Shown here: positions 1-64,000 of the stretch, one piece after another | Numbering within the stretch: position 1 is the first letter of the stretch | Layout of the letters: every line of letters starts with the position of its first letter | NCBI GenBank assembly: GCA_001724265.1 | Contig: MEDY01000141.1 | Span: 1 to 64,000 of the forward strand | Origin: Rhizaria sp. SCN 62-66 | Taxonomy: Eukaryota | Direction of reading: 5' to 3' | DNA length: 64,000 nucleotides | Translations under genes and position numbers: made by a program | The notes under the pieces: generated by a model | The model's database searches: none | What the model was told of the DNA's origin: nothing | Seen by the model: the letters and a program-made list of their open reading frames with translations, nothing else

Positions 1-239
1 ACACCACCCTGATAAAGGGAGCTTAGGAGGTCGTTGGGTGCCGTTTCTCTGTGGATTTCCTGTGAGAGAGTCCCTTTATGTAAAATTTCGTGCGTAACAC
101 AAAACAATTTGTAAATAATTAATGGATAAGAAAGCCTAAATACATGAGCGTGAAGATATTTTCACCAAAACAACAGCAAACAATACACAAAAACATTTTT
201 AAAGAAGTCAAACATCAGACAGTGACTGCTCAGTCGAGT

Positions 240-3200
240 TTATCCGACTAAGCTGTCAACGGTGTGCCAAGTTGCGGCAGAGCTATTGTCCGCAAATGAA
301 CAGGCACTGTCGCTCTTATTCTCGCGCATGTGCACAGTAGTATCATCCACAGTAAGGTCGAACTTAAGCGCATGGTATCCCATGGCGTCAGAGTTCTCTT
401 GTACTTGCATTTGCGCTTCGGCAACAAGCCGCGCTTGGCGCGCGTCTTCACTTTCGTCAATGCCTGTAATGCTGACAGTGTCAAGTGCCGCAGCAATGTC
501 ATGTCCCGCATCTAGCGCCACAGCAATACAGGCGCCGCGTTGAGTTGAGTTAAGCTCACCGCGCTGAGCAGCCTGTGACGCTGCAACTGAGGACATAAAC
601 GCGACAAGACTGTGAGCATCCATGGCGTCATTGCGGATGCTCTTCATGCGCCGCGCATGCGCGCTGTCGTCATCACCAGCGGGGGCTGCAACGTGAAAGC
701 CCGTGGTTTCAAACGTCCGCTCGTTTGCCAGCTGCTGCTCAGCAACAGCAGCTGCTGCGGCAGAGCGTGCGATATCAAGTTTGTCGGTACTAACTTGAGA
801 GGCGGCCGCCTCTTGCGTAAGCTTGATGCGCCATGCACGCATTACAGGCGCAGTATCAGCATTCTGTGCGTGGGCCTCACGTAAAGCCGTAACAAGTGGC
901 TCCAACGATGCCTCTTCGCGTGTAAGCATCACAAAAGCAGCGACAATAACGAGGGCAAATGCCAGCACCAAAAGACAAATCAAGACGGTAACAACCGTCT
1001 TAGCAGCATCACTGATGGTCTCCACAAACAGAAAGTTGGCAAGGAAGAATACCATAAACGAAGTGAAAAGCGAGAACAATTCGGCTAACTCAGGAATCTT
1101 ATTCTCAAAGGGCCGCATTACAATCTGAATTAGAATCGACAAAAAGATGAGCAGTGATGCAAGCATCAGTTGCGTGTGCAACGCGCCTGGCAAGAAGACA
1201 GCAATTGCAACAAGACAGGCCTTACGGGCCATCTCAACAAGAAACCAGTAGTAACGTTTGGGTTTGTAGCCACGGTAGAGGAACGCCATCTGAGACTCAA
1301 ACACACTTTTTTGGTTGCGCATGATCGCGGACGCGCCAGTTGCAGGCATCATGATCAACTCACGGTTGCGGAAGAGCATGTACCAGGCAAAGAATGGGAT
1401 ACCAACGACCCAAAAGATAAGCATAGGCAGGCCGAGCGTGACAACGAAGAAAATATGCTGGGACGAATAACAAATCTCATTCATGTCACCCAAGACAACA
1501 GTCGCGCTAGGGTCGTCCGTGCCACCAACGTTTTTACACGAAAGCATGGTGAAGAATTGGCGCGTAATGTTTGGATGCAGCATAAACATGATCACGGTAA
1601 TAGTAGTGATGGCATAGCCAGAAAACTCAGAGAATATGTCGTTATACTGAGACTCGGCGACACTGAGCTTGATGCGCATTTCAGCGGCAGTGAGCTTTGG
1701 GGGCTCCGCCCTAAGCCGCTTTGCACGTTCCGTGTCAAACATATTCCTCCCTTCCTTCTCGCCGTACTGGTTGATGTACCAATCGAGCTGGTCTTCTGCG
1801 CGCACACGCTGAAATGCACGCTCTCGGGACAGTACACGCTCGCGCAACAGCTCGGCATTGTAAAGTGTTCCAAACGGCACAGTGGCTAACAGTTTGATGT
1901 TCTCAAGATCATCATCCGACTGCGGTACGCGCACAAGCTGCTCGGTTGTTTTAGAGACCTTCATTGCATGGCGTGATGCATCCGCATCAAAGAAAGGAGT
2001 CTCATATGCAATTGTAGAAAACATTTCGACTTCGCGAGCAGTGCGTTCAAACTGTGCGGTTGCATCCTCATTGCTCGCGGCATACGCGCCCGCAAGTGCA
2101 GCCTCGCTAACATGCGCGTTCTCGAGGAAGTCCATTTGGAAGATAAATTTGGAGTCATCAAGGATGCGGAAGAGACGCTTTTTAGTAATTTTATCCGTGT
2201 TAACGCCGTCCAGCTCCGCTGCAGTCGCAGCGTCGTCGCGTAGTGATTTCTGAGGAGGCGCTGCAGTGTCCTCGTGACTGCTAAAGTCCGCCTGGGTTAA
2301 GGCGTGGTCGCGCAGAGACCGAGGCGGTGTAGAAGGGTCCGGGCCCACTTCTGAGATTTGTGGCGGCGGCAGCACCGGCAGTGAGGGCAGAAATGCGATT
2401 TCGGCTGCGGGCATAATACGCCTGGGCGGGGTTGGCGCGCTAGCAGGTGGTGAGTGCTCAATCAGTGTTGGCAGTGGTGCTGTAAGGTCAATCTCGGACG
2501 CATAAGACAAGAGGAACGATGTAGTAGGTTTGGTTAAACTCGCACTAAGGTCTGCAGCCGACTCCGGCGGATGCGCGTCATCGGGATCAGATGGGTCACG
2601 GTCAGCGCACTCGCTGCTGTCGGCGAGCGATCGAGAAAAACTGGTGTCGTTGGTACTACGTGGTGCAAAGCTCGGAGTGCGAGCGCCCTTGCGCTTGCTC
2701 GGGCGCAGCGTGAATGATTGCGAGGATGCGTTACCAGGACTCAGTGGTGCAAAACCTGGCGTGCGGGACAGGTGTCGCACTATCGGGCGTGGCGGGAATG
2801 ATTGAGCACCCGGCTCAATATGCGTGAGCTCAACGGGTATCTCAGGCAGAGGCGGGTAGTTGAAAACTTGTCCACCTTGTAAACTTGAAGAGCTGTTGGA
2901 CGACGGAGGACGAGAGATGCCCTGTCTTGTCTCGGAGTCAAGGCGGGGCCATATCGTTGTTGCTGCACCTGCGACCTCAGTTGATAGCAAGTCGCCAAGC
3001 GAACGGAACGAGGACATGTCGGCAATCGGACCGAGCGAGACAAACTGTGAAGAGTAACTTAACATATCTCCGATGCTCGTGTTACGCTGAACAGCGGCAA
3101 GCGATTGATAAACAGAGCCTAAGCAGCTGGAGTGTGAGCGCGTGTGCGTGCGCAAATGTGAAACTGACGATGAAGTCTCAACTTCGCGGCTTGCAACAGT

Positions 3201-6200
3201 CTCTAAATCACACTGTGTTGCACTGTCACCAGTGGAGGCATGTGCATAACGCACCTCACTCTCATCGTGAGATGCCACATTGTCATCGATCGAAAGCTGC
3301 GGTGTTGCCGTCGGAGACGGGAACAAATTGCGCGGACGCAGACCAGTTACGGAGCGCCGCCGGCTGGATTTTATCAGCGACGCGGGCGTGTTGGGCGCAG
3401 ACGCAGAGTGCTTCTGCTTCCCCGCAGCCACATTGAACCCGGTTGGGCTTGGGGGCTGACCAGGCGGCGCCAACGGACCTGCGCCGTCAGTGCTGCTGGC
3501 TGTGCTAGCAATGCTGTAACTGCTATCTGCCTCAGAGTGGCGCGAAGGCCGAGAGCGTTTTACACTAGACCGCCGACGAGCCGATGCCTTTTCAGCATAT
3601 GAAGCAGGCGATAAGGCGCTATCCTTATCATCAAGGTTGATACCTTCGTGAATATAAAGCTCCTTAATAGAAGAAGCAGCAATCCTGTACATAGCTAGAA
3701 TGCCAAGGTCGTCACTCTCGCTGACCCCATCCCAAAAAACGGCCCGCTCGTCGGCATTTTCGCGCGCAAGCTTTGCATTGCGGTCTTTGTGGGCATCGAC
3801 GCATTGACGGGTCCGTGCGAACGCCTCGTATTCAGTCACAATCTCGACCAAAACACGCCGCTGTTCAAGAATTGTCGCGATCACGGTTTTACGGTACTCG
3901 CGTCTAGCAATAATGTAGCGCGGCGTAAAGAAGAGCATTGGTAACAGCAGCCCCATCAGAGGCAGGAACATAATACCAATCGACGTCACCCAGAATGGGT
4001 TTACGGCGGGCTTCTCACCCAAAAAGCAGTCCAAAGACAACATCGCCGTGCCGACGCCCACTGCAGAGTCAGCACCCGCAAACAATACGGCCAAGAACGC
4101 AGGCCAGCGCAGGTCATACTTGCTTGCAATAGCCATTACCTGCATACCCGACATGCCGATCTTAAGAAGTAGAGGAACCGCAGGGGCGCGCAATTCGTTC
4201 ATTGACTGACGACCATCAACAATCTGCTTCCATGAAAGTACTCCACAGACAACAACAGCGGCAGCAAACGTCGCAATCATGATCAGATACGCCACTGCTG
4301 GTTCGTTACAGCGTCCACATTTAAACGTGGAAACTTTGCCGTATCCCGGTTTGCACACAGTACAGAGTGGACCGGAGTGACCCTCGAGACAAGTATTGTC
4401 CGCGCTGCATGTTGTGTCAAAGCAGCCCTGGAACGAGGTGATTGCAGCGCGCGCATATTCAACGCTGTATGTACCAGGTGCCATAAGTTGCAAGGTGCCT
4501 TCACCTCGGGCGGCTTCTGCGTTAAGAAGAGTCAACGCTTCAATGGCCATTACGTGCGTCGGCGAGTCGTCTGTTTTGTTTGAGCTTGCGGGCGTAACAT
4601 CGATCGTCACCATAAGCGCAAGCGGAGGGAGAACAGGCACGTACTCAGACACAATTGATAAGGTAGCCACGCTCTGATTAGAGCTAACTGTTACCGTATT
4701 TGCATCTACAACTCTTGCGTCGACAAGCACAAAACGTTCACGTGGCCAAGTCGAGGAGTCAAACAATAGCTTGGTAGTCTTGGCAAGCGCGACTCGGCGG
4801 GCATCTCTCATATCAGTTGTGCCGGGCACCGCAACAGGCACGGTGATGCGTGCAACGTGCGGCATGTCGCGGAAGTTGACTGATGGCGCAAAGGAGGGGA
4901 GAGACTTCACATTATAAACTGAGACGCCAGCATAAGAGCAATCAGCACCAGACATGCATGCTACGCAGCGACGATCTACCGTCATGTACGAGCCAACCTT
5001 GCAGTGGCAGTACGAATAGTCGACGGTATGCTCCGCGCCCAGTGGGCATGCTTCGCACTGCGCACTGCCTTCATGCTCGGCAAACGTACCCGGTGCACAT
5101 TGGGTGCATGTTGCCGCACGTTCTTGTGAGAATGTTCCACGCGGGCACTGAGTACAGGTTGTTGATCCAAGCTCGGAGTAGGTACCAACGGGACACGGTA
5201 AGCATGAGCTGGCGCCAGTAGTATTTGAATAAAACCCAGCAATGCACTCCCGACAGTACGACTGAGACCACATGTCGTTTGCAGTCCCCGGGGCACACAA
5301 AGAGCACAAGAGGCCATCGTTGTGTTGACCTGGCGGACACTGTACGTACGACAGCAGCACCTCCTCACGTGTGAGCTCGCCATAACGTTGCATAACTGTT
5401 ACCGTACGGTCGACTGCTGAGTTGCCAGGCGTGTAACAAGTCAGCTCGCGATGCGGGTTGGACCGCACGTGGGTGACATTCTTGCACAAAAGGCCGCCAA
5501 TAGAGATGCTTGTACCTGCGGATCCAAAGTTCTCGCCACGCAGCACAAGTTGCGATCCGCCCTCGCGTGCGCACTCACGAATGACAGTGTCGGACACGCG
5601 CTCGCAGCCGGTGATGCTGGTAAGTGTGGGCACGGCATATGAGATGCGGTTGCGTCCCTCGTAGCGCTGTGTACCAGCTTTTACAATTAATGACAGGCCG
5701 GACCCAGTACCTGCAGGGAGACGGCAGGTAAAAAGCATATGGCTCTCACGCACGACATTGCTACATTGACGCCCGCTAATGAGCGCAGACAGCGGCTCTA
5801 AAAAGCCGGAGCCGGACACAGTCAGCCGCACATCACCACTGTCAGTAGGACAACCTGAGGTGCTCCCGGCGGCGTAGTCGTCCTGTGGACAACCAAAAAC
5901 AGAGTTGACAATGGGAATCTGCGGGTATGAGTAGCGATCCGTTGAGATGGCAACGCGATGCGCAATTGTAAGGCGGAAACGCAAATCAAGCTCATTAACA
6001 CTGTCTTTTGTACGGCACACAATGGTACGCTGTTGAGAGCTGTAAAGTGTGGATAAATCTCTGTTAAAGATACAGGGAAACGGGTAGTCGTCAGGCGTGG
6101 TGCCCAGACCGTACATAATACTAATGAGGTCGGGCCGGTCCAAGAAGAGATTGTCCACATCTAAGCCAACATTCTCACCAAGACTGGTAAGACTTACGTA

Positions 6201-9200
6201 ATCGTTAGTTCGCTGAGTGGGGCCTGACGCTGTAATTGTGTGCAGCGTAAAAGGCACGAAGGCATGCATTGGGTAGCTAATAACAACACCGCTATTGATG
6301 GCAAGTGCAGCTGTGCTGTTAGACCACGCCCAGTTCCAGGCCGTGCAGTCTACACTGCCTGTCGCTTCGGTGCTGACGGCATTTGGCCGCACACAGTATT
6401 GCAAACGAATATACAGGCCTGCGCCTTGTCCTGCAACCAACGTGCACTGAACATAAAACGTTGCCGGTGCACCATTATCATCACGCATAGCGACTGTAGC
6501 AGAGACGTCACGACACTCGTACGTCAAAAGCTCAGGATTGGCGTACAACGTCTTGTTCGGATTGGTATACTGCACGCGGGTAATGTACGGTGCGGCAACG
6601 TGTGCGCCCGCAGCAACAGTAAAACGCACAATCTGTCCACCCCGCGCGTTGCTAGGGATGACTTCCCTGGTTGCAGCGTGATACTCCACGGTGCCTGCAG
6701 TTGAGGCAATGTTAACTGGAGTTTTGGTCAGCGTTACGTAAGGCGTGCACACGTATGAACCAAACGTATTTACACACTTGGAGTGAGGCCCGAATAAAGC
6801 TGCGCAGTCGACATAGTACATGCCACCAAACGCCAGTTTGTCACACTCGTCAATATCATGGCAGGTCGGCGACGCAGGCAACCATGTCCCAGATGCAGTG
6901 CACGTGCGCTCGTAGCGTGCGCTACCACCTGAGAGAATAAAGCCGGTTTCGCAAGTATAGACGGCCTTTGACATGTAACGCGTGGGGCCTTCAACCATTG
7001 TGTCGTCGAACTCATACTTAATAGGCTGAGCGTAAAGAACAATCTCCGGCGTAGGAGCTCCGCAGTCAACGGCGGAGCACAACGGATTAACAGCAGGAAC
7101 CCAGCCCTCTGCCTCAGTGCCACAACGGCGAAATGGCAATAACGCACCGGTGATAGGATTCCGCGGTTCGAATCCAACGCTGCAAGTGTAACTTGCGGTA
7201 GTACCATAAGAATACGGAGTAAGACCACTGTTGCCTGTGTTGAGCGTGTCTGCATAGTAAATTCGGTCGCCGTGTTCTGGCACTGTAAGCTCTCCGCATT
7301 GATTTACTTCGCAATTGGGAGCAAAGGCCGGTGTCCACCCCTTTGGCGTACACTCGCGGCGTGCAGCTAACACGTTCACACCGCGCTGTTGTACAGCCGC
7401 AACGTAGCCAGTGCCATCAGAGACGGTGTAACCCGTATAGCGCATATTGTACCCGGAATAGCATTGATACTCGACCCATGAAGTGTTAAGATAGGAGCCA
7501 TATGAGCCATGCTGACCGGCTGAGTAGATGGCAACATCTGCGTTCGAGATAGAGCGTGGAATGCCGCAGCTGTAGGGAAGGCACGTCCGCTCGGGGCCCG
7601 ACCACGCACCTGTAGCTGTGCACGTAATGCTGGCATTAGTGTGGCTAACATACGCGCCATAATCACATGTTAATGTTGCGGTAACTCCATACATGTTGGT
7701 CAGCGAGGCAGGACTCTGAGTGACATAACCTAGCAGCGCAACACTTAACGCTGGACACGGCTGTGGTACGCAACGCGGCGGATCAACTGGCTGCCACCCT
7801 TCAGAAACAATACACACACGCTCTGTGTACTTCGTGTCCTTGTCCCAAATGTAGCCGTTGGCGCACGAGTACGTTGCAGTGGTACCTGCAAAGTACGTGT
7901 TGGTGGCAGTTTCAATGGTGACCGTTTTGTTGTTTCGCGTAAATACGATGGGGTTTTGCTTTGCGGCATCTGCTTGTAACCCCACACATGTGTTAGAGCG
8001 GCAAATAGGAAACCGACCGCTCCATTCTCCGGAGGCCTGGCAGATCTGCACCATGTCACCGTCAGTGTGTTCATGTTGTGCAAGACACTCGAAGGTTGCA
8101 ACAGACTGATACTTGCGCGCACCATAAGGTAATGGTGAGTAAACAACATTTCCGACGTTGTTGGTAAGCGTGTGAAGCGGGCATTCAACGGGCACGCATA
8201 GCGGTGCCGTTACAGAGCTCCATCCACCGGCAGTGCAAGTCAATGCCGCAGCGGCACCGTTGAGCGTAAAGCCGCTCTCACAACCGTACTCATACACAGC
8301 ACCAAAGGCGTACAAGTCACCCTCAGGTGCAGTCGTCTTTAGGACCGGCGCAGTGCCGTGAGGGTCCTTTGCAGGCAAAGCGCCACACGAAAAGACTCCA
8401 CATGTTGGCAGTGGCGCCGACCAGCCCGTTGCACGACAGGTCATTGTTTGCACACAGGTTGTGACCGCTGGAGTAACAGCCGTGTTAGTGATGCATGTGG
8501 TGTTGGCACCAGGGCTTGGAGTAAGACTAAAGCCGGATGTACACGCAGCGGTCGCAACAGCAAGATAATTGGTCATGCCGTAACCGTGGCTTTCATAAGT
8601 CACGGCTCCACGGAAGAGCGCCGGAAGCGTCTGGCAGTCAATAAGCGTAACGCCAATCGGAGCCGAAGTGAACGGAATAAAGGTCATGCCATCCAAGCGC
8701 ACAATCTGCAGCTTTGGCACAACAGCACCGTTCGCAGCGGTGCCGTTGTGCATTTGCGTGTAAACCGCGCATTTAATCCAAAAGTTAAGCACAACCGTGT
8801 GTGCTGCAGTCAACCGCATTGAGGTTGATGCCAGCGCAACCCATGCGTCGTCTAGTGGTACATCGGTCTTGACCTCCCTAATAGGCGCGCCATAGCAGTT
8901 GGCGTACGTGCTGTCGACCGAGACATTAACAGTGACATATCGTCCTATGGGACTAATTGCGTCGCCAGGCAGGAAACTTAGCGAGAGCATCGTTGGCTCT
9001 TGGACGTAGATGAGCGCGGGCAAATCAGGCATTGTAAAGCGGTTCTCAACGGGAAAGGTCGTTGTAGTAAAGTCGCTATAAAAAACGTCCGCAAACGGCT
9101 GCAACAAAACAAACACCTGAGGCAATGTTGCAGAGCAATAGATGCTCATAAATAACTCACTGACGCCAACTGGGACAGTTAACGACAACGTGGCCGAGAA

Positions 9201-12200
9201 AAGTGTGGTGTTGGTCACTCCAAGCGCAGCAAATGTGCAGGCCGCGTCAGATGCTGACAGCGTAAACTGAGCAGCGGTAGCAGTAGGTGCTGGAAGTAAG
9301 CGCACACAAATCGTGGACACCATCTGAACAGCAAGGCGTGTCATTGTGGCTTTGCCGGCAAGAGGGAACACTGAAGAGTGAACCACAGCGGGGTCTTCCA
9401 CCCACGCTGCACCACGGACACGAAACGAAGCGCCCGAGAAACGATCATACCAGCTGTTAATCTCGTTATTAATCGCAATGATTGCGGGACCAAATTCGGT
9501 TTCAGTTTGGCAGTTGATTGCAATATCGACAGTAATGGTTGTCGCATCAAATACAAGTTGCATTGGCCCATACACAAGCGCTAAACCGATAGAGGCATCC
9601 TCTGCGGTGCGGAATGCGCACACGGGAGTAATCGAGCTCAGCGGCTGGACATTAATTGTGAGTGTTGTGTTAAGCTCAGCAATGGGGCTAATGCGCAAAG
9701 TGAAAAACCAGTCCTTATTTGCAATAATCTCGCCAGAAAACGCGGTTGACGCTTCCACAAGTGCGGTAGTAAAAAAGACGGAGCCGCGGATGTGCAGTGG
9801 GACTGAAAGCACAGGAAGATGGATGTTGCCTGCAACAACCTCTGTCAGAATGCTGACGTCTTTATTACTTGTTGCAGCACATGACGCATAAACAAGCTTA
9901 TACGTGTCACCTAATACAAACTGAAGCGTCGCAGTCGTAGAAAACTGCGCAACACCAGTAGTTGAGTACGTCGTAAAACCGCACATTCCAACGTTACTGG
10001 TGAATGACACACGCACATTGGCAGGAGAGAGCACAGCAGGGATCATGCGCACACGCAGAGCGGTCACATTAGCGGCCGGTGAGCGCAGGTAGTATGGACT
10101 AGGCAGCACCGCAGCGCCGGAGGGCGCCGCAGTAAGACTAAACGTATCGCGCGAGTCAAGATCTGTGATTTCGCGGTCTACTCCAACAATTCCAGCAGGA
10201 ACAATAAAGTCAAGACTAATAAGACCATATGCCGGGGTAGGACCCAGTCCAACGCCAATGTACGCGTTGCCCTCAATAATGATGACCGAACCAATATTGT
10301 GAGCGCGACGACAAGTCATGGTTGCAGTGAAAGGCTCTGAAAGCTCCTTCTGCACGAAGATTGGCTCGCGGATTGCTGCGCTAGAGCCAATTTCAAATAC
10401 ACAGTCGGAAGACGAAGACATTTGCTTGATGGCGATGGTTTGCAGCGTTAAAGGCGCGGGAGAAAATGTTGCAGTAATCGTGTACCGCTTAAGCACAACA
10501 AAGAAATCGAATGTCTCAACTGGAGCATCATCGATCAAAAACGTAAGCGTACCGCGGGTCTGCAGCGGCGCAGAAAGAAAAGGAGCGTAATAAACCAGCG
10601 CGTTGGGAATCACACGTGCAGAGATGTGCGGTGGGACCGACGCGGGGTTTGTGCAGATCACTGTTATAGAAAAGCTTGCTGCACCACTTGCAACGGGGAC
10701 TTGAGTCTGCGCAGCGCCCTGCTCAGCAAAGGTACACTGCGCAGTCGAGCTGGTAAATGACAGCTCAAGTGTTGCAGCTGTAGGCAATGCGGGACTAAAG
10801 GCAAACTCAATGGGGACCAATGCGTTAAGGGGGAACTCTTGCACAACACTCTCATTATTAAGCTTTTCGGGCTCCATATCACCTGCAGCAGCAATGCGAA
10901 CACGGCCAAGGAGATGCATCTGCAGCGGTTGCCATTGAGCAAACATAACGGTTTCATCCACATTTGTGATGCGCGTGTCCATTATCTCTGACTCGCGAAT
11001 TGACGTGCAGACAAGCTCAAATGCTACAACACCGTACATGGCATCAGTCGATGACACGAGCATGGAGAGTGAAGAAGAGGACGTTCCGTTGCGGCGAAAC
11101 GCACAAACACCCGTAAAAATGTCGCTGACAGATAGCTTGACAGCCTCCGTGCGTGTTGCGGGAAGCGCCCATTGCAGCTCAAGGACAACAGGTGTGTCGT
11201 CAAAAAAGTACTGCGGTACAACAGGAGTAGCAAAAGCTTCTCCGGAAAGAGGCAAGGGGCTGAATGTAGTGTCGACCACGGCAAGTTTGGGTTGAACGTA
11301 AAGCGTGAATGAAGTGGGATGCATCGAGAATCGCGGAGGATACAGATGCGACTCAGCGGCGCGCACCAGAGTCACGGTGACTGTGTTGTTGAGAGCAGTA
11401 AGTGAGCAGATCATAAGAACAGCTTTGCGCGCTACGTCCTGCAATGAAAAGCGTGCGGTGAGTGTCGGTGTAATAATGCCTGCAAACATTGCGTTTGCGT
11501 AGTCGCTTTGGGTACGGATAGTGTCTAAAACCGCCAATGCGGACGCGGGCGCAAAAGCACATGCATCGCCACCTGTGTGGATATAGCTGTTGTTGGTGAA
11601 ACGGTTAACAACAGCATCAACGGCAAGCTCAATATACATTGGAGTAAATATTGGCAATGTGGCATACAACGCAAGTGCAGGGGGGTAAACGGGAATGAGT
11701 TTGACTTGCGAACGTAGCCATGCAATGATAGGATTGTTCGAAACAATATTGTAGCCGGTGGCAGTCTCCGATAGGACTGTAATTGCAAGACTGACCTTGT
11801 CTTTTGGTGCAATGGCCTCAACGCAGCGCATCATAATAGTGAAGCTCGAGATCATATCGAACTCAAGCTCGCGCAAGGACTGGCTATTATATCCAATTTC
11901 GCAAGGCACAGCCAACGGCAGGCCACTACGAAGCAGTTCAAGACGCACACGCGTGGCAGAAGCAAAGGCGGGTGTTGCATACACAGTGACGTCAACCATT
12001 GAAACAGGTGCGGCACCAATCTCAAACTCAAATGGCACAGGCATGTCGGCTACTGCATATACACTGCCGTAGACGCGCTTGGGCGGAAGCAAGGCCCCCG
12101 CAAAACCCTTGTCAGTTTCAACCTTAAGTGCGACCGTTACGCCTGAGCTTGTTGGTGTCATGCACCGCATGCGCGCAAGGAGAATTGTGTTGACAACAAT

Positions 12201-15200
12201 GCGCGCGACGTCATCAGGAAGCACAATTGAGACAGTCAGCTCAGCCTCTGGCGCAGCCACTGGCGGCTCAGCGGCGACAAGAGAGCAGTCACCGTCATTT
12301 ACCGGTAATTGGAGCGTAAAGTTAGTAGAGTCCACCATTGTAGCATCCATGCGCACAGCGATGTCAATATCAACGCCAGCAGGGTATTCCGTTGGATTGG
12401 CGCCAGGCGGGGCAGCTACACGGGGAGTGGTCGTCAATGTATAGGTTGGGCGAATGTGAATAACGCTCGTCAGAAGGCTCGGCTCAGCAATAGCAGAGCC
12501 TGCTTGCAGTGTTCCAACCCAAGCAGTTCTCTCAACGCGCAGCGGGTTTGCAAGCGCGGTGGATGCAGTGCAGTAGATTACAAAAAGTGTTGATAATGCT
12601 TCACCACTGATCATAGATACGACAATCTCCGCAGCGCCACTGGAAAATGTACACGGTGGAGGTGTACCATCGCCCAACTTTAAACGCAGGCGTAGCACGC
12701 GCACACGCGCAAGGACGTGCTCATCGACAATAGCAATCGGCGCCGTAGAATACGGCGGGTGTGTGCTGAATTCCCTTGGCACACCCATGTCATCAAGCGT
12801 GACAATCGAAAGCTTCCAGGCATAGGAGTCGGCAGGCGCAGGTGCAACGCGGGTATTTACGGCGGGTAAAGCAAACACAGACATGCGTGCAGGACCGGAT
12901 ATGCCGGTTGCATCAAGTCCATTTGTCGACCACGCGATGTCCTCAGGATTGAGCACAACTATGAGAGGTGAGCACGACACCGAGGGCTCGTGTTCACTTT
13001 CTGCAATAGGATTGCGGACGCTGTCGACAGTCACGGTGATTATTGCCCCCACTGACTCAGGAAGGGGGAAAGAAACAGTGGCTGATGCGTCGACCGTGAA
13101 GGCGCTGCTAACACCATCAATTGCGAGCTGCGTAACCTCCGCAAAAGAGGATGACTGCGGACCCGTAATCGTGCACTGCATGCCCATTGTGGGAACCACA
13201 AAAGAGCCGAGCGAAAACTCGATAGTCCAGCTACTCAGCGCACCACGCTCGCGAGAAGTCATGGTTGTAGTGCTGTCAGGCTCCTCGGTGGAGCGGAAGA
13301 GCTCAACAATACCCACGCCATTAAGGCTCCCCATTACGGCAAGGTAGGCGCCGTGCTGAGAATAGGCCATGCTAACAATCTCAGTAAACGCGGTCATTGT
13401 GCTTGTGTAATAAAGCGCGAACTCATTCTCAAGCGCGGCGGCGATGTTGGCGCGAGAGAGGTCACGAGTGGGGCCACGCGGCACATGAACAAGATGGCCT
13501 GAGCTGGCTGCAACAGGCAGAATGTAGCAATCTAAATCACCGTTACGGAGAATGCGCACGGGAATAATGGTAGCACTGTCCGCACAGGAGTACATCAGCA
13601 TCTGACCAGTTGGATGCACAGCGAGAGTGGCAACGGGACACACTGCTAAAAACACGGGGACGTGCTGGGCGCTAAAAATAACTGCACCACCAACAACCGA
13701 GAGCTTGGCAGTAAGAATAAGACCCTCCTTAGTTGCAACATAAAATTCACCAGTTGGCTTATGCAAGGCGGCGGCTGTCACCGTGATAGGCGATTCACTG
13801 AGTGTTAAAGTGTCGGGACAACTGAAGCCCATGTGCTCTGTCAAAATGTCGTTCATCGAGCGGTCTGAAAGTCCGAGGTTTTCACGAATCGACGCATGAC
13901 ACACGCGGACGGCACCAGAGCGGTAGAAGAATGCAACACGCGTTGATGCAACACCAAGAAGTAAAGGCTCATCCGCGGTCCAATCAAGAGCAGCAACCAC
14001 AACATCACCTGCAACAGCGCTGGAAAAGTTAATTGGCGATTGTATGCGTTGAAGCAGCTCACGCGTCAGAACATTGTCAGCACCAGAAGCGCGAAGCGTG
14101 CGCGGGTTAAGACGCACAAGCATCACGACTTCAGCATCGTCATTGTACACGATCACAAGAGCGCCAGTAAGCTCTGCGGAGCTCACAACATGCATGTGTG
14201 CTGCACCACTTAAGCCCAGACGATGAGCAAAGAGAGCGCGGTCAAATGGCAAGTCAAGATAGTCGTTGTGCGGTGCAGGCTGGGGGTCCTGGCCAGCTAG
14301 AGTGTGGAAGCGGAGCGCATCTACGAGCCCTGAGCCGGAGGTTGACACAAGCGAGACAAGCGTGCCCTGCGCACCATAGGCTGCAGCTGCGTTGGGAGCT
14401 GGGGCAGCAAGCGCGGCGCGCGCCGGGGACCAGTCACCAGTCATGTCATACGCCTGGTAGCTCATCTTGAAACAGCCGTGATGACCGGCAGCGTGGGCGT
14501 AGCAAAGCGAGCTGCCGGTGTTCGCGTTCCAGCTCACAGCGCGCGCGGTCGAAGGCAAGTGACCGGCGGGCGCGCGGTGAGAGTAGCCAAGAGCGCCGCT
14601 TGGACGCATCGCAGGGCGTGGAAACCGCAATCCGTTTGGCGTTGCTACGGGGGTAGCACCGCGTGAGGCGGTGAGGGCGGTTGCACCAATAAAGAGAGAC
14701 GCAGGATCGGAGAGCGTGACTTCAAGATTGATTGCAAGGACCAGTGGAGCGCCAGCAATCACCGACGTGACGGGGCTTCCTCGGGGCGTGCATGTTACGG
14801 CAGTGCCGGTCGGGACGCAATCAACAGTAACAACCCAGTCAACATTGATAGCGCGCATCTCCACAGTCTGAGCCGCAAACACACCATACGGCTGTGCAAA
14901 CGACCACGTAACTGCGCCATCGTGCACCGCGTTAGGGGACGCAAACCACGCACGCCAGCGGCCCGTCTCACCAAAAACGGGCACTGAATACTGCGCCGCA
15001 ATAAGACTGGGCGTAATTAAAGCAAACCAGCTGTACTCAGGCAGCGCAATGTCCGTCACAGCAGCAAAACCAGTCGTACCCGACTGCTGCAAGATGAGAC
15101 GAAGAGCGACGGCTGCAGGCAGCGCAGCCGGACCTAAAGTTGTGGGCATAGGACCTACTGGAATCATCGCGGTGTAAGATGAAACATAGTCGGAAATAAA

Positions 15201-18200
15201 GGGGGCCGGCGCGGTAGCTAGTGACAGTGTAAGCTTGAAGGTGTTAACTGTGGAAGCGTCGTACGCGGTGCGGATGGCCGCGCTGACGTTAACGGTCTCA
15301 CCAAAGATATTGCCAAGGGCGTCGTAATAGCGGCTTGAGAGAAACAGATCGTGTGCAGCGGTGACACCAAGAAGCTTGATGCTAAGCTCAGATGACGTCG
15401 GTGCAGCGGCAAGACCTGCCTTTAAAGTCGGCATTGCTGTCACAAGCAACCACTGGTCGGGCTTACCAATAGACACAATGAAGACTTCACGGTTAGCCAT
15501 AGACAACAAGGCAGGCGCGCTAAGCTGCGCAAACGCTGCGTTGTTCGAGAGAAGGGAGATCGAGAACTCTGCGGACACGGTGGTTGTTTCGTAATGGCCG
15601 TCGTCAGTTGTGCGGGATAACACTATGACAACGCCCGTTGTAGCACTCGCAAGCTTGAGCAAGACAATCTGATGCGCAAATGCAGTGAGCTTCATGTCCA
15701 CGATAGAACCGCCGGGTACGACTGCGGCGGTAATTGCCTCAAGTGACTCCAGGTTTACGCGGTGGATAATACTAAAGTCATCATTCTGAAAAAGGCGCAC
15801 AGCAATGAAAACGCAGTTGTTGCTCCCGGTGCGGCCGTTGGAGGCTGCGTGACAAATATCGACCGAGGTGACAGTGGCGCCATCGCGGTCATCGGTAAAG
15901 ATTGTTGTAACCGTGTTAGCATTCCAGAACAAAAGAACGCAAGCAGATCCCTGTTGCAAAACACGGGCGCAGACAACAAACCCCATGTTAAACGGCGAAC
16001 CAGCAACAGCGGTAATGACTGCCGTGTTGTCCGCTGCAAAGGGAAGCAGCGAGGTTGAGAAGCTCAGAAACCCGTTGAAGGAGAGGCTGTACACGTGCAC
16101 AGCGCTGCCAGCAGCAACAGTGACTGTTGCACCAGCACTGCGCAGGTGCCACGCCAACAGAATCGGTGCATGCAGAGGCAGCTCAGTATTACCAAGAGCA
16201 GCACTACTTAGTGACAGTTCGGGGAGCGAAACATCGGCAGTAATAAATGCCTCCTCTGAAGCAGTCTCAATGACAAGGATGCGGCGGTTGTCGACGTTAA
16301 CAAATAGCGTGGTTTCGTCAGGCGCAACAGTTATTGCGTAACGCGCACCATCTAAGTCGCTAATAAGCTCAACCCAAGCTGCGCCGCTGGCGCTAAGCTG
16401 GGGCTCGCGAAAGGCGCCAGTTGAATCGTAAGTGACGCCTTGCTTAATACTATACAACTTACCTTCACTGACCACATATAAATAGTTCCCGGAAAGTGAA
16501 GTCGCAGCCGCAGCAACTACAGAAAGCGCTGGCAGAGGATCAACTGATGTTGCGAGGCGCACGTTACGGGGAATCAAACGGTTGCGAGGCGCGGGAATTG
16601 CGGGAGTTGCCAGGGTCTGCGAAGAAACCAGCTTAGAGTTATTGTAGAACGCGAACGTAAACAGACTGGCCTTTTCAGAAGGCTCAAACGAGTCCAGTGC
16701 GCGTGCAGTATGAAACACGTCCGGGAATACAACAGTAACCGAGTCCGCAGTCTGGGCAAAGGCGGCTGGCACTGAGGTAGTGCAGCCGCAGGTGGCGGGC
16801 AAGAGCGCCGCAAGATCAGCAGCGGGGTCGGCGTGGGTAGTGGCAGTGTTAACAAACAGCAACGCACCATTTCCGGCAGCAGGGCAATCGCCGTAAGCAA
16901 CAGGTATAGTATCGAAGCTTGTACCGGTCATGTGCGTGAGCATTATGGTTGACTGGGAGCTAGTGCCGGAAGGCAGCGTGAAGCAGATGCGAGTTGCATA
17001 ATTCGGCAGCGACTTTAGGTGCAGACGCAGAGCAATCGAGAACTTGTCACCGAGACCAGCAAAGCCTCTAAGAGGACTTGCATTAGAGCTGTAAAAAGGC
17101 ACAGGGCCCACAGTGGCAAGCGTGCTACTCTTGCTAAGAAAGTCGAGCTCTGTACCTGCAGTAAATGCAAGAGGTACCAATGGCTCGACAACATTCACCG
17201 CATTGTTGATGGCGGTTGTGCTCGTGAGAGAGCTGGTTATACTCGCGCTGCTTACAGCGGTAAAGTAGCGCGCCGTCTTAGAGGCCGTGTTTCCGAGACG
17301 CATTGCAACGCGGGCCGGGGTAGCGCTGCTGAGCAGGTTGCGCATAGTTGCGCCTGCCCCGTAGCGCAGGTGAGAAGTGCGGATCACACAGGCAGTGTCA
17401 GCGGCAAAAGCTGTGGGGGTGTAGTGCAACGAGTAATGGAGGGTCGGACGCGCAAGCAAGGCGCCAGAGCTATCATGCGCAAATGGGGAAAGTGCAATCT
17501 TCGGTGCGTCCAGCTCAACGGAAGGAAAGCCACTGCATTGCATCGTGGTCTGACTGAAGGTTGGCACAAAAAGCCGCATGTTATTAAAATCAGCTTCAGC
17601 AGCAAGCTGGTGCTCAAGAAACAGCGCAAGGGACGATGTGGCGATAATGTGTGCTCCCGCAGGCACAGTAACAGAGAGCTCAATGGATAAGCTACGGTCA
17701 TATGAAGATCCGAAAGGAACGGGGGCAACGACAACAGTCGCGGGCGCAGACGCAGGGTAGCCAAAATCACTGCGCAAAGGCTCCGTTGCGTAAGCTGCAT
17801 TTTCAAGAGGGGCAAACGATGCCGATGCAATTGAAACCGTGTACACCGCGTTGTACTGTGCTGTTTGTGCGTCAACGGTTACGTTGCGGAACAAAACAAG
17901 GAGCGGCTTGCGTACAGGCCAACCATGAGCCAGCGTGACAATGAGTTGAGATGCTGAGCTTGCGGTTCCGACTATCGAGCCCAAGACCTCAACACGATCA
18001 ATGTCGTAGACTGCGCCAGTGACGACAGGCGCGGAGGCGGACACCCAGGGGAGAGTTACAGTGAGCGAGTGGCCGGGAGGTACACCGAGAGCCGAGGTCA
18101 CCACAAGCGCGAAGTCAAGAAGGTCAACGTCAGCAAACACAGTGGGGTAATATGGGAGCTCAGAGGGCAGCGCAACTGCGTCAGCGGGGAAGCCATCGGC

Positions 18201-21200
18201 GGTCGTGGAATAGAAGAATCCATACTGAGATGCGGCGATGTTCTGAGTTACATCTGAGGCAACAGTAGTATCCGACAGCGTGACGACGGTGGTGCCTGTC
18301 GTTGAGGTGACTGTAAGCAATGAAATTGAAGAAACACAGTACACACCCGGCACAACAACCTTGAAAGGACCAGCGCCCGCGACCGCGGGAAGTATAGTAC
18401 AACTCGACACAGGATACGAGTCTGCGGTATCAGTGGTGAAATCCTGGAAACTGAGACGCTTTAAATTGTCGCCAATGGTCAGTGTTTCATGGGCGCGCAC
18501 GGGCACAAAGTGGCAGTTGGCGTCAAAGGAAAGAGATAGAGCCATACCATTGAGAGCGTCATCGCTAAGCCCGGTAAACGTGAGCTCAAGCACGGGCACG
18601 GTCTCAACTTCAAACGCGCGTGAAGTGATGCGACCTGTGACGGGCAAAGGCAAAGTCGATTGGTCGGTAGGCAGCGTAGCCGTGAAGACGTAGCGGCGCT
18701 GGCCGCCAGCGGAGAGCACGGTAAACGTGAGATAGTCCGCACCAGCGCCAGCAACAAGGCTTCTAAACGCAATTTTAATTGCGCTATGAGCTGCACCCAA
18801 ACAAATAAAATACGGAGCAGCAACTGAGAGTATAAAAGCACGGTTGGTCTGCTTCTGTACGGTAAGCGCAACAGGCGACTGCGCGGCACCGGTCATGTCC
18901 CACGCCGGTGAGAGCGTGTACACTGCGTCGTTATAAGTCTGCATTGTAGCCGGGTCAAGTGCGCTTTGCGGCAACACAAGCTCAATTACGTCGCTCGACT
19001 CAAGGGCAATTGCACCAGCGTTGCAAAGACTTGCAGGAATGTCAAGCTCGTAGTGCTCAGTGGTAGCCGCGGCGTCGCTAGTAGCGGCAATCGTAGTTGT
19101 ATGCACTGTGGCAATTGGCAGTGCGTGAAGGCGAGGCAGCGCAATTGCACCGGTATAGAGAAGTGCAGGTGAAACCACAATGTCAGCAAATATATTCACG
19201 CGCAGCAATGTAGCCTCCTCAGCAATATGCGTGGGCGTAAAAGCTGATGCGATATGGACAACCCACTCGCCTTCAGCAAGGAACGTACATGGGGTCAAGA
19301 AGCACGACAAGCTTTGGGCGCCATTTTGCGCACTAACGTCTGAGACAACGCTGCATGTAAGAGCACACATATTGCCACTTTGCTCAAGAGTAAGCTCCCC
19401 ATCCCCACCTGTTCCAAGAATGAAATATGCCGATGTTGAAGTCCCACCAAGCAGGCTCAACTCAAGAGAGTATTCTGCAGCGGTATTAAAAACAGGAACC
19501 GTTACGCGCACAGACAAGGCACCACTGTGCAGACCAGAAACAGGTCCAAAGACAGCGTTGTCGACGGTCATGTCCATGGGGCCACCACCTAGGGGCGCCA
19601 GCAGAGCGACAGCGCGCGCGCGGCCCCACACAAGGCGGAGCTCCAACGAATCGCGAACAAGCGGCAGTGTGGACGAGATAACGACATTCATGCGCGTAAC
19701 GCCAGTGGTTGCAAGGCAGGGCTGCATCGCAATGGGACCGCCAGCGACAGCAGGGGTCAGCAGAGTTGCAACTGGGTGCATGCATTGGGCGGACTCGAGC
19801 ATAACAGTAGGGCCAGCATCAGCACCAGCACGGTGCAGGATCAACGTCGGTGCAGTGGCGCTGGTGCTAGTAAACAGCTCGGGCCACGATACCGAGCAAA
19901 TAACCTTCTGTTCGCTCCCGCTGGTGTATGATGTGCAGTCTGCAGCGACAACAACAGGCGCAGTCGAGATTGTGGTGCTGGCAGTCGTGGAGGAGACAAC
20001 AATGGTTGTTTCAGTGGCAAAACCAAGATTGTTCCACGCGTCAAGTAAATCAGACACTGTGTTGTTCTCGCCTACAGTGGCAACATGGCTGATAACAAAA
20101 AATGTAGCGGCAGTGTCCATTTCAAAAGGTGCAGTCACATCCGTCACTGTGACGACAAAGTGTGCGTTAGATGATGCTAGAGAAAGTGTGACAGAATTGG
20201 ACTCAACAGAAGCAGGTGTGGTAGCAACTCCACCGTCAACAACAACACTATACTTGGCTGCAGAGTATAAGAATGTGGCGGTGGGGAGAGAGACGACAAC
20301 GAACTCGGTCAGATGTGCGAGAGGCTCAGCGTCAAGCGCAATTGTGACTGTAAACACGGCAACCTCGTCAGCAGACATTTCCACAGTAGCAGTGGCGGTG
20401 ATGTATTGAGGTTGCGCAAAGGCGCAGGCCTGCTGTGCCGGAGTCGCAAACGATGCAATCGGCACAGAAGCATAAGGACTCATGTCTGTGCCGTCGGTGG
20501 TCATAATGCTGACAATGTCAAATGAGTTGACAAGTGTTGCAGCGCGCTCCACGGAAACGCTTAGGACGCACGGTGCGAGTTGTGTGCACACGCTCGTCGC
20601 GCCTGTTGGCATTGTGGGAGTAAACGTTACGGCGCCATTTGCGTGCACCGCAGTCCAGTCAACTGCACCTGAACTGAACACCTCCGCGGCGGCAAAAGGG
20701 GTCATGGTCAAAGAGCTTTTCTCAGCAAGTGAGACAACAAATTCAAGGTTACTAGTGGGCTGTAAGCGTAACTCCGCAAGTGTAATTTTGACAATGAGCT
20801 CACCCGCTGCGTTTGCGCCGAGCGAGGCGGAAACCATGGGATGAGTCCACGGGGGATGAACATGATTCCCAACTGAATCGTGTCCGTCCGCAATAAGAAT
20901 AGCCTCCAAGCAGCGACTGCCCCAATATGCGGGCGCGTCAAACGCCTCAGACTCAGTGCTTAGCGAGCTGTATCCAAAAGCAAAAACGTCCGCGGGAAAG
21001 AAGGGCCCGCCATTGCAGCGTGCTATAAGGTCAGTTTGAGTGGCCGACTCGAACGCGCAGTTTGAAGAGCGTGCGTGGAATCCTGCGCTACCTGCCGCAG
21101 TAAAAGACACGCCCGATGGACAATTGTCACTAGTCGTTAACATGCTAAGCGCGATTGTAATGGTTGCGGACTGGATTACGGTAGTAAGCACCAACACTGT

Positions 21201-24200
21201 ATCCAGGCGCGCAGTCGACACACCGCCTGCCTGCGCAGTTTCACGCTGGAGCGTGGCTTGTACCATGAACACGTTCTTGGGGGGCAGCGCACCAACGGCA
21301 ACTTCTCCCAGCGACTCCTGGTAAAGGCCGTTTACAGGATGTGTTGTCAGCCGGAAGCAGCTCTTGTCAAGTCCTTTATCAGGTCCATAGCCGCTGGCGT
21401 TAACACCAACAAGCGAGTAGGCCCCAACAAGCTTGATATTGACAAAGCGGTTAACAGGCGTCGGCCCGCAGCCAGAAGAGATAAACACGTAATCGAGAGT
21501 AGTGTCCGCACTGAACATATTATTGCACGATGAAGCGAGGTTCAGTGTCGTAACGTTAGTGGCAGTCGCAATTGACGTTGCAAGCACGCCGCATGTAGGC
21601 GTTGCACTCGCTGTTACACTGAGCGTTTGGTTGGCAAGCACAGGATCATTAAGGAATAGAAACAGGTTAAGATCTGCATGAAATGAGTCACCAGCCCATT
21701 TAATGCCAGAGAGAACAGCCTGAAACGCGAAAGTCGACGGTGGAAGAACCGCGGGAGCAAGCAAGCTGCCACCATTGAGCGCAAGCAGCGTATGCACAGC
21801 CATCTCGCCATTGTACAGCTCCAGCGCAAGAACGCTTTGGAAGTCGGACGCATCAAACGTGCCAAGCTCGAAGGGAACCTCAAGCGTTGTGAACAGCGCA
21901 AGTGCAGTCTTTTGTCCCGTTGCAAAGGTACAAGCAACATTGCTATCTGATCCGGAGATGTAGGCGCAGTCGGTGTGACCAGAGTTGGGAGTTGGCAATG
22001 CGCGCGTTGCAAGCTGGAAGGTAGAGGTAAAAGCGTTGGTGTTCGTGATAGGTTGGATGAAGTAAAACTGTAGCAAGAAGATTTGATTCGTCAGTGCAAG
22101 CGCGTCAGGCGTTGTGGTGTTCTCGCCAGTGATTATGGCGGATACAGTCACGCGCTCACTTAGGAGTACCGTGAATGAAGGTTTCGAAATGGCGGGGTCA
22201 AGGCGACTGAATCCCAAATCGGTGTTAATAGCCGCAAAAGCGGGCTGACCCAAAGCGGTAACAAGCAACGCGCCAGAGCGAACAAGCGGGACAACGTGTT
22301 CGTACTCACCAAAAGTTGCAACGGTTGCACTAAAGCGCAAGGTGCGAGGTTGAAAGAAGCGCGCTGTTGCGTGAGCGGGAACCGCAGCACAATGTGTGGC
22401 GGTAATTGTTGTCGCGTTTGTAACAGTGATGCTGCAACCAAGGTCGCTGCCGGTTGCAATCACGGTCATGGCACTGCCAGCGAAGGCAATCAATGCAGCC
22501 ACTTCGGAGTTGTCAACACGAAGAACAAAGCCCCAGTCCGTAACAAGCGTTGCCGCGGCGCCATGGGGATACACGGTCAGCTCCCATGTGAGCGTTACGG
22601 GTGCCGACGTGTAGTTCACAGAAGGATCAACAGCGGTTGTGACTGAGGCGCCGACAGGGTAGAACAGGAAGTCAAATGGACGCGTGACAGCGCCAACAAA
22701 TACGGTAGTGTCGCCACCCCATGCTGCTGTCATACTTCCAGATACAAAACTTAACGAAAAGCACGTGCTCTCAATGCTATAAAGACTTTGCTCGGCGACG
22801 TCAAAGCTCAACGCATACTGGGCGGAAAGAGCAATAGTGGTGTTGGACACAGCCGCACTTTCAGCAAGTTGGACCGTGACTGCTAATCCGGCGCACACAG
22901 TAGTGAGCTGCCAGGCGGGCGCCACACTCTGCGTCCAAACCGGCGTCAGAAACATATCGAGCCCGAGCACCAAGAAATGCGTGGCGTCGGAAGATGCCGC
23001 AGGCGCCACGTGGCGTGAGACCTGCATAACACGCCAAAAGTAGTCCGGCGCGTTTGTAGGTCGCAGCTCGAGATCAGCTTCAGCAATGACACCTAGTAAC
23101 GGATTTCCAGGCGTACGCAGGCGCATCGCAGATGCCAGCATCTTGAAAGGGTCGCTTGCAGCCGCGCGATGCAGATGGTTGCTGTAGTATGCGAAGCGCA
23201 AGCCCTGCACAGTGCACGAGAAGGGCACTTCGGGAACAAAGGAACCAATGAGTTCAACGCTGAGCGTAAGCGCGGACTTGGCCGCAAGCGCGCACGATGC
23301 GCCACCCACAGTCACCTGCGAGAAGTCGAAGGCGTTAGCGTCCGCGGCGTCAAAGTAAATCTTCATCCCTGCGTCCAACACCTCACCGCTGATAATCTCG
23401 AGCGCGCCTCCTAAAATGGGCTGAAGGTTTAAGTGTGTGGCCTCTGGGTTCAGTGCGAGTGACGTAGCAGTGTAGGTAAAGCGCACAAGTGGTACGCGGC
23501 CAAGACTAGCGGGGCCAACGGGCGTGATCAACGCCGAGTCAGCAACAGCCATAAAGCGGAAGCAGCTAGCAGGCACAACGCCGCTGGCAATGGTAGGCAT
23601 AGTCTCGACGCGCGGCGCAGTAAAGGCGCCGGGCACGTAAAACACAGCTTCGCGAGGTTGCGGCGCAGAGATACAGGTTGCGTTGAGTGCGAAACCAGCA
23701 AAGCCAGTCAAGTAATTTGCGCATGTAGAGTCTGCCCCAAGGTTAAATGTGTGTGCAGGCACAGTTGCTGAGACTGCACCACAATCAGCTGTCAAAGCAA
23801 AAGAATGCGCAATTACGGTGGCGCCAAGTGGAAAAATGTAGGCGTTAAAGTCCGCAGTTACGTTGGTACCAACCCAGTGGCGTGTCGGCAGCTCCACGTG
23901 TACCGCAAAACGCGGGTTAGTGGGATCCAGTGGAGAAACCAGCGAGACGCTCGCCAGCGCAGACAGAGTAGCGGAGGGCAGCGCGGCAAGGCCATGCGGC
24001 GTGCTCTGCAGCGTGAAGATAAAGTCGACGGGTACCGCAATGCTAGCCGTGTACGGCAGCTTGAACGTGGCCATGACAGACGCCGCAAGCTTGGTGTAGT
24101 CGGGAATTGTGCATTGAACGTAACCAAGGGTCAGTGTAGAGCAGTTACTGGTGGGGCTGGTAGGTGCAGCTGTGGCCAGTGTTGCGAGTGCATAGGAGAA

Positions 24201-27200
24201 GTTCAATGCGAAAGCATCAGTGCGGCGGAGGAAGAAGACATTGAGCCTGTAAACCTGCTCGGTCTCGGCAACAGGAGCAGGGGGCTAGGCGACTGGGTCA
24301 TTTACCGTCACCAAAGTCACCATCTTGCGCCATAGATGCACTTGAACAACTGCGGTCGGTGCGGCCAGTGTAAGTTCTGTGATGTCGGTGTTGCGCTGAG
24401 GAGCCAATGCGGAAGGTGCCGAGGCAAGTGCAAGGAACGCGCCGTCAGTGCCGTTGTAAGCCGCAGTGTAGATAGCCTCGTAGTGATTGTGACGCATGCG
24501 CACAGGGCCAAAGCGGAGAGACACGGGCGCAAACATCTCCCTGGCGTTGCTCGCTACAGAAGAGCATGCACTAAACGTGACGCTACCTGCCGTAAAGGTC
24601 AGAGAGCATCCCGCAGAAGCAACACCACCGAAGCCCGTGACGCTCAACACAGAACGCGCAGTGACGCTGTCATCGGCAAGGGCGGTTGCAAGCGCACCTG
24701 TTGCAGTGAGGACAGCGCCCCAGCCAGCCGCCAGGGCCGTGTGCGGGAACACAGTCATCTCAAGAGTAGTCTCAACCCAAGCTTGCTCGGGCGCTGTGCT
24801 GGCGACTTCTGCTCCCGCTGAAATCATTGCAGCTGAGACGGGAAAAAGCGTGAAATCGAGCGCCCATGTTGCTGTGGAGGGAATGTCGGCGCGGAGGCCA
24901 ACAAATCCCGCGACACCGGTGGGGATCTGCAGCTCAATGCATGCACCAAGATCAAGCGGTGAGTACGTCGAGCTTGTGTAGAGAAATGACACGGAGAAAC
25001 CCGCGGCAACCTCCGTGATGCGATACCCCGTGCTGTTGTTAAGCGTGAACGATGGACCCGCGGCCGCGCCAACAAGCGTAACGCCAGCGGTACATGCGGC
25101 CTTTACGGCCACAGTAACAGGGCCTGAGGTTGCGACTGTCGGTGTGGTAGGAAGCAGTGTAAATGCAACTTCCGTGCGGAGAACCTGCGCGGCGGCTGAC
25201 GCCAGAGGCGCGCGCATTACACGTCGATCAACAACACGGTATGCCCAAAACAGCGGCGCGACTGACGCTGGTCGAAGGTTAAGTGCATTGGGAATAAGAG
25301 TGCGCATGTTGCCTTCGAATGCAACTAACGTGACTGCGCTCGTGCGCAAGACGTACGGGTCCAGCGCCGACTGGCGATGCGCTGCATTGTCATAGTCAAG
25401 GAGAAGAGCGCCAATCGGGCACGTGACAACATCATTGGGGGCGTGCGTTGTTGTGAATCCAATGCGAATAATCCGCTGTGAGCGCTGCAGCAATGTGCAG
25501 CCACCGGTAAGCGTAACGTTCGTGAAGTCAAGCGTGTTTAATTCAGCCTGAAGCTCAAACCAATAATCTGCTGCTGTCGTGTCAAGCAAAGTAATCGTCA
25601 AGGTACCGGAAACCACAGTCACATATTGCGTTGCTGTGATCTGCGCCATTGTTAACGTGCTTGCTGTGTAAACAATGTCGGGGGTAGGAGGCGCAAGTGA
25701 CTGTGCAATAATAGAGTTGGTCTGCTCTGCACCCAGGTGATACTGAAAGCACGTCTCAGGGAGCACCCTGGCTTGGTAAAACGCGTTGGTTTGAAAGTTA
25801 GACATAGCGTAGCCGTCTGTCACTAGCACAGTGAAGGCCTTTGGCTGCGGACTTGGTACACACGCATTAGTAATCTTCATAGGGCTAATTGTTGAGTTGC
25901 TCGCGCACGCGGTGGTCAAGTTCAAAAAGCTAAGGTTGGCGGCAACAGCCAGATTCCGTGCCACGCCGCAGTCACTGGAGGACAAAACCAACGAGAGGTT
26001 ACTGGCACGATAGAAGTCCGACGCCAGAGGAAACACCACAAGCACAAGGCGCGAAACAAGATTACCGCCACTCAGCACAAACTTATCGAGTGCGACAACG
26101 AAATTAAAAGGGATCACAGGCACAACCGCAAGTTCAAGCAGTGAGCCACCGACAAAAGCGTTGTGAGTTCCCGTATATGCGATCGGGGCAAGAGCAAGTC
26201 CGGCAGGCTCAAGCTTTTCGTATGTAGCGCTAAGGGCAAAACCAAAGTTGGTCGTGTTAAAAGACGCAATGTCCCACGCTACAGTAAATGTCATGGTGAA
26301 CGTAATTAGCTGCAACGGCACGCTAGTGTTAGGAGTGGCGCAAGTGACTGTGCGCGTGGTCGCGACCGCAGTGCACCCCGACGGGACGACGGCAGCTTGA
26401 TCACTCGTGAGTAGCGAGTTATCGTAGCTAAAAGTGAAAGAGGCTGCAGTCACTTTTCGCATCAGGTACAGGCTTGCGCGATAGGTCTGAAGCGTCTTTG
26501 CAACTGCAGAGGGTGTCGTTGTGCCGAGTCCATTCATAGTAACCGCAGATACACGCTTTGTGCGAAACTCAACGTGATAGGTCGGTTTGGAGAGAGTTGT
26601 ATCAACGCCAAACTCAGATGTGATATCGTTGATTTGTGAGTTCGCGCTGCTCTGCCACACAGATTCAAACCAGCGCGTGCCTGTGGGGGCTAAGGGGTCC
26701 GTAAAAACGTTGTGGTACGCGTTGAACGTTGTACGTACAGGGCCGATGCGCAACACACGCGGCAGATACTGGCCAGCTGTAGAAGTCACAGAGATGGATG
26801 AGCACGCCGTCATACTAAGCTCGGTTGTGGACACGTAGGTAGCAGAACAGCCGCCGTCAGTGAACGCGGTCGCGCCGACCACGGCAACCTTGGTTGTGGT
26901 TGAGAGGAATGACATCACCGCCGGCTTTGTAATGCGCAGATTGAATGTCCAGCCCGGTGTCATTTGTGCGGATGCGTACAGATACACGTGCCAGTATGAG
27001 TCAACCATTGCAAGCCCGGCAACATCTTTGTCCGAGGTAACAAGCCCAGTCACAAGTGCCGCCGTGTGAGGATTAGTGCCAACAAGCAGGCCACGGGTGA
27101 CAGTCACGGTCGACAAAACAGCGCTTGCGGTTGTTGTCGATGTCAGCGTGGCTGTCGTGTTGATCGAGAGTGCAAGGCAAGTGTTGAGCACAAAGTTGTA

Positions 27201-30200
27201 GAACTGCGTGGCAGTGTACAGAAACTTAACACCAAGCGATGAAGACGAAAACTTATTAACAACCGAGTTTGTAGGGAAGACAGTGCTAACAGACGTCAGC
27301 AACGACAGCCCTGCGCAGGCAGGCTAAACGGACACAGAAACGGCAGTCGGAGAAAGCGCGCGAAGTGGGTAGGCGTTGTAAATATAGATGTTGACCTCAA
27401 GTGTAACGTAATGCTCGTTACGCCCGTAGTCAGCAGCATACGCGCGCTTGCTCTGCACCATGTATGAGAAGAAGTCACTGGTGTTTGCTGGCCGCATGTT
27501 GATGACATTTAATGATGGCACTTTCTTGCTCTGATAAGCAAGTGAATAAAGCTTAATAGCAGTGCTTGGCAGCACAAAAGGATCACCAGGGGTTGCGAGA
27601 GCGCTGTTGGTAAGTGAAAGAAGCCCCATATTTTGAAGTGTACATGTAATTACGGAATCGCCGCCTGAATATGTTACGGTCGTTGTTTTAAACGTAAATG
27701 TGCTCTGTGAACGCGAAACGAGAGTGCATCCACTGCCGCTGACAACATTGACGGACGTAAAGTCGACTGCGTTACTAGTAAACGCAAACTGCGAACTCGA
27801 TGTCAGAGTGTCGTCAGTGACGACGTTAAAAGTGCCCGTCGCTGAAGCGGCAGCAATGTCAGGCAAGCCCGATGTGGGGGCCAGTGTAAGCGACACAGGC
27901 GTGTATGAAAAGCGCGATGAGATTGTGCGCGTAAAACTGACATCGTTGATTGCGGTTCGCATTACGGTGCCTTGTACTGTCGTAAAGCAATTGAATGGCA
28001 ACACCATGTTGCTGAGAACTGAACTAAGAGCAGTCCCGTGATCGAGTGTTAACGCAGCGGAAAATCGGTACTTAAACGGCGTCGCTGGCCGCGGTAGGCA
28101 TGCCACTGGCGGATCAACGTAGAGTGAGTTGTACGCTGCGCACTCAGTTGACAGCTCGGGATTTACGACGCCGATCGGATTGCTAAAGTCCAACGAGACG
28201 CCAGCACACACTGGATTTGTTGATAGGATCACGAGAGTTTTGTTGAGAGGAACACTTTTCGTATAGCTCCGATACAAAAAGTAAATATCAATGCTGGCCA
28301 CGGTGCGGTTTGGCGACATAAAAAATTGCGAAGACGTTGTCACAATAAATGGTTGGACAACTGAATCAGCAACGTCATAGTCGGAAATTCCCGACAGCGA
28401 CGGCACAACAGTCCTTGCAGAGGTACTTGGTGTACGCACAGCATCCGATGAAACAGTTGTGGTGCTAATTGCATAGTTTGTACTAGAATATACAACGACT
28501 CCGTATGGAAACCGACAAGTCCCACAAATTTGCATGACGTGGACAGCCATGTACGCCGTGGTGGAGCCGCCAGAGATTGCACAGGTGACTGAAATAATCG
28601 GGTTTACGCCGGTGGTGACTACAGGCGCGGACACGTTACAGTTTGGATGTGGATATTGCTGGGGGAGTATAGTATCGCTCTCAACAGTTGACACAGCAAC
28701 GTGGTCGTTCGCGTCCAAATAGTCGATGACGCTGTACGGGATCTGGAAAGACACCATCATTGCGGTCGTGCGCCTAAAGCTGATAATAGAATGACTGTGC
28801 GCGCCGGTACGGTAGATATTAGCAGCGGAAATGTTAGGATATTCACCAACAACGACCGAGCTCGACGATGTTTGCAGATCAAAATAGCTATTTTGCAACC
28901 TGACAATTACTACAGGCTCGGCGTCAGTCATAGTCACATCAGAAAAGTCGGTATTGACAGCCAGCGCATCCGCCTGTGGAGGCGTTGTTGCAACAGCACT
29001 TACACCGGCACTTGCAAGCGACACTGCAAGCAGCGCATCGTATTGCGCAAGCGTGACTGTGACGGGGCCAAACCGGAGCACGCGCGGGGTAAACACACCG
29101 GGGGCATCGGCAGTCACAGCGGCACAACCCGAGAATTCGAGGCTCTGTACGGTCAAAGGCGTTACTGTCGTGCACGAAAAAGACTGTCCTGTCACAAGCA
29201 CGGTTGCGTCCGTAAAGCTAAATAACGACGCCAGTACAGACGAAGACAGCACGAGGCGGAAGCCCCAGTTGGCGGGCAGCGCGGCGTGGGCAAAGATTGT
29301 GATCTAGAATGACAGATTCCACGGAAAACTCATAATCGCAAGCTTGTCGCGTGTCCGTGTGTCGCCCCCTGGCATCCGAATCGCATAAGGCGCAAACTGC
29401 ACGTCGTACAGCTGCGTTTGAGCGGTCGTCGTCGCAGTCACAGAGCGCGCCGGCGCAGCGGTGGCGGCCGAAGCAAAAGACATCACGAGGCAGTCTGCGG
29501 GAGCGGCAATGCTGCTGGTGGCAACGGCAACAGAAATGGTCGTATCAGTGCTCACGACAGCCATCGCGCTGCTGCGGACAAGCGTGCCCGTGGCACCTGA
29601 GATTATTGTTACGTCAGAGCAAACAGAGCTAAACGTGTACGTCTCGTTGACAGAGGCTGGCGCAGTAGGGTACACATATGCGCGCAGCTCATAAGCGTAC
29701 TGGCGCGCGCTGTTTGTAACCGCGCGCCGCACGCGCCGCAACAGCGACAGAGGTCGCCAGTGGAAAACAGGGGCCGGACCGCTCGGGGGCGGGCTCAGCG
29801 CAAGGCTGCCGGCCGCGTCCACGACCGTAGCGCTGCTTTCGAGCGAGAGACGCAGCGCGCCTGGGACAAGTGTGTACAGCGTTGGCAGCGCTGCAGAGCC
29901 GACAACAGCGGTGAGCCTCAGTCCGGTGAGGATGCATTTGACTGCAGTGGCGCTGGCAACAATGCGCGTGACTTCGATGTGCACGGAGCTGTTTGTGGCT
30001 GTGATGAGCGCGCAGTCAGACCCGCCGGCAGCGGCGGCGTCGGCGGCTGACACGGTTTGCGCGGCGGAGAGGTCCAAGCCAGCAAACGCGCCCTCGGAGC
30101 GGAACATGAGCTGTACTCCGCGGACTAGCACCGCGCCGGGGGAGATGGAAAGCCGTCCCGTTGCCACAACCACAAGCGTTGTTGCAGAAGAGAGATCGGC

Positions 30201-31923
30201 GCCAGGCGTGATCGTGAGCGCCAGAGGTGTGTAGCTGAACGAGGACGTCACATCAGCAATGACGCCACTAACAGTGCTCGCGGCGTTCATCGTGGTCGCA
30301 AACACGGCGCTGCTGTTATCAACTGCAACGCGCACCAACACTGCGTTTGCGGGCATCGCCGCGCCGGGCAGCGCTGTTGTGCTGCCGAAGAGGCCGGTCA
30401 GCTGCAGTTCAAGGCTGTTGCCAGTCGCCGCAGCGAGGGCGCCACAGGGGCAGCGGGCGCTCAGCACGGTGTCCCCGGTCAGCGTTACATTGCAGCCGGC
30501 GTTGGCAACTGCCGCGGAGGCCGCGAAGGCCAGCGGCGCGGTGGCGGCAAGGCGCAGCGTAATGACAGCATGTGTGCCGAAAGTGCACAGCGCTTCGGGC
30601 ACGGCGCTGCCGCGCCACGTGCGCAACACCGCAGTGAATAGCGAATTCGCCGCGTCGACCGCGGTGGCCGTGAGGAGAGTCAGCGACAGCGCGGTTTGCT
30701 CGTCCGTGAGCGCCGCCGTGTACGCCGCCGTCGCGCTGCCGCAGCCGAGGTATTGATAGCGCGTGGCAGACGTGACGCGGTCCTGCAGCGCGGGCCGCAC
30801 GCTGAGAGTGAGCGTGTCGGCGCTCTCACCATCGGCAAGAGCCGCGGGCGCGGGGATGCGAAACCACAGCGACATCGGCGTGTTCTGCGCAAAAACCACG
30901 TCTGTGAACGCGGCGCCGAGGTTAAGTGCAAACACCGCGCTGGCGCCGTTGTCGAGCGCGTTCACGGCGGTAACATCGGCGACCGCGTCAGACATGGCTC
31001 CAGGCAACACTGGTGCGGAGAAGGGCAGTGAAACGCTGCCCGGCGCAACAGCGGCGAGTAGTGAGACCGAGCCCGCGCGCACGGCTGTCAGCGAAAGCAC
31101 AAGGCGCAGCGCGGGCGCGGTGTTGAAGCTGGCGCGAACGAAGTCCTGTAGTCGCGTGAGCGCGGCGGTGTCCCAGTCCGACAGCGCGACGTGCACAAGC
31201 AGCGTGTTGGCGTCGCTGGCGACGCGTGTGACGGCGAGCGCGGCGCGGTAAAGCGGACGCGTGACGAGCGTGGGTGCTGCTGTGAGCGCAACGGTCCCGT
31301 CGAGGCGCAAGTACTGCGTGGCGAGGGACACGAGTGCGGGGCGCCAGAGAGCGTCGGTCGAGGAAGAGCAGCCAGGCAAGGGCGCCGTGTCGCGAGTCAA
31401 CGCAGAGGTCGTCCAAGCGCCCACGGGAAAAGACGCGGGGGGCGCGGTATCGAACGCAGACGCGGAGCTAAGAGTTGAGCATTTGAGAAAATACGATTAT
31501 TAATGTGAGTATCAGCGAGTTGTACATGTGTGTTATATTTCATTAATTTTAAGTTGTGCAAGATGTTAAGACGTACCAGCTGCTAATGGTGATAGAAGTG
31601 GCCCCGGAGGCAACAGTCGCGCACGGAGTCTCCGCGGCGCGGACTGCAAGCGCGAGGTACGCGGCGGCGGGCGCCACGAAGGTGATATTGGTCGCACTCA
31701 TCGCGATCGCAGACGCCGCACATAGCGCGGTATCCAAGCACGTGACGGCAACGTCAACGTCGAAGATGATGGTGCGCGAGGCGGCCACCACGCTCGGGGC
31801 CGAGTCGTACACGGTCATCACGGTGGACAACACGCGGAAGCCTTGGAGTGTCGCCGTCGTCACGGCGGTGGCAGTGGCGGGCGAAGTGAGAGTGAGCACA
31901 CTCAGCAGCGCAGCAAAGAACAT
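240..31923 (-). CDS. Giant (~10,524 aa) signal-peptide-bearing multi-pass membrane/adhesion-type protein. Exon 1 31923-31577, exon 2 31467-240, with three in-frame TAG codons read through (29304-29306, 27324-27326, 24285-24287)
   Basis: ATG at 31923 starts a hydrophobic signal peptide (MFFAALLSVLTLTSPATA). A phase-2 intron (31576-31468) joins it in frame to ORF 29304..31424. ORFs 29304..31424, 27324..29252, 24285..27302 and 240..24206 share one frame and are separated only by single TAG codons. The gene ends at TAA 240-242. Spliced length is 31575 nt = 10525 codons. Domain order: ~750-aa repeats, beta-propeller-like segments, Cys-paired Ig-like repeats, 8 Sushi/CCP, calcium-binding EGF, IPT/TIG, CxxC (GCC2/GCC3-like) repeats, TM bundle. 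Confidence 0.8.
930..4290 (-). other. C-terminal multi-pass transmembrane region of the giant protein, split by a long Ser/Pro-rich low-complexity insert (~3900-1620)
   Basis: Hydrophobic helices (VAYLIMIATFAAAVVVCGVL, FWVTSIGIMFLPLMGLLLPMLFF, FFVVTLGLPMLIFWVVGIPFFAWYML and others). The motif FLYRGYKPKRYYWFLVEMARKACLV resembles the TM tails of large protist adhesion-like proteins. Confidence 0.75.
4930..5930 (-). other. IPT/TIG-like domains followed by CxxC repeats (GCC2/GCC3, ephrin-receptor-like)
   Basis: TIG-like: LTVSGSGF...ISGRQC...CRLPAGTG and LVLRGENFG...IGGLLC...CYTPG. Repeats: CPPGQH, CAPGTA, CIAGFY, CPVGTY, CPRGTF, CAPGTF, CPLGA. Confidence 0.7.
6745..8640 (-). repeat. Eight tandem Sushi/CCP (SCR) domains plus one calcium-binding EGF domain
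   Basis: Eight repeats of C...Y/F-x-C-x-x-G...C...G-x-W...P-x-C (e.g. YEYGCESGFTLNG..CTAGGWSSVTAPLC; AVYTCETGFILSG..CTASGTWLPASPTC), then DIDEC...CVNTFGSYVC. Confidence 0.85.
8650..12800 (-). repeat. About 10-11 tandem ~110-aa beta-rich (Ig-like) units, each with a Cys pair
   Basis: Recurring C-x-F-like motif (PPCTFS, DACAFA, GVCAFR, AQCTFA, SDCVFE, GMCGFT, PVCAFR, AACTFA) with a second Cys ~25-35 aa later, at roughly regular spacing. Confidence 0.55.
13280..16500 (-). other. Two beta-propeller-like (WD40/YVTN-like) segments in the ectodomain of the giant protein
   Basis: Blade-like strings: YAITVAPDETTLFVNVDNRRILVI, ITVTAAALHKPTGEFYVATKEGLI, VATLAVHPTGQMLMYSC, IVSMAYSQHGAYLAV. Confidence 0.5.
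21000..31460 (-). repeat. Four to five diverged tandem ~725-775-aa protein repeat units at the N-terminus of the giant protein
   Basis: A landmark motif recurs about every 2.2-2.3 kb: YLRLDGTV (~31305), PRVLRFGPV (~29075), PRVLRIGPV (~26750), PVSLRFGPV (~24512), PRTLRFSATV (~22338). Other recurring motifs: DPFVLPSTAIKL / DPYVLRTSAVTL / DPFKMLASAMRL and INMRPAN / LNLRPAS / LELRPTN. Confidence 0.75.
31468..31576 (-). other. Spliceosomal intron (109 nt, phase 2) of the giant gene
   Basis: Minus-strand donor TG|GTACGT, AT-rich body, acceptor CTCTTAG|C. Splicing gives ...ITISSCSASAFDT... in frame. Confidence 0.85.
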
Positions 31924-34315
31924 GATAGCAGAGAGAGAAAAGACTCGGCAATACGCAGAAGGCCGCGCTGCCGCCAAGGAAAACCGCCAGTTCATGGAGC
32001 AAAGAAGCCAGGACGGGTTGGCTCAGTGCAAAAGCAAGACCAGAAAATCGGACAGTAACCAATCAGTGTGAGATCGCGCAAGCGTAAACCCCGCTAAAGC
32101 GCAGAAAACCAAAGGATTTGCTTTGCCGAGTGTGTATATAGAGCGAAAGACCGAGCTAACTAGCGTCCAGTGTGGGGACGGCGGCGTGCTCGGGCAACGG
32201 TTTGGGCAACGGTTTGAAAAAGCTGCTCTCGGGAGCTGTTTCCAACACTATACGTCATAAAACGCAAAAGTCAACATGGTGAAAAAAAGTTATGTAAGCG
32301 GTAATATTGTAAAAAAAAGTTTAAATTCAGCATCTTGCAGATTTAAGGCATGGCACCCGATGGCAGATGTCCTAGATGAAGTGCGGTGAGATATTTGAAT
32401 TTTGAATATTGAAGCTAAAATCTCACTGTCAGTCAATCGTCACTAAGGTTATAAATATCATAAATAGATATTACCATAGATGAATTAATTTAACAAAAGA
32501 GATGGAGGAAGAAAAACCGATAATATCATGTTGAAAAATTGTCATATTCAAATTGGACGATCGTTCCTCTGGGCTCGCTCCCGGTTATATGGCTGATCGA
32601 AACAATCGACATGCCCCAACGCCGACTGATCGCAAAGAGGTTCGTGTACAGTTGAGCGGCGGCGAGTTACAGGTTTCGGTGCCATATGTGAGCTGTCCAA
32701 CAAAAGCTATATATATGGGCCACAATTGTATGTTCACTTAGTCACCGTTTTGTTTCTACGTATAATGCTGCCCTGTCCTATCTAAAGGCAATGTGGAGTC
32801 TCCTCGAGGCGTTCCTTCCGCCAAGGATAGATATAAGCATATGATTGCGTCTCAAAAATGAGTGCATCGTTATTAAATTGTGAAAAATAAATACGCGGGT
32901 TACCAAACATTTTTTCAACCCGACTCTTTCTCGGACGTCTTTGCAGCCTTGTGAGACCTGGGTCGGCTTCAGATCGCGTTCGCAGACCAGAAAACAAATC
33001 AGTATGATATGCGTTGAAAACATTGTTTCATAACATTCCGTGCGGTAAAAGCACGCAAAACTGTTGAATTATGGTATTCACTTGCACTACTGCGAATAGT
33101 TGCCTAAAAGCGTCATATACTTGCCGTTACAGTCAATCGAAGATTTGCACTCTCCTTCCCGGTGAACATGGAGGTTGGGAATGCTAGTCTATTTATTTGA
33201 CGATGCAGACGATGAAAATGATCGCAGCTGCAAAATTTGGTTTTGCCGCATTGCTTTTGACTATACAACGGATGATTAATTGTTCCTGGCGATTTTTTCA
33301 CGCAGAAATCTGATTTGTTATCGTCTTGACATGGGAGCAGCGACCAAATAATCTTAGTGCAAAACAGTCCTGTGACAAACAACGGCATTCTCTGCTCGCA
33401 AATTTTAAATACCATTCAATTCTTCAGTTAAGATTTGCATTTTTGACCTCTTCCATGTTTTATCACCAAAGTCGGCATCTATTCTTGTGGGTAACTCCCC
33501 ACTGAAGCACTGATCTGTGAAGAGATTCCTGAATATTACTACCTAAGGTCGATTTAATACTCATTGTCAACGCAAAATTACTTGATTAATGCAGAAATTG
33601 TGATTTTTCATACTTATTGGTGTGCGCTTTTGCTGCTGATTTCCACGTTCTTATCCCCCTGATGTATGGATGAAAAAGCTTTCGATCGTCATTTATTCGA
33701 TTGCCTAAAGTCGATTGCCTAAAGTTAGATGAGCTGAAGATTACTGTAAAGCCTTGCTGACGCGGGAATTTTCGCACTTTTCAGTTTCGCCCAGGATACA
33801 AAGCACAGTTTATTGAGAGGCATGCAAACAATTTCAGAGCTCTATTGTTTTTATTTCGATTTAGCACCGACGGACAGACAACACATGTTTATGAAGACGG
33901 GTGCTTCGTCATCGCTCTTCGTCATTGTGAAGAACGCACACAGTAAGTACACACCTCTACTCTAGAGGGGTTTATATGTAGCAATCAATCACGCCAACAA
34001 TCATGGATACAGGAAGACTTCGCACAGATACATATTTTAGCAACCAATACTAATTTTCACAGGAGCAGATCCAGAAACCACAGTAACTGAACAACAAAAC
34101 ACAGTTGCTACACGTTAATCTCGAGTCATATACGTCCGGATATACAAGCTACATGACATGCTATCGCAAGCAATATACTCTCGCCACCATCTCCGTATTC
34201 ATCAATTAGAGAGACATACAGTGCAACCATCCCCATTTGGAGAGGGCTTAAACTATTCTGTTCATACGAGGACAAGCACGCGTTCTCGTGCACACTCACG
34301 CGTTACGCTGCCCAC

Positions 34316-35398
34316 TCACGCGGGCCCCATGACAAAGCCGGCGACGGCAAAGACGAGGAACAGCGCCCCGCCGATGGCGTTGACAGCGCGTTCGCTGATA
34401 CGCGAGGCGAGAAGTTTGCCACCCACGACCGCAAGTCCCGTACACATGGCGTGTCCGATGAACGAGCCCAGTGTCACGCCGTACGGGTTCTTGCTCGCGG
34501 CCATGGCGATGGTGGAGATCTGCGACCGGTCGCCCCACTCGGCGAGAAAGGTCATTGTGAAACACTGGATCATGATGGGGGTGAGACACCGGCGCAGAGA
34601 GAGCTGGACAGATGAAGCCAGACCCGGCACCATGTCTTTCTTGAGGGCCTCGCCGGCCTCGACGTCGCCGGCGTCGTGCTCGGCCGCGGCGGACTTAAGC
34701 GCCTGCATCTCGCAGTCATCATCGTCGTCGTTGTCGCGCGCGCTGATCACGTTGCCCTTACCACTGCTGCCACCACTGCTGTTTGAATGGGCACTTTGTT
34801 TCGCAGCGGCGAGCTCCTCCTCAACCTCCTGCATCTCCTCGGCCGCGGCGCCGCCCTCCGAGGTAAGCACGGTGTGCAGCAGCTTGACGCCGAAGACGAC
34901 AAAGAGCACACACGACGCGAGATGCGTGTATTGCTTCGGGAGCAGCGCCGGGAGCGTCATACCCAGCCCGACGGACAGCACCGTCATCACTGCCAGCGCG
35001 GCGCCCGCAGAGAGGAAGATGGCGCGGCGCGAGTGCGACATGGCGAGGATGGCGGCAATAAAAAACGTCTTGTCGCCGAGCTCGGACACGAGGATCATGG
35101 CCCAGGTGGACATGAAGGCCTCGATGAAGCCGGGCATGACGAGTCCGGCTCCAGCGGGGTCGGCCGCGCCCGAGTCGACCACGGGCGGCAGCAGCGCCAC
35201 GGGCATTGTCAGCGCGGTCGACGGCAATGCAGGCGCAGCGGCGGCGGCCACAGTGGAGCCGATAACCGCGGCGTTGGGGTTGTCCGCGCCGAGGTTCGCG
35301 CTGGCGAGGATAGGGGTGACGGTGAGTAGCGCGAGCGAGACGGCGCTGAGCAGCAGCGCCAGCGCAGGGCGCGCGCGGGACACGGGCGGGGAAGGCAT
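34316..35398 (-). CDS. GDT1: GDT1/TMEM165 (UPF0016) Ca2+/Mn2+ transporter
   Basis: Two UPF0016 signature motifs (SELGDKTFF and AEWGDRSQI) with flanking TM helices and an acidic loop. Likely start MPSPPVSRARPALALLL at 35398 (the ORF extends to 35512). Stop TGA. Confidence 0.92.
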   Translation of the reverse strand: MPSPPVSRARPALALLLSAVSLALLTVTPILASANLGADNPNAAVIGSTVAAAAAPALPSTALTMPVALLPPVVDSGAADPAGAGLVMPGFIEAFMSTWAMILVSELGDKTFFIAAILAMSHSRRAIFLSAGAALAVMTVLSVGLGMTLPALLPKQYTHLASCVLFVVFGVKLLHTVLTSEGGAAAEEMQEVEEELAAAKQSAHSNSSGGSSGKGNVISARDNDDDDDCEMQALKSAAAEHDAGDVEAGEALKKDMVPGLASSVQLSLRRCLTPIMIQCFTMTFLAEWGDRSQISTIAMAASKNPYGVTLGSFIGHAMCTGLAVVGGKLLASRISERAVNAIGGALFLVFAVAGFVMGPA

Positions 35399-35974
35399 GC
35401 GTGCGGCGAAAGAGGTGCTGGAGTTGGCGGGAGAGTTGCGGGTGAAAGAGCTGTCGTTGCGGGGTGCCAGCAGAAGTGAGAGAGAGAGTTGAGCAGGCAC
35501 ATGATTCGTCATCGGGCGCTGTGTTACACACGAGAATACACGTTAGGGGCGTAGGGTTACAGTCCAAGGTTTATGTAATTCAATTCAAAAAGAAGTTAAG
35601 TAAACGACACAGGAGCGCACAGCGATGACAGCGATGTGTTAATGACGCATTCATGTGATTTCTTTAGCTTGCCTCATCCCTCTCGAAGCCGAGGAGGCAT
35701 CGCAGTGGGTCGGCTTGAACTCGACATGACGGCTGTATCGAAAACAACTGTATCTAAGTGAAAATACCGCCCGTGGAATCAAGTTTTGCGTTTCTGTACT
35801 ATTTAGCGATTCTATTGTATTTATTGAAATAGTTACTTTGAAACCTCCACGTTGATGCATGTACTTTGTGGAGCGTGGACCTGTCTCATTGCCCGACGAC
35901 GTATCTCCTTGTGCCGTCCCTCTCTTCCGCTCTGTTCCATCTATTAAACAACTTTTCTGCGCCCTAGACTTCAC

Positions 35975-37723
35975 ATGAAGTTTTCCGCCACGCTGTTACT
36001 GCTGGTGGTATGCGCAGCCGCGTTCTCCGCGCTCGCTTGTACGGTCGTTTACGTCGGCCCCGAGGCCTCGACCACTGGCTCGTCTTTCATCGGCCACTCG
36101 TCCGACGGCGGCGCGACCACTGACCCTCGCCTCGTGTGGATCGAGGGCCGCGCGACCGGCGGGCCCCGGCCCATCTACCCGTCTCCCGAGTCGTACCCGC
36201 GTTACGTGGGCTACGCGCGCGGCGCGGAGCCGTACTTCCCGCTCCCCGGGCAGGCCGAGACTGAACCCATCGGCCACATCCCCCAACCCTACGACTTCAG
36301 TCACCCGTACCTCGAGGAAACCTACGGCGCCGCGAACCCCTACATCGGTGTCGCCGAGGCCACGTGTTCTGCGGTGTATGTCGCCACCCCCGTCAACGAG
36401 GGCGGCAGCGCGCTGCTCTCGATCGACGAGCTCTCGCGTATCGCAATGGAGCGCACGAAGACGGCTACTTGCGCGGTCAACATGATGGGCGAGTTGGCCG
36501 TCAAGTACGGTTTCTACGGGCCCGGATCGTTCGAAGGCTCCGGCGAGTCGCTCATCGTTGCCGACACCAAAGAGGGCTGGATCTTCCACGTTTTGCCCGA
36601 TTCGACCGGCAAGAGCGCTATCTGGGCCGCGCAGCGCATCCCGGCCAACCACGTCGCTGTGATCGCCAACATGTTCACCATCCGCAACATCGATCTCACC
36701 GACACCACGGGCGCTAACTTCCTCTTCTCCCCCACGCTCGCCTCACACGCGCGCCTCCGCAACTGCTCCTCGGCGGCCTCGGACGACACCGTCAAGAGCG
36801 TCGATTTCGCCGGCTGCTTCAGCAACGGCGAGTACGCGCACAAGTACTACTCTGGCCGCCGCGTGTGGCGCGCGTACGATCTTCTTGCGCCGCAGCTTAA
36901 GCTCTCGCCGACGTACACCAACTTGCTCACCGATGCGCCGTACCCGGTCTCGGCGCCGCCCGCGGAGAAGGTCTCTCTCGAGCGCGTGTTCTCGCTGTAC
37001 CGCGATTACCTCCAGGGCACGGAGTTTGATCTCACCACCGGGCTTGCTTCGGGCCCCTTTGGCACCCCGGACCGCTACACTGGTGGCGAGGGCGAGCGAT
37101 CGTTCAAAAACGGATGGTGGGAGCGTCCCATCGGTCTTTTCCGCACTTCCGACACGTACGTGGTAGAGTTCCGCCCTACTGCACCCGCCGAGATGGCTGT
37201 CGTGCTGTGGTTCGGCCCCCATGCCGCGCACGGGACCGTGTTTACGCCGTTCCTCGCGTCCGCGAGCTCCGTGCCCGACTCGTATTCGTACGGCCACCAG
37301 AAGACGTTCAACCGCACGACGGCCTTCTGGGCGCACCGCTACGTGCTGAACCTTGCGCAGATGAAGTTCGGGTACATAATCGAGGACATCAAGCTCGCGC
37401 AGACCGCGCAGGAGCATTACCTCGTGCAGAAGCTCGAGGAGGCCACCGCGGCGGTCAAGGCGCGCGCTGTGTCGGTTTACGATGCCGCCAAGGACCTCAA
37501 GTTCCGCGCGACCGAGGTCGTCGCTGCGTGGTGGAAGCTGGCTGATGACCTCATGTTTAAGTACGCGGATGGCTTCGTCTCTGACGAGTCGCGCTTTGGC
37601 AAGAGTGTCGGGTACCCCAAGTGGTGGCTCGACGAGGTCGGCTACTCCAAGACTGAGGGCGTCACCGCCGCTGGCGCTGCGACTGGCGAGCAGCAGTATT
37701 ATCCCCGCGCGCCCAACGTCTAA
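35975..37723 (+). CDS. Secreted peptidase family C69 (dipeptidase/secernin-like, Ntn-hydrolase)
   Basis: Signal peptide followed by CTVVYVG...GSSFIGHSSD (N-terminal nucleophile Cys). Also ELSRIAMER, GESLIVAD..EGWIFHV, WAAQRIP..HVAVIANMFTIR, YSGRRVWR, WERPI. Stop TAA. Confidence 0.88.
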   Translation: MKFSATLLLLVVCAAAFSALACTVVYVGPEASTTGSSFIGHSSDGGATTDPRLVWIEGRATGGPRPIYPSPESYPRYVGYARGAEPYFPLPGQAETEPIGHIPQPYDFSHPYLEETYGAANPYIGVAEATCSAVYVATPVNEGGSALLSIDELSRIAMERTKTATCAVNMMGELAVKYGFYGPGSFEGSGESLIVADTKEGWIFHVLPDSTGKSAIWAAQRIPANHVAVIANMFTIRNIDLTDTTGANFLFSPTLASHARLRNCSSAASDDTVKSVDFAGCFSNGEYAHKYYSGRRVWRAYDLLAPQLKLSPTYTNLLTDAPYPVSAPPAEKVSLERVFSLYRDYLQGTEFDLTTGLASGPFGTPDRYTGGEGERSFKNGWWERPIGLFRTSDTYVVEFRPTAPAEMAVVLWFGPHAAHGTVFTPFLASASSVPDSYSYGHQKTFNRTTAFWAHRYVLNLAQMKFGYIIEDIKLAQTAQEHYLVQKLEEATAAVKARAVSVYDAAKDLKFRATEVVAAWWKLADDLMFKYADGFVSDESRFGKSVGYPKWWLDEVGYSKTEGVTAAGAATGEQQYYPRAPNV

Positions 37724-38420
37724 GTACAACGTCCAAGGGGGTATGTGTAAGGGGCTCTGTGCAATACAATGCAATGCAGTCGACGTATAAGCGCGCGCTG
37801 TGTCGAAATGTGAGCTTTGCGTGGGTGCGTTTGCTTTGTTTCTTTGTTGTTTTCGTTAGTTTCTAATTTTGTCTTTCTTGATTTTGTGATTTTTTGTTGT
37901 TGTGGATTCGACTTAATAATGGTCATATTTTATCACAGTTTTCCACGTTTATGTTTGAGAATACAGCCCTAATTTTGGAGTGCATGCGTTCTACTTTCGT
38001 CATTATTAAAGAAGTGTTTGGTTAACTTGTGTCAAGGTTATAAAGTATGTCTTTTGGGGGGAATATGAAATATGTATTGACACCACTGCAATGCTCTTGT
38101 CCGCTAGGACTTTTGCATCCAACACGGAAGTGAAATCAACATCGTTGCAGTTGTCGCAAATCTGATTCGAATTAAGATAATTTGCTACTATCTGCTTATG
38201 TACAAGGGACGTAATTTACATAACTCAAACAAGGACTCTTTGAAAAAATAGAAAGACCTCGCCAAGCAAAGACTTTACATTGAGAATTGTGAAAGAAAAT
38301 CGTCAAAAAAACACTCGCACAGAGAGAAACGAGCGGACAAGAAGAAGAGTAAACTTCTCTGAGTTCCCTCTTCGCACTTCATGTTTAATTGCTGTGACCG
38401 CAACATACTGGTTGCTTGAT

Positions 38421-40709
38421 TTACCAGTAGTGGGGGCAGTAGGTGTCGGCGTAAGGGCAGCCGATGTTGCGCGGGGGCTTGTAATCAAGACGCACGTTGC
38501 GCTTCTCCAGCAGAGTGAGCGGGCGGCCGCCGACCTCGGCGATCTTCTTCATGAAGTGCGCCTCCTGCCAGTACGAGATGAGCTCCTTGCGGGCGCGGCC
38601 GTAGGTGGGGAAGCAGCCCTTGGCGAGGATCGAGATGGCCGGGTCGGGGCGCTTGCTCATGAGGTGATACTTGACGACAGTGGTGAGGAACTGGTCAGAG
38701 TTGCGGAGGTGGCACGACTGAGGGATGCGGCCGCTCTTGTAGCCCGCATCGACGGAGTTGATCCACGCCTCGAGGCGCTGCACAGTACCGACCTCGGACG
38801 ACTGGAGGAACTGGGAGATCTCCGTGCCAAGGTTGAGGAACAGACGCGCCGCGAGGGGGTCCGTGGCGTGCTGCGCGAGCGCGAGTTCCCAGCCCTGGAT
38901 GAAGTACTGGTACGCCTTCTCGGGGTCAGACTGCAGCAGCGCGATGCAGCGCGTGGCGTGCGCCGTGGGGCGCTGCTCGAGCGAATGGCGGAAGTACGCG
39001 ATGGGCTCGTCGACCATGCCGACCTCGGCAGCGATGACACCGAGGTAGAAGCTGTGGAGCCAGGTGTAGCCCTTGGTCTTGGCGGACTTCTCGATCAGGG
39101 CGCGCCAGTCCTCGTCGACCTGGTACGACTGCGGCAGCGACGCGAGCGTGAGCGCGGAGAAGGTGTTATTGGTGAGGAGCTCGATCCAGGGGCGCGACTC
39201 ATCGTTCTCGATCAGAGTGAACTTGGCGCCGGGCGCGAGGCGGGCGCGCGCGTGGCCGACCGTCTTGCGGTAGAGCTCGTTGAGGCCGCCCCAGGGCATG
39301 CCCTCGTAGAGGATGTCCTTGTCCTCGGGGTCAACCATCGAGTACTCCTGGAAGAACTTGTGCATCTCGGTCATCTTGGCCGCAGTGACGCCGTTCTTGC
39401 CCTCCATCCAGCGGTTGATGCCGCCGATCGCCACGTCGTGGTCGCGGTTTTGCGACACCGCCGCGGAGACGTCAGCCGTGGTGCCCGCCTTGAACACCTC
39501 GGTCCACTCGAACACGGAGTCGGCGGCCAGGCGCCAGTTCTGCATCTGGGTCGGCGCGGGGCCCGTCTGGAGCTCGGCGTAGTCGCCCGTGCGGTTGGGC
39601 ATGACGCCCGCGGAGAGGAAGTCCTGCATGAAGCGGCCGGGACCGGTCTGGCCCCAGGTGAAGAACTTGGTGCCGTTGAGGGTGTGGCCGTGCCAGACGA
39701 AGTAGCCGTCGGCCTCGACGTGGGTGATGTAGCGGCGCTGGCCATCGGGGATGCGGAGGAAGTAGTCGCCCCAGATGATATTGCCGAGGAACGAGTGGTC
39801 CTGCGCCCACACGTTGTTGCCGAGCGGCGGCGCAAGGCCGGAGAAGGAGGTGTTCATGACCTCGGCGAAGTACGGCCAGGGCGCGTCGCGCACGGGGCCG
39901 GACGCCGTCTCGGCGACGTGGTCGGCGGGGGACAGAACGCGTGACTCAGGGGTGACGTGGTGCGCGACGCAAGTCCACCAGTAGCCGCGGAGGTCCCACT
40001 GGTGCGGGTTGGTGATCTTGGGGTGCATCCAGAGCTCGGCGCCGTCGTGGATCATGTCGACCTGCCAGACAGTGCCGTTGTAGCGGTCGAACTCGTAGAC
40101 GCGGACCATGGGGCCCATGCGGGTGGACATCTGCGCGACGTACACGGGCGACTCGGAGAAAGCCGAGTGGCCGATGATTCCGGGCGACCAGTTGAACTCG
40201 AGGCCACCAGCGGCCCAGGCCTTGAGGGCGCCGATGTTGGCGGGCTGGTGGGCCTTGTTGTCGAAGAACATGTCACGGCCGTTGACCTTGTCGACGGTGT
40301 TCCAGACCTTGCCGGCGACGGAAGGGACGACGTCGGTGCGGAGGTACTCGTTCTCCATGCGCACCACGGGAAGCTTCTCGGGCTGGCGGTCGCACGTCCA
40401 CTGGTCCTGGGTCAGGTACGGCAGCTGGGGCGAGCGGGTGTCGGCCATGGCGCCCTCGAAGATCTCGGGGCCGTTGGTGTCGTCGGGGGTGAAGGGGCGG
40501 AACGTGCCGCGGCCACCGCCGATAAACACGTGCGTGGCGCCACCTTCAACAGAGCCCTGGGAGAAAAGGAAACCGGGGAGGATGTTACCGGGAAGCACGC
40601 GCGACTCGATAATGTCGATGCTCTCCTTAGTAATAGTGCTCGGGCCAGCGGCGGCAAAGCACACCGCCGTGGCAACGAGAAGCGCCATGAACGTCTTGTG
40701 AAGACGCAT
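38421..40709 (-). CDS. DUF5107-domain protein with signal peptide and C-terminal TPR-like helices
   Basis: MENEYLRTDVVPSVAGKVW..VDKVNGRDMFFDN...PANIG..KAWAAGGLEFNW, YWWT, KFFTWG and YAELQTG match my recollection of DUF5107. Intronless, very high GC3, stop TAA. Confidence 0.8.
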   Translation of the reverse strand: MRLHKTFMALLVATAVCFAAAGPSTITKESIDIIESRVLPGNILPGFLFSQGSVEGGATHVFIGGGRGTFRPFTPDDTNGPEIFEGAMADTRSPQLPYLTQDQWTCDRQPEKLPVVRMENEYLRTDVVPSVAGKVWNTVDKVNGRDMFFDNKAHQPANIGALKAWAAGGLEFNWSPGIIGHSAFSESPVYVAQMSTRMGPMVRVYEFDRYNGTVWQVDMIHDGAELWMHPKITNPHQWDLRGYWWTCVAHHVTPESRVLSPADHVAETASGPVRDAPWPYFAEVMNTSFSGLAPPLGNNVWAQDHSFLGNIIWGDYFLRIPDGQRRYITHVEADGYFVWHGHTLNGTKFFTWGQTGPGRFMQDFLSAGVMPNRTGDYAELQTGPAPTQMQNWRLAADSVFEWTEVFKAGTTADVSAAVSQNRDHDVAIGGINRWMEGKNGVTAAKMTEMHKFFQEYSMVDPEDKDILYEGMPWGGLNELYRKTVGHARARLAPGAKFTLIENDESRPWIELLTNNTFSALTLASLPQSYQVDEDWRALIEKSAKTKGYTWLHSFYLGVIAAEVGMVDEPIAYFRHSLEQRPTAHATRCIALLQSDPEKAYQYFIQGWELALAQHATDPLAARLFLNLGTEISQFLQSSEVGTVQRLEAWINSVDAGYKSGRIPQSCHLRNSDQFLTTVVKYHLMSKRPDPAISILAKGCFPTYGRARKELISYWQEAHFMKKIAEVGGRPLTLLEKRNVRLDYKPPRNIGCPYADTYCPHYW

Positions 40710-41238
40710 TGGAGCTGTAATGGTGACGTAGGCGGAGGAAAAAGAGTTTGTTAGTCGTATCCGTGAGCAGGCGGTTGGAAGAATGACGAATTAAAGTCAG
40801 CGGACGCAAGTCGAACATAGTCGCGTCATAGGCTTCGCAGAATGCGGGCAATGACAGGAATAGAAGTTGAAAGACGGCCTGCGAATTGATTAGAAAAATA
40901 AATAAGCCATGATATAGCCATACAAACATTGTTTCAGGTCCACACTCACTCTGCAAGTGGCCAAGCTGCTTTGACTCCGCACCCATCGACGTCGCACTCC
41001 CCGCTCCAGCTCGCTCACAGTCACAACGGACCGAATTGATTGACGAGAGCGCTAGCGACAATGCTCACGGTCACTCTGGTTCGGTCTTAAAAAACACATC
41101 GTGCGCCCTATTGCTGTCGTTCCTTAACAACCTACTCGTGATATATGTCTGTTTACCGAATTTCTGTTATATTACTTATTTAGCTTTTGCAACAGCTCGA
41201 CGTCTTCCGGCTTTACGCCTCCCCTGCTACAGCCCACG

Positions 41239-42020
41239 ATGTCCCAGCACTGCTCATGGGTCTTCTCATGCAGCAGTAGCCCTACCGCCCTCAACTCGTA
41301 CGTGTTTGATTTGTTTTTAAGACATGCGATTAGCCACGCGCTTATACTTCTTCTGGCGCATTTTATGTGCTTATTGGCATTTTGCCCCCTTAGTACGACA
41401 TGATCTTCTGACTCACACCATGATGTTTTTTTCAACCGTTCCTTCCCCCCCATTCGCCCCCACAGCGACGATGAAGCAGCGTTCCAACCGCGCTCTCTTC
41501 CGTCATCTATCTCGGTGTCTCTGCGCGTCTACCCCGCGCCCTCCGTGCTCTCCCCACTCAACGTCTTCCCTCTCCACAACGGCCCCGCCGCCTCCGCCAC
41601 CGCTCCTGTAACTTCCGCCGCGTCGGCGTCCTCTTCCGCTCTGCCAGCGCCGCTCTCGGCCGCCGACGCTGCCCCCAGCCTCCCCGCGGCGGCCGCGAAC
41701 ACTTCCGCGCTCGTGCAGATCTGGTCCGCCTCGCTCCCGCTCCCAGAGACCGAGGCCGGCGCCGCGACCGCAGACTCCGTCGCTCACGACGCGAGTGTTG
41801 GCGCATCAGAGCGTGTGACGACGACGACGACTACTGTGACGGTTCCGTGCCCGCGGTTTGCGCGGATTGACTGGTCGGAGTTTGCCGCTGAGGACGAAGC
41901 CACACTCACGGTCACGCTGCCGCCTCCGAGCCCCGTCGCAGCGGCTGCCACTCCTGTTGCTGCTTTTGCTTCGTCCTCAACAAACGGCGCTATGACGGCT
42001 ACGATGACAGCCACTGCTGC

Positions 42021-42053
<33 letters not shown>

Positions 42054-45000
42054 AGCGCAGCCTCTGGCGGGTCCTGTGGCGCAAACGACCGCGCGCGAGG
42101 CCGTGTCTCTGTTCATCCCGTCGTATGCCTTCGAAGCCGAGTCGTCACGTTCACCCTCACCCGGCCCCGCCCCCGCCCCCGCCTCGGCACAGGCGCAGTC
42201 ACTCTCGCTATCATCACAGCCAGTCTCCGCTGCGAACTCCACTGCGAGCGAGAATGTGACACGCACCCTGTCGCTGCCGCCGCTGCCTAGTGCGCTATCG
42301 TTGTCCCTCGCAAGCACCCCGTCCCGGTCCTTCGTCTTCACGTTCCCGGGCGGCGTCACGGTCACTGCCACGGCCACCGCGCTGCCAGCCACTGGCCCAC
42401 CGCCGTTTCAGCCGCACTCAGCGATAACAGCGCAGGAGGACCGTGGCGCGGCGCCGCGGGACAGCGCTGTAGCCGTGCACAATCCCGTCTCCGCGTCTAA
42501 CAACTGCGGCGGCGGCGGTGGTGGTGTGCCTACTGCGACGACAGTCGGGGCTGACTCTAGCCAGGGCTCGCTGGCCAGCGAAAGCGACTCTATTGGATCT
42601 GCCACTGCTGCTACAACAGCAGCAGCGGTAGTGCCGCGGCGGCCGGTCGCGTTCGAGGTCAACTTCGCCGCCCTGCCTTCGCCCTCAGCCTCCGACGCTG
42701 ACGGCGCCGGTGCCGACGCAAACAGCGTGGGCGATGGCAGCTGTGGCGATGTCAGCGTGGCGAGTGCGCTTTCACATCACCAGCCCCAACCGAGCACGCC
42801 CCGCACCTCCGTCCGCACCTCCGCCAGCGCCGCTGCCGCGTCTGCGTCCGCGTCTGCGTCTGCCTCTGCGTCGTCTGCGGCGGCGGCGGCTGCGGCGGCC
42901 GCGGACGCGGAGGCGGGATACAGCGGGGGCGCAGTGCTCCGGACTCCGGCCCCACGCGCCTCGACACGGCACCGCTACAGCAGCCACAGCAATAGCGGCA
43001 GCAAGAGCAAGGTTAGAGACAGTAAGAACAGCCCTTCGAGCCGCGCCCACGCTGCGAGCACTGATCGCGCCGACATAGACGACGACGGCGACGGCGACGG
43101 TGATCAGAGTGCGTTTTGCGGTCTGGGAGACGACGACGGCATCGACAGGCTGCACGAGCGTCAGTTCATTACTATCCCGTACTTCCCTCATTCGTCGACG
43201 ACGTCCGCCAACGCCACAGCCAACGCGGGCGGCTCTGCTGCTGGCTCGGCCTCGGCGTCGGCCTGCTCCTCCCCGTCCTCATCCTCAGCCGCTTTCTCTT
43301 CTGCACAGAACAGCAGCAACAGCAACAGCAACAACAACAGCAACACTGCGGCTAGCGCAAGCAGCGCTGCCGTTTGCACAGGGAGTAACTCCAGTGCTTA
43401 TGCAGCGCCCTGGTCCGCGCGCCGCCCATCCGGCGCTACTGCCTCCGCCGCCGCGGCCGCCGCGGCTGCGGCGGCGGCAGCCGCCGCGAGCGCCGCGGCC
43501 GCCGCCCCGCCGACCGACCCGTCGAAGCTTCCGTTCCCGTCCCGTTTGGCGTACCCGCTGCCGCTGGCCGCCGCAGCCCGCGCCGCCGCGGCCGCGCCGC
43601 CGCCCGCGCTCACCGCCGCCGCCGCGGCCGCCGCGGCCGTGGCCCTCGCCGACCGCACGACGGTGGTGTGGACCGCGCGACACGAGGAGCTTTTGCTCTT
43701 ACCTCTCCGCGCGGAGGCTTATTTAGCGCTCGCGCCGGCACAAGCGGCCGCCGCGGACGGCGGCGGCGGCCGCGTCGGTCTGGCCCGCTTGCTGCGGCCC
43801 GTCGCGGCCGCTCTCGCGGTGCAAACGGCCGAGCTGCGGTCGCAAGTCGCGAAGCTCGCGCTGGTGACCGTGGGCGCGCTGGCCCGCGAGTGCGGCCCCG
43901 CCTTCGTACTATTGGCCGACGCGCTGCTGCCCGCGCTTGCCGTGCAGCTGTCTTCGTCGAAGCAGATGCTCAGCGCCGCCGCCACGGAGTCGCTGAACCA
44001 GGCCGCCGACGCCGCGGAGCACCCGCACTTCCTCGCGTTGGTGCTGGCACTGGTGCGGGAGAGCAAGCAGGACCGCATCGCGCTCGGTTTGGCGCGCGCG
44101 CTGACGATTATACTGGAGCGTTGGCCAGGGGAGCTGTTTGAGCTCTCGCCGACGGAGGCCCTCCTCACTGCCCCCTTTTCACCGCATTGCAGCAGCAACA
44201 ACAACAACAATAACAAGGACGCTGTCGCGGCTTCAAGTGATTCCGTTGCTGCTGCGACGCCGTCTACGACTGCGACTTCTGCTGCTGCGGCCGCTGCGAC
44301 TGAGCCACCGACTCACAGCCACAGCCACGGTCAGTCGTGCGGTCATGCTAGCCGGACTAGGCCTCACCCTCATCAGTCACCTGCGGGTGAGAATACGACC
44401 ACTGCACCGACTGCGACGCCGGCGCGTGCCACAGCGAGCGGGCCGCTCAGCGCGCGCTCCCGCGGCACCGGCGCCGCCGCCGCCGTGCCAGTCTCCGTGG
44501 CCGCCGCCGCCGTGGCCCCTCTCATCGCCGCCGCGACGGCCGCCGCCGCCGCCGCCGCGCAGGCCCCGATCCGCGCGCCCCCGCCGCCCCCCGCCTGGTT
44601 ACTATCACACGCGACCATCCGCGACGCCGTGTTCGCCGTGCTGCCTGTGCTGCTCTCCCATGCCGGTCCGCTGACGCGCGCCAAGGCGCGGACCGCGCTG
44701 TACCACGCGTGGCTGCGCTGGCCCGCCGCCGCCGAGGCCGTGCTGGTGCGGCAAAGCGTGGCCGTGCGCGGCGCGTTCGACGCGCAGTGGCCCGACTTCG
44801 CTGAAGCAGAGGCGCTGGACCCCACTTTGCGCGAGGAGCGCGCGGCCCATCGTACTCAGGCGGGGGATGCCGCGCTCGCTCTCGCGCCCAATCTCGCCGC
44901 AGCGGCGGCGGCCGAGGCTGCTGCGGCGGCTGCGGCGGCTGAGTACGACGTAACTACTGGCGCCGCGACAGACGTTGTGGCGTTTGCAGTGCCGACAGTG

Positions 45001-48000
45001 CCCGCCGGCGCCCGCGCCCGCATTGCCGCCTCATCTGCGTCGTCTGCTGCGTCGGGACCGATGGTCATGGGCACCGTCACGAGCACTCCTGTGAGTACAC
45101 GTGTGCGGTCTGCGCGAGTGCCGTTTTCCCGCGCACGTTTCGCTGCCAGCGCCGCGGTCGCCGCTTCCTCAGCCTCAGCCTCGGCGTCGAGCAGTACGAA
45201 CCCCGGTGCGGCCTCCCTGACTGCGACTGCGCCCCCGGGCCAGGCTTCTGCGCCACCGGGGTCCTCTGGCGGGCCGTCAGCCGGTAGCCTCGGCGTCGGC
45301 GTCCTCGTCGGCAGTGTTACCGCTAGCGGTGGCGGCGGCGTTGTCGGGGGCGGCGGGTCGGGTGTTTTTGCGTTCGGCAGCGAACGGCTCGATCCCAGTG
45401 CGGCCAATACACCGGTGTGCCGGCCCCGCAAGACCCCCGCTCTCGCGAAGCTCCACACCGGCGCCGGCGCTGGCGACACTGGCGCTGGCGCTGGCGCTGG
45501 CGGTGGCGGTGCAACTGGCATCTCGCAGTCAGGTGACGGTGGCGGCAGTGAGAGCGAGGAGGGAGGCTTGCTGCCGCTGATGTAGCTGCCGAGCAGCCCC
45601 TTAGCCTCTCCTAAGTACCCCTACAGCGCGCACAACGGTCACAACGCTAGCAATAATGGGGATAGTAAAGATGAGAGCTATGAATCGATGTCGCTCAGCG
45701 GCTCGATGGCGATGTAGCGTGATTCACCGTGCAAGAACAACAGTAGCAGTGGCAACAACACCACTCAGAACAGTGTAGTTAATGGCAAGACAGCGAAGTG
45801 TGCGCCGCTCAGTGCGAGCCCGCTGCCACCGCCGCCGCCGCCGCCACCTGCGCCCGAGCCAGCTTCTGACTCCGACTCAGATGCTGATGCTGGCAATGGC
45901 CAGGGTGATGCAAACGATGCGAACGCAGACTCAGAACCTGCCGCAAAGCCAGCGGCGACGGTGTCTGTGGCGAAGACAGCGACCGATAGCGAGACCAAGA
46001 CAGCGACTCCAGCTGCTGCTACTTCGTCTACGAAGCGTGGTCTCTTGCTTTTAAGGGGTACTTACATGTCTCTCGGCGAGGACCTCGATGCATACTGCCA
46101 GCCGCCCCCCGGCTTCACTTCGGAGCAACCAGCGGAAGACGGCGGCCTAAATTCGACAACGAGCGGTTTAACTTCCGCCGGAGCAGGCGACACCTCGTCA
46201 CTATCGTCGTCGTCGTGCCCCGACTGCAGCGCGGAGCCACAGTCCACGGCTTCCGCTTCCGCTTCCGCTTCCGCTTCCGGGGCTGGTGATGGTGCTGGTG
46301 GTGCCGTGTCTGCTGTGTCTGGAGTTTCTGCGTGTGTTTCTATGTGCCTTAACCACCGCCATTACAGCGGTGACGGGCCTCATAGCGCCTCCGCTGCTGG
46401 CGCGCACAGGCACGGCCACAGGCCCGGTCATAATCCTGGTCACGGACACGGTCACGGTCACGGTTATGGTCACAGCACTGGTCTCGGCCACGGTGCGACC
46501 GGCGCCCGGCGCGGCGCCGCCGCTGGAGACAGCGGCACGCACGCCGGCACAGCTGGCTTCGCGGTGAGCGCCGGTCAATACGGGCCACTTATCGGCTCAC
46601 TCGCCACCGCGAACGGCAACGGCAACGGGAGTGGTAACAGTCGCAATGGGGGCTTGGGACAGGCAGCGTCGCCGTTCAACGGTGCATACATGCTGTCCAA
46701 GGGCGACGACATCGACGCTTACCCCGCGGTCGCAAGCACTAACTCTAACACCGACAACAACAACAACATTGAGAACGATGATAGCGCTGCCGCCGATGCT
46801 GCTGTAGGTGCGAGTCAGGACGCAGCGGTGATGTTGTCGTCTCTGGTGCTCCCGTCCGCCAACTCTGCCCCGCGCCGCCGCTCCGCCCCCACCAACGGCT
46901 CTGCTGCGACACAGGCTGTCTCTGCATCCGCAGTCGCCGGATCCTCGGTGACCGTGGCGGATGTGGGCCGCGTGACGGCGCTGCGGGCGCGCGCGCGCGC
47001 CACGGGTGACTGGTCGCACGTTCTCCTGCCCCCGCAGCCCGATCAGAACAACAACTGCGGCGGCAGCGCTGGCGACGAGAGTCACACCGTTGCAGAGCCG
47101 CACGTGCTACGGCTGCAAGTTGTGTCAGACGTACACTTGGAGCGCTTCCCCTCCCGCTACCCCTCGGCCTCTGAACTCGCGGCCGCGCTCGACGACGTCA
47201 TCATCCCCTCGGCGCCCGTGCTCGTGCTCGCCGGCGACATCGGCTGCCCGGCCACGCGCGCGGGCGCGGCGCTGTATCTATCGTTCTTGCAGCTCCAGGC
47301 CGGTCGGTTCGAGCTGGTACTCGTGCTAGCGGGGAACCACGAGTTCTACTCACCGCTCACGCCCACAGGTCCGCAACAGCCCGCGTCGTCTGCCGCCGCG
47401 ACGTCGACAGCTTTTGTTGCTGTAGCGTCGCCGCCGAATGCGGCGCTGTACGCACGGGGCAAGAGCAACAGCAACGGTGCCAGCGAGAGCATCGCCAATG
47501 ATATCCCCGTCACGGAACCCGCTTCTGCTGCTGAGGCTGCGGCTGAGGCTGAGGCGGAGGCTGCTGCTGCTGCGTTGAATGGCGCTGTGAGCGTCGCATG
47601 TGTTCGCCGCACAATGCGCGAACTGTGCCGTGACGCCGGTGATAACGTACTGTTTCTCGACCGTGATAGCGTCACTTTCACCGCTCCCGCGCCTCATTTA
47701 CACTTTGCACAACCACACTTACAGTCGCAGTCAGCAGAGCAACCCACTACTGACACGAGTGCGAGTGTGCGCGTGTGTGGTGCGACGCTGTGGTCGTTTG
47801 TAGGCCACGAGCACGCAACGCATGTGGAGCGCGCGGTCAGCGATTACGCGTACTCGTTCGTTGACAACGAAGCATACGCGGCGACACCGCTCTGCAGCAG
47901 CGATTGCACCGACACCACGGTTGCTGTTGCCGTCTTGTCGACGGCAGACAACTGCAATAGCAACGCAGTGACTGAGTCGACGACTGCAGAGGCCGCAGAG

Positions 48001-48921
48001 GCCGCTGCGACTGCGGCTGCGGTTAGCCCTCCTGCGGTCTCTTCGCAACAACATCAGCAACCCCAGCAACAGCAGCAACAGCTACAGCAACAACAGAACA
48101 GGTTGGCACGCGTGCGCCGCATGTGCGTCAAGGACACGGTAGCGATGCACAGTGCCGATGTGGCCTTCTTGCACGCGCAGGTCGCCGTGGCGCGCGCTGA
48201 GGGGCAGCGGCTCTGCGTGCTGACGCACTACCCGCCCACGTTTAGCAACACGTCCGACCCGCGCTTTAAGGTACGCGAACGATCATTTCGTGGCCTTGTT
48301 TCATTCTCAGTTTGTTCAACATGTCTCTCCTTTTCCTTGTCTCTCACTCACCATTTACTTTTCTTGCTGTTGCATTTTCGCCGTATTTGTGACTGTAGGA
48401 TTCTCCTTTCCGCTGGGCGTTTGCGAGCGCGCTGGATGATTTCATGGCACAGTCGACGCCGACACTGCACACCTGGGTCGCTGGTCACACGCATTGGTAC
48501 GTCTACTATTTATAGCGTTTCATAACCACTGCTCAACATGTGTCGCACCAAACTTCACTCTTTCTGCTTAGTAGCAATATTTTTGGATGCATCGAGTCAC
48601 AATTCATGGTAACTATGATGAATTCTTACTCAAGTTATTGGTTCGTGCCATTTTTCATTGTTTTTCGCCGAAATTGTCAAATTGTCGTGCAGGTCGTACG
48701 ACTTTGAGCACCGTGGCGTGCGCCTCGTCTCGAACCAGTTCGGGTATCTCGGCATCCCGGAGACCAAGTTTAACCGCGCCTTCACCGTCGACATCCCGGT
48801 CACCGTGCCGCTATCTATGTAGGCGTCCCGCGAGCCCTCAAAGGCTGCAGGTGCGATGTAGGCGGTTGTGGAGACTGTTGCGACTGACTCACTGCCGGGG
48901 AAGTGTTGCGCTGTCGTTTGA
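41239..48921 (+). CDS. ~2,396-aa fusion: CLASP-N/TOG-like HEAT region + calcineurin-like metallophosphoesterase + C-terminal CaaX. Exons 41239-41297, 41466-48270, 48399-48496, 48693-48921; four in-frame TAG codons (45583, 45715, 48820, 48859)
   Basis: CLASP-like ELRSQVAKLALVTVGALARECGPAFVLLADALLPAL. Phosphoesterase motifs SDVHLE, LAGDIG, AGNHEFY, GATLWS, THYPP, then after splicing WVAGHTHW and SNQFGY. ORFs 41515..45585 and 45961..48525 are in the same frame, joined by coding-like sequence interrupted only by TAG. Read-through ends ...GKCCAVV-TGA. Spliced length is 7191 nt. Confidence 0.7.
41298..41465 (+). other. Spliceosomal intron (168 nt, phase 2)
   Basis: TC|GTACGT donor, CTGAC branch-like motif, pyrimidine tract, CACAG|C acceptor. 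It joins MSQHCSW...ALNS to DDEAAF in frame. Confidence 0.75.
48271..48398 (+). other. Spliceosomal intron (128 nt, phase 0)
   Basis: AAG|GTACGC ... TGTAG|GAT. Splicing restores the phosphoesterase segment DSPFRWAFASALDDF...WVAGHTH. Confidence 0.88.
48497..48692 (+). other. Spliceosomal intron (196 nt, phase 2)
   Basis: TG|GTACGT ... TGCAG|G. Splicing gives GHTHWSYDFEHRGVRLVSNQFGY, the expected end of this phosphoesterase family. Confidence 0.88.
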
Positions 48922-49406
48922 CGCGAATGACAATTGCACCGCGATATCTTTGCTTACCTTAACAATCATACTTAATTAAATAATAACATCTATATATAAT
49001 ATTGGTTTTATGTCTGAAACAGTATAGCACGTCATTTATGCGTGTTTTTCCCTCCAAATCGCGTTGAAACCACAACTCGCTTCCGTCAGCCTGGGGTACC
49101 TTCCGGCCTGTCTGCGGCGAGTCATTTTTACTTCGTTACCTAGTTATACTGTCCGTCAATACCAACACCCCGTTGTATTACACAACAAGGCATGCGCATA
49201 CATACTACTTCATTTAAAGCATGTCTTAACAGTGCGATATATCATGTCTTCGTCGTTGTTTTTGAGCCCTCACCTGACACTGTTCTACTACTGCAATGGC
49301 TCTTCTCACGAACGCCCCTTTTACCCCTCTTTTTCCTCCCATCAAGCTCTTCTTCACCCACTTACTGTGCTTGCACCCCGCGTGCTACATCTGACCCCCT
49401 AGCGCA

Positions 49407-51783
49407 ATGGAGTGGGAGTCTAAGCTCGCTGAACTTGTCGACGAGGTACGCTCTCTTCCGCCGTCTTCGTCATCTCCATCGCCTTCACCCTTTGTTCGTG
49501 CTGCGTTCGTTATATTTGTATTTTCTAGTTTTTCGACAGCTATAATACGACGAAAACTGTCTTGATACGTGATAATCCGTGGGAATATTTATGATATCTA
49601 TTTGTATTCCTCACTTTCCGCTCTCTTAACAATCCGCATGCTTCCTGTCACCTATTCTTTCCGCTCTGTCTCCCCCACTTCCACTCCAGTACCGCACTGT
49701 GCGCGCGAGCGTGCGCCGCAGGCAGGACTCTGTCCTGGCCAAGGCGGCGGCCTTCTACACCCGCGTGGCCGACACACGCCCCATCCGCCCTCTTCTCTCG
49801 GTCGAAGGCCAGCAGTACTGTTTCACTGCGTCCATCTGCTACATGATTCTCGCGCTCCACACGCTCTGGTTCTCCCCGCACCTGTTCAAATACCTCCACC
49901 TCATCACCTTCACTGCGCTCTACATCGTGCGTTTTCCGGCGTACCGCAAGCTCCACTGGCAGGCGTTCTGCTTCGACTTCTGCTACGTCGCCAACGTCCT
50001 CGTCATCTTGGCCAACTTCCTCCCGTCGCCCGCGCGCGGGCACCTCGCCACGGCCGCGTTCGTCTGCGCCAACGGGCCCGTGCTGTGGGCGATCGTGGTG
50101 TGGCGCAACTCGCTTGTTCTGCACCAGCTCGACAAGATGATCTCGTTGGCGCTGCACCTGCTCCCCGCGGTGGCAAACCACGCCAACACCTGGGCGCCGT
50201 CGTCTCTGACCGCGTCGGCCGCCGCGGCCGTGAGCGGCGACGCTGTGCGCGGGCTCATTGCGTACTCGCCCTGGTCGTTGGCCTCCGCGCTGCTTGCGCC
50301 GGCCGGGTACTACCTCCTCTGGCAGGCGTGTTATGGGTTCTACTTCGACTATATCCGCAACGACGACTTCCGCACCAACCCGGACTTGGAGTCGTCGCTG
50401 CGCTGGTTCACCGACACAGACCGCAACAACCCCATCTCGCTCGGCGCACTGCAAATCGCGCGAAATCTGGGTGTTTTCTCTAAGACCGAGGAGTTCAACT
50501 TCCTCGAGTGGCGCACCAAGCTGACCTTCTACACCTTCCAGTTCACGTATACGCTGTTGACCTTCCCGCTCGCGTGGCTCGCGTTCGCGCACCCGTGGCT
50601 GCACGCGTTCTGCCTGGGCGTCAACTTTGTCGTTGCCTGCAACAACGCCGCCGGGTACTATTTGTCGAACGCGTATATTAAGCAGCGGCTGGCGAAGGTC
50701 GCTGAGCGGTATGCCAAGATGCAGCAAATGCACGCTGTTCACGCCGCGCACTCAGCCCCTGCCGGTGGTGCCGCTGCCGCTGCTGCTGCTGCTTCTGACG
50801 CGGGTGCTGCCGATGATACGCAGCCTGGCCGTGACAACGCTGTGGTGGCTGCTCAGACTGCGGGGACCGGGGCCGCGCCCACGGTCACTGGGCTCGTCGT
50901 CGGCTGCAATGCCGACGCGACTGGGGGCCTGACTGCTGCGATGCCGTGTGGTATCTGCCGCAGCCGCGCCAACAGCCGCGTCAACAGCCGCGGGAACAGT
51001 CCTGCCAATAGCCGCGCAAACAGCCGTGCTCACAGTCCTGAACGCGCTGATGGTGACTGTGATGGCCTCGCTGCCCACGGCCACTCAAAGTCTCAGTCGC
51101 AACCGCTGTCGCCCTCTCGTCATCAGAAGCATCGCGGTGGCTGTGAGCACACTCGCGCTGCCACAGCCGCTGCTTCTGCTGCTGCCGCTGCCGCTGCGGC
51201 CGCTGCGGCGACTGAGGCCAAGTCCGCTGGTACCACTGGCACTAGCGCTGGTGGGGATGCGGGTGCGGGTGCGGGTGGCCGTCGCGGCAGCGCAAGCTCT
51301 AGCGCGAGCGCCAGCGGCGAGTTTGAGAGTGATTTCGACGACGACTTTAGCTATGATCACGATAAACACAACGAGAGCGGATCGAGTCTCGACGACAGCA
51401 AGGCCGATGGCAGGGATGCTGCGAACGCCCCCGGGAGCTGCGACGGCCTGCGCCAGCGCCGCGGCAATGAGAGCAGCTCCGCTGCAGCTGCGACCAAGGC
51501 GGCACCTGCGACGACGCAGCCAGCTACTGCTGCGGCGGCGACTGAGGCGTGTGCGCTCGAGAGCGTTGCTGCCTCGGCCTCCGCTCTTGCGGCGACCGCC
51601 AGTCCGGTGACGCCGGCGAAGGCTGCCGCTGCGGCGACGGCGAGTGGTGATTCTGACGCGAACGGCAATAACAAGAGCAGCGCAAGCTGTGAGGACAAAA
51701 CGCCTGTGTCGAAGCTGCCTGCGGTGTTCCAGGAGTTCCACAAGTACGGTATCTCTGTGCCCAACGTCGACTACCAGCGCTAA
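49407..51783 (+). CDS. GPC1: Glycerophosphocholine acyltransferase GPC1-like (DUF2838), 710 aa. Exons 49407-49445 and 49690-51783
   Basis: FCFDFCYVAN, NGPVLWAIVVWRNSLVLHQLDKMISLALHLLP, YLLWQACY and NNAAGYY, multiple TM helices and a long low-complexity tail. Stop TAA. Confidence 0.85.
49446..49689 (+). other. Spliceosomal intron (244 nt, phase 0)
   Basis: GAG|GTACGC ... pyrimidine tract ... CCAG|TAC. It joins MEWESKLAELVDE to YRTVRAS in frame. Confidence 0.8.
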
Positions 51784-52559
51784 GCACAAAGTATAAAAAT
51801 ATATCCCCACGAACGTACACTCTGTATCACTCATTATAGTACTAGTATAACCGCTCTTTTGACGATCTTTCAGCCAAGCCCGAGGGCAGCGTTCGAGGCG
51901 ATGCCGTACCCCATTCTGCATGACGAGAATGGAGATAACTGAAATAAGTTTGATCTGCGGTCGTCACCATCATCGCTAACGCCGCTGCCGCTTCGGTGCT
52001 TGCTGGTCGATTTAGCCACATCATTGTCACCAGCACTCGCCCACACACTCGCACTTCTACAGTCATCTGTACTCACACTTGCATTCGCATTCACATATCA
52101 GTAATAAGTATGACAATGACAACATGCGACAGTGAAAGTTGTTGCAGAAGCACAATTACTCCGGACGGACGAGATTTGGTGTATAGTAACAATCTCGACC
52201 CGGAAACCAATGTATATTTCTACAAAACACACATTATCAATACAAATTAACTTGATTCGCTCTATGTATGCATCTCAAGCAGTTAGTTATTACACCTCAC
52301 CACGAGTAGCTTTTGGCACAGCGGCGGTAGAAGGCTGGCGCCCAACGGTGACCAAGGCCCGAATTGAGACAGCAGATATGTCGCGCCATAATCATTTTAC
52401 AAATGATCACATGTGATTTCCAGCATTAATTTTAAGTATGTATTAAGCTCACTTTATTAAAACCATTTGTACATCTGTTTAGTGGCTGGTCCACCACTTT
52501 CTTTCTCTTCAGTCCGCAGTCCTTAAATCGAATCGTCAGGATTCCCTTTCGCACCTCTG

Positions 52560-55500
52560 ATGTCGTCCGCTTCAAGCGACGCATCCCTGCGCTCAGGGCT
52601 TCCCGTCATCCCGACTTCTCTGCGCACTGTGTCGAGCGTGCTGTCCGAATGCCGCACACTGTGCGAGTCTGTGGCCTCGCGCCGCGGTGACTTCCCTAGC
52701 CTGACTGCTTTTCGCGAGAACCCGCGGCCCGCGAGCGGCACCACGGCCAACACGGACGCCTTCTCCGCCTCGCCCGCCGAGTGGTCCTCCGCGCTGCTTG
52801 CCCGCATTGCTGAGCTGCGCCGCACGGTCCAGGCCGCCGCGAGTCTCGCCTCAGCACTCGCGCCGCCAGATTCATCCTCATCTTCTTCATCTTCTCCTTC
52901 AACCACTGCGACTGCGCCTGCGTCTAGCTCGAGCCCCGCTTCTGTCGCCTCTGGCCCTGCCCTCGCGCCCGCCGCGCTGCGCGAGGCCCGCGCCGCGTTC
53001 GAGAAGCTCTCCTCCAGCGTCTCTCGCGCGCACACTGCCAGCGCTGGCGCCTGCGAGCGCGCCGCCGCGGCCGGGTCTTTCGCCGCGCTCGCGCAGGCCA
53101 CGGCCGACGCGGGCCGCTACCGCCGCCGCGCGCTGCCCCACGCGCGCGCTCTGCTGCGGGCCGTGCTGCGCCGCGCCGCGCTTGCGGGGCTGCCTCTCAC
53201 CGCCGCCGCCAGAGACGCTGATGGCGAGACAACTAATAGCGGAGACACTGCACTGGGTTTTAGCTCTGGCTTTGGCTCTGGCTCTGCATCTGGCGGCGGT
53301 GCTGCCGGTGAGTGCGCGCCGCCGCTGCCGCCGCCGCGGGATGTCACCGTCTCGTTCTCAACTGCTGGCGACGCGTACTGCATGCTGCTGGAGCTCGTGC
53401 TCTCGGCGAACGCACCAGGGTCGGTCAAATCGCTGTCATTGACGCGGTTGACGGAAGGGGATGAGACGCCTACGGACGCCGCCACGGCCGCGCGGCTGCG
53501 GGAGGCGCTGCTCCGCGTCGGCTCGTTTGCGCTTGCGTGGGATCTCGCTCACGGTCACTATAACAACATTGGAGGGGACAACAATGCAACGCAGCAGAGC
53601 GCGGACAGCTCTGAGAATGAGCCGAGTGCGGCGAGTCGTCAGGGCCCGGCCGCACTGAGGTATGTGTGCGGATTGACTGCGCCGAACGTTAGGTACACCG
53701 CTACAGTGTCCCCCTTCGCCACAGCAACATCAACCAAGACCACCACCGCTTCATCATCGTCAGCGTTCGCTGACTCGAAATGTGTAAGTACCCCCTTAGA
53801 CGCGGTGTCGCCGCTGCCTGCGGGTGTCCGCGTGTCCCGCGCGCCGCTGCCGCTGCCGTGGCTTGTCCCCGCTTGCGCGCGCGCTTTTGTTGGCGCTCTT
53901 TCAGCTCTTGCGGCGTACGAGTCCGTGATGAAACTCACGCCTGGCCGTGGGCTGCACACGCTCGCGCCCGCCGTTGCCGCCGTGGTCGCAGAGCTTGCGG
54001 GGGATGCGGCGGTGGCGGCGGCGGCGCGGGCGGCTGTTGCAGCGCTGCCGCTGCCGGCGGGCGTGCCGGCCGCGCTGCTCCCTCTTTCCCACTCATCATC
54101 TTCATCATCGTCATCAGCGTTGTCACTGAATTCGTCTTCTGCGAGTGCTACCGGTGCGACGACGGGCGCTGCGGCGGCGGCGACTGTGAGTGTGGCTGCG
54201 GCGCGTACGCTGGCGCACGGCGGGCCCGGACTGCAGTATTACACACCCGCGCTCACGGCTCGCATGCCCACGCTTTCACAAACCACGTCTAGCGCCGCCA
54301 GCGCGAGTGCATCTGCCGGCGCAAGTGCATTACTTCATGTCAACGGGGCTTTTCCCGGCGAGGCGCTCCTGGGGCCGCACGCGGGCGTGCACTGCATCTC
54401 TCTCTCCGCACTGGAGCCCGATCTAAGTACCCCCTTGCCTGGCGGCGCGCTGGCGCTGGCCCCCGCCTTCACGGTTACGCCCGCGGTGATCGCCACACCC
54501 GCGGTTGCGCGCGCGCTCGTCTTGGCCGCGGCGCGCTGGTTTCCCCCCGCAGTTGCCGCCGCACTCACCACAAACACGAGCAGCGCGACCGCGGGTGTGA
54601 TGAATGATGACGAGAACGCCGATGCTGATAGCACCGGTCAACTCGCGACTGCGCTGGCCGCCTTGGCTAGCCCCCGCGCCGCCGCCGCCGCCGAGGCCGA
54701 GGCGGCCGCGTTTGGCGATGCACTGGCGCTGGCAGACGACTACACTGCTGAGCCCGGTCAGGCAGATACGTTCCTCGGTCAAGTTGCGAGCCATGCGCAC
54801 CGCAAGATGGGGATCGCGTCACCGTTTCTCACGCCCTTTAGCGATGACGCCGCCGTCGCCATGGCCGAGACCGCTGCTGCCACCGCGAGCGATGACATCG
54901 CCGCAGCGACGACTGCGAGTCCGCAAAAATCCAGTGATAGTGAAGGTCAGGTGGACGGGGCGTGGGTTGATGCTCTATTCCCGTCTGCTGCGCTGCGCTC
55001 TCTCACACTCGCTATGCCAATGCTGAGTTTTGAAGAGCAAGCGCTGCTGGGACTCGCCCCGACACCGGTGATGACGGACGACGGCGGTGCCACGGTCGTC
55101 GCCGCCGGTGCCAGCCCGTTCGCCGCGGAGGACTACAGCTCAGCTAAGTACCCCCCGACGGCGGTGCACTTACACTGGCGCTGCCCTCTGCTCCCCGCCC
55201 TTAACAGTGTAAACAGCAGCTCTAGCGCAAGCAACAACGCTCAGAACGGCGATACGCACGCTGTGACCGTGAGCCGCAGGGTCGAGGGCGCGGCGCTGAC
55301 GATCGCGCTCTCGGCGACGTTTTATGAGGAGATATCGCTGTTGCGGTCTGTCACAGTCACACGCCTGCCCGGCCCGGCCACTGCGCCCGCACTCGCCGCC
55401 GCACTCGCACACTCAAGCAGCGCCCTGAACACTAACAGCGGCAAGAGCGCGAGCGCGAGTGCGAACGCCGTGGTGACTGTGAGCGAGGCGCGTGCGTCGC

Positions 55501-56246
55501 TGGCGGCTTACCTTTCGTGCTGCGCGGGGTACTTGCGGTCGCAGGTGCAGTATAACCAGCTGTTTCTCTCGCTCATGGGTGACGTCTCCGTGACGGTGTC
55601 TAAGTACTTGCTGCCGGCTAAGTACCGCGCGCGCGCCGAGGCCGTTGCGCTGGCAGCGGACGTCGCTGGTGCGGCGAAGGCAGCGGCACGGAACGCGCTC
55701 ACTGCAACCACTGCCGCCGCCGCCGCCGCCGCCGCCGCTGCCGCTGCGGATCGCAACAACAGCGATTTTGATGACAGCGCCGACGATGACGGCGATGACG
55801 ACAGCGACGGCGGCGACGATGACGACGAAGATGACGACGATAAGGTCGACGAAGAGGAGCACACTGACGGTGACAGCGAAGACGACGCTGGCGGCGGCGG
55901 CGGCGGCGGCCGCTCCAAACGCCGCCGCCGCTGCCGTCTCTGCCGCCGCGGCCGCGGCCGCGCGAACGGCGGCCGCGACGGCGGCAGCGACGACGTGGCC
56001 GTTGCAGCTGGCGGGCCGGCTGCGGATATCGCGTGGGCGCTGCCTTACGCGGGCATTGAACCTGCCCCCCGCGGTCGCCGTCTCCTCAGTGGCGACCGCG
56101 ACGGGGGCCGTGGTGCTTGCGGTCACCACCGCGGCGCGCACGGGATTAAGTTTAGCCGCGCCCACAGTCATCCTCACAACGACAACAGCGCAAGCAGCAG
56201 CGCCAACTCTGCTGCCTCGGCGGCGACGGCTGCTGCGGCGGGCTCC

Positions 56247-56296
<50 letters not shown>

Positions 56297-56987
56297 GCCT
56301 GGCAGTGGCGATGTGACTGTGGGCACTGTGTACGCTGACGGTGTTCCTGGCGAGAGCATCGCGCTCTGCTCCTTCATCTCGCTCTCCAATCACGTCATCA
56401 ACAACAACTGCAACGCGAGTGCGAATGAGAGTGTGAGTGCAACGGGAGCGCACGTGCCCGCTGCTCCAACCGCGTCTGCAGCGTCACTGGGCCCGCGTGT
56501 GGTGCGACTGGAGCTCGCCGCGCTGTTTGCCACCACGACCGACGCGTGCGCACTCACCGGCAGCGGCGTCGCTGCCGGCGACGGTACCGGCTCCGCTGCT
56601 TCGACGGGGAGTGCGAGTATGATGGAGATGACTGCGGGCCACGACGCCGACGCGCCCGTGGCTTCACGCGAAGTCTGGACGCTGGCCGACGCTCTTGTCG
56701 CCGCTGTGGCCGCCGCTGGCAGTCAAAACAGCAGCAACAGCACCATGTCTTTGGCCGGACTGTCGTTGCGCAGTGTGGCAGTGCAGCCAGGAGTGCGCGT
56801 GCGCGTCGCAGCCTCTGACATCGCTTGTGGGTTTGCTGCTGAGGAGCCGCTGCTGGAGCGCGCGGAAGTGCGCGAGGCCGTTGAGCTGGCGGCCAAGGTT
56901 GTGCTGAGTTTGACTAATTCGCTGCCTGCGACGTTTGTGTGGGTCGCGAGCGCGCTCACGCACGCCAGGGCGCTCATCTTGAAGTAA
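52560..56987 (+). CDS. Divergent Mediator subunit 1 (MED1)-like protein with Ala/Ser/Asp-rich insertions, 1475 aa
   Basis: Colinear blocks resembling MED1 as I recall it: YCMLLELVL...GSVKSLSL, YLRSQVQYNQLFLSL (cf. IRHQVAYNTLIGSC) and AAKVVLSLTNSLPAT (cf. IAKVVQRCMSIPVT). Stop TAA. The ORF is solid; the family call is tentative. Confidence 0.55.
56248..56297 (+). repeat. (GCT)n microsatellite encoding poly-Ala
   Basis: About 16 GCT units. A similar run lies at ~42014-42053. Confidence 0.9.
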
Positions 56988-57551
56988 TATTTGCGTCGAG
57001 TTCCACAGGAATATTTTCATTTGTTTACCTAATTTACAGACGTTACTCCCAAATAACTTATTTTAATACAAAAATCTTGTTTTTTTGTTCATAGATCTTT
57101 GTTATGGGGATACACTGCGTTGAGAGTAGTTTCTTGACATGCATTTGTGGTCGAAGCTGACCCTTCGGCCTGTCGGGCCTGCCGCTGGCATCCTGAAAGA
57201 GACAGGTCATACCGCACGATTTTAATCATCGAATAGTACTGAAGGACCACATTTAGAAATTATCGCTTGTCTAGATTTACTACTTTCAATAATACTTGCC
57301 AGACTCGAGATCTTCGTGTTGAGGTATCTGTGGTATTCATCCGTTGAAGGCCCTTCCGTCGAGTTCTTCGTCCTTGTTTCAATCCCACTCATCATACTCT
57401 ACTTTCTTGACTCAACCTTATTTTAGCTCTTTTTTGGCTTTCTAGGTTGACAGCATATCACAAGACTGTTTAAGCGCTCGAGCACCAACCTTCGGCTCTC
57501 TCAGAGACCTTTCAGTTTTAGCCGTTGAATCGGTGACCTCTGTCTTGGAGA

Positions 57552-60500
57552 ATGCCGTCCTCCGACACTGAGCGCTCCAGTTCGAGCAGCAGCTCTAGCA
57601 GCCGCTCGCACGACAGCAAAGACCGCCCGCGCGACCGCAGCCGCGACCGCAGCAGCCGTGAACGCAGCACCCGCGACCGTGACAGCTCAGACAAGAAGGA
57701 CAGCCGCGACCGCAGTCGTGACCGTGCCCGTGACCGTGAACGCAGCAAGAGCCGCGAGCGCACCCGCGACCGCGGCGACCGTGACCGTGAGCGCACGCGT
57801 GACTGCAGCCGCGAGCGCAGCAGCGAACGCAGCAGCCGCAAGAGCAAGAGCAAGAGTGACCGCAGCGACCGCAGTGACCGCCACCGGAGTAGCCGCAGCA
57901 GCCGCCGCGACCGCGACCGTGACCGCGACCGTAGCCGGCGCCGTCGCCGCTCCCGCTCCCGCTCCTCTGACTCCAGCTCTAGCGGCTCTAGTTCTGACTC
58001 TAACAGCTTTGAATCTGACGACGATGACCGCAAACACCGCAAGGACCGTAAAAAGGGCAGTAGCTCACGCGGTGTCGCCGCGTCCCAGTCCTTGAAGCAC
58101 GCCCCCAAAGAGGAGCAACCCGCCGCGCCGGTGCTTTCCTCCACCGAACGCGAGGCCCGCCTGCGCGCAGTTCGCGAAATGCTAAACAACAACCCTCTCC
58201 TGCGCTCGGGCGGCTTAACTTCGACCGGCGGCGGTACTGGGAGTACTAACGTGCTTGATGACGAGGCTGACCCGACTGCACGGCCGTTCGTGTGGCGCAA
58301 GAAGGTCGAGAAGGCTGCCGAAGAGGGCGTGCGCGTGGACACCTCAGCGGCGGCGTATGAGAGCAAGCTGATCGCGCACCAGGGTGAGATCGTACGGCTG
58401 CAGCAGACGCGCGTACAGCGTGATAAAGAGAAGCTTGAGAGTGAAGCGTTCCGTGAACAGGCAGTGCGCGACCTCGACATGGAGGAAAACCTCGGTTGGG
58501 ACGCCAAGGAAGAGGAGTTTCACCGTCTGCAAGCGATGCGCAAGAGTGAGATCCGGCTCAAAGACGGCCGCGCGCGCGTCGTCGACGTGCTGTCGCTCAA
58601 CGTGCACGTCAAGCTGCTGTGTGACGACCCCGAGGCCGCCGCGAAGGCCGGGCTTGCGCTGGGCGAGTCGCAGCGCGAAGTGACCGCGCGGCTTGACTTC
58701 ATCGCGACGCTCGAGGCGACGCGCCTGTCGCCCGCGGGCGTGGTCGCCACGGTCTGCGCGGTGCCCGCGCTGGAGGAGCTCCTGGCGGACCTCACGGAGC
58801 TCGTCAAGCTGGGCGGGGCGCCCTGGGTGGGGCGCTACTGGGGGCATCTGCGCACTGTCACCGCGCGCGAGATAGCCATCGCCCGCCGCGTCACTGCGCA
58901 AAACCCCGCTTTGGCGCCCTACAACAGCAACGACTCGCAGTCGCAGCCGCCGCAGAGGCCGTCGTACCACTTGCAGAGCCAGATGTCTGGCTTCCGCTCC
59001 GGCTCGAGCTTTGGCTCGGGCGCGGGGTCTGCGACGCTGACCGGGGCGGCGGCACTGCAGTCTGAAAGCTGGCCCGAGGCCGTGCGCGCTGCCGCCGCCG
59101 CGGCCGTGGTTGCCGCCGAGTCCGGCGTGTCGGTCACTGTTGCCGCAGACGTTCTTGCGCTGCTCACGCGGAAGAACCTCAAGTCGATTACAGCGCTCGA
59201 GATGGACGTGGCTGCCCGTCTGCGCAGCGCTACCAGCAGCACCAGCGGCGACAGCAGTGGTAGCGGTGGGGATGCGCGGTACTGGGAGGTTGTCTCGGCT
59301 GAGCTGCGCGTGGCGAAGGCGCGCGCGTGGCTCTCCGCGTTCCACCGGTCCGTGCTGCGGCAGCGCGTGCGCACGTTGCGTGCACAGGCCGAGGAGGATG
59401 AGCGCGCGCTGATGCTGGAGGCCGCGGCGGCGGGGCAGGTGCCGCGCGGGTTCGGCGACCAGGCCTTCTCTGCATCTGCCTCTGCAGCTGCTTCCTCATC
59501 CTCTGCTGCTGCTGCTGCTGCTGGTGGTGGTGCTGTTGACAGCGCTGCTTCAGAGAGTCAACAACATCAGTCAAGCGATGACAACGCGACCGTTTCTGCG
59601 ACCAAGAACACGATGGGCGACCTCGACGACACCGCTGGCGACGCTGCCGCGGCGGCTCCTGTGTCTGTCCCGACTGACGAGACCGCGGCTGCGCAGGATG
59701 GCGACGAGGAAGAAGAGGAGGACGCCGCTGCCGTCGCCGCAGCCGCCGAGGCCGCTGCCGCTGCCGCCGCCGCCGACGCCGCCGTACTCCGTGCCGTGCT
59801 GTCCGCGCCCGCGCCGCCGCCGCCGCGCGCGCTGCCGCTGTCGTCGCTGCCACCGTCCACCGCCGCCGACACGCCGACCGCCGCCGCGGCCGCGGCTTCA
59901 CTGGCGGCGCAGCGGGCCGTGGTGCTGCAAGAGCGCGCTGAGGAAGCCGACGCCGCGCTATGGGCCTCGCTGCAGGCGCTACAGGCGAAAAAGGAGGCGC
60001 TCCGCATGGGCGCCGTAGGGGCCGTGCGCGCGGACGGCACCGCGGACCTGTTCTGCACTGTGCCGCCCGCCATCGCGCCCGCCGCCGCCGCGGCCGCGGT
60101 CGTCGCTGCCGCGCGCAGCCTCGGCACGGAGCCCCTCGACAGCGCCATCGCGGGCGGGGCCGGATCTACTGCGTCCGCGGCGGCCGCGGCGGAGGACGCG
60201 TTGTTTGCCGCTGTCGCCAAGGAGCAGCGTGCGGGCGCGGACGAGGAAGGCATGGCGCGTGAGGGTGAGGTTGCGCTGGCGCCGCGGCGTTATGAATGGC
60301 TGGACCGGTTCCGTCCGCGCAAACCGCGGTATTTCAACAAGGTCAAGACAGGGTTCGACTGGAACAAGTACAACTCGACGCACTACGACAAGGAGAACCC
60401 GCCACCCAAGGTGGTGCAGGGGTACAAGTTCAACATCTTCTACCCCGATCTGGTGGACCCGCGCGTCGCGCCGACGTACCGCATCGAGCCCGATCCGGAG

Positions 60501-60677
60501 GGCAATCCGGACTACTGCGTCATCCGCTTCTCTGCGGGCGCACCGTACGAGGATGTCGCGTTTAAGATCGTGCGCAAGCAGTGGAATAACGCGCCGAAGC
60601 ACGGGTTTAAGTGCGTCTTCCAGCGCGGCGTGCTCTCGCTTTGGTTCAACTTTAAGCGCATCTTCTACCGACGGTAA
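57552..60677 (+). CDS. CACTIN: Cactin (spliceosome-associated splicing factor)
   Basis: RS/RD-rich N-terminus, PFVWRKK, EEEFHRLQAMRKSEIRLKDGRA, and the conserved C-terminus RKPRYFNKVKTGFDWNKYNSTHYDKENPPPKVVQGYKFNIFYPDL...AGAPYEDVAFKIV...FNFKRIFYRR. Stop TAA. Confidence 0.97.
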   Translation: MPSSDTERSSSSSSSSSRSHDSKDRPRDRSRDRSSRERSTRDRDSSDKKDSRDRSRDRARDRERSKSRERTRDRGDRDRERTRDCSRERSSERSSRKSKSKSDRSDRSDRHRSSRSSRRDRDRDRDRSRRRRRSRSRSSDSSSSGSSSDSNSFESDDDDRKHRKDRKKGSSSRGVAASQSLKHAPKEEQPAAPVLSSTEREARLRAVREMLNNNPLLRSGGLTSTGGGTGSTNVLDDEADPTARPFVWRKKVEKAAEEGVRVDTSAAAYESKLIAHQGEIVRLQQTRVQRDKEKLESEAFREQAVRDLDMEENLGWDAKEEEFHRLQAMRKSEIRLKDGRARVVDVLSLNVHVKLLCDDPEAAAKAGLALGESQREVTARLDFIATLEATRLSPAGVVATVCAVPALEELLADLTELVKLGGAPWVGRYWGHLRTVTAREIAIARRVTAQNPALAPYNSNDSQSQPPQRPSYHLQSQMSGFRSGSSFGSGAGSATLTGAAALQSESWPEAVRAAAAAAVVAAESGVSVTVAADVLALLTRKNLKSITALEMDVAARLRSATSSTSGDSSGSGGDARYWEVVSAELRVAKARAWLSAFHRSVLRQRVRTLRAQAEEDERALMLEAAAAGQVPRGFGDQAFSASASAAASSSSAAAAAAGGGAVDSAASESQQHQSSDDNATVSATKNTMGDLDDTAGDAAAAAPVSVPTDETAAAQDGDEEEEEDAAAVAAAAEAAAAAAAADAAVLRAVLSAPAPPPPRALPLSSLPPSTAADTPTAAAAAASLAAQRAVVLQERAEEADAALWASLQALQAKKEALRMGAVGAVRADGTADLFCTVPPAIAPAAAAAAVVAAARSLGTEPLDSAIAGGAGSTASAAAAAEDALFAAVAKEQRAGADEEGMAREGEVALAPRRYEWLDRFRPRKPRYFNKVKTGFDWNKYNSTHYDKENPPPKVVQGYKFNIFYPDLVDPRVAPTYRIEPDPEGNPDYCVIRFSAGAPYEDVAFKIVRKQWNNAPKHGFKCVFQRGVLSLWFNFKRIFYRR

Positions 60678-61199
60678 TTAAAGGCACGGCTTATTATTAT
60701 AGCTCTATTTCAGCGCTTCTGCTCTAGTCTTAACAACCCGTTTTATTCTTATTGATTCTAGTACGAATACACATATTAAATTCGATCGGCGTGCTGCTTG
60801 ATGTTCATGAACTTGTTTTTATTGGCCATATTTTCGTTACTGGTGATCCTTGTGTTGTTATTGTTGTTGTTAGTCAGCGTGACTTTAATAGGAGTGCACT
60901 CGTCAGCGTACGGAATAGTTAAGCGCATAATAATTAGCGGAAAACGTATCTTCAATCAACAAATGAAAATCAAATTAAATCACAAATAATCATGCTATCC
61001 TTTTTTTGTCGGCGATTTGACTGCGTGTGATCCACTGAACCGGTGAGTAGTGACGTGGCAATGAATAAAGACGTATGATTGATAATATGCACATTCCAAA
61101 AGTATATGACTTGAAATAAGAAGCACAATGAAATATTAAAATAAAAAAGATATGAAACTGTGTATCAAAGTTACGTTCTTGTCAAAATTGTTTGTCTTT

Positions 61200-62490
61200 T
61201 TACCGGAAACGCGACTGTGACTGTGTGCGTGAGTGTGGCATGGGCGACGGACTGATGCCAAAACGGGCACCTAACGGCTCCACAGCCTCTACTGCACCGT
61301 TGCCGTCATCGTCACCGCTGGTATCACCCGCGCTGTCGCGACTAGCATGCGTGTCCCTCTTACTCGCACCCACATTAGAGCCATTGCTACTGCGGCCCTG
61401 CTGTTGTTGCTGTTGCTGCTGTTGCTGGGTGACGAGCGCGCCAATGCGCTTCTCGTAATCGCGGATTTGCTCTCGCAGCACCGAGACCGTCAGCGCAGCT
61501 TCCTCCGCCGCCGCCGCGCGCGCCGCAGCCGCCTCACCCTGCCAGTCTTGCAGTCGTGCCGCAGCCTGCGCAGTCTGCTCCCGCGCGGCCGTGAGCTCGG
61601 CGTCGGCACGTGCCTGCCACTGCGCGAAACCAACCTTGGCTTCGTCCAGCGCGCGGGCCTGCGCGGACACCTGGGACTCGAGGCGGCTTAACTTCGATGG
61701 GCAGCTCGCGTGCACGAGTGACAGTTCCGCAACGTGGGCCGACAACGACGCCACCTGCTGTCGCAACACTGGCAACATACCACCCTCTTCTGCAGCGTCT
61801 GCGGGAGAGCTCGCAGTGGCAGCACTAGCGCTACCGCTGCTGTCAGAAGAGCTAGCAGAGAGTGATTGTGTGAGTGTGTCAATATGCGCGCAATAAACCG
61901 CGCGCTCGCGTTCAAGCTCACTCACACGCTCACGCAGCTCCGATACATCCGCAGCACTACCGACGACAGCGGCGTCATCGCCATTCGTACTCTCAGACGC
62001 GTCAGCACCCCGGACACCACCGCGCGCGTCGCTGTTGATGTTCGCGTTGGCGTTGGCGGTCGCGCTAGCGACAATCCCCTCGGCCCGCGCCAGCGCCTCA
62101 GCGTCGACACCGAGTCCGGCGAGCATCGCGCGCAGCCCCTGCGCCGCCGCAGCCGCCGCCTGGCAGCGGGCCTCCGCGGCGGCCTCGGCCTGCTCTGCGC
62201 GGCGCGCGCGCGCCGTCTCGCCCTCGGCGCGGGCCAGCGCTGCGGTTGTTTCGACGCGTGCGGCCACGGCGGCGGCGTCGGCGGTGTCGGCGAGACGGCG
62301 GTACGTCTCTGCCACGGCCAATGGCACTACGGATGAGTTCGAACCAGCAGCACTAGAGCCAGAGCCGCTAAAAGTGCCACCAGTGGTGGAGTTCATAGTG
62401 TTCGCACCTGATGAGCTGTTGCTGTTGCCGTTGGGGTTGTTGTTGTTGCCACCGAGCATGCTGCTCCCGCCAGCGAGTGCTGTGTTAGCG

Positions 62491-62549
<59 letters not shown>

Positions 62550-64000
62550 ATTGTTGTTGTTAAGAGGGGACATGACTGTGGCAGCGACTGAGAATGCGGT
62601 CGGCGACCCCACCACAGAAGCATCCCAGCCACTTCCACTGACAGAACCCCCCTCGTTCTCCTCCCCCGCCACCGCAACGACACTGTTGTTCGCGATTAGA
62701 TTCGCGTTCGCGGCGCGGAGGTTCGAGTTGAGGACGCGGTCTGCGGAGAGCCGCGCTGTGGCGGCCGCGAGCTCGGCCTTGGCGTGCTCGTAGTGCGCGG
62801 ATAGCGCGGCGAGCTCGGACGTGCGGGACGCGAGACTGCGCTCGGCGGTGGACAGACGCACGTGCAGTGACGCCAAAACAGCAGTCGACGCAGCATTTGA
62901 GGCAACGGTTGCAGCAGCAGTCGCCGCAGCAGTGGCAGTGGAGTCGGTGTGAGTCGAACTCTTCACAGTATCGACAGCAGACGAGTCAGCAGACTGCGAG
63001 TTATCGCTGACAGCCTCAGCTTCAGCCGTTTCGGTCTGGCCAGCACTAGAGCCAGAGTCAGAGTTAGCACGGAGGGCTTGTTGACGTGCATTTTCCTGCA
63101 TCTGTACTTGCACTGGCGCCGGCACAGCTTGCTGTTGCTGTTGCTGTAAGCGTGAGTGTAAGTACTGCTCGAGCACACTGGGCAGTGGAACCGTGGCACC
63201 GGACGGGAGCCGCACAGTCACCAACTGCGCTGACACCGGCCCGCCGTCACCACCCGCAGCGACACAGTGCGACGACGACGACGACAACGCAGCTGCTGCT
63301 GTGCTCGATGCAGCGGTGCTGAAGTACGCTCCCGTCGCTACCGCAAGCGCAGGCGCAGCGGAAAGAGTCACCGTAGCCAGCGGCAACAGCGCAAGCTCAC
63401 TCTCAACATCGCCGTGATCCTCGCTCTGCTCAGCATCAGCATCAGGGTGAACAGTCCCACTGTTGGCTTGTGTGTAAGCACGAGCGTGCGCGTGCGCGGA
63501 GACCCTCGCGCGCGCACCTGCGCCGACAGCGGCCGCAGCTACAGCGCGGCGCACCGCCGCCGCCTCCTCACTCGCGCGCGCGGCCTCCGCCCTAGCCCGC
63601 GCCGCGTCGGCCTGCGCCGCGGCAACGTTCGCCCGCAGTCCCGGCACTGTCGCGGCGTCCGCCATGGCCTCCGCGGCGGTCGCCTCCGCCCGCGCCAGCG
63701 CCGCGCTAGTGGTGGCGAGCCGCGACGCGAGGTTGAGTGTGGCGAGCAGCGGTTCCAAGGCGGCGGGCAGCGCGGCAAGGGAGGGGGAGAACGCGGAGGC
63801 ACGCGCCGCGCCGCCGCCGAACAGCGGGGATGCGGAGGCCGACATTGAGGATGATGCGGCAATGGAGAGCAAGTTGGCCCCGGCGCCGGCGCGCGAGTGC
63901 GTACGCGTGCTTGGCGTGGAGTCAACATGAGCAAACGCACTAGGCAACTGCAACTGCAAAAAGTTGTTATCCCTGTTATCGAGCAGACTGCGGCCGTTGA
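61200..64000 (-). CDS. 3' part of a coiled-coil, low-complexity protein of unknown function; the frame is open to the window edge
   Basis: The 919-aa ORF continues upstream without a stop (..NGRSLLDNRDNNFLQLQLPS). Heptad-like segments (VSELRERVSELERER, LSRLESQVSAQARALDEAK), poly-Q, poly-N. Stop TAA at 61200-61202. Confidence 0.75.
62490..62561. repeat. (TTG/AAC)n microsatellite encoding poly-Asn
   Basis: About 23-24 near-perfect TTG units on the + strand. Confidence 0.95.

Follow-up and report, generated by a model that had tools for sequence, protein, structure and literature searches.

The window, which is the whole 64-kb stretch of DNA analysed here, comes from an uncultured, GC-rich wastewater eukaryote (coding GC 0.55-0.68), and it is taken to be eukaryotic nuclear DNA because it contains a gene for the splicing factor Cactin (57552-60677, plus strand, TAA end). 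Other genes that end in TAA are a Peptidase C69 gene (35975-37723, plus), which has no in-frame TAG and served both as a control and for training; a DUF5107 gene (38421-40709, minus); a 1475-codon open reading frame (ORF) with no Pfam family (52560-56987, plus); and an ORF of at least 932 codons that runs off the window (61200-63998, minus), the last three being controls as well. A DUF2838 gene also ends in TAA; its main exon lies at 49699-51783 (plus), and the first exon probably begins with ATG 49408 and is followed by an intron that extends to about 49690. Searches of the 64-kb window returned no tRNA genes and no Rfam matches, and eRF1 is not among its genes. Among the nine gene ends of the window, a small sample, there are 7 TAA, 2 TGA and no TAG, the same tally that an earlier, sequence-only reading of this DNA had given. 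If TAG ended 20-30% of genes (an assumed share), its absence from all nine ends would have a p of about 0.04-0.13. The sequence past the TAA and TGA terminators scores as non-coding in all eight cases tested, and in 7 of the 8 another in-frame stop is reached within 32 codons.

Two of the nine genes, one on each strand, carry TAG in frame: seven in about 19,000 codons (about 0.04%), none of the seven at a conserved position. All seven were found where the sequence-only reading had placed them (29304, 27324 and 24285 on the minus strand; 45583, 45715, 48820 and 48859 on the plus strand), and its finding that neither gene has an internal TAA or TGA or a frameshift was reproduced. It had also described both genes as intact apart from the TAGs, which is true of the minus-strand gene, but the plus-strand gene is continuous only after the removal of two introns that had gone unmentioned.

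The minus-strand gene is a giant ORF of 10,394 codons (240-31424, TAA end at 240-242) that is uninterrupted only if its three TAGs are read as sense; over its entire length the in-frame stops comprise these 3 TAGs, with no TAA, no TGA and no frameshift. Four super-repeats, each about 750 aa long, make up residues ~230-3200; when they are aligned, which requires no gaps, each TAG takes up one residue column, and the homology extends to either side of it. The TAG at codon 707 (29304-29306, context TTC TAG ATC) stands opposite H/E/E in the paralogous repeats, that at codon 1367 (27324-27326, GTT TAG CCT) opposite S/K/T, and that at codon 2380 (24285-24287, GCC TAG CCC) opposite N/T/T. The residues in these columns, which had been noticed before, are indeed polar; the accompanying claim that the residue is probably Gln is not upheld as such, and the columns would fit Gln, Glu, Lys, Ser or Tyr. 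(Codon 707 falls within a predicted beta-strand of a low-confidence structure model; the predicted structure of a 300-aa repeat piece, with a mean pLDDT of 45, was too poor for a fold search.) No ATG closely follows any of the three TAGs; the shortest distance to one in frame is about 70 residues, past the third TAG. Because they occupy single gap-free repeat columns and have no near ATG, these TAGs do not mark introns or gene boundaries and do not lie in intergenic sequence. They are confined to the first 23% of the ORF, in the repeat region [(2380/10394)^3 = 0.012], so that 8,014 codons lie beyond the third. The ORF contains 3 TAG, 100 CAA and 161 CAG codons, making TAG about 30-fold rarer than CAA, the minor Gln codon. 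A Pfam scan of 31424-12207, which covers the ORF up to its last ~4,000 codons, found no family.

The giant-ORF TAGs, which are the sites that were compared, are also present in other public assemblies. An X2/X3 contig spanning 28860-30761 includes TAG 29304, and another spanning 27233-28790 includes TAG 27324, both with 0 differences; an X4 contig covering 23122-24808 includes TAG 24285, which is not among the sites of the 6 listed differences. In addition, ORF fragments in ENA, Logan and JGI data terminate exactly at TAGs 29304 and 27324. At these three sites, the TAGs are not assembly errors. (A joint of 28188 to 30020 with 17 letters between them, seen in X4 and X5, has very short flanks.) The organism looks clonal, with 6 differences in 20 kb among runs dating from 2016 to 2025; these between-run differences divide into 3 synonymous and 3 non-synonymous changes, a ratio that has no statistical power. 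Contigs of the polyA library X5 lie upstream of the first giant-ORF TAG and downstream of the third, with none shown over a TAG, and the depth bin around 27324 is 0. A comparison of DNA and RNA contigs lists no difference at the three giant-ORF TAGs, over which the RNA contigs are not shown. It does contain an RNA-only A>G change (mRNA sense) at 22046, seen in a single contig at a depth of 3.8; this change lies in a CAC context and converts Thr to Ala.

The plus-strand gene (41515-48921, TGA end at 48919-48921) has two putative introns and roughly 2,400 codons, with four TAGs and no TAA, TGA or frameshift in frame. The introns were modelled from GTACG donors and from the tiling of two orthologues by three exons. 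Exon 1 (41515-48270) would encode a low-complexity region, a CLASP_N-like region (residues 758-847 of the product), a linker with two of the TAGs and the start of a metallophosphatase domain. It would be followed by intron 1 (48271-48398, GTACGC donor, TGTAG acceptor, GC 0.42), by exon 2 (48399-48496), with the region of the metallophosphatase GHTH motif, by intron 2 (48497-48692, GTACGT donor, CAG acceptor, GC ~0.37), and by exon 3 (48693-48921), in which the end of the metallophosphatase domain precedes a tail that has the other two TAGs and ends ...GKCCAVV. The CCAVV end is CaaX-like and may serve as a lipid anchor. In the linker, TAG 45583-45585 (CTG ATG TAG CTG) has an in-frame coding score over the next 43 codons and TAG 45715-45717 (GCG ATG TAG CGT) over the next 116, and there is no in-frame ATG after the latter until 46066. 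In the tail, TAG 48820-48822 (TCT ATG TAG GCG) is close to the end of the orthologue P0139, and as such could be a leaky terminator; TAG 48859-48861 (GCG ATG TAG GCG) follows 39 nt later.

A codon model trained on six other genes of the window was applied to the segments past the plus-gene TAGs. The frame contrast of the segment between the first and second TAGs was reached by 18 of 9,758 intergenic windows, that of the segment from the second TAG to the next ATG by 4 of 6,692, and that of the C-terminal tail by 206 of 10,220; no intergenic window surpassed all three contrasts. All three segments lie inside the range of in-frame coding sequence under this model. Their GC content is 0.55-0.63; seven intergenic stretches have 0.35-0.49 and the three introns 0.37-0.44.

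At all four plus-gene sites, ATG is located directly 5' of TAG, an arrangement with a chance of about 3e-9; the gene has 18 ATG codons in ~2,328, and ATG precedes none of its 34 out-of-frame TAGs. The four sites form two pairs, spaced 132 nt (45583/45715) and 39 nt (48820/48859), and the 9-mer ATGTAGGCG is common to TAGs 48820 and 48859. This context, the 5' clustering of the giant-ORF TAGs and the rarity of TAG had all been overlooked by the sequence-only reading, and all three sit awkwardly with a plain sense codon. To our knowledge, a decoding rule tied to a preceding AUG has not been described for any code. A plain sense codon does not predict the ATG before all four TAGs. Several candidate explanations were rejected. 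A polyadenylation-type TGTAR signal does not account for it, the TG before the stop being missing in the ten other stop contexts listed. A GT..AG intron between the paired ATG-TAG copies would span 136 or 43 nt, neither a multiple of three, and ribosomal bypassing between the two AUGs would end on an AUG that itself has UAG next to it. There is no general enrichment of ATGTAG (24 found versus 17.2 expected; 7 of 100 shuffles gave at least as many). Finally, an effect of AUG in the P site finds no mention in the portion of PMC8087045 consulted.

Related sequences help to place the organism. Since its main terminator is TAA, it is not a ciliate, and in a single-gene cactin tree it falls within a clade of environmental sequences beside stramenopiles, not among ascomycetes. 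Cactin relatives (58-76% identity, best segment) came from 23 metagenome loci, and at at least 11 of these loci the gene ends in TAG. Nearby lineages therefore use TAG as a stop, and any change would be lineage-specific; all 23 loci are too distant to be informative about this organism itself. No relatives of a 4,999-aa piece of the giant protein were found in metagenome, prokaryote genome or viral contigs, nor any of the paralogue-like protein P0133 in genome contigs. A profile-free search of 1.84 billion representatives with a 1,200-aa piece spanning two TAGs gave 11 matches, namely 3 fragments from this window and 8 family members at 23-30% identity; none of the 11 is an orthologue that aligns an amino acid with a TAG. 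In three database relatives of the repeat family, the pattern typical of the family is lost in the C-terminal tail, as would be expected of frameshifted copies. Homologue searches recovered 2 proteins for the phosphatase part and none for the CLASP-like part.

Taken together, these results make it reasonably probable that UAG is translated and does not terminate, at least at the seven sites, and that UAA and UGA terminate. The TAGs lie within continuous coding sequence, the three of the giant ORF are real in the DNA, and TAG ends none of the nine genes; beyond this, we infer the insertion of an amino acid by ribosomes, the identity of that residue, a dedicated tRNA(CUA) and a genome-wide rule. 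The proposal of the sequence-only reading that UAG is a sense codon thus retains the in-frame continuation, the freedom of three sites from assembly error and the lack of TAG ends, but a genome-wide change is not established by TAGs that occur in 2 of 9 genes and never at a conserved position. One 64-kb window does not prove a changed genetic code. The most likely mechanism would be that, in this lineage specifically, a tRNA carrying a polar residue has captured UAG, probably recently or not yet completely, and a weakened recognition of UAG by eRF1 would accompany the capture. Gln would be the best guess for the residue, because CAG is one transition away and there are known precedents. The frequency of TAG is far below the level that a settled synonymous codon should reach, which argues against such a codon. 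A bolder version, offered only tentatively, is that the window gives a snapshot of a code in transition in an unsampled lineage: UAG would have been abandoned as a terminator and would already be decoded, with the capture young or the decoding costly, and in one gene it would be tied to AUG.

UAG could still be a terminator under the standard code, leaky or programmed to be read through in a few genes by near-cognate tRNAs such as tRNA-Gln(CUG), so that short and long isoforms arise: a CLASP-like protein alone or joined to the phosphatase, and a phosphatase that has or lacks the lipid-anchor tail. This would suit a TAG that is very rare and restricted to linkers that are not conserved, to a C-terminal tail and to repeat columns that vary, with a fixed ATG-TAG context and paired sites 132 and 39 nt apart that look signal-like rather than codon-like; TAG 48820 near the end of P0139, the CaaX-like end of the tail past that TAG and the use of TAG as a stop by relatives also point this way. 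Yet a normal terminator should end some of the nine genes, partial readthrough of three TAGs with 8,014 codons behind them would give almost no full-length product, and the 116 coding-like codons that follow TAG 45715 offer the phosphatase part no in-frame ATG. Leaky readthrough contexts include UAG-CAR-YYA. The coding signature past the stop that programmed readthrough requires is present, but a leaky context is absent at all 7 TAG sites, where the following codons are ATC, CCT, CCC, CTG, CGT, GCG and GCG, and no stimulatory 3' structure is seen, none of the 7 downstream 120-nt RNA folds having a z below -2. Classical structure-driven readthrough is therefore disfavoured, and we regard readthrough under the standard code as rather unlikely.

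That the TAGs are nonsense alleles, with the 5' quarter of the giant ORF and parts of the plus-strand gene decaying in a clonal lineage and their products truncated or started downstream, is quite improbable. The clustering of the giant-ORF TAGs in the first 23%, the clonal look (6 differences in 20 kb), the 3 to 3 division of synonymous and non-synonymous differences, which has no power, and the repeat-family relatives whose tails resemble frameshifted copies are what decay would produce. The types of stop speak on both sides. The sequence-only reading had put the chance that all seven interruptions are of one type at 1/729, which is overstated: from the codon usage of the giant ORF, 46-49% (about 47%) of single-base nonsense changes would give TAG, so that 3 TAGs out of 3 have a p of only about 0.10-0.12, and the four plus-gene sites, all being ATG-TAG, are not independent. 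However, at a share of 47%, 7 TAGs out of 7 would have a p of about 0.005, and four random changes would not all follow ATG. The marks of a pseudogene (mixed stop types, frameshifts, loss of the downstream coding signal) are absent from both genes, which have neither a TAA nor a TGA nor a frameshift and keep the coding signal past every TAG, and polyA-library contigs lie on the far sides of the first and third giant-ORF TAGs. Removal of the stop at the RNA level, through A-to-I editing of UAG to UGG (Trp) or unconventional splicing at the ATGTAG sites, is more improbable still. Such editing is known from filamentous ascomycetes and gives TAG-only specificity, as in the pattern here; the ATGTAG|G sites look like the intron 1 acceptor, ACTGTAG|G, with which they share TGTAG|G, and there is the one RNA-only A>G change at 22046. 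But that change, from Thr to Ala, is in a CAC context, no difference is reported at the giant-ORF TAGs (the RNA contigs not being shown over them), the paralogous columns are polar and not Trp-like, and the cactin tree places the organism outside the ascomycetes. Splicing is opposed by the lengths of the GT-to-AG spans given above, and the GTACG-type donor of the three modelled introns is not visible, on reading, just upstream of the paired sites.

If translation of UAG is confirmed as true, this would be an independent case from a GC-rich, non-ciliate, uncultured organism, and hence a data point on stop-codon capture, which the rarity of TAG would place near the start of the process. In practice, gene callers that apply the standard code cut the proteins of this organism at TAG. 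Databases hold the giant protein only as TAG-ended fragments; the metagenome annotation of the lineage is therefore wrong wherever TAG occurs.

Nuclear codes in which UAG alone has passed from stop to sense are described, in the sections consulted, for Iotanema spirale and the rhizarian exLh (PMC5304391) and for phyllopharyngean ciliates (PMC11687900); the same sections call departures from the standard nuclear code rare (PMC5304391) and describe different meanings for UAG and UAA as rare (PMC5304391, PMC11687900). To judge from those sections, the likeness is that here, too, UAG occurs in frame within genes and UAA is still a stop. The organism differs in being a GC-rich non-ciliate in which TAG is extremely rare, occurs in 2 of 9 genes and is never at a conserved site; moreover, the cases so described rest on transcriptome- or genome-wide data, whereas the present one rests on one 64-kb window. 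In the ambiguous codes of ciliates, termination depends on nearness to the 3' end of the mRNA, and in-frame occurrences of the codons are frequent. Here, by contrast, at least 8,000 codons separate three of the TAGs from the end, the codon is rare, and no context is visible other than the ATG that precedes it in one gene. Ambiguous stop/sense codes are reported for Condylostoma, Parduczia and karyorelict ciliates in the part consulted of bioRxiv 10.1101/2022.04.12.488043. The resemblance to what is outlined there is that one codon may end or encode according to context, and TAG 48820 would fit such a dual role. Readthrough extensions in insects are usually short C-terminal additions, mostly after UGA, whereas here only UAG is involved, with thousands of codons beyond it. 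The abundant readthrough of stop codons in insects, as portrayed in excerpts of PMC5100048, is similar in that the coding signature runs on in frame past the stop, and sometimes past two stops. The aphelid Amoeboaphelidium protococcarum, in which UAR specifies Gln according to excerpts of PMC5304391 and PMC11687900, is like this organism a non-ciliate microbial eukaryote, with a stop-to-Gln reassignment; as told there, however, both UAA and UAG are reassigned, whereas TAA ends 7 of the 9 genes here.

The giant ORF of the minus strand (240-31424; 10,394 codons) is interrupted in frame only by TAG, at codons 707, 1367, and 2380 (29304, 27324, and 24285), and ends with TAA. On the plus strand, the gene with a CLASP_N-like region and a metallophosphatase (41515-48921) has TAGs at 45583 and 45715 within exon 1 (41515-48270) and at 48820 and 48859 within exon 3, downstream of introns at 48271-48398 and 48497-48692; its terminator is TGA 48919. 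This model is supported by two orthologous phosphatases, which the three exons together cover from one end to the other. The seven in-frame TAGs of these two genes are those listed by the sequence-only reading, whose further observations hold as well: no frameshift or other internal stop is seen across the ~12,800 codons of both genes, and the genes of the window terminate with TAA (seven) or TGA (two), never TAG. In the best reading, which we consider fairly probable, this organism translates UAG and uses UAA and UGA as terminators. A single window is too little for the claim of a changed genetic code.

The window is eukaryote nuclear DNA. It contains the gene for the splicing factor cactin (57552-60677) and genes for a DUF2838 protein, a peptidase C69, a DUF5107 protein, and a metallophosphatase, and its introns have GTACG donors. 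The GC content of coding sequence is 0.65-0.68 in most genes and 0.55 in the giant gene, and that of introns and intergenic stretches is 0.35-0.49. (The GC3 of the giant gene is 0.55 versus 0.69-0.92 for the other genes, at 34000-64000, and its codon usage differs from that of the remainder of the window.) The first ATG of the giant ORF is codon 144, and 24 codons before its first GTG there is an in-frame TAA (31424-31499); an exon further upstream probably holds the true start. At 31549-32071, in a spacer that is otherwise AT-rich, ORFs of 157 and 172 codons with positive coding scores overlap on opposite strands and may represent a small gene or an upstream exon. Two long TGA-terminated ORFs also overlap on opposite strands at 34158-35512; neither contains a Pfam family, and the minus-strand member (34316-35542) has the higher coding score.

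Public runs with window sequence are activated-sludge, wastewater, and bioreactor metagenomes of 2015-2025; 88-100% of sampled window words are present in four runs and 21% in one polyA metatranscriptome. Across runs of 2016, 2017, and 2025 (three studies), 11501-31500 shows only 6 differences in its 20 kb, and the organism appears to be clonal and to occur widely in engineered water systems. None of these six differences falls on a TAG site. In this comparison of four runs, which covers the three giant-gene TAGs, 29304 and 27324 lie within contigs of runs X2 and X3 with no differences (the contig tables of these two runs are identical, and they may be one data set), and 24285 lies within a contig of X4, a run from a separate study. 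In ENA, Logan, and JGI data, ORF fragments terminate at 29304 (P0123) and at 27324 (P0122, P0136, and P0138), the first two TAGs. As far as checked, at the giant-gene sites, the TAGs are not artefacts. At 22046, one RNA contig (depth 3.8) has C versus T in the DNA runs, which in the mRNA sense is A>G (Thr to Ala); strain variation, an error, or editing could each account for it. Contigs of X4 and of the polyA RNA library X5 join 28188 to 30020 with 17 other letters between; these probably come from another sequence, since the flanks are very short.

Residues ~230-3200 of the giant gene form four ~750-aa repeats with 20-26% mutual identity. Each TAG lies in a separate repeat and fills one residue column, with both sides aligned and no added length, and no ATG follows soon after; introns, gene boundaries, and intergenic spacers are thereby excluded. 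(Among database relatives of this repeat family, P0129, P0134, and P0127 have frameshift-like C-terminal tails without the family pattern; in these related organisms, the copies may be pseudogenes or misassembled. P0131 and P0137 end ...IGRAHV where longer cluster members run on, and this ending resembles a translated sequencing adapter at the edge of a contig.) For the plus gene, a codon model trained on six other genes was used to compare frame contrast with that of intergenic windows. The contrast was matched by 18 of 9,758 windows for the 43 codons past TAG 45583, by 4 of 6,692 for the 116 codons past TAG 45715, and by 206 of 10,220 for the 32-codon tail; no intergenic window lay above all three, and all three segments, which have exon-like GC (0.55-0.63), fell inside the in-frame coding range. 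Because the 116 codons after TAG 45715 lack an in-frame ATG, that segment is untranslatable unless the TAG is passed. In contrast, sequence after TAA/TGA terminators scored as non-coding in 8/8 tested, with the next stop at most 32 codons away in 7/8.

Some features are at odds with a plain sense codon. In the plus gene, each of the four TAGs comes directly after ATG, a codon found 18 times in the ~2,328 of this gene (chance ~3e-9), and ATG precedes 0/34 of its out-of-frame TAGs; the pair 132 nt apart shares GATGTAGC, the pair 39 nt apart shares ATGTAGGCG, and no explanation for the ATG-TAG association in this gene was found. The codons before the giant-gene TAGs are TTC, GTT, and GCC, and all three TAGs lie inside the first 23% of the ORF, in the repeat region (p = 0.012 if uniform). 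TAG is also very rare, with 3 in the giant gene against 100 CAA and 161 CAG, and none in frame in seven other genes. TAG 48820 falls approximately at the end of the orthologue P0139, although the tail of P0140 equals that of the window's gene in length. With both TAGs read, the phosphatase would end ...GKCCAVV (48898-48921), and this predicted CCAVV end resembles a CaaX prenylation box with a second Cys before it. The main rival, a standard code with leaky or programmed UAG readthrough, accounts better for the ATG context and the rarity of TAG; however, it accounts poorly for the giant gene, with 8,014 codons beyond three stops, and none of the seven sites shows a stimulatory context or structure. 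We consider readthrough of this kind unlikely.

Nonsense alleles rank below readthrough, and we consider them quite improbable. The chance of 1/729 that the sequence-only reading gave for seven random interruptions of one type assumes equal stop types and is overstated: from giant-gene codon usage, TAG makes up 46-49% of single-base nonsense changes, so three of three in the giant gene has p ~0.10-0.12, and the arithmetic value for seven of seven (p ~0.005) includes plus-gene sites that are not independent. The main argument against decay is the ~12,800 codons that keep their coding signal with no frameshift or other type of stop. RNA-level correction of the stops also ranks below readthrough, and is the least probable of these alternatives.

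The columns opposite the giant-gene TAGs (H/E/E, S/K/T, and N/T/T) are all variable and, as the sequence-only reading had proposed, polar; if UAG is translated, they count mildly against Leu or Trp. Gln, which that reading preferred, would fit, but Glu, Lys, Ser, and Tyr would fit equally, and no TAG lies inside a conserved domain that could single out one residue.

No close relative bearing a name turned up, and the top cactin match is an unnamed JGI protein (61% identity across 550 alignment columns). In a quick single-gene tree of 37 of the 120 listed matches (the named ones and a few unnamed), the window groups with unnamed sequences in a clade of 10 rows (SH-aLRT 99) that adjoins seven stramenopile rows (92), weakly suggesting a placement beside stramenopiles. 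Of 23 metagenome loci that carry a cactin relative, at least 11 have TAG as the stop of the gene exactly at the match end: L002-L006, the five near-identical copies L010-L014, and L023, which at 76% is the most similar of all; since the cactin of relatives ends in TAG, any change in the window's organism would be its own. Literature searches returned no comparable GC-rich non-ciliate case, though one may still be in print. Changes of UAG only are described in passages of PMC5304391 for Iotanema and the rhizarian exLh and in passages of PMC11687900 for phyllopharyngean ciliates; in Amoeboaphelidium, according to passages of both papers, UAA and UAG are both reassigned.

Follow-up and report, generated by a model that had tools for sequence, protein, structure and literature searches.

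Few nuclear codes treat UAG and UAA differently, and a code with UAG as Glu and the other two stop codons retained would add a new translation table. As far as the cited sources describe them, UAG alone has been reassigned to Leu in the rhizarian exLh and to Gln in Iotanema spirale (PMC5304391), to Leu or Gln in phyllopharyngean ciliates, to Gln in Protocruzia tuzeti and to Ser in Scotinosphaera (PMC11687900). UAG is described as Glu in the peritrich code (NCBI table 30) and in the Blastocrithidia code (table 31), in both cases by way of a tRNA-Glu(CUA) (PMC12153298), and in Oligohymenophorea sp. PL0344, in which UAA encodes Lys (PMC10553269). The reassigned codons of Blastocrithidia are reported to be depleted from abundant proteins (PMC12153298).

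Here we analysed a window (the whole stretch of 64,000 nucleotides) in which a giant gene is interrupted by TAG codons, and compared it with further loci of the same genome. Our main finding, which goes beyond the single-site claim of the original prediction, is that the proposed reassignment is genome-wide and confined to UAG. Judged from codon alignments, a tRNA gene and the release factor, the nuclear code very probably assigns UAG to Glu and continues to terminate at UAA and UGA; under this code, the TAG at 29304 would be Glu837 of a full-length, membrane-anchored protein of 10,524 amino acids. In practice, standard gene callers truncate the proteins of this organism at TAG, and the public entries P0242, P0241 and P0247 correspond to fragments of the giant gene cut off at its three TAGs.

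The TAG at 29304 and its repeat

Read on the minus strand, the CTA at window positions 29304-29306 is a TAG, and the translation around it is WNLSF*ITIFAHAALPANWGFRLVL. The frame around it spans 10,418 codons up to a TAA at 240-242 (-) and holds three internal stops, all of them TAG. With one intron removed, the product is 10,524 amino acids long and the TAGs are codons 837, 1497 and 2510 (Table 1); no joints across this 109-nt intron were seen in the RNA contigs. The C-terminal Sushi, TIG and ephrin-receptor-like matches, together with a TRP-like region that scores below the Pfam cut-off, suggest that the product is probably a membrane-anchored surface protein. Codon 837 is spanned with 0 differences by a 1,902-nt contig from run X2, part of the study that may have yielded this genome, and by a 533-nt contig from run X4, which belongs to another study; as both carry the same bases, an assembly error is an unlikely source of this TAG.

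Table 1 Features of the giant gene, its repeats and its neighbours (window positions unless contigs are named)
Feature	Position	Strand	Remarks
Exon 1, giant gene	31577..31923	-	347 nt; ATG and hydrophobic leader, signal-peptide-like by eye
Intron, giant gene	31468..31576	-	109 nt, GT-AG, 31% GC; inferred from DNA; joins exons in frame
Exon 2, giant gene	240..31467	-	TAA at 240-242
N-terminal repeats, ~720 aa each	exon 2 of giant gene	-	no Pfam match
In-frame TAG, codon 837	29304..29306	-	inferred Glu; repeat beta strand
Second in-frame TAG, codon 1497	27324..27326	-	single aligned partner is Lys; X2 contig across
Third in-frame TAG, codon 2510	24285..24287	-	no aligned partner; X2 and X4 contigs across
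Repeat copy 2, homologous column	26988..26990	-	CAC (His)
Repeat copy 3, homologous column	24759..24761	-	GAG (Glu)
Repeat copy 4, homologous column	22581..22583	-	GAG (Glu)
Sushi	about 8196-8318	-	giant gene exon 2; Pfam, above cut-off
IPT/TIG	about 5388-5564	-	giant gene exon 2; Pfam, above cut-off
Ephrin-receptor-like Cys repeat (Ephrin_rec_like)	about 5034-5138	-	giant gene exon 2; Pfam, above cut-off
TRP-like membrane region	about 930-1631	-	giant gene exon 2; below Pfam cut-off
Neighbouring gene	frame 41404-48525, to 48921	+	long, low complexity; CLASP_N match weak, below cut-off
Two in-frame TAGs, neighbouring gene	45583-45585, 45715-45717	+	frame 41404-48525
Two TAGs, likely last exon of neighbouring gene	48820-48822, 48859-48861	+	read through to KCCAVV, TGA 48919-48921
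GDT1 antiporter, peptidase C69, DUF5107, DUF2838, cactin	34316-63998		all end in TAA or TGA
Paralogue contigs	G000: C68, C295, C363, C408, C412, C417, C518, C547, C556, C646, C693, C704, C707		

The repeat was aligned by a search of its own genome (35 matches to the region), retrieval of the paralogues and an iterated HMM/MAFFT profile alignment, which gave 22 homologous units: 3 other copies in the window and 19 units from paralogous genes. The original prediction placed the TAG inside a conserved repeat motif with continuous homology on both sides, and the formal alignment supports this, as the register is kept across TAG 29304 without a gap in any of the 22 units. In alignment A1, with the query entered as TAG=E, the column ranks with those that hardly vary. 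The predicted Glu, Glu and His of the three window copies were confirmed as GAG, GAG and CAC; over all 22 units the column holds Glu 20 times (GAA 12, GAG 8), Asp once, His once and Gln never. Of the proposed choice between Gln and Glu, the polar character and Glu (20 of 22) therefore stand, whereas Gln (0 of 22) does not.

An alignment-based structure model of the repeat (mean pLDDT 64) places the site in a strand at 125-136 with a pLDDT of about 83-85; a single-sequence fold was unusable (pLDDT 31.5). The repeat was modelled as beta-sandwiches, the best fold match having a Z of 7.1 and an rmsd of 2.8 over 102 aligned positions, and such matches appear too weak for a family to be named. An Atlas search with the repeat returned unnamed clusters alone, under 0.9, and relatives outside the organism were absent among 1.84 billion representatives, where all 7 matches were its own genes, three of them fragments of the giant gene cut off at its TAGs. 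Paralogues of the repeat protein lie on at least 13 further contigs of G000 (Table 1), and several copies change frame.

Stop codons and residues across the genome

The genome comprises 34.9 Mb in 714 contigs. Stop codons were scored in a non-random sample of 787 kb (149 overlapping records, about 2% of the genome), in which the kinase and giant-family loci had been chosen in part because they contain TAGs, and the giant family had also been used for training. The test covered 127 stops, each preceded by 60 coding-scored codons. Separately, two L032 sites, and probably L011, lie opposite real genes in antisense and were set aside. The 32 TAGs comprised 20 internal, 7 unclear and 5 terminal cases, and by hand count 12 of the 20 internal ones lie outside the giant family. 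None of the 58 TAAs was internal (8 unclear, 50 terminal), nor was any of the 37 TGAs (4 unclear, 33 terminal). Among the five terminal-scored TAGs, two follow a splice donor, one is a family Glu column and two have short open tails to a TGA, 16 and 19 codons downstream (window 48859 and L117); no clean TAG gene end was found among the 32 TAGs of this sample. A donor-like motif also precedes about one-third of the TAA and TGA ends, and is absent before 29 TAAs and 21 TGAs.

Kinase-domain matches (n = 142) were interrupted by TAG only in 9 cases, by TAA only in 1, by TGA only in 0 and by a mixture in 4; of the 9 TAG-only matches, 5 have the TAG in an exon, and in 4 it is a splice acceptor. Paralogue-supported family alignments (57,987 codons) contain 25 TAGs, 4 TAAs and 3 TGAs, and all 7 of the TAAs and TGAs lie at frame edges, beside apparent introns or frameshifts. 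Random nonsense mutation would not be expected to leave this pattern. TAA or TGA is the terminator in the dyneins, in eRF1 and in the genes of the window.

TAG is rare overall, at 0-2% of Glu codons: 3 of 352 in the giant gene, 25 against 1,581 GAG and GAA codons in the family alignments, and 0 against 2,062 in the 31,546 codons of the GC3-rich dyneins. The long frames of 10 dynein heavy-chain genes hold no exonic TAG, so the dyneins are uninformative about the residue. Such scarce use is what a young or slowly decoded codon would show, and it is compatible with partial termination as well.

The neighbouring gene on the plus strand ends, once its last two TAGs are read through, in KCCAVV, which we take to be a CaaX-like motif. 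By eye, its C-terminal part resembles a metallophosphoesterase (no Pfam match). An ATG directly precedes an in-frame TAG four times in this gene (45580-45717 and 48817-48861, +), and again at L117 4899 (-) and L138 1393 (+); a seventh case, at L011, is probably antisense. The same pair occurs at 0 of 30 giant-family sites, and Met makes up about 2% of codons.

The residue was assigned from aligned partners. For the 30 TAGs of the giant family, alignment supplies a partner in 21 cases, spread over 18 independent columns. Glu is the best partner in 10 of these columns, Ser in 3, Leu in 2 and Tyr, Lys and Gln in 1 each, and the codon of the best partner is GAG in 8 columns, GAA in 2, CAG in one and TGG in none. 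Log-likelihoods over the family favour Glu (-42.2) over Gln (-51.4) and Lys (-55.0), and Glu won 1,873 of 2,000 bootstrap replicates against 83 of 2,000 for Gln. At the columns that are not Glu, one is Leu in 5 of 5 partners, one is Ser in 10 of 16 and two are Gln-rich. A hand-summed Pfam panel scored 8 residues at 7 sites outside the family, with PF00069 for the kinases (bits: E 697.2, K 695.9, Q 694.2, D 693.6, S 692.5, Y 687.7, L 685.6, W 682.3). Glu ranks top at 4 of the 7 sites and leads Lys by 1.3 bits; the panel rules out Leu, Tyr and Trp and sets the polar residues apart only weakly.

One ubiquitin copy fused to an S74 domain has TAG where near-identical intact ubiquitin genes carry CAG. 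In this copy (L155, G000:C681:3012-3600), a ubiquitin domain without a start Met is joined to a Peptidase_S74 (endosialidase chaperone) in AT-rich DNA; it is possibly part of a mobile element. The non-Glu columns, the ubiquitin-S74 TAG and a Val in the closest eRF1 relative (see below) count against Glu but may reflect tolerated missense or decaying copies.

Decoding of UAG and competing readings

The tRNA pattern search gave 21 matches, with 19 loci scanned, and an Rfam tRNA search scored 63 of 506 candidates. A single tRNA gene with a CUA anticodon was found, at G000:C84:76008-76080, with a full cloverleaf and 1 match in the DNA search; 30 pattern matches were obtained for a tRNA(UUA), and neither of the 2 TTA-type matches that were retrieved is a tRNA. 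Among 39 distinct tRNAs, tRNA(CUA) aligns best with tRNA-Glu(CUC) (score 68), followed by His (52), with tRNA-Glu(UUC) at 51 and the two tRNA-Gln at about 32-34 and 25. Raw identity (47 of 73 for Glu(CUC), 47 for Thr and 46 for His, Met, Lys and Gly) does not discriminate its origin. It shares its first five acceptor pairs with both tRNA-Glu and its G73 with tRNA-Glu(UUC); unlike it, tRNA-Gln in this genome starts with G1 and ends with U73.

The tRNA also has U11-A24, U13-G22 and a short variable loop, which are listed among the determinants of E. coli tRNA-Glu (PMC9976931). The E. coli GluRS determinants given there include anticodon bases, and those of tRNA(CUA) differ from them; by analogy, the shared features may matter to the host GluRS. 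ARAGORN labels the tRNA as pyrrolysine, a label we rejected because the host is a eukaryote and the cloverleaf is of the ordinary Glu type. We propose that tRNA(CUA) would have derived from a tRNA-Glu and be charged by GluRS. A tRNA with this anticodon is not expected to read UAA (PMC11687900), so UAA is able to stay a stop; C34, with no wobble to A, would pair with UAG only. The rare use of TAG suggests slower decoding by the single tRNA gene.

Only one eRF1 was found (L043, G000:C63), the other PF03463 locus being Pelota-like by sequence; one of its three intron acceptors has no branch motif. The gene itself carries an in-frame TAG, at codon 111 of 441 in the N domain, equivalent to human E107, in a column that holds Glu in 106 of 117 homologues, Asp in 10, Val in 1 and Gln in 0. 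Residue 32 is Ser here and Thr in 117 of 117 homologues, which changes GTS to GSS. Further N-domain changes are G57S, T58K, L124M and L126M; position T99 is Glu, and L69 is not among the columns that differ. A yeast study describes T99A and E107A in eRF1 as lowering read-through. T32 is described as bonding the G of UAG and as being Gly in Iotanema (PMC5304391). Because T32A is reported to be lethal in yeast and an in vitro model ties T32 to the reading of adenine (PMC4381064), an effect of T32S on stop recognition is put forward as a hypothesis: T32S, perhaps with G57S, T58K, L124M and L126M, may weaken recognition of G in the third position. As this one genome combines the codon with its tRNA and an altered eRF1, discrimination between UAG and UAA by eRF1 becomes testable. 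The closest eRF1 relative, the public entry P0004, shares 84% identity across exon 2 and carries Val at position 107; it keeps G57 and also T32, which suggests that the T32 change is recent and makes P0004 a candidate sister lineage for dating the change of code.

The code proposed here has to be weighed against readings in which UAG still terminates. UAG may be ambiguous, being Glu inside genes with termination that is partial or falls near 3′ ends, as the tRNA and eRF1 compete; we judge this unlikely, though worth serious attention. The great rarity of TAG (none in 31,546 dynein codons), the single tRNA(CUA) gene, the mildness of the eRF1 changes and the two TAGs a few codons before a TGA are in keeping with it, but none of the five terminal-scored TAGs is a clean gene end, the tail of the window gene past TAG 48859 ends in a CaaX-like KCCAVV, and a 10.5-kaa gene with three UAGs, like an eRF1 with one, would lose product. 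This reading overlaps with the preferred one, and the residue is still Glu. We give little credence to a young, still ambiguous UAG=Glu in which a mildly altered eRF1 and tRNA(CUA) vie for the codon and the UAG within eRF1 itself sets up a feedback loop. In such a loop, more eRF1 would bring more premature termination on eRF1 mRNA and so hold termination at a level that UAG tolerates.

Readings that assign another residue, or no reassignment at all, fare worse. That UAG is Gln, as in NCBI table 15 or Iotanema, is highly improbable: Gln is absent from the 22 units at the 29304 column and from the 117 homologues at the eRF1 column, and tRNA(CUA) resembles neither tRNA-Gln (scores 32 and 25), although Gln came second to Glu in the family test (83 of 2,000 bootstrap wins), the ubiquitin-copy TAG stands against CAG and two columns are Gln-rich. 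A standard code, with the TAGs as nonsense mutations in decaying genes or as assembly errors, might be suspected from the frame switches in paralogues L130, L132, L133 and L142, from partner residues (S, L, K, Y, Q) that are one base from TAG and from the missing start Met of the ubiquitin-S74 copy. It is largely refuted, and has barely any probability left, as isolated TAA or TGA nonsense codons are absent, the partners are mainly GAG and GAA rather than the transition neighbours CAG and TGG, TAG is common to diverged paralogues and also present in eRF1, independent runs carry identical bases and a CUA tRNA exists. There is only a very slight chance that TAG 29304 belongs to a 3′ splice site or is altered by mRNA editing. 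TAG does serve as an acceptor here (4 of the 9 TAG-only kinase matches), donor-like motifs 273 and 249 nt upstream would give in-frame introns, and the site has no spanning RNA contig; such introns would, however, remove 84-92 residues that align with the 22 other units, plus a conserved Glu, the 80 nt upstream are 54% GC without a branch motif, and editing would leave no need for a CUA tRNA. Pieces from RNA run X5 flank TAGs and none crosses one, and this missing cover was not counted as evidence.

Host lineage and comparison with known codes

The data sets that match the genome come from bioreactors, wastewater and activated sludge; runs X6-X9, which have small word shares, were left out of this habitat reading. 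Spliceosomal introns and 11 dynein heavy-chain loci mark this uncultured protist as a flagellated eukaryote, which from its sequences is likely to belong to Rhizaria. Its ubiquitin monomers start MS-MQIF, and public polyubiquitins with SG or DG junction inserts (n = 8) make up 8 of the top 9 by identity among 120. An insert of one or two residues at polyubiquitin junctions is described as a rhizarian character (PMC12930898, PMC13746701). A search of the own genome for the polyubiquitin junction pattern gave no match, the junction not being assembled, and an eRF1 tree placed no named relative near this eRF1. The ubiquitins at L153-L157 diverge to an unusual degree, the best public match sharing 69 of 76 residues, and in two copies a short HPQ tail follows GG at the end.

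The only SSU rRNA gene found (L108, G000:C706:4459-8903) is divergent and carries four group I introns, the first with an ORF for a His-Me finger homing endonuclease (PF05551). It has an extra hairpin after helix 17, and this AT-rich rDNA contig may be another organism's. An extra SSU helix 17-1 is a marker of Heterolobosea (Tetramitia), a group in which, according to a 2025 paper on non-canonical codes, UAG is reportedly Gln in Dactylomonas. If the preferred reading is true and the host is a sainouroid-like cercozoan, UAG would have two meanings (Leu and Glu) inside one group.

The combination of TAG=E with termination at TAA and TGA is absent from all 27 NCBI tables (Biopython 1.87), and we found no earlier report of a nuclear code in which UAG alone is Glu in a literature search that covered few subscription papers. 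Among known types, that of NCBI table 15 and Iotanema was rejected, since few of the TAGs fall at Gln columns and tRNA(CUA) is not like tRNA-Gln; that of table 16 and exLh (UAG=Leu), since Leu scores 11.6 bits below Glu and tRNA(CUA) has a short variable loop; and those of tables 30 and 31 and of PL0344, since 0 of the 58 sampled TAAs are internal. Outside the code itself, the giant gene resembles giant protist surface proteins in combining Sushi, IPT/TIG and Cys-rich repeats with a multi-pass membrane region, and differs from them in an N-terminal repeat without a Pfam match.

The nearest precedents for the residue differ in what they do with the other stops. As in this genome, PL0344 is described as reading UAG as Glu by a tRNA(CUA) that is most similar to tRNA-Glu; there, however, UAA is sense and UGA is the sole stop, whereas TAA is the main stop here, and PL0344 is credited with 10 tRNA(CUA) genes at 69-93% identity to tRNA-Glu, against one at 64% here. 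In tables 30 and 31, as sourced, UAA is Glu as well, and UGA is Trp in Blastocrithidia, whereas no internal TAA or TGA was found here. The nearest precedents for the pattern of stops are the UAG-only codes, which by these accounts share with this genome a sense UAG that is rare and a UAA and UGA that terminate; a CUA-anticodon tRNA, as found here, is reported from two UAG-only ciliate genomes (phyllopharyngean or other). Like the eRF1 described here, that of Iotanema spirale is given as altered at T32 (T32G there, T32S here), and L69 is unchanged here, unlike in exLh. The residue sets this genome apart, as Glu is absent among those that the sources name for UAG-only codes (Leu, Gln and Ser). 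Although we did not find Glu reported for the UAG-only class of stop-to-sense codes, this is the class with which the tested features appear to agree.

Follow-up and report, generated by a model that had tools for sequence, protein, structure and literature searches.

The window, the 64,000-nucleotide stretch of DNA analyzed here, probably comes from the nuclear genome of an uncultured eukaryote that has introns and was sampled in wastewater or bioreactors. It contains a gene for a calcineurin-like metallophosphoesterase (MPE), a CLASP_N-like ORF upstream of it, a cactin gene and, on the reverse strand, a 10,419-codon frame with Sushi, TIG and Ephrin_rec_like domains (Table 1). The MPE domain is split among three exons, and its metal-binding motifs follow one another as SDVHLE, LAGDIG and LAGNHEFY (all exon 1) and AGHTHW (exon 2); D-x-H, G-D, G-N-H-E and G-H-x-H in this order are what we take to be the defining motifs of calcineurin-like metallophosphoesterases (PF00149). 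The PF00149 profile scores 21.5 bits on exon 1 (E 3.6e-4) with the cut-off also at 21.5, a borderline value because low-complexity inserts split the domain, and the motif blocks align with the same blocks in homologs P0001-P0005.

The end of the MPE gene is interrupted by stop codons. Positions 48694-48921 of the forward strand translate as SYDFEHRGVRLVSNQFGYLGIPETKFNRAFTVDIPVTVPLSM*ASREPSKAAGAM*AVVETVATDSLPGKCCAVV* (asterisks, stop codons). The last exon thus reads VPLSM, a TAG, 12 codons, a second TAG, 19 codons that end in GKCCAVV, and a TGA, after which AT-rich DNA follows.

Two other studies yielded DNA contigs with the letters of this region, namely runs X3 (48155-49249) and X4 (47631-49249), with 0 differing letters in either. 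Contigs from three studies that span 2015-2025 agree on the TAGs of the tail, which are not assembly errors, because the X3 and X4 contigs are identical to the window. A cDNA-library contig, X9 record 30, joins 48495 straight to 48692, which demonstrates that intron 2 is spliced out; the junction is the same as that of the intron in Table 1, one G being ambiguous. The match of this contig starts at 48397 and its 34 prior letters map to another place, the pattern that a junction of exons 1 and 2 would produce. X9 record 31 runs gapless and unspliced over 48834-49078, 157 nt beyond the TGA, and carries TAG 48859 unchanged. The initial annotation had held that a poly(A) site upstream of 48921 would speak against the extended end; record 31 passes this point, in a run that was flagged as possibly DNA and whose cDNA content is proven by its spliced contig only. 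The poly(A) RNA run X12 has zero depth over 48593-49249 and counts neither way.

Table 1 Features of the MPE gene and in-frame TAG codons elsewhere in the window
Feature	Position	Strand	Remarks
10,419-codon frame	240..31496	-	Sole internal stops are TAGs 29304-29306, 27324-27326 and 24285-24287
In-frame TAG, linker between CLASP_N-like ORF and MPE ORF	45583..45585	+	ATG precedes
Second in-frame TAG, same linker	45715..45717	+	ATG precedes
MPE exon 1, end	46990..48270	+	N-terminal two thirds of MPE domain, split by low-complexity inserts
MPE intron 1	48271..48398	+	GT..AG, 128 nt, GC about 0.42
MPE exon 2	48399..48496	+	DSPFRWAFAS...WVAGHTHW; GHTH metal-binding motif; covered by X9 record 30
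MPE intron 2	48497..48692	+	GT..AG, 196 nt; X9 record 30
MPE exon 3, coding part in the proposed reading	48693..48921	+	Domain end, 33-codon extension, TGA
First in-frame TAG of MPE exon 3	48820..48822	+	ATG precedes
Second in-frame TAG of MPE exon 3	48859..48861	+	ATG precedes
C-C-A-V-V codons, CaaX box (CAVV) and adjoining upstream Cys	48904..48918	+
TGA, proposed true terminator	48919..48921	+	GC fall and UTR-like codon score beyond
AT-rich 3' untranslated region, minimum extent	48922..49078	+	X9 record 31, GC profile

Coding signal of the MPE tail

The tail behind the first TAG (48823-48918) was scored by composition-normalized codon usage, which gave 0.17 in frame 0 and -0.88 and -0.71 in the other two frames. 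The frame 0 score was significant against 5000 mononucleotide shuffles (p=0.0004), the margin of frame 0 over the other frames was reached by 0/5000 of these shuffles, and the two halves of the tail scored separately gave p=0.008 each. Among the controls, seven 3'UTRs after TAA scored -0.67 to -1.78 and seven last-96-nt CDS segments -0.12 to 0.43, and the 31 sense codons of the tail lie inside the CDS-end range and outside the 3'UTR range. By contrast, the 96 nt past TGA 48919 have a UTR-like score of -1.14. The GC content follows the same division, with 0.62 in the 99 nt past the first TAG and 0.29 in the 99 nt past the TGA; past seven TAA stops in the window it is 0.24-0.52. The translation and this GC step bear out the initial description of the exon end as two TAGs, then GKCCAVV-TGA and AT-rich 3' DNA. 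Its proposal that TGA 48919-48921 is the real stop is supported by the codon statistics and the GC step, and we infer that UAG being decoded and this TGA acting as the terminator is the most likely state of affairs.

If the standard code applied, the gene would end at TAG 48820 (...VPLSM) and the next 99 nt would be 3'UTR. The two open stretches of the tail, 12 and 19 codons long, are unremarkable, a stop being expected about every 30 codons at the tail GC, which fits this alternative. The CDS-like codon usage in frame 0, unlike that of the seven 3'UTR controls, argues against it, as does a GC content that stays at 0.62 up to the TGA, yet drops directly past the seven TAA stops. Taken with the window-wide evidence given below, an ordinary end at the first TAG appears unlikely.

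Homologs of the MPE protein are distant and fit either end. A search with exon 1 returned 36 homologs with PF00149, of which the best, from Odontella, shows 43% identity; the best homologs are 33-55% identical where parts of the domain align. In the nine of these 36 that were read, the proteins end 0-33 residues past the last conserved strand, and none has a tail like the CCAVV end of the MPE. A protein that stopped at the first TAG, 8 residues past this strand, would be normal among the nine, as the standard code would have it, and the homolog ends therefore fit the first-TAG end as well as the extended end. Homolog P0003 ends in CLFI, residues that align with the last strand of the domain. 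No close ortholog of the MPE gene or of its tail is present among the proteins and metagenome matches listed. The metagenome scan for relatives gave at least two loci at 33-36% identity (some patterns being low-complexity); one lies on a dense, intron-less, bacterial-looking contig and its MPE homolog ends ...GLVVDVGP, and another is cut by the contig end. When exon 3 plus the tail was used as a 75-residue query against representative proteins, the matches were the window's own 54-aa ORF and three proteins of 1,652-2,932 aa; the latter were matched in 4-21 stretches and were taken as repeat noise rather than as relatives of the tail.

The predicted CaaX end

With both UAGs decoded, the MPE protein would end ...DSLPGKCCAVV, in which the final C-A-V-V has Cys at position -4, aliphatic residues at a1 and a2 and Val at X. 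The portion of the GGTase-I literature that we drew on gives the consensus of this enzyme as Caa[L/F/I/M/V], with a branched-chain residue preferred at a2; the MPE tail, with Ala at a1 and Val at both a2 and X, is like such substrates, and its box matches the GGTase-I consensus rather than the classical farnesyl box (PMC11304957). Based on the motif itself, GGTase-I, or less likely FTase, would prenylate the Cys at -4 of this geranylgeranyl-type box, the last three residues may be removed and the new end methylated, and the Cys adjoining the box may be palmitoylated. The lipid anchor would tether the phosphoesterase to a membrane, and the prediction for the MPE would shift from a soluble to a membrane-tethered enzyme.

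Ras/Rho-type ends carry an extra palmitoylated Cys, and the MPE tail resembles them in its flexible Pro-Gly-Lys stretch and in the second Cys directly upstream of the box. It differs from these and from the GGTase-I cases in that a calcineurin-like metallophosphoesterase carries it in place of a small GTPase. Moreover, unlike in the GGTase-I substrates, decoding of two UAGs is a precondition for the predicted motif. We know of no MPE of the PF00149-type family that is prenylated. Prenylated phosphoesterases do occur in other families, namely PDE6 subunits, inositol 5-phosphatases and PRL phosphatases. The MPE would share with these a soluble hydrolase fold that is bound to the membrane via a C-terminal CaaX box; however, the catalytic families are unrelated and the nine MPE homologs read are without a comparable tail.

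Strict C-[AVIL]-[AVIL]-X ends are found in 6/1613 open frames of at least 20 codons under the standard code and in 6/1478 when TAG is sense, that is in about 0.4%. The CC-preceded form of such an end occurs once in the window, in the MPE tail. Under the standard code the box would be a coincidence of this low frequency, which weighs against that code. The initial annotation had taken the CaaX end as support for a sense UAG that is independent of the repeat alignments. UAG does appear sense-like elsewhere in the window; the motif, however, lends the claim only moderate support because about ten gene ends were available, each with a chance of about 0.4%.

In-frame TAGs and terminators across the window

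Each of the in-frame stops inside coding-like sequence of the window is TAG (7/7), with three in the 10,419-codon ORF, two in the linker between the CLASP_N-like and MPE ORFs and two in the MPE tail. The 10,419-codon frame extends over 31 kb without TAA or TGA inside, and its Sushi, TIG and Ephrin_rec_like domains are located downstream of its TAGs. Under the standard code its four collinear in-frame pieces would have to be separate genes without spacers, which is a further point against that code. The flanks of the linker TAGs at 45583 and 45715 are likewise coding-like in the same frame. TAG is infrequent, with 7 in roughly 20,000 coding-like codons and 0 in six other long ORFs, the latter count being in keeping with the standard code. 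In the internal repeats of the giant ORF, its TAGs coincide with columns that hold residues, namely H/E/E, K/S/K/T and P/N/T/T (paralogous repeats only, at 18-26% identity), so that the internal repeats gave no single amino acid for TAG. None of the TAGs in the window falls on a position conserved across species, and neither tRNA genes of any kind nor Rfam matches were found in the window.

The terminators show the complementary pattern. At the coding-to-AT-rich boundaries of the window, a small sample, the stop is TAA in 7/8, TGA in 1/8 and TAG in 0/8. Among 42 coding-like ORF ends, the seven with a following GC of 0.45 or less are all TAA, and the 11 that end in TAG are all followed by a GC of at least 0.49. 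The cactin gene stops at TAA and its Pfam C-terminal domain ends on the last residue; it is the only gene end in the window verified by a domain that reaches the last residue. Elsewhere in the window TGA is seen as a terminator only once, at a putative gene end. In the proposed reading, UAG would be decoded as an amino acid, UAA (mainly) and UGA would terminate, and the MPE coding sequence would pass TAG 48820 and the second TAG to reach TGA 48919, 33 codons further.

Four of the seven in-frame TAGs come directly after an ATG. ATGTAGGCG occurs at 48817 and again at 48856, and GATGTAGC occurs at 45579 and again at 45711, such that the four ATG-preceded TAGs share 8-9-nt repeats. The pattern points to a particular sequence context or else to copying of a single short motif, and because of the ATG context and the common repeats the TAG sites may not be independent. 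ATGTAG as such is not enriched in the window (24 occurrences versus 17.2 expected; 7/100 shuffles reach 24). A +1 frameshift at ATG-TAG was considered and rejected; the shifted frames score non-coding and X9 record 31 is colinear.

The same sites were considered as candidates for removal of the TAGs from the mRNA, by mini-introns, by base editing or by a cleavage behind UA that poly(A) addition would turn into UAA. Stops made by poly(A) addition occur in Blastocystis. ATGTAG holds both GT and AG, and the repeat pairs bracket 43 nt (48819-48861) and 136 nt (45582-45717), as a mini-intron might. However, excision of either candidate shifts into frames that score non-coding, neither 5' end (GTAGC, GTAGG) is like the GTACG of the two verified donors, and X9 record 31 begins within the 43-nt candidate with TAG 48859 in place. 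As the coding signal also goes on past each TAG, removal from the mRNA is the least probable of the readings weighed here. Almost as improbable is that the TAGs are recent nonsense mutations, in decaying genes or specific to a strain, with the tail a freshly disabled coding end. The tail is still coding-like, as it would be after recent loss, and the short repeats common to some TAGs could have spread by local copying. Yet 7/7 lesions are TAGs, neither a TAA nor a TGA nor a frameshift occurs across more than 13,000 affected codons, the three studies, which span 2015-2025, have identical letters, and the genes with in-frame TAGs are represented in RNA libraries.

Read-through is the remaining alternative. 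Read-through exposes a cryptic peroxisomal signal, PTS1, in glycolytic enzymes of fungi and in LDHB and MDH1 of humans. The MPE tail is similar in being a short in-frame extension whose signal would act at the extreme C-terminus only; the PTS1 cases, by contrast, involve one leaky stop under the standard code, while the MPE tail has two UAGs and the window a pattern that points to general decoding. If UAG were leaky, most ribosomes would stop at 48820 and release a soluble enzyme, and a minority would make a lipid-anchored isoform. A pair of UAGs in a short tail does resemble a throttle, coding constraint acts on the tail, UAG is rare and absent from the conserved domains of the window, and the common ATG-TAG context could be a read-through context. 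Nonetheless, the RNA around the TAGs shows no more structure than shuffles do (z=+1.40, with 187/200 folding at least as well), and two or three inefficient read-throughs in series would yield almost no product. The giant ORF would need three before its Sushi, TIG and membrane parts, and the MPE domain would need two, should it form a fusion with the upstream ORF. Moreover, TAG is the sole stop before AT-rich DNA at no gene end in the window. Leakiness consequently has a low probability, similar to that of the standard code.

Relation to known UAG-only codes

We assign a probability of roughly 0.6 to the combined reading, in which UAG is sense, the MPE runs to TGA 48919 and its end is lipid-anchored. 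Reassignment of UAG only has precedents, to which the window would add a further case. In the parts of the published accounts that we drew on, Rhizaria sp. exLh reads UAG as Leu, with 384 UAGs in frame across 71 genes, at positions where Leu is conserved, terminators UAA 56, UGA 15 and UAG 0, and UAG scarce in highly expressed genes (PMC5304391). Iotanema spirale reads UAG as Gln with UAA and UGA as stops (PMC5304391), and UAG reassignments occur in phyllopharyngean ciliates (PMC11687900). As far as these portions go, the window is like exLh and Iotanema in having in-frame UAG only, UAA-dominated stops with some UGA, and UAG rarer than ordinary codons. It differs from exLh in that its 7 UAGs are in two or three genes with none at a conserved position, and the part of the exLh account used here makes no mention of a link between in-frame UAG and an AUG before it (PMC5304391).

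The lineage also looks different from that of exLh, the best named matches being Cafeteria roenbergensis and Odontella. Cactin is a eukaryotic protein according to the protein atlas, and its best named match is from Cafeteria roenbergensis at 54% (only 4 proteins were scored, low-complexity words having filled the candidates); a scan of genome contigs with the cactin C-terminus gave no match. Together with the Odontella match of the MPE, this hints weakly at a stramenopile-like affinity and falls short of a placement. A literature search found no nuclear code variant in stramenopiles. It is conceivable, as a tentative suggestion, that the source is a stramenopile-like wastewater protist in which UAG is a rare, context-tied sense codon at an early or ambiguous stage of reassignment.

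If UAG is sense, standard-code gene calling would truncate or split proteins of this organism and hide localization signals that act only at the true protein end. In the window the giant surface protein, the MPE C-terminus and a possible fusion of the CLASP-like part with the phosphoesterase would be affected; the geranylgeranyl anchor, the fusion and a surface protein of 10,419 residues would exist only under the new reading. A further independent UAG-only case would be valuable because such departures are few, and a rare, perhaps context-bound UAG bears on how stop codons are captured. The last 7-20 residues of the MPE provide a simple experimental handle.

The end of the metallophosphoesterase gene

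The window is eukaryotic DNA, GC-rich overall, whose introns and spacers are rich in AT and in pyrimidines, and bioreactor and wastewater metagenome runs from several studies contain sequence near-identical to it. The putative CaaX tail is found in the final exon of a gene for a calcineurin-like metallophosphoesterase (MPE). Intron 2 of this gene was confirmed by record 30 of X9, a cDNA-library run, which joins 48495 to 48692. The match of this contig begins at 48397 and its 34 preceding letters map elsewhere, a pattern that is expected for the exon 1 junction.

Layout of the MPE gene and positions of the ATG-TAG sites.
Feature	Position	Strand	Basis
MPE exon 1	ends 48270	+	sequence reading, Pfam
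MPE intron 1	48271-48398	+	sequence reading
MPE exon 2, bears GHTH motif	48399-48496	+	sequence reading
MPE intron 2	48497-48692	+	X9 record 30 junction
MPE exon 3	from 48693	+	sequence reading
ATG-TAG sites	45580-45585, 45712-45717, 48817-48822, 48856-48861	+	sequence reading

The initial annotation held that reading through two TAGs exposes a C-terminal prenylation motif, followed shortly by AT-rich sequence. Both the frame, ...FTVDIPVTVPLSM, TAG (48820), ASREPSKAAGAM, TAG (48859), AVVETVATDSLPGKCCAVV, TGA (48919), and the AT-rich stretch 3' of the TGA (GC 0.29) were borne out. DNA contigs from two further studies (X3 and X4) over the tail region show no differing letters; thus, the TAGs are not assembly errors. 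X9 record 31 is colinear with the window over 48834-49078 with TAG 48859 intact, and the second TAG is neither spliced out nor edited in this molecule. Since record 31 reaches 49078, there is no sign of polyadenylation before 48921, which would have contradicted the proposed stop, although contigs are unable to show an RNA end. X9 is marked as possibly DNA, cDNA of the MPE gene being proven solely by its spliced contig, and X12, a poly(A)-selected RNA run, is without cover at the gene end and is neutral either way.

That 12 and 19 codons stay open behind the two TAGs is uninformative at the GC content of the window. GC is 0.62 over the 99 nt 3' of the first TAG and declines only past the TGA; behind seven TAA stops of other long ORFs it is 0.24-0.52. 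We scored codon usage normalised to the base composition of each segment itself. The tail (31 sense codons between TAG 48820 and TGA 48919) scored 0.17 in frame 0, and the two alternative frames gave -0.88 and -0.71; the frame-0 score was reached by 2 of 5000 shuffles (p=0.0004), the margin over the other frames by none of 5000, and each half of the tail is significant alone (p about 0.008). Seven CDS-end controls scored -0.12 to 0.43, seven 3'UTR controls -0.67 to -1.78 with no preferred frame, and the 96 nt 3' of TGA 48919 -1.14. A cruder score ranked the segments alike, yet the true exons 2 and 3 came out negative, indicating that short-segment scores are noisy. It is likely that the MPE coding sequence extends to TGA 48919. 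The GC step and codon score favour this TGA as the real stop, as had been proposed; the end at the protein level we infer.

TAG as a probable sense codon across the window

The minus-strand frame at 240-31496 spans 10,419 codons and is interrupted by three TAGs and no other stop; downstream of these lie Sushi, TIG and Ephrin-receptor-like domains and a membrane part. When its roughly 740-residue repeats were aligned (18-26% identity), each TAG fell on a residue-occupied column; the other repeat units have H/E/E, K/S/K/T and P/N/T/T there, which faintly hints that TAG may encode a polar residue. None of the seven in-frame TAGs of the window lies at a column conserved between species, and none therefore assigns an amino acid to the codon. 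The giant frame ends in TAA and comprises five divergent repeats, followed by the Sushi, TIG and Ephrin-receptor-like modules and then the multi-pass membrane part, for which a TRP-channel match was weak and below cut-off. Its 5' end is partly represented in poly(A) RNA contigs (29673-31023).

A CLASP_N-like ORF (41404-45582, plus strand) continues in one frame into the MPE ORF via TAGs 45583 and 45715, with no AT-rich spacer at the joint. The 44 codons that separate these TAGs and the 117 codons that follow have a coding-like score in the joining frame only, and together form one continuous-looking Ser/Asn/Pro-rich linker. If TAG is sense, 41404-48921 is a single gene, about 2,400 codons long, that combines domains in an unusual way.

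In-frame stops within coding-like sequence are TAG in 7/7 cases. Among 42 coding-like ORF ends, those before AT-rich sequence are TAA (7/7), and the 11 with TAG all have downstream GC of at least 0.49. Seven of the eight long ORFs end in TAA (240, 37723, 38421, 51783, 56987, 60677 and 61200); in the cactin gene, the Pfam C-terminal domain reaches the final residue, which is followed by TAA. Third-codon-position GC in the long ORFs is 0.55-0.90 despite these TAA ends, and genomes with GC-rich coding sequence do not usually favour TAA so strongly. Against TAG as sense stands its great rarity as an in-frame codon, with none in six other long ORFs of the window; a search across the window returned no tRNA genes and no Rfam matches. 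Considering the window as a whole, UAG is likely decoded in this organism (probability about 0.8). Apart from TGA 48919, the window has one more candidate for a TGA terminator, at overlapping long open frames at 34119-35492 (plus) and 34316-35542 (minus), both of which end in TGA; either could be the gene, and a Pfam search of the tested strand gave no match.

UAG-only reassignment is an already known pattern; what is new is the organism and the effect on the MPE gene. In PMC5304391, Rhizaria sp. exLh and Iotanema spirale, like the window, carry UAG inside genes and UAA/UGA at their ends (exLh terminators: UAA 56, UGA 15), and the TAA bias is that of Guttulinopsis and exLh. The best named matches of the uncultured host, Cafeteria (cactin) and Odontella (MPE), weakly hint at a stramenopile-like lineage but do not place it. 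No nuclear code variant in stramenopiles was found in the literature covered.

Homologues and the predicted lipid anchor

The best MPE homologues, an Odontella protein (43% identity across 27% of the query) and unnamed proteins from metagenomes, are distant. A metagenome scan for relatives gave, among the matches listed, at least two loci with 33-36% identity, one contig being bacterial-looking. Exon 3 plus the tail, searched against 1.84 billion representatives, matched nothing but a 54-residue ORF of the window itself and three long proteins of repetitive sequence. In the nine homologues examined of 36, the chain stops 0-33 residues past the final conserved strand (FTVDI in the window gene), and none has the tail. 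The first TAG lies eight residues past FTVDI, where a stop would be ordinary among homologues. One 290-residue metagenome homologue (P0003) terminates ...SPDFCLFI; CLFI is formally C-a-a-X yet aligns to the last domain strand, and either chance or truncation of the model probably accounts for the fit.

A leaky UAG, yielding a soluble short MPE and a rare anchored long form, is possible. This explanation is disfavoured, as no stable downstream structure was found (z=+1.40) and other genes would need to pass two or three UAGs in succession.

The CaaX box is a textbook signal, and in Ras/Rho-type ends an extra Cys near it is palmitoylated. Strict C-[AVIL]-[AVIL]-X ends occur in 6/1478 open frames of the window with TAG as sense and in 6/1613 under the standard code; the MPE tail is the sole case preceded by Cys, a rarity that adds moderate weight to the GC and codon evidence for a coding tail. 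Its box (a1 = Ala, a2 = Val, X = Val) agrees with the consensus for GGTase-I in PMC11304957, Caa[L/F/I/M/V] and a branched-chain a2, which makes geranylgeranylation likelier than farnesylation. On the best reading, with UAG decoded in the host, the MPE protein would end ...GKCCAVV, the CaaX Cys would more probably be geranylgeranylated than farnesylated, the adjacent Cys could carry palmitate and the phosphoesterase would be tethered to the membrane. That the predicted box is put to use is plausible but falls somewhat short of even odds.

ATG before TAG and sample variation

ATG precedes 4/4 in-frame TAGs of the plus-strand gene and 0/3 of the giant ORF; window-wide, it precedes 18/465 TAG trinucleotides on the plus strand and 6/353 on the minus strand (1.7-3.9%), and ATGTAG as a plain motif is not enriched in the window. 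The sites form two pairs with 8-9-nt direct repeats 132 and 39 nt apart, one pair with GATGTAGC (45579, 45711) and the other with ATGTAGGCG (48817, 48856). GCGATGTAG is common to the second copy of each pair, and both first copies follow TGCCGCT. This unexplained link reflects either a decoding preference for UAG after AUG or a short motif that was copied locally; copying would mean that the four sites did not arise independently. Introns using the GT/AG of ATGTAG were rejected, the resulting frames being non-coding-like.

At 39533-39964, contigs of X12 and X4 show the DUF5107 gene in a variant form, with 18 differences over 432 nt that are mostly at multiple-of-three spacing. The pattern points to purifying selection on a diverged allele, a paralogue or the copy of a sister strain. 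Relative to the window, an X4 contig is 1 nt shorter at 32400, within a spacer, and 12 nt shorter at 35710, and single letters differ at a few places in the AT-rich spacer 32277-33825. We read these as probable strain differences among the samples.
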